Source: Sulfolobales archaeon
GTDB taxonomy: Archaea > Thermoproteota > Thermoprotei_A > Sulfolobales > NBVN01
Length of the DNA stretch: 44,033 nt
Assembly (NCBI GenBank): GCA_038841535.1
Contig: JAWBTQ010000010.1
Span: 1 to 44,033, forward strand
Direction of reading: 5' to 3'
In this document: positions 1-44,033 of the stretch, piece by piece
How the letters are laid out: each line of letters starts with the position of its first letter
How positions within the stretch are numbered: position 1 is the first letter of the stretch
Position numbers and translations under genes: made by a program
The notes under the pieces: model-generated
The model's database searches: none
Told to the model about the DNA's origin: nothing
Seen by the model: only the letters and a program-made list of their open reading frames with translations

Positions 1-167
1 TTTAGTACCCACCACAACTAACTCTCCTCCATATAAGGACTACACTAAATAAGCTTTAATATGAATCGTATTTCCTGCGTCTTCTCTTATTACGTAGTTT
101 GGAGTTTAGTTTCCAGGAAGCGAAGCACACAGACACTCACGATTTCATAAACGAGTTTATCCGCAAT

Positions 168-397
168 ACCGTTTCCCGCCCTAGGTTTCTGTAGGTTTTC
201 CTGGGTGGGTTGCGCCTCCTGCTCCACGCTTCACCGTGGCTACCAACCGCTCTACGTGGAGGTCATGGGCACCGTTCGAGCCTAACGGCACAAGGCTCAC
301 ATTCAGTTCTCGAGAAATCTTACAAACTCAGTAAATCCCTTTCGCATTAAAATAGCTCTCCCACCCTATTTATGCTAAGGTCTTGAGAGAACTCAGT
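168..397 (-). mobile_element. Putative non-autonomous tnpB-derived mini-element (family B), IS200/IS605/IS607 group
   Basis: Minus strand begins ACTG (as family A) and contains a startless frame LNVSLVPLGSNGAHDLHVERLVATVKRGAGG* resembling crenarchaeal TnpB C-terminal tails; ends GGGAAACGGT, similar to GACAAACGGT at 43206-43215. Confidence 0.55.
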
Positions 398-506
398 TAC
401 TTAACTGTGATTAGTTGGATCTGAATATTGTTGAGTAAGTGAGGAGCGTTAGGGTGATGTAGGTTAAACGTAATATTCGAGTAGGTAGATAGTGGAGGTG
501 TTTGGA

Positions 507-971
507 ATGAGGTTGTGGTCTATTCACCCAAGGTACTTGGATAGGGTAGGGTTAGTAGCACTGTGGAGAGAAGGGATCCTAGCCCAGAAAGTCCTTGAAG
601 GACGTACGAGAGGTTATGTAAATCATCCACAATTAACTAGATTTAAAAATTCTCCCAACCCGTTACTTACAATAGGAACCTACCTCTACCATGTATATCT
701 AGAGGGTCTTCGTAGAGGATATAAGTTCGACCCTCACAAGATCAAAACATACGATAATTCACTTACTAGTACTATCCCTATAACAACCAATCAGGTTAAA
801 TACGAATTTAAACTACTTCTATACAAGCTTACGCAAAGAGAACCAAAACTAGCGCAAAATCTTAAAGATATAAAGGAAATCCAGGTAAACCCGATATTCT
901 ACGTTATTGAAGGACCTATTGCGGAGTGGGAAAAACCTAGAGATATCCTGCTTGAGGAGTTAAACGGATGA
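507..971 (+). CDS. Pyrimidine dimer DNA glycosylase / endonuclease V-like protein
   Basis: N-terminal MRLWSIHPxYLDxxGLVALWRE and GYxNHPQLxRF motifs; GGAGGTG RBS-like sequence before ATG 507. Confidence 0.85.
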   Translation: MRLWSIHPRYLDRVGLVALWREGILAQKVLEGRTRGYVNHPQLTRFKNSPNPLLTIGTYLYHVYLEGLRRGYKFDPHKIKTYDNSLTSTIPITTNQVKYEFKLLLYKLTQREPKLAQNLKDIKEIQVNPIFYVIEGPIAEWEKPRDILLEELNG

Positions 972-1097
972 CATATCTAAAAATAAAAATAATTGAACCC
1001 GTATGCTGCGACAATTTAAGCAACTTCGGGGAGTCCCTCAGTTCTTATCGAAAGTGTTGAGCGGTTTCTCATTTCTAGACGCGTCTAGCCTTGTACG

Positions 1098-1355
1098 ATT
1101 GTTTCGGGTTTCATATCTTTATATATTGGTTGATGTAGATGGGAACTCTTATAAGTGCCCTATATATGATGGTACTTGGAAGTAGTTCGATGAGAAGTCG
1201 AGACCCCCCAGGGGCTCTCTCCGAGACGCTCAAGATGTGGGGTTTAGGGGTGCCCCTGAGTGCCTCCGAGAATGTTGAGGTTTCGAGTGGGATATGGGGG
1301 AACGAGAATGGGACGATATCACCAACCAATACAAACCTATATAGGGGCTGAACCC
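1098..1355 (+). mobile_element. Family A dispersed element, copy 1 (MITE / putative omegaRNA cassette)
   Basis: Aligns end to end with the other copies; starts (A)TTGTTTCGGGTTTC, ends TACAAACCTATATAGGGGCTGAACCC. Confidence 0.85.
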
Positions 1356-1456
1356 TTTAACATATGGTTGGTAGCTAAACTACTATCTGGCGTTAAGTAG
1401 GAGTTCATGAATCCTACTAATTAACAGTTAGTAGAGTTTAGAGCAACAGTGATAGT

Positions 1457-1660
1457 ATGGGCAGTGGTATACCGCCTAAGGTCGCAGAGTACGTCGGGAA
1501 GCACCTGAGGTCTCCGGCTATGAGGGAGCAGATGATGTTCTTGCTCAACAGGATAGCCTCCGGAGAGTGCGTTACGTGGAGAGAGGTCGCTAATACCTCC
1601 GTCAAGCTACACTTCCAGAAGCTGAGGACCATGGGTCTGCTGGTCGGCGTGATAAGGGGT
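1457..1660 (+). pseudogene. 5' fragment of a small, possibly wHTH-like mobile-element gene abutting the integrase remnant
   Basis: Protein-like MREQMMFLLNRIASGECVTWREVANTSVKLHFQKLRTMGLL; beyond about 1660 the frame is antisense to the integrase. Confidence 0.4.
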
Positions 1661-2290
1661 CCAGGCAGGAGGTCGTGCCTAGTGAAGTACTTCGACACCA
1701 CCGCCGAGTCTCTAAACTCTCCCGCATGTTCGGACAGAGGATCCGGTAGCTCCTTGGGGAAGTAGACAAACTCGCGGGGCTTCCCACCGGTCAGCCCCAA
1801 GTAGTACCTGCAGAACTTTTCGAAGCACACAAGCCTGAGGACCTCTCTATCTAGCGTGGGGATGTAGACTATCTCCTTCGGCTTAAAGGTGGCTACTAGC
1901 TTCACTACGTGCTCCAGCCTGATGCCGGAGTAGTACATCAGAAGGTAGTAGAGGTAGTGTCTCTCCCTGAGGTACTTCAGGGTCTTCTCGAAGAGCTCTA
2001 AATCTATCTCGAACACTCTAACACCCGCCCTGTAGCCTCTAGAGGGGACTACCTCCATAAGCCAGCCGAACGTCTCGAGTGGGATCTTCCTCCTGAAGTA
2101 TATGTACTGAACGCAGTGTCTGAACACGTTCCTGAGCCACGTATTCTCGTGGTTTATACGTACTCCACGAGCTCTTCCGACAGCTCCCTTCCCTCTAAGT
2201 ACCTCTTGAAGATGCTCCTGTAATTAACGGTCTCGTTAGTAGAGACCTCCCACCACCTCTTATGCTCTCTGAGAAACCTCTCGAACTACA
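1660..2290 (-). pseudogene. Tyrosine integrase remnant (intC-like), frameshifted and C-terminally truncated
   Basis: YYLLMYYSGIRLEH box-I motif; upstream frameshifted segments FERFLREHKRWW..YRSIFKRYLEG/KELSEELVEYV; integrase-like sequence stops after SKYFTRHDLLP; lies directly 3' of a tRNA. Confidence 0.75.
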
Positions 2291-2401
2291 CCGACCGTTA
2301 TCAGACCTATGAAGAGTTACTGCTCTACATAAAAACGTTTCATGGCTACGAGGGATAGTCGTGAAACGATGGCCTAATAGATAACCAGATCCCTGGGAAT
2401 G

Positions 2402-2479
2402 TGGCGGGCCCGCCGGGATTTGAACCCGGGACCTCCGGCTCCGGAGGCCGGCGCCCTATCCTGGCTGGGCCACGGGCCC
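2402..2479 (-). tRNA. tRNA-Arg (anticodon CCG), CCA encoded, no intron
   Basis: Reverse complement GGGCCCGTGG...CCGGC-CTCCGGA-GCCGG...GGTTCAAATCC...GGGCCCGCCA forms a cloverleaf. Confidence 0.96.
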
Positions 2480-2630
2480 GTATAGTGCTTGTTTATTTCT
2501 TAATAGCTTTACTCTCCGCTCTCGTTTTTGTTTAATCCCTAGCTTTTATAAGGGAACTCTAGTACGGTTTACCGATAAGACCTAGATGCTGACCGCAATT
2601 TTAACAGAAGGGGCTCTCGTTTTATGCTTA

Positions 2631-2895
2631 GGGGTTCAGCTCTGATATAGGTTTGTATTGGTTGATTTTATTGCCTCATCTCTTACTCCCGCATCCTGCT
2701 CTGGTTCTCATCGGGCTTTGGGGCGTCCGGGGCGTCCTCGGCCACATCACATTGGTTTATCCTCGGGAGAGCCCGCACTTCATCTACGTAGCTCTCGACC
2801 CCTCATCTATGTACATCCACGCATATCACCATAAGGTACTTATAAACGTTTCGATCATATCGACAGACATAGGCAGATACGAAAACCGAAACAGT
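2631..2895 (-). mobile_element. Family A dispersed element, copy 2 (most diverged interior)
   Basis: Reverse complement starts ACTGTTTCGGTTTTC, contains GAAACGTTTATAAGT, ends TACAAACCTATATCAGAGCTGAACCCC. Confidence 0.85.
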
Positions 2896-2916
2896 TACAT
2901 AAGGCTTTGTCGGTTT

Positions 2917-5199
2917 CTACGCTATTTCTTCTGAGACCGCCCTACTGACACCACCAGCTTTATCGACCCGAATTACTCTATCGGATATGTTGATTATGGT
3001 ATCGTCGTGTGTAACGACTATGAGCTGCCTGAGGGACTTACTCAGCTCTTTTATGATGTCAAACACCGACTCCCTCCTCTCGGAGTCAAGATAGATGGTT
3101 GGCTCGTCGAGTATCAGAGTCGTAGGAGACCTACCCATGACTAGCTCGGCTAGAGCTAACCTGAGCGCTATGGAAACTCCGACTCTCTCACCTCCACTAG
3201 CGTTCTTTATCGGTACCTCACCCTCCGGGACTTTAACGAAGATCTGGAAGTCGTCGTTTATGGCGATATTAGGTAGTTCGAGCTTGCTCAGTATTCGGTT
3301 AGCCTTTTTCTCCAGCCCCACTCTCACGGCTTTCGTCAAGTTCTTGGCTACTTCTCCATCCTTACCTAAGTACTTTTCACCGAAAGCCTCTAGCAGCTCG
3401 AGTACCTTAGCCATCCGCTCGAGGCCCCTAATATCTCTCTCGTACTTCTCTACGTCCTCCCTCAGTTTCTCGACGAATTCTCTCGTCTTTTCAATAGACC
3501 CCCTAAGGCCCTCTATCTCACTAATAAGATTGCTCGACTTCTCCTGCGCTACCCTCAACTTGCTCTCCAAGTTCCGTCTCAACCTCTCGAGTTCTTCATC
3601 TCTCAGTGTACTAACATGCTCAAGCGAAATAACGGAAGGAGGTCTTAACTCCAGCTTAACAAGTAATGAAACAAGCTTATCGAACAGCTTCTCAGGGTCG
3701 ATGAAGGCGTCAGTAGATTCCCCCCTTGACTGCCTCCTCAGTATGTCGAGCTCGTTCTCAGCCCTAATGACTTCCTCTCGAAGCTTCTTGAGGGATTCGA
3801 CGCACTCGCCGACTTCCTGGAATTCTATACTTACCGAGGTACACAATTCTTCTGCTTTCTTCTTTAGTTGCCCCAGCTCTCCCTCCCTCTCCCTGAGATC
3901 CTTCTCAACGTTCTCCTTCTTGGGAAGAAGCTCTCGAAGACTCCTTAAAGCGTCGTCGACTAGCCGCCTCCTCTCTTCGAGCTCTTTAAGCTCTCTTCTC
4001 ACTCTCTCGAGATTCTTCTCGATATCCGAAATCTCCCCCGCTAGGTGTGCTTTCACTCTCTCAGGGCTTGCGATCCTCGAGCCGCAAACGGGGCATCTAT
4101 CACCGAGTTCGAACTTGCTGAGGAAGTCCTTTAGAAGCTCTAAGTGCTTTCTGTACCCTCCTTCTTGTTCTTTAAGGGTGCTTATACTACTCTCAACTTC
4201 GCAGCGTAGCTCCTCGAGCTTATCCACGGGTACTTCGAAGGTTCTCCAGGTCTTCTCTAGAAGGTCCCTCAACTCGTCGTCGACTCCTTGAAGTCTGCTC
4301 CTCAGGTTCACCACTTCATTAGCCACCCAAGTATATAGGTCAGAGTTCCATTCTTTCACAACCCCAAGACGCCTTACCACTCCTTCGAGCTCCCCAAGCT
4401 TCCTAAAGATCAAAGCCTTCCTTAACTCAATTACCGTGTCTATAGCTCTCTCAACGAGATCTAGCTTTTCATTTAGCACCTGCACCTCTCTGTCTAAGCC
4501 CTCTTTTTCTCTTAAGAGCTTATCGAGCTTGTCTTCCGAGTAGCTAAGTTCTCTCTTAAGCTTCTCAAGGTTCTTTCTAGCCTCATCGAGTATTCCCCTC
4601 TTGCTCTCGAGTTCTCTCTTCAGAACGCTTTTCTCGTTTTTAATAACAGCCTTGATACTGTCGAGAGCCTTCTCAAGGTAGCTGAGGCCGAGGAGGGAGA
4701 GCACCCACCGCTTCCTCTCGGAGTCTTCGATGTCTATTATCTTTGTTAGCTCGTCTTGGAGCGAGAATATTGTAGCACGAACAAGCTTCCTCAACTCACC
4801 GGAGGTGTAAGCCGGCAAGCCGATCAGCTTCCCGATCTCCCTAACTACGCTGAGAGCCCCAGACGCCCTTAACTTTCTGCTATTCTCTTCAAGCTCATAG
4901 AGGTGCGCTTCGCTAGAGCCCCTAGCATCGAGATCCCTCACGACTAAGTATCTCCTCCCCCCTATTTCAAGGAGTACTGAGACCTTTCCACTCCTCCTCC
5001 CCCTAGTAACTATGAACTCAGTCTTTCCTCCTCTGATGTCCGGTCCCCTGTCAACTAGTAAGGCTAGGTAAATAGCGTCGACTATTGTTGACTTGCCAGC
5101 GCCATTAGGTCCCACTATCGATACCACGCCGTCGGAGAAAACCACCTCAGTTTTTTCGTGTGAGAGAATGTTCTCGAGCCTAGCTTCCCTGATTATCAC
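2917..5199 (-). CDS. rad50: DNA double-strand break repair ATPase Rad50
   Basis: Walker A GPNGAGKST, central CPVCG zinc hook in coiled coil, signature SGGE, Walker B LILDEPT, VVTHD. Confidence 0.95.
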   Translation of the reverse strand: MIIREARLENILSHEKTEVVFSDGVVSIVGPNGAGKSTIVDAIYLALLVDRGPDIRGGKTEFIVTRGRRSGKVSVLLEIGGRRYLVVRDLDARGSSEAHLYELEENSRKLRASGALSVVREIGKLIGLPAYTSGELRKLVRATIFSLQDELTKIIDIEDSERKRWVLSLLGLSYLEKALDSIKAVIKNEKSVLKRELESKRGILDEARKNLEKLKRELSYSEDKLDKLLREKEGLDREVQVLNEKLDLVERAIDTVIELRKALIFRKLGELEGVVRRLGVVKEWNSDLYTWVANEVVNLRSRLQGVDDELRDLLEKTWRTFEVPVDKLEELRCEVESSISTLKEQEGGYRKHLELLKDFLSKFELGDRCPVCGSRIASPERVKAHLAGEISDIEKNLERVRRELKELEERRRLVDDALRSLRELLPKKENVEKDLREREGELGQLKKKAEELCTSVSIEFQEVGECVESLKKLREEVIRAENELDILRRQSRGESTDAFIDPEKLFDKLVSLLVKLELRPPSVISLEHVSTLRDEELERLRRNLESKLRVAQEKSSNLISEIEGLRGSIEKTREFVEKLREDVEKYERDIRGLERMAKVLELLEAFGEKYLGKDGEVAKNLTKAVRVGLEKKANRILSKLELPNIAINDDFQIFVKVPEGEVPIKNASGGERVGVSIALRLALAELVMGRSPTTLILDEPTIYLDSERRESVFDIIKELSKSLRQLIVVTHDDTIINISDRVIRVDKAGGVSRAVSEEIA

Positions 5200-6377
5200 T
5201 TCTTCCTCACCAACTTCTCGATCTTCTCTACGAGCTTCTCTCTCCCCAATACGTCTTTAATGAGCTTCTCTACAGCTTCATCGTCTTCACTACTTCTAAT
5301 GACTCCCAGTAACAGCTCTGCAATCTCAGGGTCTTTAGCTACTTCGTAAACCACTGACTCTAGAGTTAGTGGAGCCTCACCGAGATCTTCCGAACTCCGC
5401 TCCTCAGATTCGGCGACCTCAGGACCTACCGGCTTGTAGCCTAGAACTAATCCGCGACGCACTAACTCATCCAGGCGGCTCCTAACTCTCTCCCACTGGT
5501 CTACATGCCTCGAGAACTCCACATAGAGTATCGGAGGTTTTCCGCTCTCACCCAGTGCAAGCTTGCTGAGCCTCCCCTCCAGGTCGCTGAAGCCCCTGAC
5601 TCCCTCCATTACTACGATCCTCCTAAACCTGCTGAGCTTAATCCAGTTAACAACTACATCGCTCTTGCTTAAGTCAACTAAAGCCACGTACCTCTCGCTA
5701 CTTGCTTCAGACACTGCTAGAGCCTCAGTAGAACCGGGGTATACGACCGGTGTATTACCGTGTCTCAACGAATACCTCGTGTGGTAGTCTCCCAGAGCCA
5801 CATAGTTGTATCCTGCAGCGTCGAGATCTACTAGGGAAGCGTGAGATGTGGGAAGACCGAGCTCCTTGAGCAACAGGTGTGCCATAAGAACTCTCCTCAC
5901 AGCTTCCGCCTTCCTGAGCCTCCCAACCCATTCACTAAATACCTCGGGTGGTGAGTATGGTACAGCAGTAACACCGAGCTCGCCTGTGCGCAAACTCACC
6001 ACGTGAGTTCTGGGCTCGCTGAGGGCTAGAACCCTAGCTACTCCGACTTCTTCTAATACCTTCAGCGGTGACACCTCAGCTCGCTTGGGTTGGTCGTGCT
6101 GACCTGCTACCACTAAGAACGGTATTCCAGCAACAGAGAGCCTCTTGAGGGACTTAACAGCGTAGTAGTACGTCCTCGGGCTTGGTTTAAAATCGTCAAA
6201 TAGGTCTCCGCAGTGGATCACTGCGTCAACCCTCTCTTGGACTGCTAAGTCTATTACCTCATCAAAAACATCGTAGAAGTCGAGCTCGCGTGCTCTAGAG
6301 TAGGTTAGTGGCTTCGACGAGCCTAAGTGCGTGTCAGATACGTGCAGGAGGAGCACTTCAGTCACCCTCCCATTCAC
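5196..6377 (-). CDS. mre11: DNA double-strand break repair nuclease Mre11
   Basis: SDTHLG, GDLFD, GQHD, YPGSTE phosphoesterase motifs; overlaps rad50 start. Confidence 0.93.
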   Translation of the reverse strand: MNGRVTEVLLLHVSDTHLGSSKPLTYSRARELDFYDVFDEVIDLAVQERVDAVIHCGDLFDDFKPSPRTYYYAVKSLKRLSVAGIPFLVVAGQHDQPKRAEVSPLKVLEEVGVARVLALSEPRTHVVSLRTGELGVTAVPYSPPEVFSEWVGRLRKAEAVRRVLMAHLLLKELGLPTSHASLVDLDAAGYNYVALGDYHTRYSLRHGNTPVVYPGSTEALAVSEASSERYVALVDLSKSDVVVNWIKLSRFRRIVVMEGVRGFSDLEGRLSKLALGESGKPPILYVEFSRHVDQWERVRSRLDELVRRGLVLGYKPVGPEVAESEERSSEDLGEAPLTLESVVYEVAKDPEIAELLLGVIRSSEDDEAVEKLIKDVLGREKLVEKIEKLVRKK

Positions 6378-7956
6378 TAGCTAGAGATTTAAAGTCTTCT
6401 CGCTTAACTCTAGCAGCATCTGCCCCACACCTCCACTTATCGACGATGTTTGGTGTAGCTCCAGCTCTCTTCCCTCTGTGTAGGTCTAATTTGACGTACG
6501 CCGGGTACCAGTCTGTCCATTCCCCTAAGAGCACTCCATGACCCGGTGGGAGAGATGGGAGAATATCCGTATACTCCTCGCTTAAGATGTCTGTAAGCTC
6601 CATAAGCACGCTCCTATCGGCCTTCTGGACTAAGCGCAAGAACGCATAGTTCTGAACCTGAGAGACCACTCCGGTGTCCAGAGCTCTCGGCCTCTGACTC
6701 ACTATTGCGAGCATCCCGCCGAACTTCCTTCCCTCCCTTATGAACCTCTGGAGGGCCTCCTTAGACCACGTACTAGCTTCTCTACCCAAAAACAGGTGAG
6801 CTTCCTCAACGACGAGTAAAGTTGGCGGTATGATCCCCTCTTTAAGGGACCAGAGGATGTTTTCTGCTATTACTTTAAGCATATAGTCCTTCTCGCTGTC
6901 TACTAGCGCTGATACATCTACTACGACGATTTTGCCGTAGCTCACTAACTCGCTCACATTAGGGCTTTCGAGACTGACTCGGTGCCACTCAAAGAAGTCA
7001 TCTATCTTATCGTTGATGTAGCTAACCGTTCTATCCTCCTTGGACTCTCCCTCGACATGCTCCTTCAGGAGCTCTCTGTACAGCATCAGGGGGTCTGGGA
7101 GTTTATTGGGCATCTCTCCATGCTCCAGTCCAACCCTAGAGACGTACAGTCTCCTAACTACCTCTACAGGCGGAATCACTTTACTCCGGGATTGCTCAAA
7201 TATGTCGGCATTCAACTTTCTCAGGGCATTTCTTAATATCCTTCTCTGCTTGGTTGCAGCCGGCTCGGGAATTATGAAGTTAACGAGGAGTCCTATCGGT
7301 ACCTTAAGTAGGTTTATTAGCGCTTCATGAACGCTTACGACGACGTCTTTAGATTCACTCACAAGCCCCCCGTACTCACCATGGACGTCGAATATTACTA
7401 CGGAACCACCTATCTGAGCTATCCTATCGGCTAGTATTGCTACTAAGTTGCTCTTACCCGAACCCGTAGTCCCAGCTATTAGTAAGTGCTTAGCGAGTGA
7501 GTTAACTCTAGCCCTGATTTCCAGAGACTCGAATCCGACTAAGGAACCAACTCTGATGCCTCTAGTTGGTTCGCAACTATAGATCATTCTGAGGTGCTCT
7601 AGGCGGGCGAGGTAAACCGGGGTTTCAGGTGGTGGAGGATACGTCGGGAACTCGGGTCTGCCCTTAGTTATGTCTGCGATTAGTAGGACCTTCATGTAGC
7701 TTTCCCTCTTTAAGTCACTCATGTAACTCTCGAAAGGCCCTAAGCCTGGGCTAACGATTATCGGTATTACAGACCTATACACTGTTGAGCCAACTATCCC
7801 AATTACTTCCCTCTCCTCCTCTGCGTCTCTCACCTGGTCCTTGGCTTTGAACCTCATGTAGACATAAGTCCCGGAAGATACTGGGTAGTTAGACTTTATG
7901 TCTACCTCGGTTGGTGTTGAGTATTCGCCAACTATACCTATAGGCTTCAAGCTCAC
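6358..7956 (-). CDS. herA: HerA helicase/translocase
   Basis: HAS-barrel-like N-terminus, GTTGSGKS, VVEEAH, REGRKFG, SQRP. Confidence 0.93.
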   Translation of the reverse strand: MSLKPIGIVGEYSTPTEVDIKSNYPVSSGTYVYMRFKAKDQVRDAEEEREVIGIVGSTVYRSVIPIIVSPGLGPFESYMSDLKRESYMKVLLIADITKGRPEFPTYPPPPETPVYLARLEHLRMIYSCEPTRGIRVGSLVGFESLEIRARVNSLAKHLLIAGTTGSGKSNLVAILADRIAQIGGSVVIFDVHGEYGGLVSESKDVVVSVHEALINLLKVPIGLLVNFIIPEPAATKQRRILRNALRKLNADIFEQSRSKVIPPVEVVRRLYVSRVGLEHGEMPNKLPDPLMLYRELLKEHVEGESKEDRTVSYINDKIDDFFEWHRVSLESPNVSELVSYGKIVVVDVSALVDSEKDYMLKVIAENILWSLKEGIIPPTLLVVEEAHLFLGREASTWSKEALQRFIREGRKFGGMLAIVSQRPRALDTGVVSQVQNYAFLRLVQKADRSVLMELTDILSEEYTDILPSLPPGHGVLLGEWTDWYPAYVKLDLHRGKRAGATPNIVDKWRCGADAARVKREDFKSLASEWEGD

Positions 7957-9023
7957 ACTACTTCACCCAAAAGCTCTCTTCCGGTAGGTATAGACGAAAA
8001 GCCTAGTTTGAGGAGTAGGTACCTAAGCTCCCGACCGCTTATTTTACTCAAGTTGTGTGCTAACTTCAGGGGATCCGGGTAGCCTGTGTGGGAATATGGG
8101 TAGAGTTCCGATAAGACTTCTACAAGCTCCTCGGGGCTCCACTTACCTGGCATAGTAACCTGAAAAGCTTGAGCAGGCGGGCTAAAGACTACGTACGTGA
8201 CTGTAATAGGCATCAGGGGCTCCAGGAAAGACCGGTCTTCTTGGTCTAAAGAGTTTAGGGGTCTCGGCATCTCCTTGAAGCTATATATGTAGACGGGCTC
8301 CAATAGTAAGGCCTTCTTCGGGAGCCGCCCTATTCTCTTCATCAGTTCGATGAGCACTAAGTCGTTCACTCTATCCCCAAGCTTCTCGAGTAGCTCGGGA
8401 CTAGACACTCTATCCGTATAGTAGCTCCTCCTAATGCTCTTAGCTATAAAGAGAGGAGTGGCACCGGTTGCTACTATAGACTTAACACCTCTAACGACCT
8501 CACGCCAAATGTCTCTAAACCTAGAGGGTCTATCCTTAAAGGACTTGAGACTCCGCGGGATCTCCGGAAACTTGCTGTACCACAAAAAGGAGAAAAGAGA
8601 TCCGTCAAATAGAGACACATCAGCTCCCTCAGATACTCTCACTAAAGCCGAGACCTCGAGTCTTTTCGAAATAAACTGTACGGACCTCATCACGACCTCG
8701 TCAGCAGTAACATCGCTTACGCGTAGCGACGGAATAAAGTATCCGGCGTCTGCGTCGACCAGGCACTCCGTAGACGAGGTCTTACCCGGTGAAACCCTGA
8801 TTGCTGCGGACTGCGCTGCATAAACTAAGAACATAGCATAAGACTTCAACGCCCAGCTAGAGTCTCCGGCTGCTACTATAGGGGGAGACTTGGGAGTAGT
8901 TCTTAGCTCGAAAAACTCGACCCCTTTAAAAGTATCGAGGAGGTCCTTCACTTCTCCGATTCTTGTAAATAAGCTTCCAACGACACTGCTTAAAGCGCTT
9001 ACTAAGCTATCGTGTATAGGCAT
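7953..9023 (-). CDS. nurA: NurA 5'-3' nuclease
   Basis: AGDSS, LFDGSL, GYPDPLKLAH motifs; operon with herA-mre11-rad50. Confidence 0.88.
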   Translation of the reverse strand: MPIHDSLVSALSSVVGSLFTRIGEVKDLLDTFKGVEFFELRTTPKSPPIVAAGDSSWALKSYAMFLVYAAQSAAIRVSPGKTSSTECLVDADAGYFIPSLRVSDVTADEVVMRSVQFISKRLEVSALVRVSEGADVSLFDGSLFSFLWYSKFPEIPRSLKSFKDRPSRFRDIWREVVRGVKSIVATGATPLFIAKSIRRSYYTDRVSSPELLEKLGDRVNDLVLIELMKRIGRLPKKALLLEPVYIYSFKEMPRPLNSLDQEDRSFLEPLMPITVTYVVFSPPAQAFQVTMPGKWSPEELVEVLSELYPYSHTGYPDPLKLAHNLSKISGRELRYLLLKLGFSSIPTGRELLGEVV

Positions 9024-9259
9024 GGAGCTTCACCAAATAACTTCTAAAACTCAATAGTCTAGCACCCAGCGTATTCTTAACAATTAGCAACAATATAAGT
9101 ACAAACGAGCAACATCTTCTAGTGCCGTCACTATCTACACTGCTTTAGACTTGGTTAGGTGGAAATTCCGTGTACTCCATGGTGGGGATTATTTGACCGT
9201 AGATTGCGGCGTGTGAGGACTGTGGTTAAGCCGTATAATCTCTGAAGTCTCCTGTTAGA

Positions 9260-9994
9260 TTGGAGGTTTTGGGCTTGCTGAGTGGCTCGGTGGGGGTGTA
9301 CGTAGGCACGTCTGGTTGGCTTTACGATTGGAACGAGGGTAGGTCTCTTGACTGGTACCTTAAGTATTCCGGTCTTAACGCTGTTGAGCTGAACGCCTCC
9401 TTCTATAGATTTCCGTTTCCAAACCAGGTGGTCGGCTGGAGGAGGAAGACTGAGAACTATGAAGTCCGCTGGGCTGTTAAAGTGCATAGGAGTATAACTC
9501 ACTTAAGGAGGCTGGGCGGGGGCTCTCTAGCTGTTTGGTCAAAGTTCATAAGCCTCTTTAAGCCCCTAGACAATTACATCGACTTCTACTTAATCCAGAT
9601 GCCGCCGACGTTCGAGATGAGTGAAGGTAACGTATCCAAACTGGAGAAGTTCGCGGAATCAGTCGGACTAGGTAGCAGGCTAGCAGTGGAGTTCAGGAGT
9701 ACAAGCTGGTTCAATGACGGTACAATCGAGATTTGTCGGAAGATCGGTGCTACAGTAGTATCCATAGACTCACCTATAGGTACCTGGGTTGCTTCGAGCA
9801 ATGGCATAGTCTACATTAGGCTCCACGGAAGAACTGAGTGGTATTCCTACGAGTACACTCTAAAGGAACTCGAGGAAATAGTGAGCAGGATAGCCGAAGT
9901 AGGTCCCCGCAGAGTCTACGTATTCTTTAACAATGACCACTGGATGTTAGACAATGCGAGGACTATAGTAAGGATACTTAGCTCAAAGATCTAG
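9260..9994 (+). CDS. DUF72 family protein (true start probably slightly downstream)
   Basis: YVGTSGW, VELNASFY, AVEFR, YIRLHGR, VYVFFNN. Confidence 0.9.
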   Translation: MEVLGLLSGSVGVYVGTSGWLYDWNEGRSLDWYLKYSGLNAVELNASFYRFPFPNQVVGWRRKTENYEVRWAVKVHRSITHLRRLGGGSLAVWSKFISLFKPLDNYIDFYLIQMPPTFEMSEGNVSKLEKFAESVGLGSRLAVEFRSTSWFNDGTIEICRKIGATVVSIDSPIGTWVASSNGIVYIRLHGRTEWYSYEYTLKELEEIVSRIAEVGPRRVYVFFNNDHWMLDNARTIVRILSSKI

Positions 9995-10214
9995 ACAATG
10001 ACTTCGTGGGCTATAATGAGCTCTCCTTCGAAGCTCCTTGGATGTTACGTAAGGACGCATCCTACAGTTCCACTACGCGCGGTCGCCTGCTTTTAAACTG
10101 CATAAAACGTCGCGGGCCATATGCTGTAATGGTGGAGTTTAAGTAGGGAAAAGGAAGAACGAAGCCGGGCGTAGCAAATAAATAAAATGAAAAACCAGGT
10201 TACATTTAGTTAGG

Positions 10215-11447
10215 TCAGCTCGAGCTCTTTAGCTTTAGGCCAACGAGCTTAGTTATTAGAATAGTGCATGCGTTATCTCCTGATACGTTAATAGCTGTTC
10301 TTAGAGCATCTGCTATAGGGTCTATAACCATCATTATACCGACTCCCTCTAATGGAAGCCCGAGCGTCCCTAAGACGAATGCGAGCATTATCGTCCCTCC
10401 ACCAGGTATGGCTGCTGTCGCTACAGACCCTATGACAGCTGAGGTTACAGCCAGACCTATGTGTACTGGCGTAAGTGCTATCCCAAAGAGCTGAGCTACA
10501 AAGATGGCTGAGAGAGCTTGGTATAGAGCTGTCCCGTCCATGTTCGCTGTAGCACCTATGGGGAGAGTTATCTGGAACACTTCATCGGGTACCCCCATCC
10601 TTCTAGCTGCCTCCATGTTGTAGGGTAGCGTAACGGCTGAAGATCTCGTGGTGAAGGCTATTAGGAACGGTGTGGACTGGATCTTGAAGTACTTCAGTGG
10701 GCTAAGGCCTCCGGTTAGTACTATGATGCTGTAGACAACGAAGAAGTGTATGAAGGTAAAGCTATACTGAGCTAGCAGGAACTTGCCGTAAGCTCCAAGC
10801 ATCTGCGGGCCGTAGACTGCTATGAGCCAGGCAGCGTAAGCGAATATAGCTACTGGTGCGTAGTACATTATTACTCTAACCATAGTTATCATAGTGTTTG
10901 ATGCCAGTCTTAGGAATGAGTATATCTTCCTACCTTCTTCACCCAGTAGTACGACGGCTACACCTAGAATTATGGCGAATATTATCATAGTCATAGCCCC
11001 ACCGACGGCTAGGAGGGCACTGAAGTCGGTCTGGAAGAAGCTTAAGAGTATGTCAACAGATGAGGGAGGCTTCGGAGGAGTGTAGCCAGCCGGAGGCTGC
11101 AGCCCAATACCAACACCTGGCTGAAACACCTGTCCAGCTGCTACGCCTAGGTAAGCTGCTAGAGCAGATGTAGCTATGTAGAGCACGAGCATCCACATTA
11201 GCACTAGACCGAGCTTACGCAAGTCCGCCATAGACGCAACAGCAGCAGATATAGTGAAGAATATAAGTGGCGGTATGACGATACGTATCAACCTCACGAA
11301 GACGTCTCCTAACGCCTTAAGCCACGTAGCAACATCGGATCTAGTAGCATCCGGAAGACCCAAGAGAGCAAAACCCAGCACTAAACCGATAACGAAGCCT
11401 ATAGCAATAGCAATAAGAAGCTTTACTCCAGGTCCTTTAACAGACAT
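10215..11447 (-). CDS. Dicarboxylate/amino acid:cation symporter (DAACS, GltP/GltPh-like)
   Basis: TRSSAVTLP, GATANMDGTALY, RTAINVSGD motifs; multiple TM segments. Confidence 0.92.
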   Translation of the reverse strand: MSVKGPGVKLLIAIAIGFVIGLVLGFALLGLPDATRSDVATWLKALGDVFVRLIRIVIPPLIFFTISAAVASMADLRKLGLVLMWMLVLYIATSALAAYLGVAAGQVFQPGVGIGLQPPAGYTPPKPPSSVDILLSFFQTDFSALLAVGGAMTMIIFAIILGVAVVLLGEEGRKIYSFLRLASNTMITMVRVIMYYAPVAIFAYAAWLIAVYGPQMLGAYGKFLLAQYSFTFIHFFVVYSIIVLTGGLSPLKYFKIQSTPFLIAFTTRSSAVTLPYNMEAARRMGVPDEVFQITLPIGATANMDGTALYQALSAIFVAQLFGIALTPVHIGLAVTSAVIGSVATAAIPGGGTIMLAFVLGTLGLPLEGVGIMMVIDPIADALRTAINVSGDNACTILITKLVGLKLKSSS

Positions 11448-11536
11448 GTGTTACATCCTCAACTAACTCATAGGTTCTCAGTATATATATCTTTAAAAAT
11501 TTCGAATGGATGCTTCCAATAAACTACACCAAAAAT

Positions 11537-11567
11537 GTGACTTCCTCCCGGCCTGGGGTGCGGGCTC
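11537..11567 (-). mobile_element. Isolated IS200/IS605-type right-end remnant
   Basis: Reverse complement GAGCCCGCACCCCAGGCCGGGAGGAAGTCAC resembles the archaeal IS605 right-end pattern (GC-rich stem then GGAGGAAGTCAC/G). Confidence 0.5.
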
Positions 11568-11661
11568 AGTCATGAAAATAGGCTCATTTCGTACTTCAAG
11601 TACGCACCTAACAATGTCACATGGAGTATTGCTAACCTACAGTAGCCGCCCAAGTTAAAAG

Positions 11662-11957
11662 TCAACTGCGGTGAGTTCTTTTGTTGCTTGCCTCTACCCT
11701 GGTTTTTCTCAAGGTCTCAACAGCATGTTTTAGTGATTCTATTAAGTATCCCTCTTCACTTGGTAGACCCACTATAGTCAGTTCTCCATCTACGTAGACT
11801 TCGGGAAGATCGATCGAATCAGAGTACTCTTCAACTACTTCGACGCTTTCTCCAAGCTCGCTAGAAAGGAGTTCGGAGACCTCATATAGCCACGAAACAA
11901 GAGTGTAGCATGTATAGTCCCTTCTGCACAGAACCCTGATCTCCGTTTTCCCACCAT
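11662..11957 (-). pseudogene. Small thioredoxin-fold-like protein with a -1 frameshift near codon 4 (missed by the ORF track)
   Basis: ATG GTG GGA AAA then -1 frame KTEIRVLCRRDYTCYTLVSWLYEVSELLSSELGESVEVVEEYSDSIDLPEVYVDGELTIVGLPSEEGYLIESLKHAVETLRK...*. Confidence 0.55.
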
Positions 11958-12855
11958 AGAGTAGTAGATGATAATAGATAAATGAAGAGGCTCTATTTCA
12001 GGATCGTAGAGGATTTCTATATTTCGAGTCAGAATGAGTCAGAGGTATGTGATCTACGTAGTACGAGTTGAAGCTCTCGAGTATTTCCAAGAAGACTGTG
12101 AACTCAGCATTCTCGATATTCTTTTACTCATCTCTAGGTTCGCGTTAGTAACATTTACTCTGTAATTTACTCTATAGCATTCGGCAATTCGAGAGTAGGA
12201 TTCAGCAAGGTTGCAATAATAGCCCAGAGAGGACATACCTCCTTACACAAAGAGCCGTTGCTACCACTCAGCTGATCAGGACCAGAGTATGCCTCAACGC
12301 TCTGATGGGAATATTTATTCATTTATCGGCGCTCTTAATGAGGTTCTCAGCTCACGAGGTGTATGTATACAAAGAAGATGAAGAGTAGTACTTTCATTAC
12401 CTCTTAACTTAGAGACTCCATGCTAATGGTGGCTTCGCTAAATTTGTATTAAGGTTTTATAATCATTGCCATGACATACCCTAGGCACTTAATTCATTCC
12501 TATTCTTCTTCCTAGTTTACCCTAGAATGCACATAACCAAGCGTATTGCTTACTAGTCTCTGAAGAATGACCTCCAGAGATAATTGCTAGTCTTTTAAAC
12601 CTTAGCTACAAAACTTTTTCCTATTAACAGAACTCGTGTTCCTGGAATCTAGGTTAGGGCATACCACTCCCCAAAACATGCGGAGAAAACGGGAGAGCTT
12701 GTTAATAAGCTCAATAGAACCGAGTCTTCAAAGGTCTATAAACAAACTTTCGCTCAATACTGCCTTCTTAGAGCACCTACGTGGCTCGTCGGAGCGATTA
12801 GCTCGCTAGCTATAGCGACTCAGAGTGAATAAGAGTGTGGCGTGAGCCTAAAGCA

Positions 12856-13114
12856 ACTGTTTCGGGTTTCACATCTCTTCATATTTGTTTATGTGGATGG
12901 AAACTCTTAAGTACTCTATGTGTAGTAGTGTGTGGGGATAGTTCGATGAGGGGTTGAGAGCTCCCTAGGGGCTCTCCCCGAGATACTCAAGATGTGGGGG
13001 TCTAGGGGTGCCCCTGAAAGCCCCTAAGGGTGGTGCAGACCCAAGACCTATGCGGGGGAAAGAGGGTGAGGCGATGAAACCACCTAACATAAACCTATAC
13101 AAGAGCTGAACCCC
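12856..13114 (+). mobile_element. Family A dispersed element, copy 3
   Basis: ACTGTTTCGGGTTTC...GAAACTCTTAAGTA...GAGAGCTCCCTAGGGGCTCTC...CAAGAGCTGAACCCC. Confidence 0.9.
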
Positions 13115-13175
13115 TACTGCTGTGTGTGCGTACGTAGTTAGCGTGGTTAGTCTCGCTGGGTAGTTTTTTAGGTTT

Positions 13176-14465
13176 ATGGATTATAGTAGTGAGAGTCTTA
13201 GTATCGCGTGCTTGTGGGTGTGTAAGTTGGAGGAGGCTCTACTTTCGGGTAGTCCCACGGTTTTTGCTAGGCAGAAGATGTTTAAGTACATGGGGCTAGA
13301 GAGGCTTGAGGGCCTCGTTGCCGGCTTATTTGCCCCCTTGGGAGTGGAGTCTGCTGGCGTTGCTGAAGCTCTATACCGAGTTCTCGCTGAAGACGTAGTG
13401 TCACCTAAGGACCTGCCCGAATTTAGCGTATCGCACGTTGATGGTTTTGCTCTATCTGAGTGTGATAGCAGAGTGTTTAAGGTTGTGAGTAGTGAGGTTC
13501 TCGATCGATGTGAAGCAGCACCTGTTGAGACAGGTTACCCGGTACCAGAGGGTGCGGTAGCGGTAGTCCCCGTAGAGTCCGTGAGGTTTCTGGAGGGAGG
13601 TGAGTTAGTTGTCCCTAGAAGCTACGAGAGGTTTCACGAGATCGTTAAGAAGGGTTCTGATGTATCTAGAGGTGAAATCCTTTGCGAGAAGGGTTGGGTA
13701 CTTACTCCACCGCTAGCTAGAGCCCTGCTCGAGTTGGGTATTGAGGAGGTGAAGGTATATATGAGGCCTAGAGCTCTTGTGGTGCCTATAGGCTCCGAGT
13801 TTACTGAGGAAGTCAAGAGAGAGTCTAGCAGTGTACTAATAAAAGCTATGTGTCAGGCTGTTGGAGCCTTAGTCGAGGTATCTAAGCCTGTAGATGACTC
13901 TGTTGAAGCCGTAAAGAAGGCCGTAGAGAAAGGTGTAGATATGTACGACGTAGTTGCGACAATAGGTGGAGCATCACTTGGGAGTAAGGACTTTACACTA
14001 TCCGCACTACTTGAGCTACCCAGTAGTGCTCTCGTAGTTAGAGGGCTGGCTATACAACCAGGTAGAGTGACCTCGCTAGCTACTGTTAGAGGTAAGCCAG
14101 TAATCCTACTACCAGGCTTAGTGCAGTCAACAGTAGTGGGAGCAATATTCCTCCTCCAGCCCTTAATCAAGAGACTTCAGGGAGCTCGCCCACGAGCTCA
14201 CTACCCAATTGGCCTCTATAGACTGGCTTCAGACTACTCCTACACTGGTAGGTTCACTAGCTTCAAGAGACTGAGGTTCGTAAAGCTAATTAGTGAAGAG
14301 CTACTCGAGGTAGATGTCATTGAGACACCTTCACCAGTGCAGAAGACGATAGTGACTTCCCACGGTTTCATTATACTAGAGAGTGGAGTCACTAGCCTAA
14401 GTAAGGGTTCATACGTCACAGTCTACAGAGCCCCGGGGCTCTACGCTGAAGCTCCGCTAACATAG
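13176..14465 (+). CDS. moeA: Molybdopterin molybdenumtransferase MoeA (likely start about 13278, MFKYM)
   Basis: RVLAEDVVSPKDLPEFSVSHVDGFA, ETGYPVPEGAVAVV, GGASLGSKDF, IQPG..LLPG. Confidence 0.88.
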   Translation: MDYSSESLSIACLWVCKLEEALLSGSPTVFARQKMFKYMGLERLEGLVAGLFAPLGVESAGVAEALYRVLAEDVVSPKDLPEFSVSHVDGFALSECDSRVFKVVSSEVLDRCEAAPVETGYPVPEGAVAVVPVESVRFLEGGELVVPRSYERFHEIVKKGSDVSRGEILCEKGWVLTPPLARALLELGIEEVKVYMRPRALVVPIGSEFTEEVKRESSSVLIKAMCQAVGALVEVSKPVDDSVEAVKKAVEKGVDMYDVVATIGGASLGSKDFTLSALLELPSSALVVRGLAIQPGRVTSLATVRGKPVILLPGLVQSTVVGAIFLLQPLIKRLQGARPRAHYPIGLYRLASDYSYTGRFTSFKRLRFVKLISEELLEVDVIETPSPVQKTIVTSHGFIILESGVTSLSKGSYVTVYRAPGLYAEAPLT

Positions 14466-14500
14466 TGAAGGCTCTGCTCGCAGTTACTCAGCCTCTCGCA

Positions 14501-14802
14501 ACTGTTTGTGTTTCTTATCGGTTCATATCGGTTGGTGCTATTCCTCCTACGATTAATGCGTAAACCTCTTTTCCGCGGTCTAGCGGAAACGTTCATAAGT
14601 ATCTCTACATAGGTTAGTGAGTGGAGACTCCCCGATGAGGGGTTGAGAGCTCCCTAGGGGCTCTCCCCGAGATACTCAAGATGTGGGGGTCTAGGGGTGC
14701 CCCTGAAAGCCCCTAAGGGTAGTGCAGACCCAAGACTGATGCAGGGGAAAAGAGATGAGGCAACGAAACCAACAAATACAAACCTATACAAGAGCTGAAC
14801 CC
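14501..14802 (+). mobile_element. Family A dispersed element, copy 4 (longer, different left part)
   Basis: From GATGAGGGG (~14634) near-identical to copies 3 and 5; left end ACTGTTTGTG with TATCGGTT repeated at 10-bp spacing. Confidence 0.9.
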
Positions 14803-15194
14803 TGAGAAGGTTCTACGTGACTCGGTGTTGCCGCAGTCTCTTAAGAATCTCCTAGCGAACAAACAGTGTAAAAAGGGAAAACTGAACAGAAATGACTTTC
14901 TCTAAGCGATATCCTTATTCAAACTTAGAATCGCCGAATCATTCGGACACGTAACCACGGACTGAGATAACTCAAAACGTGTAAACTTTCTAGAAGCGTT
15001 AAGATGGTAAATGACTGCGGACTTTTATTATGTACTTTTTAGTTGGTAAGTGGATTGGCGCGAGATCCTCCGATAAAGACATCACCTCTATCGGCCGGTA
15101 GATTACGGTAGGTGATGGCAGACGCATTTCGTCCTTAGGGATGCAGTAAGTATGTCACTGCGATACATATGCTCTAAAGCAGGGTGAGGGTAGA

Positions 15195-17240
15195 TTGCGC
15201 TGGGTAGAAGCGCTCAATAGAGCCAGGTTCCTACTGCCGGCTTCTGCCTTACTCGCACTATTCTTAGTCGCTAGGTCTGCGGACGGTGGGAGTCTTGCTA
15301 TGCGCGTAGCCTACGACTACGGTGTGTGGTACTCCACTATTGTTGTCACAGTGGGTGTGTTACTCGATCTTAGGGCTCTAGGCTGGACTTATAGCTATTG
15401 CTCTACACTCTTACTGAGTCTGCTTAGCGCTCTAGCAGTGGTGATCGGGAGAGTCTCTTCACTAGCCATTAATTGTACTCTTTATCTACCATACGATGTG
15501 ATGCCCCTTTTTGGGTCTCGCTACACGAGCGAGAGTTTCCTCATTTCTCTTGCGTTGGCTTCGGTTGGTGTTTCTCTATCTCTAGTCTCTCTCTCGATAC
15601 ACTCGGCTCTAGGTAGACCCCTTGTATTTAGAGAAGGGAGGCCTGCGAATGCGGTGATAGCAAGTGCCTGGAACCGGCTCAGGGCAGCTTTCTCGATCAC
15701 GAACCTGTACCTACCAACCTCCTTCCTGCTCGGCTTCATACTAAGATTCATCCCGGAGGTCATCTGGTGGCCATGGCATATAGGTTGGGATACCGTTGAG
15801 TACGTAGCTCACTTAGAGGACTTCATGGTCAGGCTTAATCCGCTCGCTAGCTACTACTGGATGGGTGGGTTGAGGAACATCCCACCTATGTTGAACCTCA
15901 TCGCATTAGTCCCTGCGTACGCCTTTGGAGCCTGGGCTGTGTTTAAGGTGTACCCAGCAGTAGCCTACGGCCTTCTCTGTCTCTCCTCAGCTCTACTAGC
16001 TAGGAGGGTTTTTCGCGTTAGTGGCTGGGGAGCTTTCCTGACTTCAGCTATAACAGCTCTCTACGTCCTCAACTTGAGGATCTCATGGGACTACCAGAGG
16101 CAGTTGTTGGGCTCAGTCTTCATGCTCCTCTCGCTAGCGGTTCTCGATGGACCCGGGAGATGGGGGGCTAGGAGGGCTGTTGCCGCAGCTACTCTACTGG
16201 TTTGCTCGGCTCTAAGCCACGAAGTCACTGGGTTTTTCGCTGCTATAGCGTCTCTCGCTTTCCTACTGAAGTCAGCCCTCGATAAAGAGCCGCGAGGTGC
16301 TTTAACTGGCTCTATAGCTTTAGCAGCCTCGGTGGCTCTAGAGCTGTGGTACTGGGGTGTGCCCTTCATGGAGGTCCCAGGTGTTGGTACTCTACCTGCT
16401 GGCTTAGTCTCATACTTTGATGTAGATGCATCAGAGGTCATTAGCTACTTATTCGCTGGATTCGGGGCCGTACTCCCCCTAGCTCTACTTTCCCTCCTAG
16501 AGCGAGACTCTAGGTGTACCTATTGCGGGATAGCTCTAGCTTCACTCTTTCTGGCAGGTCTATCACCACTTCTAGCACCCTATACTTCGGTAGCCGTTTG
16601 GTATAGGTTCATGATAGGAGCAGCACCAATAGCTTCAACACTAGCAGGTGCTTGGGTAGCCAAGTCCTCGGCTGGGTGGAGGTTCCAGCTAGCCTACATT
16701 ACCCTGCTCATGGTTCTAGCGTTTCCCTTTGCCTACACGGTCTTCGGAGCGACTAAGTATGCATACTCCATGAGGGAGTTCCCTCTGTTGGGGCTCACAC
16801 CACTACCCAATGACCAGAAGTACTTAGAGGACCTAGCGGAAGTAGCTGAAGTAGTGAAAAGCTTAGACCCCGGTATTGCGGTAGTAGCTCCAGACTGGGT
16901 AGCTAGGTGGGTCCACCTATCTAAGAGAAACCCCTCACCCAGTGAGCTAGTGTGGGTCTGGCCACGCTTAAACAGCACTATAGACTCCGTAGTGAGAGAG
17001 CTCGAACTCGGTAAAGCATACCTCATCACACTACTCCAGCTAAAGAACTCCACTGACCTCGCGGTAGTAGAAGTCTGGAGTGGGAAAGTCCTCTACCTAT
17101 ACTACGTGGAGACTAAGGCCAGCCCACCAAATCTTAAAGCACTCCAGGTGCTTCCCCCACCTATGAAGAAGCACCTAATTACGCATATCTCTACCTTCTT
17201 TTATCCCGATAACGTAGCTACATTAATGGCAATAGAGTAA
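15195..17240 (+). CDS. Polytopic membrane protein, probable GT-C fold glycosyltransferase
   Basis: Many TM helices; LRFIPE...GWDTVEY loop after a TM and RISWDYQRQLLG, typical of archaeal GT-C-like proteins. Confidence 0.6.
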   Translation: MRWVEALNRARFLLPASALLALFLVARSADGGSLAMRVAYDYGVWYSTIVVTVGVLLDLRALGWTYSYCSTLLLSLLSALAVVIGRVSSLAINCTLYLPYDVMPLFGSRYTSESFLISLALASVGVSLSLVSLSIHSALGRPLVFREGRPANAVIASAWNRLRAAFSITNLYLPTSFLLGFILRFIPEVIWWPWHIGWDTVEYVAHLEDFMVRLNPLASYYWMGGLRNIPPMLNLIALVPAYAFGAWAVFKVYPAVAYGLLCLSSALLARRVFRVSGWGAFLTSAITALYVLNLRISWDYQRQLLGSVFMLLSLAVLDGPGRWGARRAVAAATLLVCSALSHEVTGFFAAIASLAFLLKSALDKEPRGALTGSIALAASVALELWYWGVPFMEVPGVGTLPAGLVSYFDVDASEVISYLFAGFGAVLPLALLSLLERDSRCTYCGIALASLFLAGLSPLLAPYTSVAVWYRFMIGAAPIASTLAGAWVAKSSAGWRFQLAYITLLMVLAFPFAYTVFGATKYAYSMREFPLLGLTPLPNDQKYLEDLAEVAEVVKSLDPGIAVVAPDWVARWVHLSKRNPSPSELVWVWPRLNSTIDSVVRELELGKAYLITLLQLKNSTDLAVVEVWSGKVLYLYYVETKASPPNLKALQVLPPPMKKHLITHISTFFYPDNVATLMAIE

Positions 17241-17298
17241 TGGGAAATCACCTATTCTGCGTGTAAAGCAAAAATAGAGGTAAACTCGAACTCCTAAC

Positions 17299-18903
17299 CT
17301 AGCTTAGCTTGCGTAAGACCGAGCCAGCTCTAACCCCAGTAACACTACCGTTTTCTACTACGAGAGATCCGTTTACTAACACGTAGTCTATTCCTTCAGG
17401 TAGTAGCGTGGGCTCCTCGAACGTAGCTTTATCCGCTATCCTCTCTAGGTCGAATACGACTATATCCGCTCTAAACCCTGGTGCTACATACCCTCGGTCT
17501 CCTAGTCTGAACTTCTCTGCCGGCATAGAGGACATCTTTCTTACCGCCTCCTCGAGGCTTAGTATTCCCAGCTCCTTTACGTACCTCTTTATCACCTTTG
17601 GGAAGGTTCCAAAGAACCTGGGATGAGGCTTCCCCTTAGGTGGCATTATCCAGGAATCCGACCCGACCATGCTTAGAGGGCTCTTCAGGACCTCGATTAC
17701 GTCCTCCTCCCTCATTACGTGGATCACCATTGTAGACCTAGCTTCATCTCTGAGTATTATATCGAACAGCGCCTCATATGGGTTCACTCCCCACATTTTG
17801 CTTATTTCTGCTATGCTTTTTCCCTCACACTCCTTGCACTTTTCGGAGTAAGATACCACTACTCCCTCCCAACCTGCGAGCTTCGCGAAGTTTTCCCACG
17901 TAGCTATCTCGGTTTCCATGAAGTCCTTGATCTTCTTGCGGATGTCCGGGTCCTTTAGCCTTGAGAGTAAGGCGTCTACTCCGCCTTCGTGGACCCACCT
18001 AGGTAGGCAGGCAGTAAGCATGGTCATGCCAGCAGTGTACGGGTAGACGTCGCAGTTTACCTCGACACCTACTGACCTAGCTTCAGCCATAAGCTTGAGG
18101 GTCTCTTTAACCTTACCCCAATTGTCTCTACCTGCCGCTTTATGGTGACTTACCTGCACTGGAACTCCGGCGGTTCTCCCCACTATTATAGCCTCTCTAA
18201 CAGCATCAACCAAGGTATAGGACTCGCCCCTAATATGTGAAGAGTATACACCTCCGTACTCAGAGGCTACCTTTGCTAGCTCCACTAATTCCTCAGTGGT
18301 AGAGAAACTTCCGGGAGGATATATTAGACCTGTTGAAAACCCGAATGCTCCTGCTTCAAGAGACTCCTTGAGCATGCTCTTCATAGCTTCTAACTCTTCG
18401 GTTGTAGGGGTTCTAGCCTCAAAACCCATGGCAGCTATTCTAAGAGCTCCGTGACCAACTAGAGGGACCACGTTGACTGCTGGTCTAGCCTTCTCTAGTT
18501 GCTGGAGATACTCGCTGTAGGAAGTCCAAGCTATTTCAACTGGTAGAGGCCCTAGAGTGGACCAGTATCTCTCCAGCAGGTTCTTAGCCTCCCTTGAAAC
18601 GGGTGCGGCCGAAAATCCGCAGTTTCCCACAACAATCGTGGTAACTCCTTGGAGTAGGGCACAGGTAGCATCTGGGTATGCCATTATGGAGAGATCTGAG
18701 TGGTTATGCGAGTCTATAAACCCTGGAGCTACGAACTTGTCACTAGCGTTTATCACAACATCGGCTTGTGGATTCTTGATGTAGCCCACTTTAACTATTC
18801 TACCGTCTTTAACTCCCACATCCGCACGGACCCAGGGAGACCCCGCACCAGTTAGGACCTTTCCCTCCTTTATTACTATATCGTATAGAACCATACTAGC
18901 CAC
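17299..18903 (-). CDS. N-acyl-D-amino-acid deacylase (D-aminoacylase) family amidohydrolase
   Basis: APGFIDSHNHSD, GNCG, GFSTGLIYPPG, SHHKA, DVYPY, GSD, HPRFFGTFP. Confidence 0.92.
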   Translation of the reverse strand: MASMVLYDIVIKEGKVLTGAGSPWVRADVGVKDGRIVKVGYIKNPQADVVINASDKFVAPGFIDSHNHSDLSIMAYPDATCALLQGVTTIVVGNCGFSAAPVSREAKNLLERYWSTLGPLPVEIAWTSYSEYLQQLEKARPAVNVVPLVGHGALRIAAMGFEARTPTTEELEAMKSMLKESLEAGAFGFSTGLIYPPGSFSTTEELVELAKVASEYGGVYSSHIRGESYTLVDAVREAIIVGRTAGVPVQVSHHKAAGRDNWGKVKETLKLMAEARSVGVEVNCDVYPYTAGMTMLTACLPRWVHEGGVDALLSRLKDPDIRKKIKDFMETEIATWENFAKLAGWEGVVVSYSEKCKECEGKSIAEISKMWGVNPYEALFDIILRDEARSTMVIHVMREEDVIEVLKSPLSMVGSDSWIMPPKGKPHPRFFGTFPKVIKRYVKELGILSLEEAVRKMSSMPAEKFRLGDRGYVAPGFRADIVVFDLERIADKATFEEPTLLPEGIDYVLVNGSLVVENGSVTGVRAGSVLRKLS

Positions 18904-20422
18904 TCTCAGGTGGAGTGGATCCCCAGAAGATTTGGATAGATCTTCTCGAAGGAGGGGGTGTAATATAAGTAACCACTAGGAAGACTACGAGAGAGAACAG
19001 CATACCGGGTATAACAGGGTCTGCACCAGCAAAGAGTGTAGCAGATATAGGCACTACTTTTAGCTTATCTAAAGCATAAACCACTAGCCCGGCCACCATT
19101 GACAGTATCGCTCCGTACCTGTTGGCTCTACGCCAGTATAGCCCGAAAATTATAGGCCAAAATAGCGCTGACATGGTTCCCCCTATAGCAAGTATTATGA
19201 TGTACTCTAAAGCCGGGGGTGCCGCAATAGCGAAAAGAAATGACAGAGCTCCTACTATCAGGGTAAACCAGAAGGTAGCTTTCTTTTGATGCTCAGGAGT
19301 AACATCCGGTCTGAAGAGAAGGTAGATATGTCTAAGTAGTGCTGAGCTCATTACCATGATCATGGCAGCTATAGTTGATTGTGCTGCCGAAATAACGCCT
19401 GCGTAAACTATACCGCCGAGTCCTGCGGGAACCATGGTTATAGCTAGTACGGGATTTATGTGGTCTGGAATCGATAGCTTTGGATAGTATAACTTCCCCA
19501 CGAGAGCGACCCATATCCCATAGGTCCAGAAAGTCACTATTGGTATGCCTATGTATATAGCTCTTTTCATGGCCTTTACGCTCTTATACGCTATCGCGGC
19601 CATTAGACCATGCGGTAGTGCTAGTAGACCTAAGTTAAATATTATCCATTGCGAGAATACCCAGGCAATTCCAGGTGGAGTCCTAAATACGTTCATGAAG
19701 GGTTCACCAGCTGTATTTATTAGGGCTTCGTTGATTGCGGTCAGACTCCCGTAGTCAGCTATAGCCCTGCTCCAAACTCCTGCTATTAGGAGGGCATAGC
19801 ATGCCGTCATGAAGACGCCCTGAACGAGTAGAGCTAGGCCGACGCCTCTAATACCTCCTATTGTAGCATAGAATATCGTTACTATTGCTGAGAGAGCTAA
19901 TGCGATGTAGTAGGGCCAGCCGGTCATGATTTCGAATACTCTTGCCGAGCCAACAAACTGGACGGAACAGTAGGGTATTAAGAATATTACGACGATCAAA
20001 GCGTAAATAAGTGCTACTAACTTGCTCCTATCGTATCTCTCGTAGAGAACATCGCCTAAGCTTATGGCCCCAATCCTTCTAGCAACTATTCCGAGCTTTT
20101 TGCCTAAGCCGTAGAGTATGTAGAAGTTCATGTATATTTGAACTCCCATCAAGGCTGCCCACGGCATACCTAAAGACCAAGCTAATCCAGGTCCACCAAC
20201 AAAGGTTCCAACACTACATAGACCCGCAGCAACTATGAAAGCAACGATAGCTGCCCCTAGCCCTCTCCCCGCTACGTAGAACTCCTCAACGTATCTATCT
20301 ATAGCAGTCTTACCTAAAATCCTTCTTGCGTAAATTCCTAGTATAGTGATAGCTGTGAGATATATTGCGAACACAGTAGCTACAGATATTCTCTCTTCAA
20401 AGGTTATCGGAATCTCGCTCAC
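18896..20422 (-). CDS. Sodium:solute symporter (PanF-like)
   Basis: EFYVAGRGLG, GTFVGGPG, GGIRGV, SAAQST; about 13 TM segments. Confidence 0.88.
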   Translation of the reverse strand: MSEIPITFEERISVATVFAIYLTAITILGIYARRILGKTAIDRYVEEFYVAGRGLGAAIVAFIVAAGLCSVGTFVGGPGLAWSLGMPWAALMGVQIYMNFYILYGLGKKLGIVARRIGAISLGDVLYERYDRSKLVALIYALIVVIFLIPYCSVQFVGSARVFEIMTGWPYYIALALSAIVTIFYATIGGIRGVGLALLVQGVFMTACYALLIAGVWSRAIADYGSLTAINEALINTAGEPFMNVFRTPPGIAWVFSQWIIFNLGLLALPHGLMAAIAYKSVKAMKRAIYIGIPIVTFWTYGIWVALVGKLYYPKLSIPDHINPVLAITMVPAGLGGIVYAGVISAAQSTIAAMIMVMSSALLRHIYLLFRPDVTPEHQKKATFWFTLIVGALSFLFAIAAPPALEYIIILAIGGTMSALFWPIIFGLYWRRANRYGAILSMVAGLVVYALDKLKVVPISATLFAGADPVIPGMLFSLVVFLVVTYITPPPSRRSIQIFWGSTPPESG

Positions 20423-20426
20423 ACTC

Positions 20427-20693
20427 TCACCTCTTTAACCAAGGCTCTAAGGGTTCCTCCTTCATGCCAATAGCAGTTATTATGATCAAGACCACGGCGA
20501 ATATCACGGAAATTACCAAGAGATAGAACCACCAAGGTATTCCCCCTATAAGGCTACTTGGTCTTGAGCCGTAGCTCAGTAGTAACGTCCAGTATGCGAT
20601 ACTGTACAGAACAAACCCAAAAAGGATCATAGTGATGAACTCGTTTCTAGCCCTTCTTAATCTAGGGTCTTCTTCAAAGTCGTGTGATGACAA
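20427..20693 (-). CDS. Small two-TM protein, YhdT/DUF997-like symporter partner
   Basis: DPRLRRARNE N-terminus, GIPWWF motif, directly upstream of the PanF-like gene. Confidence 0.7.
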   Translation of the reverse strand: MSSHDFEEDPRLRRARNEFITMILFGFVLYSIAYWTLLLSYGSRPSSLIGGIPWWFYLLVISVIFAVVLIIITAIGMKEEPLEPWLKR

Positions 20694-20879
20694 TTTACCA
20701 CCGTTTTTTAATTTTATAAAGTAATATAAACTTTATTTACCTAAAGAATCTCTAGATCCTTAAGATGATGTGGTTAGCATTTGGATTAGAAATTAAGCTG
20801 GGTGAGATGTACCAGCCTCAACTACCAGCGCTTTCACCTACCTTCACATAATAGTAAGCTTAAGATAGTTTTTAAGGAA

Positions 20880-21250
20880 CTAAGACTCCCTACAGAGGCT
20901 TCACTTAGTGGAACAATATCCTAGTTAAGGTTAAATACCAAGTTTGCGTGAAGCTCATTTAAGCGCCAGACGCTCCGCCTCTCTAACAAGAAGGAAGAAA
21001 CGTGTTGTGTCTCAACCCTCGGTGATTTTCTAATATAACTCTCCTCCTTCAGCATCTCGACCAGGGATTCGTAAGAGCTGCTGTGTTGTTCAGCGAAGCG
21101 ATTTTCTTTTACTGCTCTAAGGAAGCGTTTATGCGACTTAGTTATAGCCTTAGGTTACTCAACGAGTTCAGGTACGGAAGAAAGTGTGTATACAGACTGC
21201 TCGCTAGGTCTCTCGATAATATGTGGGGATCATTTTCCTTAGCTTAGCAT
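20880..21250 (-). pseudogene. Possible decayed PaREP1/HEPN-like gene
   Basis: Fragments HSSSYESLVEMLKEE and ELHANL among stops and frameshifts resemble PaREP1 motifs. Confidence 0.3.
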
Positions 21251-21869
21251 GGTCTGTAACTTAATGAAGTACTTAACACTTTTGAGTTAAGTAGGAGTAC
21301 CTACCTCGGGAAGAACTTATGATGATAAAGCAGTAGATACGAAGACTCTGCTTTATTTGTGAGGTCACGAGCAACGATCTCTTTATTAAAACAAGTCACT
21401 TACTTAAAGAGAGAGCTGTAGTCAACTCTAGAAAGCCCCGAGGCAACCTATGGGCACGAAGCAAGCTGAGATCGCTACCTCGCCTCGGGATTATTGAAGC
21501 ATATGCTGTCCTCCAAGATCATTGAGCAGAAGAATTCAAAGCTTTTTCCCTCATGAGCTCTGAAGAAGGCAGACCTGGAAATAAACCATTTTGGTAATCG
21601 GTAGAAATAACGAGTACCGGAATTCTCTGTAATGCTACTACAGGGTCTTAGTTCGGGAGCTACTGAGATAACTCTGGTAATCCATTCTAAAATAATTCCG
21701 AGGCTATATGAGGCTTTGAGTAAGGACTTGAAGGTCGCTGTTTAATGACCCTGTAAAAGAGTCTTAAATGATTTTGCACACCGCAGTAAATTACCGTTCG
21801 TAGTTAATTGGGTAACAACTTGTCTTCACCGATTTAAATATTACTTATTATATTAGGAAGCTCGTAGAT

Positions 21870-22172
21870 TTGGTGCGCGCTTTGAAGTGTGTAGATAGGT
21901 TAATCGACTACCTAGGAGCTTCGATAAGGGTCACTATTGTGACCTCTAGTGAGTCGGTGTGTGGAGAAGTACGAGATGTGGGAGACCCGCAAGAAATCGC
22001 AGGGATCGTGAGAAGGCATGGTGGGTGTCGGATAACGTCAGAGGATCCTCTGAAGGTGGTCTCCGCAGACGATGAAATAGAAGTAACTGCAGAACCCGAA
22101 AACCTTCTCGCGAGAGCCTATCTCGGTATAGCTGTCGAGAAGCTTAAGAGGCTCTGCGAATCCATAGATTAA
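21870..22172 (+). CDS. Hypothetical protein
   Basis: 100-aa ORF after AT-rich promoter-like TTTAAATA; no recognised motif. Confidence 0.65.
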   Translation: MVRALKCVDRLIDYLGASIRVTIVTSSESVCGEVRDVGDPQEIAGIVRRHGGCRITSEDPLKVVSADDEIEVTAEPENLLARAYLGIAVEKLKRLCESID

Positions 22173-22275
22173 ACAATACTGAAGCAGCTAGTATATGCTA
22201 GTACAGCACTAGGGCTTATTTTCGGAGATCGAATAAGATCCGACCCCCGGGAAGGGCCGTTAATACCCGGAATAT

Positions 22276-25137
22276 GTGGGGATAGTTGTTCGCACCATAT
22301 ATCCGGTAATAATGACTTTTTCCAGCATAAAAATTTATTTTAGTTTCTATCGAAACTGTATGGGGTGTATCTTCATGCTTTCGCGATCTAATTTAATGGT
22401 TATACTGTTAGTAGTATCTATCTTATCGTCTTGTGCTACAGCCCTAGCTCAGAGTGCTTCTACTACGAAGGGTCCTAGAGCTGAGACTCTTACATATGTT
22501 GGTGTGACTACGACGGATAAGGGTATTAAGGGTGTTGAGACAGGAGAGTTTGACGCATTCATGTGGGAAGTACTCCCGGACGACCTTGAAAAAGCTGGTG
22601 CTGATGTAAGCAAGCTAAGGCTAATACCTGCGCTTAGGTTCTTCGATGTTTTAGATATAAACGCGTATAGCGACCCCAGCGAGATGGGTGTTTGCGGTTT
22701 AGCCACGAGGCCCCGAGATAAGGTCGTTGTGTTTAACCCGTTTGCCATACGGGAGATAAGGTTCCAGCTAAACAACTTGATCAATAGAAAGTACATCAGC
22801 AACGAGCTCCTGAAGGGTGGTGGAGAACCCGCCTTCACCTACGTTAGCATTAGCCACCCTGCGTGGAGATACATAAAGGACGTTGCGGACATGCTCAGTT
22901 TGAGGGAGGAAGGCAACGAGCTACTAGCTCTGCAGAAGATTGGGGAGGCCATGCTAAACGCTTCTAAGTGTGCTCAGAAATTCGGTTACTCCATAGCTGG
23001 CGAGAGAGACCCTACGACCGGTAGGGATGTCTGGACTCTCACGAGACCAGATGGTTCTAAGGAGCCGATAAGGATAGTCCTCCTAATAAGGATAGAGGAC
23101 GAGAGGAGACTAATAGGAGACTATCTAGCCAGCCAGCTAGAGAAAGCGGGATTCCTCGTCGAGAGGAAATATATCGAGAGAGCTCAATTCAGACCCTTAG
23201 TTAGGTCGGCGGAGCCTAGGAACTTAGACTGGCACATCTACACCCATGGAGACACCATGCTAAGGTCGGTATGGATACACGAGGAAGTCGGCTGGTACTC
23301 ATCAGAATTTGCCTCCCTACCTGCTACAGGAGGCCTGTGGGAGTATACAGCAGAACACGCTAAAGCGCTCGGAGACCTCGTTCAGGAGAAGCTAGAGGCG
23401 ATAGCTAGGGAGCTCTACAGAGGACAAGTTAAAGACTTAGAGGACTACTGGAACAAGGTGAGAGAAGGGACCTACTTGGGAATATACCAAAGCTTGAGAG
23501 TATTTATCATAGGCATCAGGAACTTCTATGTTGTTAGCCCTAGGGTTAAGGACATGGTTTACAGCCCAGTCTTTGGAATAACCATTGAGTGGCCGTGGAG
23601 AACAGCCTCAACTCCCGACTCCAAGATAAAGGTGGCTCTATACGCCTCTACAGGGAGCCTCTTCCTCTATGAGTGGAACCCGATATCCGGTGTTGGCGGT
23701 GTCTATGGAAGCTACATCTGGTACTATGTCCGCGACTATGCGTGGCTCAGGCACCCATCCACCCTAGAGCCTATACCTGTTAGAGCTACCTGGAGAGTAA
23801 CACAAGGGGATGTAAACGTACCCACCACAGCCGTTATGTACGATCCAGCTAAGCACTCCTGGGTCAGCGTCCCAGAGGGTACGAAGGCCTCCTACGTCAT
23901 CGACATCAACTTTAAGCTCGGCAACCACCATGACGGATCTCCACAGACCCTACTAGACATACTGACGAACTTTGCTTGGTACGTTGAGTGGGCCTTTAAG
24001 TCCGGTGATGACGACATCTGGTATCACCCGAACATAGAGTCCGACAAGTACATAGCTGAGGATGTGGCAGGAATAGAGATCATAAACTCTACATCTATTA
24101 GAGTCTACGGGAACTACGGACTCTTCTACAGCCTTGATGAAACCGCAACTTACTACCTCGACTACCTGTGGCCTTCCTGGAACCCGCTCCTTAGGCTAGC
24201 CTTCGAGTACGTAGTCCTCTACAAGGGACCTGCGAGTGGAGCTAAATACGGTTGGCTAACAGGCGAAGGTGAGAGAACCCTAGACGCCATGAACCCCAAC
24301 CACGTGGGTGACGTAGCTGAAGCCCTCAGAACCATTGGTCGGGGAGGTTACTCTCCACCACACCTCGCTAGTACAGCTAAAATGCTAGAAGAAAAAGGTG
24401 TCAGAGTTCAAGACTTAGCTAAAGCTACAGAAACGCTAGCAAAGTTTATTACTGAGCATAAGCACATGGCAGTAAGCAATGGTCCGTACTTCATAGACAA
24501 ATACGTACCTGAGCAAATGTACATAGAGCTTAAGGCGTTTAGAGATCCGACATACCCATTCACTCCTGACTACTGGCTAAAGGCATTCGAAGTGTCTCAA
24601 ATTAAGGTTGCTGGAGTAATTAAGGCTCCAACAATTTTGGTAGTAGGCTATAGTGCGGAAGTCGAAGTACCGATACTTAAGTACGTAATATTCCCAGACG
24701 AGGGTACTAAGGAGGCGACAGATGTTAACGCCGAGCTCGTTGTTCTCGGAGCTAAGGATGAGGTGCTGGCCTCGGTAGCAGGTAAGGTCAAGGAGGTAGG
24801 TCCACCAACTGTATGGAAATTCGAGCTAGGACCCAGTATAACAAACAAGCTCTCAGGGCTTAAAACCGTGACTATCGAGGTTAGGTTCTGGAGGAGTCCC
24901 GGTTTCTACGATGTTGTGGAGAGGTTTACCGTCGAGGTCTTAAGCGTGGAGACTCCGACACCTACAGTAACAGTCAAGACAGTAACTAGTGTCGTAACGA
25001 GCGCTGTTACGGTGACTGGAGTTTCTACTACTACTGTCGAAGTCTCACCACTTGTGACGCCGGTCGGTGCTGGGTTAGCTGTGGTGGCGTTGATTATCGG
25101 AATCCTGATTGGGGCGTTAGTTATTAGGAGGAAGTAG
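22276..25137 (+). CDS. Peptide ABC transporter substrate-binding protein (likely start about 22375), Thr-rich linker and C-terminal TM anchor
   Basis: Signal peptide, NPFAIREIRFQLN..INR, SNGPYFID, Thr/Val-rich stalk followed by TM and RRK. Confidence 0.9.
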   Translation: MGIVVRTIYPVIMTFSSIKIYFSFYRNCMGCIFMLSRSNLMVILLVVSILSSCATALAQSASTTKGPRAETLTYVGVTTTDKGIKGVETGEFDAFMWEVLPDDLEKAGADVSKLRLIPALRFFDVLDINAYSDPSEMGVCGLATRPRDKVVVFNPFAIREIRFQLNNLINRKYISNELLKGGGEPAFTYVSISHPAWRYIKDVADMLSLREEGNELLALQKIGEAMLNASKCAQKFGYSIAGERDPTTGRDVWTLTRPDGSKEPIRIVLLIRIEDERRLIGDYLASQLEKAGFLVERKYIERAQFRPLVRSAEPRNLDWHIYTHGDTMLRSVWIHEEVGWYSSEFASLPATGGLWEYTAEHAKALGDLVQEKLEAIARELYRGQVKDLEDYWNKVREGTYLGIYQSLRVFIIGIRNFYVVSPRVKDMVYSPVFGITIEWPWRTASTPDSKIKVALYASTGSLFLYEWNPISGVGGVYGSYIWYYVRDYAWLRHPSTLEPIPVRATWRVTQGDVNVPTTAVMYDPAKHSWVSVPEGTKASYVIDINFKLGNHHDGSPQTLLDILTNFAWYVEWAFKSGDDDIWYHPNIESDKYIAEDVAGIEIINSTSIRVYGNYGLFYSLDETATYYLDYLWPSWNPLLRLAFEYVVLYKGPASGAKYGWLTGEGERTLDAMNPNHVGDVAEALRTIGRGGYSPPHLASTAKMLEEKGVRVQDLAKATETLAKFITEHKHMAVSNGPYFIDKYVPEQMYIELKAFRDPTYPFTPDYWLKAFEVSQIKVAGVIKAPTILVVGYSAEVEVPILKYVIFPDEGTKEATDVNAELVVLGAKDEVLASVAGKVKEVGPPTVWKFELGPSITNKLSGLKTVTIEVRFWRSPGFYDVVERFTVEVLSVETPTPTVTVKTVTSVVTSAVTVTGVSTTTVEVSPLVTPVGAGLAVVALIIGILIGALVIRRK

Positions 25138-25151
25138 TAGGCTGTTTCCGT

Positions 25152-26216
25152 ATGTCAAGCACAGTCAGGTTTTTTGCTTCTAACCTTGTTAATGCTTTTC
25201 TAGTTGTATTCCTCACAGTCCTCATAGCCTCTATAGCATTTAACTTCGTACACGAGAAAGAGTCCTGGGGTAGGGTATACGAGACCGTCGAATCCGAGGT
25301 CAGGAGGTTCATCATCGAGAATCCTAGAGCGGCTCCTGAAGACATAGAGAACTTTAAACGCTATAGAGAGAGCTACTGGATCAGCTTCTACGGCTTAGAC
25401 CAGCCTGTTGCTTATAGAATCTTAGTAGCTACCTACAAGACCCTAACGCTGGATTTTGGAGACGCTAGAATACTATATACGGCTTATGGGCACACAAAGG
25501 ATGTCAGGTCGATAGTGCTGTCGGCAATGGGTAGGACAGCCCTCCTATTCACTACTGCTACCCTCCTCAACATAGCTTTTGGCATACTACTCGGTGTTCT
25601 TATAGCATCTAAGGCCGGCTCTACGCTAGATAAGGTGAGTGGGATCCTCGCTATGATTACTAACGCTATGCCCCTCTACTGGTTCGGGGCTATAATGATA
25701 TGGTTCTTCGCGTACAGGCTCAACTTGTTTCCTGCAGCATCTTGGAGACCCATACCACCCTACGTTGCTGAGAACCCCATAGAGCTCGTAAAGTGGTTCG
25801 CTTGGCATATGTTCATCCCCATAGTCTCGATGTTCATGCTGGGAGTCTTCGGCTGGGCTTGGAGCATTAGGGCAGTAGTAGTTGAAAAGTACTCAGAAGA
25901 CTTCGTCATGGTTCTCAGGGCTAAGGGGCTGCCCGAAAGGTACATAAGGTATAAGCATGTACTACGCGCAGCTGCACCACCAGTCGTCACTATGGCAACA
26001 CTATCTATAACTGGGTCTCTCTTTGGGGCTATAGTCAGTGAAGTCCTCTTCCAGTGGCCCGGAATGGGGATGCTATACTATACGGCACTTAGAAACAGTG
26101 ACACCATCGTTGTTCTAGCAGACACCTACGCCTTCGTAGTTCTCTTCGTAGCCGCTAAGCTCATACTTGACCTAGTTTACGGCCTCCTAGACCCTAGGAT
26201 AAGGATTAAGAGGTGA
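25152..26216 (+). CDS. Peptide ABC transporter permease (DppB/OppB-like)
   Basis: YGLDQP, EDFVMVLRAKGL EAA loop, YGLLDPRIR. Confidence 0.92.
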   Translation: MSSTVRFFASNLVNAFLVVFLTVLIASIAFNFVHEKESWGRVYETVESEVRRFIIENPRAAPEDIENFKRYRESYWISFYGLDQPVAYRILVATYKTLTLDFGDARILYTAYGHTKDVRSIVLSAMGRTALLFTTATLLNIAFGILLGVLIASKAGSTLDKVSGILAMITNAMPLYWFGAIMIWFFAYRLNLFPAASWRPIPPYVAENPIELVKWFAWHMFIPIVSMFMLGVFGWAWSIRAVVVEKYSEDFVMVLRAKGLPERYIRYKHVLRAAAPPVVTMATLSITGSLFGAIVSEVLFQWPGMGMLYYTALRNSDTIVVLADTYAFVVLFVAAKLILDLVYGLLDPRIRIKR

Positions 26217-26220
26217 ACTC

Positions 26221-27798
26221 ATGTCACGAAACACTGAAACCCCCAGATACCTATCTCGGTATCACCTCCTAAGGACCCTAGCTAGAGACAGAATGTTCGT
26301 TACAGGCCTCCTACTTCTGTCCCTCTTAACCTTAATGGCAGTAGCAGGCTATGCCTGGGTCCCAGAGGACGCTAAAACAAGCTGGTACTACAACGTTAGG
26401 TGGACTTTGAACCCGAAGCTAGTTCCCCCTTGTTGGGTTAACTACCTCACTCAGGAAAGTAGGACACCTACTATCAATCTGACCTATACAGAGGCTAGTG
26501 AGTACTGGCGTGTTAAAGCTGAAGAAATCTGGCAGGTTAGACAGAGAGAGTTGGTCTCAATGGGGATAACCAACGAGAGCGTATTGAGTAAGCTAAGGAA
26601 CGAAGTTTATGAGAGAACTAGGCAGGAGCTCGAAGGTAGGGGATTAAGCTACTCATTCGATTACCACTACTCATGGGTCATTCCACCTCAAGACGTTGCC
26701 CTAGTTATTAAAAGCCTCAGTCGAGATAGAGTAGCAAACATAACCGCTATTATGGCTAGACCTGACGGCGTTCAGGTGAGGTTCGTTCTCGCCAGCAGGG
26801 TAGAGCTCTACAGGGGTGAAGAGAGAGTGCTCAAGGTGAGCTTTTCTAAAGACTTTGCTGAGAAGCTAGTTAGGGTTTATCTAGCTGCTAGGGTGGATCC
26901 TGAGACTCTCAGGGTGTTAAGTGACTATGTAAGCTACGGTCTTAGGTCACCAGTCGAGATATTTTTCTATGGAGAGCTAGGCTCGGGTGGTAGGGTAGTC
27001 TTCGCCAACCCGACGGAGGGGGAGTACTGGGTTCGGATTGACGCAGTTTTTTCTGAGATAGTGAAAGCTGAAGATATCGACGTTAAGCTGAGGATCCTTG
27101 GAAGTTGCTACGGAGTTCTTGGCACAGATGACGTAGGTAGAGACAACTTCTGGACTCTCCTTGCGGGTTCTGGTGTAGCATTACTAATAGGTCTCCCTTA
27201 TGCGGTACTTTCTAGGCTTACGGGCCTTGTGTATGGAGCTGTGAGCGGCTTTTACGGCGGAACTCCCGTAGATATCGTGATGCAGAGGATCTGCGAGATC
27301 GTTTATTCCATGCCATTTCTGCCGTTCATAGTAATGATATCATACGTCTTGAGGGAAACCACGGGCGCTCAAGTCGGGATAGCGCAGATAATAGGCCTTC
27401 TCCTTATTTTCGGCTGGCCTGGTGTAGCAATAATATCTAGAAGCATGGCTCTCAGCATACGGGAAGAACTGTATGTAGAGTCAGCAATAGCTATTGGGGC
27501 CACTAAGTCTAGGATAATTTTAAAGTACATAGTTCCTCAGCTGATGCCCTATTTCTTTGCCTCAGTTATGCTGGCTACTCCGGGCGCCATACTAACCGAG
27601 GTGTTTCTCAGTGTGTTAGGATTAACTGACCCAAACCTTCCCTCTTGGGGTAAGATGATTAGTGGTGCTCAACTAACTGTTCACGCTTGGTGGTGGATAG
27701 TACCTCCAGGGATAGCGATAACATTAACGGGACTAGCTTTCATGTTCCTAGGGTATTCCATAGAGAACGCGACTAACCCCAGGAGGAGGAGATTATGA
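26221..27798 (+). CDS. Peptide ABC transporter permease (DppC/OppC-like) with large extracellular insertion
   Basis: LGTDDVGRD, YVESAIAIGA EAA loop, PSWGKMI, WWWIVPPG, NPR. Confidence 0.92.
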   Translation: MSRNTETPRYLSRYHLLRTLARDRMFVTGLLLLSLLTLMAVAGYAWVPEDAKTSWYYNVRWTLNPKLVPPCWVNYLTQESRTPTINLTYTEASEYWRVKAEEIWQVRQRELVSMGITNESVLSKLRNEVYERTRQELEGRGLSYSFDYHYSWVIPPQDVALVIKSLSRDRVANITAIMARPDGVQVRFVLASRVELYRGEERVLKVSFSKDFAEKLVRVYLAARVDPETLRVLSDYVSYGLRSPVEIFFYGELGSGGRVVFANPTEGEYWVRIDAVFSEIVKAEDIDVKLRILGSCYGVLGTDDVGRDNFWTLLAGSGVALLIGLPYAVLSRLTGLVYGAVSGFYGGTPVDIVMQRICEIVYSMPFLPFIVMISYVLRETTGAQVGIAQIIGLLLIFGWPGVAIISRSMALSIREELYVESAIAIGATKSRIILKYIVPQLMPYFFASVMLATPGAILTEVFLSVLGLTDPNLPSWGKMISGAQLTVHAWWWIVPPGIAITLTGLAFMFLGYSIENATNPRRRRL

Positions 27799-29084
27799 GG
27801 GTCGATAGAGGTGTTGTAGTGATGCTGATGGCTGTCGCAATATTGTCAGCAGCCGCAGCTTACGGAATCTCATCAATGGTTAGAACAACAGAAGTAGTCA
27901 CGATTACGGAGAAACTGCCTCAGTATGTAACAGTACTGACTACCCTAACGACAATAGATAGAACTACCGTAACTGTCACGAGTACTCAAGTAGTTAAGGA
28001 GACTACTGTAACTACTGCGACTATCACTACAGTAGCGACCGTTAGGGTCTCACCTCCAGTATCCCCTCTGGGAACTCTCGTGATAATGGGTGGTAGAACG
28101 TTCGACGAAGCTTTTCTAGAGGTGCTTAGAGCTACGGGTAAAGAGAAGCCTAGAGTAGGTGTAATACCTACTGCGAGTTCTACCCCTGAGGAAACCGGTC
28201 GGGAATACGTAGACATGATCAAAGGCTACGGTGCTGAAGGAGTTCTAATAGACATAACTGAGCGGAATTGCGCAAAAACGGCGTACGAACAGCAATACGT
28301 GGAGCTTGTAAAGTCTCTGGACGCAGTCTTCTTTACGGGTGGAGACCAAAACAGGATAACTAAGTGCTTAGTACCGGGTGGCAGCCCTACCCCCATCTTA
28401 GAGGCCCTCTGGAACCTGTACTTACGCGGTAGTGTAATATCCGGCAATAGTGCTGGTGCGGCAATCATGAGCGACCCAATGATCGGGGGTGGTATTGACG
28501 AGAGAGTTATTATAACTCGAGGTTTAGGGTTCCTAATGTACGGCCAGGTGATAGTGGACCAACACTTTCTCGCACGTGGCAGAGTCATCAGGCTATTAGA
28601 GGCGCTAGCTCAAACAAGTACTCGCCTAGGTGTAGGCATAGATGAGGGAGCTGCGCTAGTATGCTATGGGAACCATACCTGCAGGGTGATAGGTTCAGCA
28701 CCGGTTGTAGTATTTGTTTATGAGGGAAGCAACGGAACTCACTATATTTATAGACTCAACTACCTCACTCCTGGCGACTCTATTAACTTGAAGACGCTTA
28801 GGGTAGACATTGGACCGAATAAGAGAGCTGTCTCAATTTCGGGAGACTCAACCACGAGTACCGATGTGGATGTAAAAACACAGAACGGGCTTAGTCTGAT
28901 AATAAGCTTACTGACTAGAAATAGAGAAGTTAGTATTAGAGCGTTATCTGAAAGCAGGAAATTCAGCTACCAATTTACGTTGGCTAGGACAGGTAAAACT
29001 GAGATCTACGAGACAGGGTTTTACGACCCGGTCCGGTATACAGCTATAGAGATTCTGCTTTACATCAGCAAGGTAGGGCTTTAA
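27795..29084 (+). CDS. Membrane-anchored extracellular cyanophycinase-like serine peptidase (peptidase S51 family)
   Basis: N-terminal TM plus Thr-rich stalk; LVIMGG, IPTAS, FFTGGDQ, GNSAGAA, VDQHFLARGRVIRL, GIDE. Confidence 0.88.
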   Translation: MRVDRGVVVMLMAVAILSAAAAYGISSMVRTTEVVTITEKLPQYVTVLTTLTTIDRTTVTVTSTQVVKETTVTTATITTVATVRVSPPVSPLGTLVIMGGRTFDEAFLEVLRATGKEKPRVGVIPTASSTPEETGREYVDMIKGYGAEGVLIDITERNCAKTAYEQQYVELVKSLDAVFFTGGDQNRITKCLVPGGSPTPILEALWNLYLRGSVISGNSAGAAIMSDPMIGGGIDERVIITRGLGFLMYGQVIVDQHFLARGRVIRLLEALAQTSTRLGVGIDEGAALVCYGNHTCRVIGSAPVVVFVYEGSNGTHYIYRLNYLTPGDSINLKTLRVDIGPNKRAVSISGDSTTSTDVDVKTQNGLSLIISLLTRNREVSIRALSESRKFSYQFTLARTGKTEIYETGFYDPVRYTAIEILLYISKVGL

Positions 29085-29421
29085 TCTATCCTTACTTCTA
29101 AATATTCTAATTCATTGTTCTATTTCCGTGAGTTCTTGAGTTTATAACCGTCAAAAGGCTTAGTTATAGCAAGCTACGCACAGTGAAATTCGAGTGAGCT
29201 CTCGCCCGGTTTTCGCGGGACAACAGCTAGAATTACTAGGTAGTAAGAACCTCTGTGAAGTCCTGAAAACATTTTTCAAGACTCTCGGGCATTTGAGAGT
29301 CTTAGTTTAGTCTTGCGAGCATATGCGGTAACTTAATTGGGTTACACCCCCGCTTCTTCAGTAAGGACGTAGGATTTGTTTCCACAGGTTCTGGGGTTAA
29401 ATGTTGTTGGTTGTCTAGATC

Positions 29422-30018
29422 TTGGTGATCGAAGTCGGCGGACACTGCCTAGTAGCTCTCGACATCGACGGTACCTTGATACCTACTCTAGTAGACTTCG
29501 AAAAGCTGAGGGCTGAGATTAGGAGGTTGCTCGGAGTAAATCACTCGCTAAAACCGCTAGCTGAGAGCTTAGCCAGTCTTTCGGTGAGTGAGGACCTGAA
29601 GGAGAAGGCCTGGAAGCTAATTGAGGAGGCTGAGGCAGAGGCTGCCTTGAATCTTGACTCGGAGGATGTGTCCAAAAGCGTCGAATGCATTAAGAAAATG
29701 GTACACTTGAGCGTTAGTGTGATCTTCGTGACAGCTAGAAGCGCAAGGACGGCTACACTTATTCTATCGAAACTAGGCCTCTCAGACTTTGCGGAGTCTT
29801 TAATCTCGAGAGATATTACTCCTTACAGAGTTGAGCAGCTGAAGTACGTACTAGAGCTATCTAGTGGGAGAAGAGTATTTTTTGTTGCTGATACGCAACA
29901 CGATAAAGAAGCAGCTGAAGCTGTAGGCATACAGTTCATTAAGGTCGGAAACTACAAGGAACTCCCAGACGTACTAAACAGAGTCATCAATACGTGTCTG
30001 ACTACATCCTCGCCCTAA
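29422..30018 (+). CDS. HAD family hydrolase
   Basis: LDIDGTL motif I, VTAR motif II, VADTQHD motif IV. Confidence 0.85.
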   Translation: MVIEVGGHCLVALDIDGTLIPTLVDFEKLRAEIRRLLGVNHSLKPLAESLASLSVSEDLKEKAWKLIEEAEAEAALNLDSEDVSKSVECIKKMVHLSVSVIFVTARSARTATLILSKLGLSDFAESLISRDITPYRVEQLKYVLELSSGRRVFFVADTQHDKEAAEAVGIQFIKVGNYKELPDVLNRVINTCLTTSSP

Positions 30019-30224
30019 AGGAGGGGCTATTCACTTAGGCGAAAAACGGTGGCCGATATACTCGGTGCCGAGCTGCTGTGCTCAGAACTTACCTCTGATA
30101 TAGCTAAAATCAATTAAGTACTTTATCGCTTAGTTAAAGAAGAATTTGGTGAAGCAAGTTAGGGTTTAGAGGAGAAGTCGGGAGAATAGCTCTTCCAATA
30201 CTCATAGGCTCTATACCGGACTCG

Positions 30225-31466
30225 GTGATAAGCTTGATAAGCATGGTGGTTGCCTCTAAGATAGGTACTGAGGCTGTTGCTGGTACGGGCCTGGCTTCGT
30301 ACCTCTTCTTCATACTCAATGCCTTAATGTCTATCTTCATAGTTGGCCTCCTCGTGTACTGCTCTCAAGCGTTTGGAGCGGGTAGGGAAGACCTCGTGGA
30401 GAGAGCTGTAGGTGAGTCACTGCTATTGTCGGTATTGATATCGACAGCCGTTATACTTACCTCACATATCTGGTTAAGCGGCTACACAGGAGTTCTCTCC
30501 GGGGGGCAGCAGGAGGTTAGTGCTGTTGCGAGCGCTTACCTGAGCTTGAGGATCTTATCCGTTCCAGCTATAATGGTTAACTCAGTCTTATCGTCGTCTT
30601 ATAGGGCTGTCAACCTACCGTGGATTCCTGCTTACTCATCTATATTCGTCGGTATCTCTAGCGCTGTACTCATACCTTCGTTAGGGCTCGGACAACTCTA
30701 CCTGCCTAGAATGGGGATAGAGGGAATGGGGCTCGCATCAGCTATTTCTCAGTATCTAGGCTTGACCGTCTACTCCCTGTTTAAGCCTCCCTTCAGGTTG
30801 AGACTTAAGCCCCCCTCTAAGGTGCTAGCTAAAGTCATAGCCATAGGTGTTCCAGCGTCCATTGAGAGAGTTATCGGAAGCGTGGGGCAGAACATATACA
30901 TAAACGCTGTAGCTAAGTCCGGAGTTGCTGCTCTAGCTGCTCACAACATAGGGTTGAGCGTGGAGGGCATTATAATAAACCCTGTTTTTGCTATAAACAT
31001 TGCCGCATCGGCTCGGGTAGGTCAGAGAGTCGGGTCGAATAACGTGGAGAAGCTGGATGACCTAACGCGTGAGTCCCTGAAGATAGGTCTATCGTGGATG
31101 TCTATAGCAACAGCTATACTGCTACTTTTATCACTATTCATAGGTAGAGCGTTTACTGAAGACGTGAGTATAGCTAGACTCGTCGGTATGTACTTAGTGC
31201 TTGCTGCCATATCGGAGATAGGCTTTGGTGGGTCCCTAGCTCTCTACGGAGTAATTAGAGGTATGGGTAGCACTTGGGTGCCTCTAGCAGTCAACTCCTT
31301 TACCGTCATTTTCCTTAGAGCACTCCTAGCACAAGCTCTGCAGCCAGTCTATGGGATATACGGTGTTTGGGTAACGCAGGTCACGGATATGTACGGTAGG
31401 TTTGCGGTATCTTACGCCATCTACAGGAAGTTTAAGTCAAAACTACTAGTAAAGCTAGTGGCTTAG
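30225..31466 (+). CDS. MATE family efflux transporter (frame open upstream to 30153)
   Basis: About 12 TM, SQAFGAG, MGIEGMGLAS, RVGQRVG, IRGMG, YGIYGVW. Confidence 0.9.
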   Translation: MISLISMVVASKIGTEAVAGTGLASYLFFILNALMSIFIVGLLVYCSQAFGAGREDLVERAVGESLLLSVLISTAVILTSHIWLSGYTGVLSGGQQEVSAVASAYLSLRILSVPAIMVNSVLSSSYRAVNLPWIPAYSSIFVGISSAVLIPSLGLGQLYLPRMGIEGMGLASAISQYLGLTVYSLFKPPFRLRLKPPSKVLAKVIAIGVPASIERVIGSVGQNIYINAVAKSGVAALAAHNIGLSVEGIIINPVFAINIAASARVGQRVGSNNVEKLDDLTRESLKIGLSWMSIATAILLLLSLFIGRAFTEDVSIARLVGMYLVLAAISEIGFGGSLALYGVIRGMGSTWVPLAVNSFTVIFLRALLAQALQPVYGIYGVWVTQVTDMYGRFAVSYAIYRKFKSKLLVKLVA

Positions 31467-31507
31467 CCGTGAGTGAACATTGACCTACAGCAAGTGGACG
31501 CATACCG

Positions 31508-32236
31508 CTACATGTACATTTTAACCTTGCTTTCTGCTTCCTTAACTGCTTCTTTCAGCATTTCCTCAGCTTCTTCAACTATTTTAGAGTGCTCTAGTAA
31601 CTCGCTCACGTCGATCGAGAGCCCCAGTAGCTTGCTAATTCTTTCTACAGCTACTGACGCTGCTCTCGGGTCGTACTTGCTGGGGTCAGTATACGGGAGG
31701 ACTATGAGTGTTGGGATACTCCGAGTCTCTAGCGCCATAGTTAGGAGGGCTAGGGGTCCCACTATGTAGAGACCCCTAGGGAGAGTAGACTCCGGGAGTT
31801 CCCACCCGCACTCGTTTAAGCAGACCCACGATAGCTCTTCCTCACCTGACCGGAACTTGTAGTTGAGTCCACCGATTAGTATAGCCTTACTCCCACCGAC
31901 GGAAGTAAACCAGTCGGTAACTGCTTCTACGAAGGCCTGCCTCTCTGGTGTGTGCGGTATTACGTTGTTTAGAAGGAGCAGTAAGCCCGTATCTGTGTGC
32001 GCAAACAACTCGAACGGTGTAACGATACCGTAGTCATCAACTCCAGTAAAATCCGGCATGTACTTAGTGAATATATTACCTACCTTTTTAGCCTTAAGCT
32101 TCTTGACCATATATCTAACAGCTATGGTACCCACGTAACCAAAGCCCGGAAAGCCAGTTATGAGTAGCCAGCTATCTCTACTCTCTACTAATCTCCTTCC
32201 CTGTTCCGATAGTAATATTCTAACTGACTTCGTCAA
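31508..32236 (-). CDS. PAC2 family proteasome assembly chaperone-like protein
   Basis: ITGFPGFGYVGTIA, IVGPLALL, DPRAA. Confidence 0.88.
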   Translation of the reverse strand: MTKSVRILLSEQGRRLVESRDSWLLITGFPGFGYVGTIAVRYMVKKLKAKKVGNIFTKYMPDFTGVDDYGIVTPFELFAHTDTGLLLLLNNVIPHTPERQAFVEAVTDWFTSVGGSKAILIGGLNYKFRSGEEELSWVCLNECGWELPESTLPRGLYIVGPLALLTMALETRSIPTLIVLPYTDPSKYDPRAASVAVERISKLLGLSIDVSELLEHSKIVEEAEEMLKEAVKEAESKVKMYM

Positions 32237-32720
32237 GTAGACACGCCCTTATTCTAACGGCGGAACCTCTAATAAACTCTAAAACCTCGAGTGGAGACAG
32301 CTTGAGTGTCCCAGTACAGAGGAGTCTGTCCGATTCGTCCACGACTAGGACCTCGTCACCAGCTCTAAGCTCTTCGTCTAGGTAAATGATGTGTCGCGAG
32401 AAAACGCTAGACCCATGCTTCACTAGGTCTTCTACGACTTCGGACACCACTACACACCTAAGCCTCGGGTACCCAGCGGCTCTGTGGAGGAGTAAGGCAC
32501 CGTAGATGGATGGGATTAAAGTGTGTGTATAAGCTCTAACAGTGTATAGAACATTACCGACATTGTCTAAAATAGCTCTAATCTTGCCCGTGGACTTCGA
32601 GATCCTCAAGTAAACTGCTTCAGGTATGGCCTCCTGTCCCATACCGATACCGAACTGGTAGTCAGCTATAGACCTAAGCACACGTACTTCAGCTGTCGTA
32701 GCGCGTCTAGTTATATACAT
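32220..32720 (-). CDS. PUA-domain protein (stand-alone C-terminal part of archaeosine TGT)
   Basis: RSIADYQFG, SKSTGKIR, SVFSRH, LRAGDEVLVV. Confidence 0.85.
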   Translation of the reverse strand: MYITRRATTAEVRVLRSIADYQFGIGMGQEAIPEAVYLRISKSTGKIRAILDNVGNVLYTVRAYTHTLIPSIYGALLLHRAAGYPRLRCVVVSEVVEDLVKHGSSVFSRHIIYLDEELRAGDEVLVVDESDRLLCTGTLKLSPLEVLEFIRGSAVRIRACLLDEVS

Positions 32721-32922
32721 CTAGCTACTCCCACTAGTACGTACCTAACCCCAGAGGAAAATTAATGTTTTCCACTACAACACTGGTTTTCGAGATACAT
32801 TGCTTGAGTGTAGCAATCTCAGCTATATGTAGCTCGCTTTGAAGACGCTATAGCTGCCTTTAACTAATATTCGAAAATACATAAAAATTTTTAGTGAAGA
32901 GTAGTAACATCTAGGGGTAGTT

Positions 32923-33894
32923 GTGGCTCAAAGAGATGAGTACCTAGTATTCGTAGCTTTAGGGGGAAACGCATTTCAGAGTATAGGTGATATAGGGACT
33001 CCAGAAGACTACTGGAGAAACGCCTTCACGGCTGCTGAGGTTGTAGTGAGCATCGTTGAGGAAGGATTTAGGGTTGTAGTAACACACGGGAACGGTCCCC
33101 AAGTCGGGATAGTGAGCGAGTGGATGGAGAACTTGAAGTATAAGATCCCACCTCAGACTCTCGATATAGCCGGAGCGATGACTCAGGGGTGGTTGGGCTA
33201 CCTACTCACTCAAGCAATTCACAACACTCTTGCTGATAGAGGGCTCCTCGGAAGGGTCAAGGGAGCTGTAGCTATAGTAAACAGGGTGGCGGTCAGGGAC
33301 AATGACCAGGCGTGGAGTAATCCAACGAAGTTTGTTGGGGGTTGGTATACGGATGAGTTAGAAATAGAGAGGTTGTCGAAAGAAAAAGGATGGATATTCA
33401 AGAGAGACCCTCGAGGTGGATGGAGGAGGGTAGTCCCCTCACCCGATCCCTACAAGAACGTCGAGTTTGAAGCAGTCAGGACTCTACTAGATAGTGGGTG
33501 GATCGTGGTAGCATCTGGAGGTGGAGGCATTCCAGTAGTTGAAAAAGATGGGGGTAAGCTATTCGGTCGTGAAGCAGTTATCGATAAGGACCTAGCTGGT
33601 GAGGTACTTGCTACAGAACTAGGTGCGGGACACTTCGTCATATTGACTGATATAGATGGAGCTTACTTAAGCTATGGAAGAGAGAGTGCGCAAAAGCTTA
33701 GTAAGGTATCCGTTAGCCAGCTTGAGCAGTATTATAGAGAGGGCCATTTTCCAGCGGGTTCTATGGGGCCTAAGGTTTTAGCGTGCATACGGTTCATAAG
33801 ACATGGTGGGCTGAGGGCAGCTATAGGGCACTTAAGAGAGGGCCATGACGTTGTTAAAGGTTCTAAGGGAACTCAGGTCTTTCCTGATACGTGA
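32923..33894 (+). CDS. arcC: Carbamate kinase
   Basis: ALGGNA, THGNGPQVG, NPTKFVG, RRVVPSP, GGGGIP, AVIDKD, GSMGPK. Confidence 0.95.
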   Translation: MAQRDEYLVFVALGGNAFQSIGDIGTPEDYWRNAFTAAEVVVSIVEEGFRVVVTHGNGPQVGIVSEWMENLKYKIPPQTLDIAGAMTQGWLGYLLTQAIHNTLADRGLLGRVKGAVAIVNRVAVRDNDQAWSNPTKFVGGWYTDELEIERLSKEKGWIFKRDPRGGWRRVVPSPDPYKNVEFEAVRTLLDSGWIVVASGGGGIPVVEKDGGKLFGREAVIDKDLAGEVLATELGAGHFVILTDIDGAYLSYGRESAQKLSKVSVSQLEQYYREGHFPAGSMGPKVLACIRFIRHGGLRAAIGHLREGHDVVKGSKGTQVFPDT

Positions 33895-33917
33895 CGTAAG
33901 TGCGTAGATGTAGAGTG

Positions 33918-35519
33918 CTATAGTACCTCGCACAGCTCTATAAAGTCTATATGTGAGCAGTCAACACTCCCACATATTCTCTCTCTCACGAGCTCCAGCT
34001 TAGACCAGGAGATCTTTTTACATGTAAATAAGACTACTTCATTCTTATAATTCCTTATTAAGTCAATTAGCCTGCTGAACATTCGCGCAGCAAGCTTTCT
34101 AGACGCACTAAGCGATATCTCGCACTGTGAGTAGGGGTAAGCGTACGATACTTCTGCGGGGACTAAGTCGAAGAAAGGTAGGTAAGCTAGCTTAACGCAT
34201 TGCTCGGGGTCGGCTAGTCTATGGCGCAAGTATTCGAGTACTCTTCTATACGTTTTAGACTCAATGAAGGGTCTATCGCTAGGGTCTCCAGGGAACAAAA
34301 CTAAGGGCCTTAGACGGTCTTCTGCTAGTACATGTTTCAAATACTTCTCGATGAAATCTCTATGTCTAATGAGTTCGGGTCTAAAGTAAGATGTTGTATC
34401 AGTGAGAAAAACGCCTCTACCTGAGCCTCTAAACCTGCTGTCGAGTTTCTCTATCCACTTAGCGTACTTAATTAGTCTATCGAAAGCGTCTCTAGATGAA
34501 GGGTGCGACCTAGCTAAACGCTCCAGAAGCTCCCATAGCCTCCCCTCCTTAATAGCCTCCTTAACTTCACGCACAGACTTACCTATAACGCTTAAGTTGT
34601 GTTCGGCGAGTAGTTTGGCTCTCTCCGGCTTGCTCATCTCAGTTAGGTCGCTAGGTTCGAACCTACTGCATACAGAGCAGTTGCATGGGAAGTAGCTGAG
34701 GCTACTGAGTTTGAGCGTACCGTAGTCGGTCATATATCTATCGTCTTTAGCGTACAGAACGTAAGAGGCCGAGTCGAAAGTATCTATGCCTAGAGCAACA
34801 GCTATAGGGATCAGCAGTGGGTGCCCACCACCAAATAAGTGGACAGGTCTATCAGCTGGAACTATAGACTTAACTGCGTAGATCATGTCAACAACCTTCT
34901 TAAAGTCGTACTTCTCTAAGGCCTTGACCGGGCTACCGACTGCGTATAAGCTGTAGAAATCCGATAGCTTCCTAGATTCTTCAGCACTCCACTTAAGTAG
35001 GTCTACGTAAACACCCCCTTGAACTGGTAGAACCCACGCGATTTTATCGGAACTCCGCTTAACAACCTCCAAAGACTGGTAGGCCCTCCTCAAAGTCTCC
35101 TCAGCACTAAGCCTAGCCTCATCCCGAGTTGCAGTATCTGGAGTGGGGATATCTACGATGACAGCTATGTCGGGCTCCAGAACCTCCTCGAACTCGACGA
35201 GCTCTACAGGGTCTATAGCAACTCTCTCAGTGCCGTATACGAGCAGTTGGTATGCTCCCGAGTCCGTCATTACTACACCGCTGAAGTTTAGTACCTCATG
35301 TACTTTCGCGGCCTTGCTCTCCAGCTTCTTCTTGATTATGTATGCGTTAGTTATAACCTGCTCAAATCCGAGCTCTACGATCCTCTCTAGAGGTAGGTCG
35401 TCGGGTTGCTTAAACGGGTGCACTACAGGAAAAAATGCAGGGGTCTCCAGAGTTCCGGACCTAAGCTTTAGCTTCCCTATTCTGCCAGCTAGATCCTTGT
35501 CCTTTAGCTCGAAGCTCAA
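33918..35519 (-). CDS. tgtA: tRNA-guanine(15) transglycosylase (archaeosine TGT, catalytic part)
   Basis: ETPAFFPV, MTDSGAYQ, PVHLFGGGHP, DTFDSASY, CNCSVC..HNL zinc site. Confidence 0.95.
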   Translation of the reverse strand: MSFELKDKDLAGRIGKLKLRSGTLETPAFFPVVHPFKQPDDLPLERIVELGFEQVITNAYIIKKKLESKAAKVHEVLNFSGVVMTDSGAYQLLVYGTERVAIDPVELVEFEEVLEPDIAVIVDIPTPDTATRDEARLSAEETLRRAYQSLEVVKRSSDKIAWVLPVQGGVYVDLLKWSAEESRKLSDFYSLYAVGSPVKALEKYDFKKVVDMIYAVKSIVPADRPVHLFGGGHPLLIPIAVALGIDTFDSASYVLYAKDDRYMTDYGTLKLSSLSYFPCNCSVCSRFEPSDLTEMSKPERAKLLAEHNLSVIGKSVREVKEAIKEGRLWELLERLARSHPSSRDAFDRLIKYAKWIEKLDSRFRGSGRGVFLTDTTSYFRPELIRHRDFIEKYLKHVLAEDRLRPLVLFPGDPSDRPFIESKTYRRVLEYLRHRLADPEQCVKLAYLPFFDLVPAEVSYAYPYSQCEISLSASRKLAARMFSRLIDLIRNYKNEVVLFTCKKISWSKLELVRERICGSVDCSHIDFIELCEVL

Positions 35520-35983
35520 CTTACCGACGTCCTCGGCTTCAACTTAGACTCCATGTATTCCTGCCATACACTGTACAGCTTTTCAGCAAACGGCCCCGAC
35601 CCCTCAACACCCTTCTCACTCACTACATATCTATCCAAGAACCTCACTGCGTTGAGTATCTCATCTATCTTTACAGCATCCGGCCTCACTTTCAGTCTGT
35701 CAACTACGTATGACGCAAACTCCTTAGCATTGAATAGGGCCTTCTCCTTCAAGATGATCTCGGAGATCCTGCTCCCACTTATAAAAACCTTAGGTAACTC
35801 ATTCCCACTAGAGTCTCTCACGTCTTCGAGTACTGCGTGAAGTGTCAGCCCGTCTACGTCGATTCCCTTCAGCTTACCCTCGTATCTAGACCCATCCGAT
35901 AGCCTGATAACTACAACGTGGTCTAGCAGGGAGTATAGCTCCTGCCTTAGGCGCCTAGTAGCTTCACTCACACTATCACCCAA
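35516..35983 (-). CDS. Augmented Sm-like protein SmAP3
   Basis: Sm1/Sm2 motifs (YEGKLKGID, FISGSRISEI) plus C-terminal domain ending GVEGSGP. Confidence 0.88.
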   Translation of the reverse strand: MGDSVSEATRRLRQELYSLLDHVVVIRLSDGSRYEGKLKGIDVDGLTLHAVLEDVRDSSGNELPKVFISGSRISEIILKEKALFNAKEFASYVVDRLKVRPDAVKIDEILNAVRFLDRYVVSEKGVEGSGPFAEKLYSVWQEYMESKLKPRTSVS

Positions 35984-36015
35984 AACTAGCTGTAGTCGAT
36001 TTTATATGCTCTAAC

Positions 36016-36783
36016 TTAGGTAGCTCTCTTCAAGACCAATCCTATGTCCGCAATTGAGTTAAGTACGCTATCGCACTCGCTTAAACCTCTACAAGCTACT
36101 TCAGCAACTACTAGAATGGGTTTAGTCACTGCTAGGAACTCCATTAGCTTATCCACGTCTAGTACACCCACACCCGGAAGTAGGTGTTTGTCGGAGAATC
36201 CATCGTTATCGTGTAAGTGCACTGACTTAATTAGCTCCCTCAGGATCGAGCTAAACGACAGTAAGGATGTCCTAGCTATCATAGCATGACCTACGTCAAC
36301 GCACACACCCAGCCTAGGTATGTCAGCGTTCCTTACGACTGCTAGTAGTTCCTCCGGTGATGCCCCCAACCTACCAGTGCTTGCGATATTCTCGACGAGT
36401 ATTTGAGAGCTACCGCTGACTATATCGGCAAGCTTCCTCAAGTACCTTACGGCAGCATCTATTGAGTCCCTAGATGGGGGTAGGTGGGGCAAGTGCGTTA
36501 CGTAAAAGTCTACGCTTACTCTATCGAGAACCTTAACCCACTTCGACAACCTACTGATAAAGCTAGTAAGCCTGAATACACCTAGCTCGAGACTATCGTA
36601 AGGCAAGTGCACAGAAAACGACTCTAGGTTATACCTGGATACGGTATCCGCAACTTTGCTGAGTTCTGCTAACTCTCTTACTCTACTAGATAGAAAGTTG
36701 TCGTAGCTTAACTCAACAGACTTAAAACCCCTTAAGAGAACTCTCTCTACAGCCTCAGAAGGTGGAAGACTTAAGTACACCAT
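36016..36783 (-). CDS. Sugar phosphate isomerase/epimerase (AP endonuclease 2 TIM barrel)
   Basis: SVHLP, LVEN, DVGHA, HLHDNDG..D.HL.PG.G. Confidence 0.85.
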   Translation of the reverse strand: MVYLSLPPSEAVERVLLRGFKSVELSYDNFLSSRVRELAELSKVADTVSRYNLESFSVHLPYDSLELGVFRLTSFISRLSKWVKVLDRVSVDFYVTHLPHLPPSRDSIDAAVRYLRKLADIVSGSSQILVENIASTGRLGASPEELLAVVRNADIPRLGVCVDVGHAMIARTSLLSFSSILRELIKSVHLHDNDGFSDKHLLPGVGVLDVDKLMEFLAVTKPILVVAEVACRGLSECDSVLNSIADIGLVLKRAT

Positions 36784-36837
36784 CGTAGAAGCACCGAACT
36801 TAAACGTGCTCTCACCGGGGCAGAGCCATCTGAAAGG

Positions 36838-37308
36838 CTAGGTCTTCTCGAGAACCTTCAAGGCCTTCTTCCTCGTCCCGGTAGTCACGATGGGCACAAC
36901 AAACACTCTCACTCCGTTGATCTCCCTTATAAGTGACAGTACTAGGAAAACATGGTTCCTCCATACGTGCTTAAACGCTAGTATACCAGCTCCTTTAGAC
37001 TCATTGTAGTACACTAGAGACGGTCTCGCAGCTCCATAGCCGACGACACCGTATAGGAGTTGGCAGGTTTTCTGAACAGCTTTCTCTACATGGTCTTTCT
37101 TAATGTGGGATAAGTCCCCGGAAACTGCTATTACCTCGAAAACTAAGTACCTCTTTCTGGGCTTAGTGAGTTTTGCTCTACTACTGCCCAGAGTAGACCT
37201 CACTAAAAAAACTGCTCTCCTTGCCTTCAGCCAGGAAGACATGCTTAAGTACAGAGACACTAGTGATACAGCTACAGCAGAGACCAGTAGAACATATTCA
37301 AGCGACAT
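36838..37308 (-). CDS. rnp2: RNase P protein component 2 (Pop5/Rpp14)
   Basis: RKRYLVFEV, LYGVVG, TTGTRKKA; downstream of Rpp30. Confidence 0.85.
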   Translation of the reverse strand: MSLEYVLLVSAVAVSLVSLYLSMSSWLKARRAVFLVRSTLGSSRAKLTKPRKRYLVFEVIAVSGDLSHIKKDHVEKAVQKTCQLLYGVVGYGAARPSLVYYNESKGAGILAFKHVWRNHVFLVLSLIREINGVRVFVVPIVTTGTRKKALKVLEKT

Positions 37309-37882
37309 TCGATATCAACTCGCTAGGTACCTTAAATACTGCTTTAGCAGCAAGTTCTTCAGGTACGCCCAAGACAGAGATAAGTGCTAACATCGCGGTC
37401 GGGTGGACCATGTTAGACAAATCCGTAGCACCACTACACACGTAAACCCTTATCTTCTTGCGAACGTATAGCCTCAGAACGAGGTAGTAGTAATCTAAGG
37501 GGTAACCACTTAGTAACCTGTTGATCAGCTCTGAGAACTCAACTTCTACCGGAACGCCTAGACCTATGACTCTCCGTAGAAAGTCTTTGCTCACATCACT
37601 TAGCTGGCTAAACTCTATCTTAATGCTGTCTATGCTTCCAGCAAGCCTAGGGTAAGCCTTCAAGTCGTCCTTAGATTCCACTACGAGAACTCTAAAGCCC
37701 CTCAAGTTACGGAACTTAGAGACAGTGTCTCTCCTCAATTCGTACCTGGGGACTAGTCTTATCCCACCGACCTCCTCGGTAGAGCTGGCTCCGCAGTAGG
37801 CTATCGCTCTATACCCTAATCTTAAGGCGTATCTCACTAAGTTGCCGTCTACAGCACCTTTAAAACAGAGGTCAACTACCAC
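37298..37882 (-). CDS. rnp3: RNase P protein component 3 (Rpp30), divergent
   Basis: RLGY, VCSGA..MVHP motifs; conserved position next to L15e and Pop5. Confidence 0.7.
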   Translation of the reverse strand: MVVDLCFKGAVDGNLVRYALRLGYRAIAYCGASSTEEVGGIRLVPRYELRRDTVSKFRNLRGFRVLVVESKDDLKAYPRLAGSIDSIKIEFSQLSDVSKDFLRRVIGLGVPVEVEFSELINRLLSGYPLDYYYLVLRLYVRKKIRVYVCSGATDLSNMVHPTAMLALISVLGVPEELAAKAVFKVPSELISNVA

Positions 37883-38324
37883 AAGTTTCCCCGATCTCCC
37901 TTAAGACCCTACTTAGGTCAACGTGGTGAGCGCCCTCGAAGGAGGCTACGACTTTAATAACGTCACTACCTTCACTAAGTACTACTCTCCCGAGGTAGAG
38001 GTCTTGCTTGCTTAAGCGAATGTGTAGTCTAGTTCTTCTGCTCTCTACTCTACTTTCTAAAGTAGAGAGAAGTATCTCACGGTCTGTCTTACTCATAGAG
38101 CACAATACGTGTTTTAGTACATTACTAGCAGTGCTTCTACCAACCAAGAGCTTGACTAGCTTAATGATGTTTCCGTAATAGCCCTCGAGGCTTTGTGTCC
38201 TAATCTGTTGAATAAAAGAGCTCCGGAGTTCGGCTGGTACAGTATTTAGTAAAGCACTAAGTACCTTTTCTTCGTCCTCCGTTGAATGAACAAAAGCAGA
38301 AAGCTCGAGAACGATTTTTATCAT
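37872..38324 (-). CDS. Predicted RNA-binding protein (DUF54/COG1325-type)
   Basis: FVHSTEDEEKV, GYYGN, HIRLSKQ. Confidence 0.85.
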   Translation of the reverse strand: MIKIVLELSAFVHSTEDEEKVLSALLNTVPAELRSSFIQQIRTQSLEGYYGNIIKLVKLLVGRSTASNVLKHVLCSMSKTDREILLSTLESRVESRRTRLHIRLSKQDLYLGRVVLSEGSDVIKVVASFEGAHHVDLSRVLREIGETCGS

Positions 38325-38334
38325 AGCTTTACCG

Positions 38335-39006
38335 CTACTTCTCGTAGCCTAATTTCCCCATAACCTCCTGGGGAGCTATGAGCCTGGCACCTCTGGACGC
38401 TTCGTGTCTTTTCTTAAGAATTCTCTCCTTCTGCTTTTTCTTCCACTTGTAGTGGTGAGTGCCCTTAAGCCCCCTGCTCCTCAGGAGACCCCTCATCCTC
38501 TTACCAGCCATAGTCTTTCCTCTGAAGACCCTGCCTCTCTGTCCTGGGTTAGTGATCCAGTTGATTTCCGGGTCAGAGAGTATCGACGGGTGGTGTGGAT
38601 CCACCATCACGACTTCGTAGTACTTGTATATACCATCCTCTCCCACGTAGTAACTTCCCAGTACCTCGAGATTGGGGAATCTCCTATTAGCTCTCTCCTC
38701 AGCTATGAGCCTAGTAGGCTTCTCTGGCGCATATCCGTAGACGCCCATCCTCTTAGGTCTCCTACCGGAGTTAGGTCTAGGTCTATTCAAGCCTCCCTTT
38801 CTTACCCTAACCCTCACTACCACGAAACCTACTTTTGCCTCGTAGCCTAGGGCCCTAGCTCTATCCAATCTAGTCGGTCTCTCTACTCTTGCTACAGTTG
38901 GCCCTCGCCTCCACAGTATAAGTCTCTCTCTCATTAACTCGGCTATTGGGCCTTCGTAAGGCTTCTTCCAGAGCTGGGCAATGTAGTGATACATTGATTT
39001 AGTCAT
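38335..39006 (-). CDS. rpl15e: 50S ribosomal protein L15e
   Basis: [34 protein letters not shown]. Confidence 0.97.
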
Positions 39007-39055
39007 CCCTATTACCTAATTACAGAGGTACAGCATAGCTTAAAAGCATTCCAAG

Positions 39056-39628
39056 CTAGCGCTGAATACTGGAGCTTAACTTATGAGAGAGGGCGAGAAG
39101 GCTCTTCGTGAGGATCTCCTCGTGAGACTCCTCTTCCTTAGACATCTTCTGAAGAATCTCAGAAACCATCTTCACGTTTTCTGACTTTACGTAGTAGGGT
39201 AGAACCTGCCCTAGGAGGTTGAAGAGGATTTTATGGTAAGTCTCTATGCTTATAACGCTGTCTTCAGCACCGAGCTTCTTGAGTAGGGAAGCTGTAGACC
39301 CCTCGCTTAAGCGTCCAGCTCTATCTACTTCCGACATTACTTCCTCAACTACTCGCCACGGAAGCCCCACAACCGTTCTACAGTCTTCCTCAAGTGCTCT
39401 GAACCCCAAGAGAGCAGCGGCTCTATCGAGGAACTCAGCATTAGATTTACTCCTAGCCGAGAGCCAGATAAGTGGGGCAAGTAGGGACTCATCCTCAGCT
39501 TTTTCCGCCAATAGCTCGTAAAGCCTGGAGACTAAGTCTTCAAACCTAGCTGAACAATACACTATCTCGACAACCAGTCTCTGAGGGTCCTCAGGCATCA
39601 ACCTCCTCTTGCCTCGAGTTAAGATCAT
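39056..39628 (-). CDS. Hypothetical helical protein, possibly ferritin-like
   Basis: Helical pattern with C-terminal EEESHEE (ExxH). Confidence 0.55.
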   Translation of the reverse strand: MILTRGKRRLMPEDPQRLVVEIVYCSARFEDLVSRLYELLAEKAEDESLLAPLIWLSARSKSNAEFLDRAAALLGFRALEEDCRTVVGLPWRVVEEVMSEVDRAGRLSEGSTASLLKKLGAEDSVISIETYHKILFNLLGQVLPYYVKSENVKMVSEILQKMSKEEESHEEILTKSLLALSHKLSSSIQR

Positions 39629-39727
39629 AACAGTGTAAGTTAATATACTTAGCTAATCCATCGGGCAAGGTTTCAGCCGCACGTCAGATACTTATCTTCT
39701 CGAGTTAGCTGCATCTTCGGGATAGGA

Positions 39728-40546
39728 TTGGTTAGGTGTAGTTTGAGTAAAGAAGCAATAATGAGGGTAGTCTCGATACTTAAAGTTATTTCACTGAATG
39801 ACGTACTCGATATCGAGGAAGCAGACCCTCAGTACGAGTCTGCTGTAGCAGTGTGTTCTGCTGGTGGTATAGCAGGTGCTGTCTCCTTCTTTCTAGTTGC
39901 TCTATCAGCCTATAGACTCAGGTGCACAGGTGAGGAGTACTGGAGTAGATTTACTAAGCACTTCCTTGAGAAGGGATCAGTCCTTGGTCCAGTGGATACG
40001 GCACTAAGCTTCGTGCTAGAGGATAAATGTAGCTCCTTCCTTAGAGAAGCTAAAGTGAGTAGGATAAGGAAGCTCTCTAGTTACTCAGCTACGATAAGTG
40101 AGTTAATATATCGTTGCGACTTTAGGCAGCTTTGGAGTCTGACCTCTAAGGTGCTACAATCTGACCCTAGCAGCAAGACGGTAGTCTTCGCTGTAAAGAT
40201 GGGGTATTACTGCGGGAGAGCCTTAAAGCGGTGTAAGGGCCCTCTGCCACTAGACATCCCCATACCTGTAGATAGTAGAGTAGCTAGAGCCACAGTAAAC
40301 TTAGGCATCATACAGGGTCTGTCTACGGAGGAAGTACTAAAAAACTGTAAACGAGAGGTTGTGGAGGCCTGGAGAGTCGTTAGTGAAGAAACCGGCATAC
40401 CCTCTATCCACCTAGACACACTAGTTTGGGCTCTCCAGAACCCCTCTACGTTCTCTAAGGCTTTAGCTAAAATAGGATCGAGTAAGTCGGTAGCAGCCCT
40501 CAGGAATTTGATGGCAGTAATCAGAAGATCAGATAGCGAGCTGTGA
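39728..40546 (+). CDS. N-glycosylase/DNA lyase (archaeal 8-oxoguanine glycosylase AGOG)
   Basis: DPQY, GEEYW, KTVVFAVKM, IPIPVDSRV, HLDTLVW. Confidence 0.9.
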   Translation: MVRCSLSKEAIMRVVSILKVISLNDVLDIEEADPQYESAVAVCSAGGIAGAVSFFLVALSAYRLRCTGEEYWSRFTKHFLEKGSVLGPVDTALSFVLEDKCSSFLREAKVSRIRKLSSYSATISELIYRCDFRQLWSLTSKVLQSDPSSKTVVFAVKMGYYCGRALKRCKGPLPLDIPIPVDSRVARATVNLGIIQGLSTEEVLKNCKREVVEAWRVVSEETGIPSIHLDTLVWALQNPSTFSKALAKIGSSKSVAALRNLMAVIRRSDSEL

Positions 40547-40635
40547 GGGGGCTAACCTGCTACGAGCTCTTTAGTTACATAATGGTAGCACTTATAAAGT
40601 GAGTATATAGATCCGTAAATAATGGATGGTGAAAG

Positions 40636-42003
40636 ATGTGCGCGCAAATACGTGAGGTAAGCTCAGCTAAGAGAATTGCTGAAGTAAGTCTGCATAGCCA
40701 CATAAAGGGTCTCGGCTTAGATGATAAAGGAGAACCCCTACGTGTAGCTGATGGAATAGTTGGTCAAATGGAGGCAAGGAAAAGTGCCGCTATTGTAGTC
40801 GAGCTAGTAAAGCAAGGTAAGTTTCAAGGTAAGGGTGTCCTACTTGTTGGACCTCCAGGGACTGGAAAGACTGCCTTAGCTTACGCTATAGCGAGAGAGC
40901 TCGGTGAAGACACTCCCTTTGTGACTATCCACGCATCCGAGGTTTACTCATTAGAAGCTAAGAAGACGGAAGTCCTAATGAGAGCGGTAAGAAAGGCTAT
41001 GGGTGTAAGAATTCGGGAGACTCGGAGGGTCTACGAGGGTGCTGTTAAGGAGATTAAGGTTGCTTACGGGAAGCATCCGTTTAACCCCTACTTGAGGATT
41101 CCGCGAGAAGCCAGAATAACTCTCGAGACCAGAGACGACAGCCTCTCTCTGACTGTTGGTGAGGAGATCACGTCACAGTTACTGAAACTAGGGATTAGGA
41201 GGGGAGACCTGATATGGATAGACGCTGAGACTGGTTTAGTCCACAAGGTAGGTAGAGTCAAGGGAGTCGAGAAGGCTAAGTATTACGACGTAGACGTGTG
41301 GGATGTGTCAGAGGAGTTACCTAAGGGTCCAGTGAAGAAAGAGAAGGAGATAACGAGGGTATTTACCTTTAACGACCTAGATGTTGCTGTAGCGTCTCAG
41401 AGGATCTCGTTAATAGGCTTTCTAGGGGTAGAACTAGAGAGGGAGATAGATGAGGAAGTCAGGAGAACAGTCAACTCCCAGATTAAGAAGATCGTTGACG
41501 AGGGAAAGGGGGAGCTCATCCCAGGAGTACTCTTTATAGACGATTCTCACATGCTAGACCTAGAGTGCTTTGCGTTTCTATCTAAGATAATGGAGAGCGA
41601 GTTCGCACCCATAATAATAATGGCTACCAACAGAGGCATAACTAAGATATATGGTACAGACATAGAGTCACCTCATGGGATACCTCTCGACATCCTAGAT
41701 AGACTGCTCATAATCCCTGTGAGGCCGTACACGAAGGATGAGATCAAAGAGATAGTGAAAATAAGGTCTGAAGAAGAGGAGGTTGTTCTCTCTAGTGACG
41801 CCTTAGAGCTACTAGCGGACCTAGGAGTCAAGTACAGTCTGAGATATGCCATCCAGCTCCTAAGACCGGCCAGTGTAGCCGCATTGAAGAAGGGACGTAG
41901 TGAAGTTAAAGCAGAGGACGTACTGGAGGTCAGCAAGCAGTTCATAGACACGAAGAGAAGTGTAGAGTTCATCAAGGAGTTCGAGGAAAAGTTTTTAAAG
42001 TAG
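40636..42003 (+). CDS. TIP49 / RuvB-like helicase
   Basis: HSHIKGLGLD, GPPGTGKT, PGVLFIDD.HMLD, ATNRG, PHGIP.D.LDR. Confidence 0.95.
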   Translation: MCAQIREVSSAKRIAEVSLHSHIKGLGLDDKGEPLRVADGIVGQMEARKSAAIVVELVKQGKFQGKGVLLVGPPGTGKTALAYAIARELGEDTPFVTIHASEVYSLEAKKTEVLMRAVRKAMGVRIRETRRVYEGAVKEIKVAYGKHPFNPYLRIPREARITLETRDDSLSLTVGEEITSQLLKLGIRRGDLIWIDAETGLVHKVGRVKGVEKAKYYDVDVWDVSEELPKGPVKKEKEITRVFTFNDLDVAVASQRISLIGFLGVELEREIDEEVRRTVNSQIKKIVDEGKGELIPGVLFIDDSHMLDLECFAFLSKIMESEFAPIIIMATNRGITKIYGTDIESPHGIPLDILDRLLIIPVRPYTKDEIKEIVKIRSEEEEVVLSSDALELLADLGVKYSLRYAIQLLRPASVAALKKGRSEVKAEDVLEVSKQFIDTKRSVEFIKEFEEKFLK

Positions 42004-42123
42004 GCCGGCCCCTCCAGCTGTGGAGAGAGCTTAGTTAGCTTAGCATCACTTTCTCCCTTCTCCCACCCCTACCGGGATTCGTAGAGTCGGAAGCCTAGTG
42101 GTGATCATCTATGTGGAGTAGTT

Positions 42124-42510
42124 CTATTTCACAGCTCTTTCCGCTACTCTGCTACTGAGCAAGGCGCTTGCTAGTAGTATTAAGAGCCAGAGCGGTAGAG
42201 CTATTTCGAAGGCAACGTCCGGCGCCCTTCTCCACAGAGTCCTCAACAGCGCAAAGTACGCTGTGCCGACGATGTAGTACGCTGTTATCGAAGCGTACAC
42301 CGAGCTCCTCAATCCGAGCTTCGTGCGCATGGAGAGTAGAACGCCGATAGCTAGCGATATCGATATAGGCATGACCGTCAATAGAAGCACTGCTGAAGCC
42401 AGGTTCAAGGACGGAAACACGCTAAGAACCCAGAAGGGCCAACCCCACCACCCAATGAAAGCGAGGACATACCCAAGGCTCGTCACAGGGTCATGCGTTA
42501 GTGGGAGCAT
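42124..42510 (-). CDS. Hypothetical membrane protein (hydrophobic frame continues upstream without a start codon)
   Basis: About 4 TM segments; upstream in-frame RTLIGVLASYFLALLFLALL. Confidence 0.6.
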   Translation of the reverse strand: MLPLTHDPVTSLGYVLAFIGWWGWPFWVLSVFPSLNLASAVLLLTVMPISISLAIGVLLSMRTKLGLRSSVYASITAYYIVGTAYFALLRTLWRRAPDVAFEIALPLWLLILLASALLSSRVAERAVK

Positions 42511-42540
42511 CAGTAGTGCGAGAAACAGTAGTGCGAGAAA
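42511..42540. repeat. 15-bp perfect tandem duplication
   Basis: CAGTAGTGCGAGAAA x2 (FLALL x2 on minus strand). Confidence 0.85.
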
Positions 42541-42679
42541 GTACGATGCTAAGACCCCAATTAGAGTGCGTGAAACCCTGCTAATGGGGCTTCCCTGACT
42601 AGATTAGCTTAGTTAAGCTAATAAAAGAAGATCAGACCTGTCCCAGTCAACCCTCTCTCTATGCGTTGAGTACAAGGCC

Positions 42680-43215
42680 TATAAACTTGGCGAAAATCGG
42701 AAAGCGGATACCACTGTAAATTCGTAGTCTCTGCTTATGACTGTGCAAATTTTGACATTCACAGAGCTGTAGAGAGTGTAGCTTATTAAACCATTGCGTT
42801 ATAAGTCGACGAGAATACAGCCGTGAATGGACGTTCTAACTCGTAGTACCAGAAAAGCAGCTTCGCAAGGTTGACGCATGCTGCAAACACAACGCTGTGG
42901 GAGCTCTCTGGCTAGGGCCAAGCTTCCTAATTGAGAACTCTCGCCCTCAGAAGCTACTGGGGCTGTTTTCTTCTTGATGTTTTGAGGGTTATGTTTATGA
43001 TCGTTGCCTATGGTTATACCTGGGATGAACTTGGGTGGTGATTGGAGCACTACTCCAAGCCTCCCAGAGCTTGAACTAGGTGGGAGCTACGTGCCGTTTG
43101 GCTCGACGGCCACCCATGAACCCACGCAGACACCTAAGTCCGCGTAGACGAAGTAGAAGTCCCTGGACGCGAAAGAACACTAACAAACGAAGATGAATAT
43201 CCAGGGACAAACGGT
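42680..43215 (+). pseudogene. Heavily decayed tnpB (IS200/IS605/IS607 OrfB) remnant with right end
   Basis: Fragments KLGENRKAD, RCGSSL, GGSYVPFGSTATHEP..KSL; terminates GGGACAAACGGT like the element at 168-397. Confidence 0.5.
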
Positions 43216-43229
43216 TTTGGGTGTCCACT

Positions 43230-43778
43230 CTATATGTCTGAAACACCCCTTACGTAAAGGTAGAGAGTGGCTTCTCTGTACCCGAGTGAGACCCTCATGA
43301 TGTGGATCGGTCTCCACCCAGGGATCTCGAAGTCTAGAGTGATTACCCTAGTCCCCAGCCTGAGCTCTCTTTCTAACTTAGGTCTCAGAGCTCTATTGAC
43401 GGAGGTCAGTAGGTACATGTAGACTATGGTAGCATCTCTGAGGCTGACGTTGAAGAAGTCGTCGTTTATGAAAGTAATCCTATCGATGACCTTGAGCCTC
43501 TCAGCCGCTTCCTTAGCTTTCTTGATTAGCTCGGGGTTAATCTCTACGCAAACTCCTTTAGCACCGTGAAGAGATGCCTCAATGACCACCCTCCCGTCAC
43601 CACACCCTAAGTCATAGAACACGTCTTCTTTCGTGGGTTTAGCCAGCATTATTATATAGGGAAGAATCTCCTCTCTAGTCGGGACCCATGGAGCTTGAGC
43701 CAGAGGATGCGAGTAGACCACTCCGAGTAGCACCCAGAGATCTCCTATTTCATCCAAGTTTTTAAGGACATCATCCAC
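43230..43778 (-). CDS. Class I SAM-dependent methyltransferase, aKMT-like protein lysine methyltransferase
   Basis: PWVPT, YDLGCGDGR, VEIN, VYMYLL...LRPKLE. Confidence 0.85.
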   Translation of the reverse strand: MDDVLKNLDEIGDLWVLLGVVYSHPLAQAPWVPTREEILPYIIMLAKPTKEDVFYDLGCGDGRVVIEASLHGAKGVCVEINPELIKKAKEAAERLKVIDRITFINDDFFNVSLRDATIVYMYLLTSVNRALRPKLERELRLGTRVITLDFEIPGWRPIHIMRVSLGYREATLYLYVRGVSDI

Positions 43779-43823
43779 CGCGCTATCACCCCTTCAGCAG
43801 TTATCATGGAGGTACTTATGTAC

Positions 43824-44033
43824 GGGGTTCAGCTCTGATATAGGTTTGTATTTGTTGGTTTCGTTGCCTCATCTCTTTTCCCCTGCATCAGTCTTGGGTC
43901 TGCACTACCCTTAGGGGCTTTCAGGGGCACCCCTAGACCCCCACATCTTGAGTATCTCGGGGAGAGCCCCTAGGGAGCTCTCAACCCCTCATCGAACTAT
44001 CCCCACACACTACTACACATAGAGTACTTAAGA
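43824..44033 (-). mobile_element. Family A dispersed element, copy 5 (left end beyond window)
   Basis: Reverse complement TCTTAAGTACTCTATGTG...GATGAGGGG...TATCAGAGCTGAACCCC. Confidence 0.9.

Follow-up and report, generated by a model that had tools for sequence, protein, structure and literature searches.

Haloarchaeal PATEs derive from IS1341-type IS200/IS605 transposons (Dyall-Smith et al. 2011, PMC3119063) and, as far as the available text of that report goes, are gene-less, multi-copy elements internally deleted from tnpB transposons; they have neither classical terminal inverted repeats nor a target duplication, and their insertions follow a short conserved oligonucleotide. In Geobacillus stearothermophilus, IS605 PATE-like elements that keep both ends but no gene are often sources of omegaRNAs, which depend on TnpB supplied in trans by other copies (Meers et al. 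2023, PMC10055086), and in the accessible portion of that work the cognate TnpA is known and the RNAs have RNA-seq support. TnpB omegaRNAs, and archaeal sense-overlapping RNAs at the 3′ end of IS1341-type tnpB (Gomes-Filho et al. 2015, PMC4615843), occupy the last part of tnpB together with the right end, the adjoining flank being the guide. A search of the literature on TnpB with MITEs or miniature inverted elements and guide RNA in archaea returned nothing relevant, and PMC12558985 does not mention PATE, MITE or orphan copies.

Here we describe a comparable family from a Sulfolobales archaeon whose 1.56 Mb genome is 83.8% complete, starting from one 44,033-nt contig (JAWBTQ010000010.1), all of which is referred to as the window. 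Judging from homology at both ends, the five repeats in the window are almost certainly non-autonomous miniatures of the PATE/MITE type, internally deleted from an IS200/IS605-family, IS1341-type (tnpB-only) element that is still in the genome. They are a known kind of mobile DNA and not a new guide-RNA library. The PATE features listed above are all found here, whereas the host differs, being a hyperthermophilic Thermoproteota lineage, the near-terminal palindromes are weak, and the stretch that survives between two deletions holds a promoter remnant and a hairpin of 5′ coding sequence. With the Geobacillus elements they share the possession of both ends, the absence of a gene and the same proposed functional logic; they differ in the flank motif, which here is (A)GCCT, in the host, which there is bacterial, and in that no TnpA was found in the present genome.

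The five copies reported in a preliminary description of this DNA are present where it placed them, as both alignment and BLAST confirm (Table 1). Aligned together they span 372 columns with a mean column identity of 67%, and BLAST identity to copy 3 falls from 92% (copy 5) and 86% (copy 4) to 73% (copy 1) and 68% (copy 2), with E-values of 1e-13 to 1e-133 for all five copies and of 1e-13 to 1e-84 against copy 3. The genome-wide count that had been proposed yields 43 BLAST matches and 62 profile hits; 34 of the latter are full-size copies flanked by unrelated DNA, to which 3–4 short copies are added. At 239–313 nt the mini-elements are too short for a transposase gene. After the left end comes what is left of the tnpB promoter, then a hairpin formed by the first ~20 codons of tnpB, and finally the last ~30 codons with the right end. 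In copy 4 the stretch kept from the parental left end is longer by ~45 nt than in the other copies. Copy 5 is complete on a second contig, C1 (C1:46-310), whose start is identical to the final 255 nt of the window save for one mismatch, such that the window version is cut by the contig end alone. No sign of recent activity is apparent, since even the closest copies share only 92–94% identity.

Table 1. Positions of the five mini-elements, their parts and the adjoining candidate guides in the window
Feature	Position	Strand	Remarks
Copy 1	1092-1355/6	+	AGCCT 1087-1091; TATA-like box 1146-1157; 5′ hairpin 1192-1225; 3′ module from 1229
Copy 1 right end GGGGCTGAACCC	1344-1355	+	
Copy 2	2631-2901	-	AGCCT 2902-2906; canonical TATA box 2837-2848; 5′ hairpin 2761-2804; right end 2631-2643
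Copy 3, whole element	12850-13114	+	AGCCT flank motif 12845-12849
Copy 3, left-end block	12850-12902	+	homologous to left end of full-length tnpB element (34 nt at 85%; profile block E 1.3e-9)
Copy 3, degenerate TATA-like box ACTCTTAAGTAC	12903-12914	+	positional counterpart of tnpB promoter
Copy 3, hairpin GAGGGGTTGAGAGC...GGGCTCTCCCCGAG from first ~20 tnpB codons	12948-12982	+	block E 8e-8; -19.3 kcal/mol, z -2.4
Copy 3, 3′ module (last ~30 tnpB codons and right end), presumed omegaRNA scaffold	12984-13114	+	135 nt, 83% to C19 element
Copy 4	14495-14802/3	+	AGCCT 14490-14494; TATA-like box 14590-14601; hairpin 14637-14671
Copy 5	43824-44033	-	cut at contig end; left part on contig C1 (C1:46-310)
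Candidate guide, copy 1 flank	1356-1375	+	18-mer: 2 IMG/VR hits, both lacking an upstream GCCT
Candidate guide, copy 2 flank	2611-2630	-	points towards tRNA-Arg 2402-2479(-); 0 IMG/VR hits
Candidate guide, copy 3 flank	13115-13134	+	upstream of moeA; 3 IMG/VR hits without GCCT
Candidate guide, copy 4 flank	14803-14822	+	0 IMG/VR hits
Candidate guide, copy 5 flank	43804-43823	-	upstream of methyltransferase gene 43230-43778(-); 0 IMG/VR hits

The preliminary description regarded the repeats as internally deleted tnpB elements and called for a full-length parent with the same ends. Such a parent is found on contig C19, where an intact 403-aa tnpB (C19:1307-2518, minus strand) lies between a left end and a 3′ end/right end homologous to those of the mini-elements. 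The encoded protein scores 57.7 bits against PF07282 and aligns with solved TnpB/Cas12f chains, the RuvC Glu and last Asp being matched and the first Asp placed by motif only. The 3′ 135 nt of the C19 element are 83% identical to copy 3, while a profile of the mini-elements retrieves the left end of the C19 element (E 1.3e-9) as well as the first codons of the tnpB (E 8e-8). The resemblance of the repeat core to a crenarchaeal TnpB tail is real homology: window positions 12945-13064, for example, match TnpB residues 361–400 at 60% identity (E 3e-7). The tnpB-frame remnants amount to ~40 codons, and the stops that had been assigned to copies 3–5 turn out to be distributed the other way round, the true tnpB frame being open in copies 3–5 and interrupted in copies 1 and 2; the reading LKMWGLGVPLSA... 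on which the assignment stood derives from copy 1, which has a 1-nt deletion. Full-length elements of this same architecture (~1.49 kb) recur in related MAGs, in records titled Ignisphaera or Desulfurococcaceae, and so do the mini-elements. Mini-elements and cognate tnpB co-occur in the same 6 of 30 relatives, a pattern expected from shared descent alone.

Comparison of the ends points to the insertion site. The right end ...ACCTATAnnnGnGCTGAACCC(C) had been quoted correctly, as had the five different flanks that follow it, and the boundary falls at GAACCCC. The left end given as (A)CTGTTT needs revision, in that the motif is there but the true start is 6 nt further upstream, after a conserved (A)GCCT in the flank, and the elements therefore have the boundaries listed in Table 1. 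GCCT stands at exactly −10 to −7 in 30 of 42 left ends here and in 22 of 29 in relatives, against a genome-wide frequency of 0.0033 per position, with A as the preceding base in 28 of the 42 and 18 of the 29. Beyond (A)GCCT the flanks are random (information content ~0), and the right flanks do not repeat GCCT, which means that there is no target-site duplication. Inverted similarity between the ends extends over 31 nt at 77% in the parent and is absent from copy 2; small AT-rich stems can be made out by visual inspection only. A search of this 83.8%-complete genome for the Y1 transposase TnpA (PF01797) found none; two of nine congeners have it, adjoining other tnpB families. No precise empty site was recovered from assembled DNA contigs of four runs, which break at the repeat borders. 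A variant in three runs does lack 2590-2925, with 7 other letters there, and does not represent a precise empty site. In two congeners no element precedes moeA, their intergenic DNA being too diverged to provide a junction, and when metagenomes were scanned with the 25 nt to the left of copy 3 a single contig emerged, with an identical occupied site.

In characterised systems, the TnpB omegaRNA scaffold lies in the region equivalent to the ~135 nt that the mini-elements retain at their 3′ end. In the parent this module overlaps both the right end and the 3′ end of the tnpB, whose nuclease is intact as judged from the RuvC residues given above. All junction classes (main, extended and short) start no more than ~5 nt upstream of CTCAAGATGTGGGG. 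Because RNAalifold at default settings returned only 7 pairs (−2.18 kcal/mol) for the 41 gene-less copies, a RIBOSUM-scored consensus replaced it and two topologies were tested. Pairing is possible in 89.2% of cells in the 41 gene-less copies as compared to 84.5% after shuffling (none of 500 shuffles reaches the observed value), and in 90.7% of cells across 83 copies. One helix exchanges CG (44–46 sequences) for GC (26–27), therefore entailing Gly/Pro exchanges in the TnpB tail. Covariation is limited, lying mostly in one helix as two linked variants that may reflect few events, and the two topologies fit equally. Only the module of the intact parent folds better than dinucleotide shuffles (z −2.11); in the five window copies it shows no such gain (z +0.09 to +0.86; copy 3, +0.72). 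Rfam gave no match at gathering score in the window and only chance-level ones (E 0.69–7.5) on five loci. Rfam may contain no omegaRNA model for this lineage. The module corresponds in position to TnpB omegaRNAs and sense-overlapping RNAs, with the tnpB end, the right end and the adjoining flank, but differs from them in that it matches no Rfam model, is only partly supported in its structure and stands without tnpB.

The copies had also been described as promoter-bearing, which holds for only about half of the family. Of 34 copies, 16 have a canonical TATA box, 17 have a weak one and one has lost it, and the 3–4 short copies are entirely without the promoter region. Within the window, copies 1 and 2 show the canonical form and copies 3–5 a degenerate one, and in the youngest subfamily, to which copies 3 and 5 belong, 2 nt are deleted from the box. 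The region is homologous to the tnpB promoter by position only, as local alignment of the TATA region with the parental promoter is not significant (z ≤ 2.6 in the 26 copies tested); the spacing from the TATA box to the next homologous block is 30 nt in one and 33 nt in the other.

It is plausible, at about even chances in our judgement, that the mini-elements supply guide RNAs in trans for their own retention. Internal deletion of a tnpB element almost certainly produced a miniature keeping both ends and the presumed guide-RNA region, and a “peel and paste” transposase acting on single strands presumably spread its copies in trans, each inserting directly after (A)GCCT without target duplication. 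Under the retention model, the ~135-nt module would be the omegaRNA scaffold of the parental TnpB and, if transcribed, its RNA would run into the adjacent 16–20 nt of chromosome as the guide. Excision of a mini-element would leave an empty site, (A)GCCT plus the flank, which TnpB made from a full-length copy could cut, and repair from the sister chromosome would restore the mini-element. The outcome would be selfish retention borrowed in trans, with no guide library of the host.

It is also a real possibility, though one that we consider somewhat improbable, that the copies are inert relics of one ancient deletion derivative, slowly decaying and making no functional RNA, in which the 3′ module was kept only as the holder of the right end that the transposase recognises. 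The poor folding of the window modules is what this explanation would predict, as are the TATA box degenerate or lost in 18 of the 34 copies, the modest identity of even the closest pairs and the failure to find a transposase in this genome; the covariation could likewise come from a few inherited events, and the main deletion junction is common to most subfamilies and to the copies in relatives, which fits a single origin. It fits less well with the extent of what is retained. In IS608 and ISDra2 a right end needs nothing beyond a short hairpin and a cleavage site, yet here every junction class retains the whole ~135-nt module, which is the best-conserved part of the element and is truncated in only one of 34 copies. 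Furthermore, pairing exceeds both shuffled and slid controls in gene-less copies, where no coding constraint acts.

The preliminary description had gone further, seeing in the copies a candidate library of dispersed stand-alone guide RNAs, each able to load a trans-encoded TnpB, like a repeat-spacer system. A host with such a library would use it, by way of TnpB, in regulation or against other DNA. The numbers might seem to invite this, with ~47 distinct 3′ modules to one intact tnpB (plus fragments at contig ends) and a different flank for each copy, and TnpB does use omegaRNA in trans in bacteria (available text of bioRxiv 10.1101/2023.11.20.567912). Like a CRISPR array, the family has a repeated scaffold followed by a variable segment that might guide a Cas12-related nuclease. 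Unlike a CRISPR system, it forms no array and has no adaptation, with no sign of guides being gained other than by transposition, and its variable segments are insertion flanks and not captured foreign DNA. The candidate guides are in fact the chromosomal DNA next to each insertion, as with any IS200/IS605 element, and as nothing ties them to foreign DNA the repeat-spacer analogy fails. The search of the flanks against viruses gave five IMG/VR hits for the 18-mers of the window (2, 0, 3, 0 and 0 for guides 1–5), which is chance level, none with GCCT upstream or an extension, and among 39 guides the 16-nt exact matches elsewhere in the genome arise only from an assembly overlap. The host library is thus very unlikely, and equally remote is the related proposal that ~47 gene-less scaffolds, with their own flank guides, let one or a few TnpBs police dozens of sites as a genome-wide guide set run by the host or by the elements collectively; were that true, such a set might block element loss, bias recombination or target incoming DNA bearing (A)GCCT and a match. 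Some positions would suit a further role, that of mobile promoters or cis-regulatory inserts activating or silencing the genes beside them, copy 3 ending 62 nt upstream of the same-strand moeA (13176-14465), copy 5 ending 45 nt upstream of a same-strand methyltransferase gene and copy 2 lying upstream of tRNA-Arg. Genome-wide, however, orientation to neighbouring genes is unbiased (18 same-strand, 14 convergent, 2 without a neighbour), which also argues against the host library, the TATA box is degenerate in copies 3–5, and the moeA orthologues of two congeners manage without an upstream element, all of which makes this the least probable of the explanations considered.

In its present state the finding amounts to routine annotation of a mobile element, and its central concept has been published, since omegaRNAs used in trans from gene-less IS605 derivatives are already in print (accessible text of PMC10055086). 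The compact (403-aa), presumably thermostable TnpB, with a candidate target-adjacent motif, (A)GCCT, that is not T-rich, may interest genome editing. If borrowing in trans is true, the family would be a natural case of non-autonomous elements parasitising RNA-guided homing, with some forty scaffolds per nuclease gene.

The five window copies of the mini-element can be aligned from end to end (372 columns, mean column identity 67%). In the window's own assembly (1,564,232 bases, 40 contigs, 83.8% complete; the window is its contig C10), a BLAST search with copy 3 returned 43 matches, among them the other four window copies (identity to copy 3: copy 5, 92%; copy 4, 86%; copy 1, 73%; copy 2, 68%), and four of the window copies, combined into a profile, gave 62 matches at E <= 1e-3. 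Full coverage of the model was seen in 34 of these 62, with lengths of 239-313 nt; their flanks are unrelated, and information content is zero beyond the element borders. Since the highest BLAST identity between any two copies is only 92-94%, nothing shows recent activity of the family. Copy 5 is cut by the contig end only: the last 255 nt of C10 (window 43779-44033) equal C1:1-255 with one mismatch, inside copy 5, and C1 carries the complete copy, so the two contigs are genomic neighbours, separated in the assembly by a break at the repeat.

The copies almost certainly derive from an IS1341-type element and are themselves non-autonomous. The TnpB zinc-ribbon/TNB domain (PF07282) has 13 matches in the genome, one of which, on contig C19, is followed immediately downstream by sequence matching the 3' half of the repeat. 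The open reading frame at this locus, C19:1307-2518(-), encodes a 403-aa TnpB that scores 57.7 bits against PF07282 (cut-off 26.3) and has matches to 15 TnpB/Cas12f-type chains of solved structure, in which the RuvC glutamate and the final aspartate are aligned. A 135-nt stretch made up of the last ~90 coding nt of this gene and the ~45 nt that follow shares 83% identity with copy 3, which also has the left end in common with the upstream end of the C19 element. A profile of the 34 full-size mini-elements matched two 5' blocks of the C19 element, the left end (E 1.3e-9) and the first ~20 tnpB codons (E 8e-8). Other tnpB pieces (73-85% identity) lie at contig ends on C9, C35, C19 and C3, so that additional full-length copies probably exist unassembled, and decayed fragments are found at C9:40726 and C1:173344. 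Public genomes hold the cognate TnpB at 51 loci (48-89% identity), in records titled Ignisphaera, Desulfurococcaceae, Thermoproteota, Sulfolobales and one Nezhaarchaeota MAG; there, elements of ~1.49 kb are enclosed by the left and right ends, and seven mini-elements built like those of the window are also present. The ends, 3' identity and codon block shared with the C19 element, and the same architecture in relatives, bear out the preliminary description's proposal that the copies are tnpB elements with internal deletions. In the intact parent (locus L144, C19:1225-2800), arms at 50-80 and 1497-1527 show a 31-nt inverted similarity between the right and left subterminal regions (77% complementary), with ATRTAGGTTTAT and CAGCT in common, a feature absent from copy 2. 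Similarity of this kind does not usually feature in textbook descriptions of IS200/IS605 ends.

Features of copy 3 in window coordinates
Feature	Position	Remark
Flank motif AGCCT	12845-12849	
Left end	12850-~12902	
TATA-like box	12903-12914	
Hairpin GAGGGGTTGAGAGC...GGGCTCTCCCCGAG	12948-12982	derived from first tnpB codons
3' module	begins 12986	starts at CTCAAGATGTGGGG
Right end	last position 13114	ends GAACCCC

Relative to the parent, two deletions are seen, one within the left-end region, of which copy 4 retains ~45 nt more, and one of ~1.05 kb within tnpB. The junctions fall into a main class, a class with ~20 extra 5' coding nt, a GAGGGCAACC class and a short class, and in all of them the 3' module (the last ~30 tnpB codons plus the right end) starts at most ~5 nt upstream of CTCAAGATGTGGGG. 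This module is the best-conserved section of the element, and truncation reaches into it in one of the 34 copies (C7:14248). In three to four short copies (C4:9138, C13:12872, C4:104533 and probably C4:1738), the left end breaks off immediately ahead of the TATA box and continues straight into the 3' module; these copies have different flanks, so spread does not need the promoter region. Most copies form the 5' hairpin, whose loops measure 3-25 nt; its median folding z is -1.67, with z below -2 in 13 of 34. The five flanks and the right-end string quoted in the preliminary description are correct; other details had to be revised. The left end, placed at (A)CTGTTT, starts 6 nt earlier; the quoted peptide LKMWGLGVPLSA... 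was copy 1 read through a 1-nt deletion; and the parental frame (RCGVLGVALNTPKGDAYPRPMRGKEMRR*), thought to be interrupted in copies 3-5, is open in those copies and stops in copies 1-2.

The same description called the copies promoter-bearing, which holds for the 16 of 34 with a canonical TATA box (in the window, copies 1 and 2 only) and not for the 17 in which the box is weakened or the one that has none. Spacing suggests that this region may be equivalent to the tnpB promoter, the box lying 30 nt upstream of the next homologous block in the mini-element profile versus 33 nt in the C19 element; local alignment of the TATA segment to the parent was not significant in the 26 copies tested (z <= 2.6).

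Across 41 gene-less copies, a 23-pair consensus of the 3' module has 89.2% of cells paired versus 84.5% in shuffles, none of 500 of which reached the observed value; slid controls gave 35-55%, and the covariation score was 0.225 against 0.160. With tnpB-linked copies included (83 in all), the paired share of cells is 90.7%, and covariation scores 0.211 against 0.148. Covariation is clearest at two adjacent pairs: 44-46 sequences have CG there and 26-27 have GC, with a small number of other states, and the change amounts to a swap of CC...GG for GG...CC at columns 64-65 and 84-85 of alignment A5 (copy 3 about 13029-13050). In full-length TnpB this compensatory swap replaces Pro by Gly and Gly by Pro in the C-terminal tail, so pairing of the nucleic acid seems to take precedence over protein sequence there. 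The covariation signal consists of two linked variants, which may represent few events. A second topology is equally good (91.4% paired, covariation 0.211), and default RNAalifold yields 7 pairs only (-2.18 kcal/mol). Folding of the five window modules does not exceed that of dinucleotide shuffles (z +0.67, +0.09, +0.72, +0.86 and +0.35), and the module of the intact parent has a z of -2.11, with 5 of 200 shuffles as good. No Rfam family was matched.

At positions -10..-7, GCCT is exact at 30 of 42 left ends in the genome and 22 of 29 in relatives, rising to 36 of 42 and 27 of 29 with up to one mismatch; its genome-wide frequency is 0.0033 per position. An A precedes the motif at 28 of the 42 and 18 of the 29 ends, respectively, and the sequence is random further upstream. 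Target duplication is absent at the insertions. IS200/IS605 transposition uses a target-adjacent motif, and by analogy (A)GCCT can be read as one. At the other border, GAACC is exact in 39 of 48 right-end modules of the genome, most commonly finishing as GAACCCC followed by T (19 of 39). A precise empty site proving the boundary was not found in public DNA-run contigs, at congener moeA loci or in a metagenome scan with the left flank of copy 3. At window 2590-2925, contigs of three public DNA runs hold a variant in which 336 nt (copy 2 with flanks of 41 and 24 nt) are replaced by 7 different letters; in two of the three runs its depth is comparable to that of the main form. It is a population polymorphism rather than a precise excision. 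The moeA gene (13176-14465) lies between the same-orientation copies 3 and 4 (window 12850-14803), and its orthologues in two congeners (87% identity) have no element within 250 nt upstream.

No Y1 transposase (PF01797) was found in the 83.8% complete assembly; of 31 genomes searched, 5 have the family, 2 of the 9 other congeners among them, and in those the neighbouring tnpB genes are only 24-34% identical to that of C19. Mini-element modules and a cognate tnpB (at least 50% identity) occur together in 6 of 30 relatives (G002, G003, G004, G007, G013 and G016), and neither occurs alone in any of the 30 at the thresholds used; these genomes are kin rather than independent, and shared descent would yield the same pattern.

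The copies have conserved ends and a conserved flank motif, and they have kept the whole tnpB-3'/right-end module. A passage in Meers et al. (PMC10055086) describes peel-and-paste transposition, an omegaRNA-guided cut of the empty donor joint and recombinational restoration. By analogy with the established IS200/IS605/TnpB pathway, the module would be transcribed, from the promoter remnant or by read-through; its RNA would bind TnpB from a full-length copy and, after excision, guide a cut at (A)GCCT plus flank, so that the mini-element is restored. We consider the chances of such a trans guide-RNA function to be evenly balanced. Set beside the weakened TATA boxes and the unexceptional folding of the window modules on one side, and the conservation and pairing of the 3' module on the other, the view that the copies are inert relics is a tentative one that deserves serious weight.

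That the copies serve the host as a guide library is very improbable. The dispersed repeat-spacer-like arrangement first proposed gives way to a simpler observation, that the variable segment is the chromosome adjoining each insertion, and the five window guides have no credible IMG/VR match. As 18-mers they have 2, 0, 3, 0 and 0 exact matches there, which is the chance expectation for 18-mers in a collection of that size; none of these matches has GCCT upstream or extends past the 18-mer. The 39 guides have no further exact 16-nt match in the genome except those from the C10/C1 overlap. The copies are intergenic. A cis-regulatory role is scarcely credible: no orientation bias toward neighbours was found (18 same-strand, 14 convergent, 2 without a neighbour). 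The window is ordinary chromosome, with Rad50/Mre11/HerA/NurA, moeA, transporters, and ribosomal and RNase P proteins. The row of genes for Rad50-like, Mre11-like phosphoesterase, HerA and NurA proteins at 2917-9023(-) is the operon typical of archaeal DNA-end resection. A 229-aa reading frame at 1438-2127(-) has an archaeal phage-integrase domain (PF16795, E 8e-8) and lies near tRNA-Arg(CCG) at 2402-2479(-); copies 1 and 2 flank the pair, and the reading frame may be a remnant of an integrated element.

Gene-less IS1341-type derivatives that likewise arose by internal deletion, one of which keeps C-terminal coding sequence, are described for haloarchaea in a 2011 paper (PMC3119063). PATEs "often encode omegaRNAs" and require TnpB in trans, according to a statement in Meers et al. 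(PMC10055086), and for a clostridial element TnpB has been shown to use omegaRNA in trans (bioRxiv 10.1101/2023.11.20.567912). Because gene-less derivatives and the use of omegaRNA in trans are already published, the mini-elements belong to a known type, and the case differs by its little-studied hyperthermophilic host lineage.

Follow-up and report, generated by a model that had tools for sequence, protein, structure and literature searches.

Analysis of the window, that is, the whole stretch of 44,033 nucleotides under study, reveals a four-gene module whose sequence features make a cyanophycin scavenging system of a hot-spring Thermoproteota archaeon the reading we favour, with somewhat better than even confidence. 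Cyanophycin is multi-L-arginyl-poly-L-aspartate. The module encodes a binding protein (SBP), two ABC permeases (permB and permC) and a peptidase of family S51, which combines the catalytic and pocket residues and the fold of cyanophycinases with an N-terminal anchor and stalk. The four genes form an operon; their linkage is found in two genera and the operon is represented in an RNA library. The sequence bears out every feature named at first pass, and the proposals made there that lend themselves to computational checking were upheld. The features are listed below.

22276–25137, + strand: SBP gene as the longest open reading frame, 953 aa
22327–22342, + strand: candidate operon promoter, TATA-box-like A/T-rich ATAAAAATTTATTTTA, read from the sequence
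22375–25137, + strand: SBP gene from its likely start, ATG 22375; 920 aa, Opp/Dpp class
25152–26216, + strand: permB, OppB/DppB-type ABC permease, 354 aa
26221–27798, + strand: permC, OppC/DppC-type ABC permease, 525 aa
27781–27798, + strand: putative coupling junction, purine-rich AGGAGGAGGAG and then ATGA, where the S51 start overlaps the permC stop
27795–29084, + strand: S51 peptidase gene, cyanophycinase type, 429 aa
27795–27881, + strand: predicted N-terminal signal-anchor (residues 1–29), charged MRVDRG followed by a single hydrophobic stretch
27882–28058, + strand: Thr/Val-rich stalk (residues 30–88), from composition
28059–28724, + strand: catalytic domain, S51 cyanophycinase type (residues 89–310), from TIGR02069, PDB alignment and AF2 model
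28725–29081, + strand: C-terminal β-rich extension (residues 311–429), from AF2 model and Foldseek

Layout and transcription of the operon

The SBP gene most likely starts at ATG 22375 and not at the start of the longest open reading frame (22276): the shorter product matches 920-residue orthologues, has a signal-peptide-like N-terminus and is preceded by the A/T-rich box, a putative operon promoter situated 33–48 nt 5' of the ATG. At the distal end, the ATG of the S51 gene (27795–27797) and the TGA of permC (27796–27798) share the four nucleotides ATGA, in agreement with the overlap reported in the first-pass annotation, and the purine-rich motif lies just before them (27781–27791). The identical junction GAGGAGGAGATTATGA is present in a genome of another genus (G267, genus g11), and loci L010 and L024 have the same 4-nt overlap of permC and S51. 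This arrangement suggests that translation of the S51 gene is coupled to that of permC. Metatranscriptomic contigs of a strain about 93% identical cover positions 22501–28888 and thereby all four genes, one of them spanning SBP, permB and permC; the same RNA run gives no cover on 21800–22307 or 28912–29400, where DNA runs continue. As these assembled contigs stem from a single study and a single related strain with unseen flanks, they give only a weak hint of operon transcription.

Family, fold and anatomy of the S51 protein

The family assignment of the S51 protein is far above chance. The sequence scores 159.6 bits (E 9.2e-47) against the NCBIfam cyanophycinase model TIGR02069, for which the curated equivalog cut-off is 126.6, and 46.5 bits against Pfam Peptidase_S51 (cut-off 23.9); its orthologues are already named "cyanophycinase" by NCBI. 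Three of its four sequence matches in the PDB are cyanophycinases (7uqv, 8.6e-28; 3en0, 1.2e-20; 7uqw, 3.8e-20) and the fourth is a cyanophycinase-like exopeptidase. Entry 7uqw carries an altered residue 132. When the AF2 model (pLDDT 96.5, pTM 0.94) is compared with known structures, Foldseek ranks 1–9 are all cyanophycinase entries (E 4e-22 to 3e-19, TMt 0.80–0.84, 26–32% identity), whereas PepE entries follow at E 2e-12 to 4e-7 and 15–17% identity. A search of Pfam and NCBIfam (NCBIfam E ≤ 0.01) returned no PepE family model apart from the generic S51 domain. These weaker structural and sequence matches and the missing PepE model speak against a PepE-like identity, and the first-pass grouping with cyanophycinases is upheld by the TIGR02069 score and the Foldseek ranking.

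The key residues of the catalytic domain (Q185, S219, D255, Q256, H257, R261, R263, R266 and E284) fall in the motifs GGDQ (182–185), GNSAG (217–221), DQHFLARGRVIR (255–266) and GIDE (281–284), which align with Q101, S132, D172-Q173-H174, R178, R180, R183 and E201 of Synechocystis CphB; the domain aligns to 3en0, 7uqw and 7uqv. Both the Ser/His/Glu triad and the GDQ and DQHFxxRxRxxR pocket pattern that had been picked out at first pass are borne out by this alignment. The protein resembles CphB of Synechocystis PCC 6803 (3en0, 7uqw) in fold (TMt 0.83, rmsd ~2.5 Å), in the Ser-His-Glu triad and in the pocket Q101/D172/Q173/R178/R180/R183, but at 26–27% identity; CphB is moreover cytosolic, about 270 aa long and without the C-terminal extension. 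In an alignment of 53 family members no exception occurs at the Gln, the Ser, the Gln-His pair or the three Arg, and at least 90% of the sequences retain the pocket Asp and the triad Glu.

The remainder of the protein has, as judged from its sequence, the build of a membrane-tethered ectoenzyme, with the catalytic domain predicted to face outward. Residues 1–29 contain its sole strongly hydrophobic segment (Kyte-Doolittle peak 2.39), and the 59-residue stalk comprises 22 Thr and 12 Val, Thr amounting to 37% there vs. 8% across the rest of the protein; hydropathy and composition thus agree with the transmembrane anchor and Thr-rich stalk of the earlier annotation. The stalk is probably glycosylated. 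No comparable Thr-rich stretch occurs in any of 106 non-archaeal matches, and the SBP has a stalk of similar style ahead of its C-terminal anchor. Four Cys positions are conserved without exception throughout the anchored clade. Past the CphB core, strands and a single helix are modelled with confidence (Foldseek TMq 0.64 vs. TMt 0.84 against cyanophycinase structures). CphB forms of 260–300 aa are without this extension; it is common to bacterial forms of 350–440 aa, to each half of 700-aa tandems and to archaeal homologues of another family, f38.

Conserved residues may not guarantee cyanophycin activity, since 7uqv, the top PDB match by sequence and also by fold (4.3e-22), contains these motifs too, yet bears the title "Pseudobacteroides cellulosolvens pseudo-CphB". 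The enzyme could accordingly be a re-specialised relative acting on another β-aspartyl or isopeptide polymer, or on heat-damaged isoaspartyl peptides, the importer taking the products; we regard this as unlikely, though deserving serious consideration. Several specificities (PepE, CphB, MccG) are described within the S51 family (PMC9239234), a long stem in the tree leads to the anchored clade, which falls within the "long-form" half, away from the 266–297-aa sequences named cphB by NCBI, and the nearest solved relative of the SBP contains a pentapeptide. In an offshoot, P0121 of genome G003, all six pocket residues are replaced, with Ser and His kept, so specificity has shifted within the anchored-clade group. 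On the other hand, the triad and the six pocket residues are invariant in all nine anchored archaeal sequences at only 46–87% identity to the window protein, which argues for a retained β-Asp-Arg-type pocket, and the TIGR02069 score exceeds an equivalog cut-off.

Transporter components and genome context

The SBP consists of a signal-like N-terminus, a cluster-C SBP body, a C-terminal β-rich domain, a Thr/Val-rich stalk and a transmembrane anchor that ends in RRK, its hydrophobic segments lying within residues 1–28 and 888–920. It scores 33 bits against Pfam SBP_bac_5 (cut-off 32.4); its sole PDB sequence match, 7fi3 (3.9e-58), is also the top Foldseek match of its AF2 model (pLDDT 86.9; E 4.2e-23, 24% identity). 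Entry 7fi3 is the Thermococcus kodakaraensis OppA with a bound pentapeptide, not a dipeptide. Sequence and model alike class the SBP as a peptide-type binding protein, of which this archaeal OppA is the nearest solved relative in sequence and fold; the window SBP differs from it by the added C-terminal β domain, stalk and anchor. Pfam BPD_transp_1 matches permB with 108 bits and permC with 79.1 bits (residues 335–524). The best NCBIfam models, Opp2B/Opp4B for permB and Opp4C (173.8 bits) for permC, remain below their equivalog cut-offs. Hydropathy places a loop of about 260 residues in permC between TM1 (~23–48) and the next transmembrane segment (~311).

The "peptide ABC importer" of the first-pass annotation is thus correct for the SBP and the two permeases, but the importer is incomplete in cis: the operon is without ATPase genes, none being found by gene calls or Pfam domain search, and other loci of the genome have to supply the ATPases. 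The genome contains four DppD/F-type ATPase pairs, one of them orphan, for 11 Opp-type permease pairs, and these ATPases may power permB/permC. Cyanophycin synthetase was not found in this 84% complete genome (best TIGR02068 score 29.4 bits vs. a cut-off of 850), which favours scavenging over storage. An isoaspartyl dipeptidase gene is absent from the cluster, and neither IadA (best 22.8 bits vs. a cut-off of 331) nor arginine deiminase was found in the genome. A single Asparaginase_2/IaaA-type gene, for which the best NCBIfam model is a beta-aspartyl-peptidase scored below cut-off, lies on another contig and is a candidate for the downstream dipeptidase; it occurs in each of five relatives examined, whether these have the module or not, apparently as a housekeeping gene, and hence is not diagnostic.

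The generic Opp/Dpp character of the transporter parts, the abundance of such permease pairs and another SBP-permB-permC locus in which the fourth gene encodes an M20 peptidase would fit bulk peptide nutrition, in which a PepE-like surface aspartyl dipeptidase or exopeptidase trims α-Asp-X or other peptides left by unrelated proteases ahead of a general oligopeptide importer. The S51 fold is common to PepE and cyanophycinase. We nevertheless hold this to be improbable: PepE matches fall far behind those of cyanophycinases (E ~1e-20), the pocket R-x-R-x-x-R and D-Q-H are retained, and a dipeptidase breaking down dipeptides extracellularly would undo the purpose of a peptide importer.

Conservation of the linkage and relation to known systems

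The order SBP-permB-permC-S51 with the ATGA overlap is found in G000, in G002/L010, on a metagenome contig (L024) and in G267, so that two independent genera support the linkage. In G267 the four proteins are 68, 78, 63 and 52% identical to those of the window, and the linkage to the ABC genes proposed at first pass persists there, overlap included, despite other flanks. Among 52 genomes of the family, an intact SBP and a close S51 protein occur in the same three, and a sister species (G005, 97% complete) has only a frameshifted, shortened SBP remnant, with neither permeases nor S51 within 20 kb. The module is rare: of the 351 genomes examined from the class, four, all in one family, have an S51 match. 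In the tree, the f38 homologues are sister to the anchored clade (SH-aLRT 99); we know of no characterised member in the long-form half. None of 79 loci of bacterial homologues (37 being 9 kb or longer) has Opp-type genes nearby, thus there is no bacterial precedent for the pairing in that sample. An incidental adjacency, in which the S51 protein would serve the cell envelope or some other role apart from the transporter and simply share a transcript, is very improbable: the arrangement is confined to two genera and both the divergent G003 paralogue and the cytosolic f38 homologues lie away from permeases, but the overlap and purine-rich motif are kept across genera while the S51 proteins are just 52% identical, SBP and S51 are co-present or co-absent in the family, and RNA contigs cover all four genes.

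The scavenging reading is less novel than the first-pass annotation implied, as NCBI naming, a prediction for Culexarchaeia and bacterial transporter-linked scavenging loci predate it. CphE of Pseudomonas anguilliseptica, from the work of Obst et al. in 2002, is reportedly a secreted, soluble, extracellular cyanophycinase of the long form. Compared by description, it would share with the archaeal protein the S51 family, extracellular action on the polymer of others and a host without cyanophycin synthetase; the archaeal protein differs in its signal-anchor and stalk. CphB, as described in PMC10206079, is usually clustered with cphA, whereas no cphA was found in the window genome. The concept of an extracellular cyanophycinase, β-Asp-Arg uptake and clustered transporters is bacterial (PMC9974463, PMC10206079), examples being the "cyanophycin utilization locus" of Ben Hania et al. 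among the scavenging clusters (PMC10206079) and the P. aeruginosa aot operon, which includes CphZ (PMC9974463). As described there, the genomes concerned lack cphA1 and, for the use of environmental cyanophycin, group the gene for a cyanophycinase with transporter genes, or that for a β-Asp-Arg hydrolase with ABC importer genes, a logic which the archaeal operon resembles; however, the bacterial clusters usually contain a dipeptidase (iadA, iaaA or cphZ; PMC10206079) and amino-acid-type transporters, whereas the archaeal operon has an Opp/Dpp-class SBP, two permeases and a tethered enzyme, with neither ATPase nor dipeptidase. Cyanophycinases of Culexarchaeia are predicted, and in that account the activity of archaeal ones stands at the level of prediction (PMC9723716). 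The f38 homologues, from the same phylum and above the TIGR02069 cut-off, may or may not be Culexarchaeia; like those they are archaeal, geothermal and long-form, but their proteins (349–361 aa) begin at the catalytic domain without anchor or stalk, and their genes are solitary among unrelated Cdc6, THUMP, MBL-fold and H+-PPase genes with no Opp-type neighbours.

Under the favoured scavenging reading, the S51 serine peptidase would be held on the outer membrane face by its anchor and Thr-rich stalk and would cleave polymer from lysed bacteria into β-Asp-Arg units or short multiples. The tethered, co-transcribed OppA-type SBP would bind the product and deliver it to the OppB/OppC-type permease pair, driven by DppD/DppF-type ATPases encoded elsewhere, and a cytoplasmic IaaA-type β-aspartyl peptidase could cut the dipeptide into Asp and Arg. 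We infer cyanophycin as the substrate and β-Asp-Arg as the imported product. With a tethered cyanophycinase encoded directly behind importer genes, it is probable that this outward-facing peptidase exploits a nitrogen-storage polymer of bacteria on the surface of the archaeal cell.

Gene layout and neighbourhood

The module comprises four genes on the forward strand, listed here with their family matches.

Genes of the module
22276–25137, +: SBP (binding protein), longest ORF; SBP_bac_5, 33 bits (cut-off 32.4), marginal (Pfam)
25152–26216, +: permB; BPD_transp_1, 108 bits (Pfam); best NCBIfam models Opp2B/Opp4B
26221–27798, +: permC; BPD_transp_1, 79.1 bits (Pfam); best NCBIfam model Opp4C
27795–29084, +: S51 protein; Peptidase_S51, 46.5 bits (Pfam)

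The GTG at 22276 that opens the longest ORF of the SBP gene is probably the wrong start; reading from the ATG at 22375, which is preceded by an A/T-rich box (22327–22342), gives a protein of 920 residues with the N-terminus MLSRSNLMVILLVV..., the same length as its orthologues. At the junction of the last two genes the permC stop codon (TGA, 27796–27798) is overlapped by the ATG of the S51 gene (27795–27797), ahead of which lies AGGAGGAGGAG at 27781–27791. Beyond the S51 stop and a gap of 337 nt come an unrelated gene of the HAD family and a MatE gene. Pfam and domain scans found no ABC ATPase gene in the operon, nor in the rest of the window. Just 5' of the operon lies a 100-aa ORF (21870–22172, +) without a family match, 80% identical in the same-genus genome G002 and undetected in G267, a genome of genus g11.

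Other features of the window
2917–9023, −: four-gene cluster of SMC_N/AAA_23 (Rad50-like), Metallophos (Mre11-like), HerA and NurA, the usual archaeal DNA-end-resection operon
10215–11447, −: GltP/DctA-like sodium:dicarboxylate symporter, no link to the module shown
15195–17240, +: 681-aa ORF without a Pfam or NCBIfam match
17299–20422, −: overlapping genes for an Amidohydro_3 amidohydrolase and a PanF-like sodium/solute symporter, no link to the module shown

Family, architecture and relatives of the S51 protein

The S51 protein, the only cyanophycinase-family gene product in the genome, scores 159.6 bits against the curated cut-off of 126.6 of the cyanophycinase equivalog TIGR02069 (E 9.2e-47, model positions 19–243 of 250), and its orthologues already carry the NCBI name 'cyanophycinase [Sulfolobales archaeon]'. 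Sequence comparison with the PDB yielded four matches, 7uqv (8.6e-28), 3en0 (1.2e-20), 7uqw (3.8e-20) and, weakest, 6nqc (2.9e-07), the last titled 'cyanophycinase-like exopeptidase'. In CphB of Synechocystis PCC 6803 (3en0, 7uqw) we take S132, H174 and E201 to be the catalytic triad and Q101, D172, Q173, R178, R180 and R183 to form the substrate pocket, roles reportedly assigned in the 3EN0 paper; 7uqw keeps the native numbering, as the alignment of its altered residue 132 with the Ser of GNSAG shows. In the alignments to 3en0 and 7uqw the triad corresponds to S219, H257 and E284, and in the PDB alignments the pocket corresponds, in the same order, to Q185, D255, Q256, R261, R263 and R266. 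Triad and pocket are invariant in all nine archaeal sequences with an N-terminal anchor (46–87% identical to the window protein), and in an alignment with bacterial forms (n=53) the Gln, the Ser, the Gln-His pair and the three Arg show no change, while the pocket Asp and the triad Glu persist in at least 90%. The AlphaFold2 model of residues 85–429 (pLDDT 96.5, pTM 0.94) has 7uqv, 7uqw and 3en0 at Foldseek ranks 1–9 (E 4e-22 to 3e-19, TMt 0.80–0.84, 26–32% identity). Judged by sequence and predicted fold, the S51 protein is a member of the cyanophycinase family.

The protein has a single hydrophobic segment within residues 1–29, after MRVDRG, and then a stalk of 59 residues that includes 22 Thr and 12 Val (Thr 37% vs. 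8% elsewhere in the protein); a Thr/Val-rich stretch of matching style is found in the SBP. Such an arrangement suggests a protein that is tethered, not secreted as in the CphE type, with a predicted outward topology, a putatively glycosylated stalk and an anchor that presumably stays uncleaved. Past the CphB-like core, residues 311–429 or so form a confident β-rich extension in the AlphaFold2 model (Foldseek TMq 0.64 vs. TMt 0.84), which is common to the bacterial forms of 350–440 aa and to both halves of the 700-aa tandem forms. Four cysteines (C159, C191, C290 and C296) are invariant in the anchored clade. N-terminal hydrophobic 15-mers occur in 44 of 106 non-archaeal matches (24 of the 42 mid-length forms) and a Thr-rich 40-mer in none of the 106; export therefore appears common in the family and the tether does not. 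One further match, in genome G038 (E 8.6e-5, residues 6–106), spans anchor and stalk only and was set aside as compositional. The first-pass annotation had described a last gene that overlaps the permease gene at ATGA and encodes an anchor, a Thr-rich stalk and a cyanophycinase domain with triad and substrate-pocket motifs, and this observation is confirmed: the overlap is read directly in the sequence, the architecture follows from hydropathy, composition and the TIGR02069 score, and every motif has its equivalent in the PDB alignments.

Trees were calculated with FastTree (168 domain rows) and with IQ-TREE in quick mode (80 rows), without bootstraps and without characterised CphE, CphI or PepE sequences, the archaeal rows being flagged for unusual composition. 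In both, the anchored archaeal sequences form one group (support 100) that shares its half of the tree with the bacterial long single-domain and 700-aa tandem forms and lies apart from the sequences of 266–297 aa (NCBI name cphB) and the 545-aa tandem forms. In a phylum-wide search with TIGR02069 the cut-off was exceeded in 5 of 401 genomes; four of these belong to another family, f38, of which five genomes were included.

Homologues in family f38 (349–361 aa, above the TIGR02069 cut-off, cytosolic-looking)
L128:8522–9571
L127:8928–10013
L129:8905–9957

The catalytic domain of the f38 proteins begins at their start, without anchor or stalk, and carries GGSQ in place of GGDQ; the genes stand alone amid unrelated genes with no Opp-type neighbours, and in the 80-row tree the group is sister to the anchored clade (SH-aLRT 99). 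A divergent paralogue occurs in the relative G003.

Divergent S51 paralogue
L011:10249–11475 (G003:C3), +: P0121, 408 aa, 37–40% identical

P0121 keeps the Ser and the His, and all six pocket residues (equivalents of Q101, D172, Q173, R178, R180 and R183) are replaced, with GGFPDR vs. GGDQNR and VGVHYNLAYAAII vs. VDQHFLARGRVIR. It has a TM segment without the Thr-rich stalk, gives no Pfam match at E <= 0.001 and does not adjoin permeases; an orphan, divergently oriented DppD/DppF pair lies about 1.6 kb away.

The main rival to cyanophycin as the substrate is that a cyanophycinase-like enzyme acts here on another aspartyl substrate. The closest PDB entry, 7uqv, was deposited as 'Pseudobacteroides cellulosolvens pseudo-CphB' and shows the same motifs in alignment, and its title may signal that kept motifs need not entail activity on cyanophycin; 7uqv and 7uqw reportedly both stem from the work of Sharon et al. 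2022 (BBA). Set against this is the invariance of the pocket in the nine anchored sequences, and we hold the rival to be unlikely, if worth keeping in mind. The contrast with P0121 suggests that selection maintains the pocket in the main clade. A closer similarity to the PepE aspartyl dipeptidases (S51 clade I) than to the cyanophycinases was not seen, the PepE structures matching the fold far more weakly (E 2e-12 to 4e-7, 15–17% identity) than the cyanophycinases (about 1e-20) and no PepE model in NCBIfam matching at E <= 0.01; given these far lower Foldseek scores, the comparison with PepE, against which the first-pass annotation had staked its reading, leaves that reading standing.

Conservation of the unit and the importer genes

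Matches to the S51 protein at E <= 1e-10 are confined to 4 of the 351 genomes of the class, all in the window's own family (3 of 51 besides the present genome, namely G002, G267 and, with its divergent paralogue, G003). In G002 the module proteins are 87–97% identical and synteny is complete, flanks included; a metagenome contig (L024) repeats this type. In G267 the SBP, permB, permC and S51 genes follow in the same order at 68, 78, 63 and 52% identity, with the same junction GAGGAGGAGATTATGA and with flanks that differ from those of the window (no HAD or MatE match). The linkage to the ABC genes, on whose conservation the first-pass annotation had made its reading depend, is thus retained, the four-gene order being found in two genera with differing flanks. 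For the SBP itself, 4 of 52 family genomes give a match at E <= 1e-100: the present genome, G002, G267 and the sister species G005 (97% complete). There it is a remnant (L114:5424–6637, on contig C7) that covers residues 1–407 in two frames at 81–85% identity, with no permB, permC or S51 match within 20 kb and no S51 match genome-wide, as if the module had recently decayed. The four genes thus act as a unit, retained or lost jointly, in a small independent sample of two genera.

The metagenome scan covered one archaeal-type locus (L024) and 79 bacterial loci, the contexts of the 52–61% identical homologues P0007–P0014 lying outside the survey. With the archaeal proteins as queries (E <= 1e-8), none of the 79 bacterial loci, 37 of them of at least 9 kb, has an Opp-type SBP or permease near the homologue; therefore the pairing looks specific to this archaeal clade. 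Co-location deduced from equal longest-contig sizes was counted neither for nor against linkage, there being only two coincidences: 15233, shared by P0011 (near-identical to the G267 S51 protein) and P0138, and 8791, shared by the SBP P0130 and the permC P0248, with no S51 match.

The N-terminus of the SBP is signal-like, and at the C-terminus a hydrophobic anchor terminates in RRK. A PDB sequence search at E <= 1 gave it a single relative, 7fi3 (3.9e-58), titled 'Archaeal oligopeptide permease A (OppA) from Thermococcus kodakaraensis in complex with an endogenous pentapeptide', and the same entry is the top Foldseek match (E 4.2e-23) of its AlphaFold2 model (pLDDT 86.9); family-5 proteins that bind peptides, nickel and in some cases sugars follow at about 1e-10. 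Sequence and model favour a peptide as the ligand and have no bearing on β-Asp-Arg. The peptide ABC importer of the first-pass annotation is upheld in part: the family-5 SBP and the OppB/OppC-type permeases are present, and oligo_HPY ATPases are missing from the operon.

The genome has eight oligo_HPY matches, which make up four DppD/F pairs on contigs C1, C2, C5 and C9. As the window holds no ATPases and four pairs lie elsewhere, the operon would depend on ATPases in trans. Besides the permease pair of the window, tblastn found ten more of OppB/OppC type, only three of them beside ATPases (C2 at 132 kb, C5 and C9); with 11 permease pairs to 4 ATPase pairs, most importers must share ATPases. 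Since sharing is then the rule in this genome, the missing cis ATPases are no argument against a working importer. The C1 pair (81701–83725; L121:1701–3725) is an orphan without permeases, syntenic with L011:6569–8601 of G003, where the orphan pair is followed by thiolase/HMG-CoA-synthase-like genes; in the present genome the following ORFs are equal in size and order.

Between TM1 and TM2, permC has an extracytoplasmic loop of unusual length, about 260 residues (residues about 49–310, window 26365–27150); it has no Pfam match and is kept in G267 (63% identity over residues 22–523), and the genome has two further long permC genes, of 541 and 543 aa, on C1 and C25. Two other operons on C2 are likewise accompanied by hydrolase genes. 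One, a complete Opp-type operon with an SBP, two permeases and two ATPases, is directly followed by the gene for an 889-aa protein (G000:C2:136136–138805, L119), in which a TM segment at the N-terminus and a short linker rich in Thr, Ser and Glu are combined with GH18, Amidase_2 and GHL10 domains; it is this genome's second case of a 'tethered hydrolase plus importer' design. An ATPase-less SBP-permB-permC operon (G000:C2:68062–73319) has as its fourth gene an M20-family peptidase (L115), which lacks an obvious signal or TM segment and so is probably cytosolic.

Candidate pathway and biological meaning

In the accepted bacterial scavenging route, as outlined in PMC10206079 and PMC9974463, an extracellular cyanophycinase is followed by uptake and by cleavage of β-Asp-Arg, and the same papers describe clusters of cyanophycinase, isoaspartyl dipeptidase and transporters. 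The locus resembles a bacterial cyanophycin utilization or scavenging locus in that a cyanophycinase and a transporter are likewise clustered and no cphA1 was found: the best score for cyanophycin synthetase in the genome is 29.4 bits vs. a cut-off of 850, and since the genome is 84% complete this absence is not certain. A search for iadA and iaaA showed no clustered isoaspartyl dipeptidase in the window of the kind found in the bacterial loci (iadA, iaaA or cphZ), and no IadA was detected in the genome (best 22.8 bits vs. 331). A single Asparaginase_2 (IaaA-type) gene is present on C21, with beta-aspartyl-peptidase as its best NCBIfam model (166 bits vs. a cut-off of 567); the family occurs in all five relatives checked, with or without the module, so that this gene is available and not diagnostic. 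For arginine, no ADI-family gene was found in the genome, which has one arginase-family gene, an OTC and, 3.8 kb downstream of the module (32923–33894, +), a carbamate-kinase-like gene that scores 328.6 bits vs. 358 with the arcC model and for which no link to the module is shown; these genes do not establish an arginine pathway. Among archaea, cyanophycinase genes are reported from hot-spring MAGs of Culexarchaeia (PMC9723716). The literature searched yielded neither the tethered architecture nor a coupling to Opp-class SBP and permease genes.

Hot-spring metagenome runs from five studies contain nearly the whole stretch, and this DNA may itself originate from two of these studies. A single metatranscriptomic run yielded contigs, from a strain about 93% identical, that extend over 22501–28888 and leave uncovered 21800–22307 and 28912–29400, where the DNA runs continue. 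One contig (24864–26811) bridges SBP, permB and permC; at the permC/S51 junction no contig of that run reaches more than 6 nt across. These data, from assembled contigs of a variant strain, whose flanks may differ, in one study, in which depth between genes cannot rank expression, give a weak hint of operon-limited transcription.

Taken together, the interpretation of the first-pass annotation, a surface cyanophycinase that serves scavenging through the adjoining importer, is the best-supported reading and, in our judgement, a reasonably probable one. It is a more doubtful, though conceivable, extension that a small clade of hyperthermophilic Thermoproteota has a surface 'utilisome' for cyanophycin or a related β-aspartyl polymer, in which depolymerase and SBP would both be held to the membrane on glycosylated Thr-rich stalks and the synthesis of both would be coupled to the permease. 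If true, the module would be the first cyanophycin-degrading system in archaea, and cyanophycin of thermophilic heterotrophic bacteria would be a significant shared currency of nitrogen and carbon in hot springs too hot for cyanobacteria. A bolder variant would have an undescribed polymer as the substrate and the 'long-form' clade, including the bacterial proteins of 350–440 aa and the 700-aa tandem proteins, as a functionally distinct family.

Should the S51 protein act on cyanophycin, the surface scavenging reading would provide the first mechanistically coherent archaeal route for use of the polymer, from cleavage outside the cell through capture and import of the product to a dipeptidase inside; with the cytosolic archaeal homologues (f38, Culexarchaeia), how the polymer gains access to the enzyme is left open. 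The module may also supply a thermostable cyanophycinase for the production of β-Asp-Arg dipeptides and a candidate β-Asp-Arg binding protein, and cyanophycin is suggested as a selective substrate with which to enrich these uncultured archaea. More generally, the module clearly illustrates a design that recurs in this genome, in which Opp-class SBP and permease operons without ATPases of their own are joined by a dedicated hydrolase.
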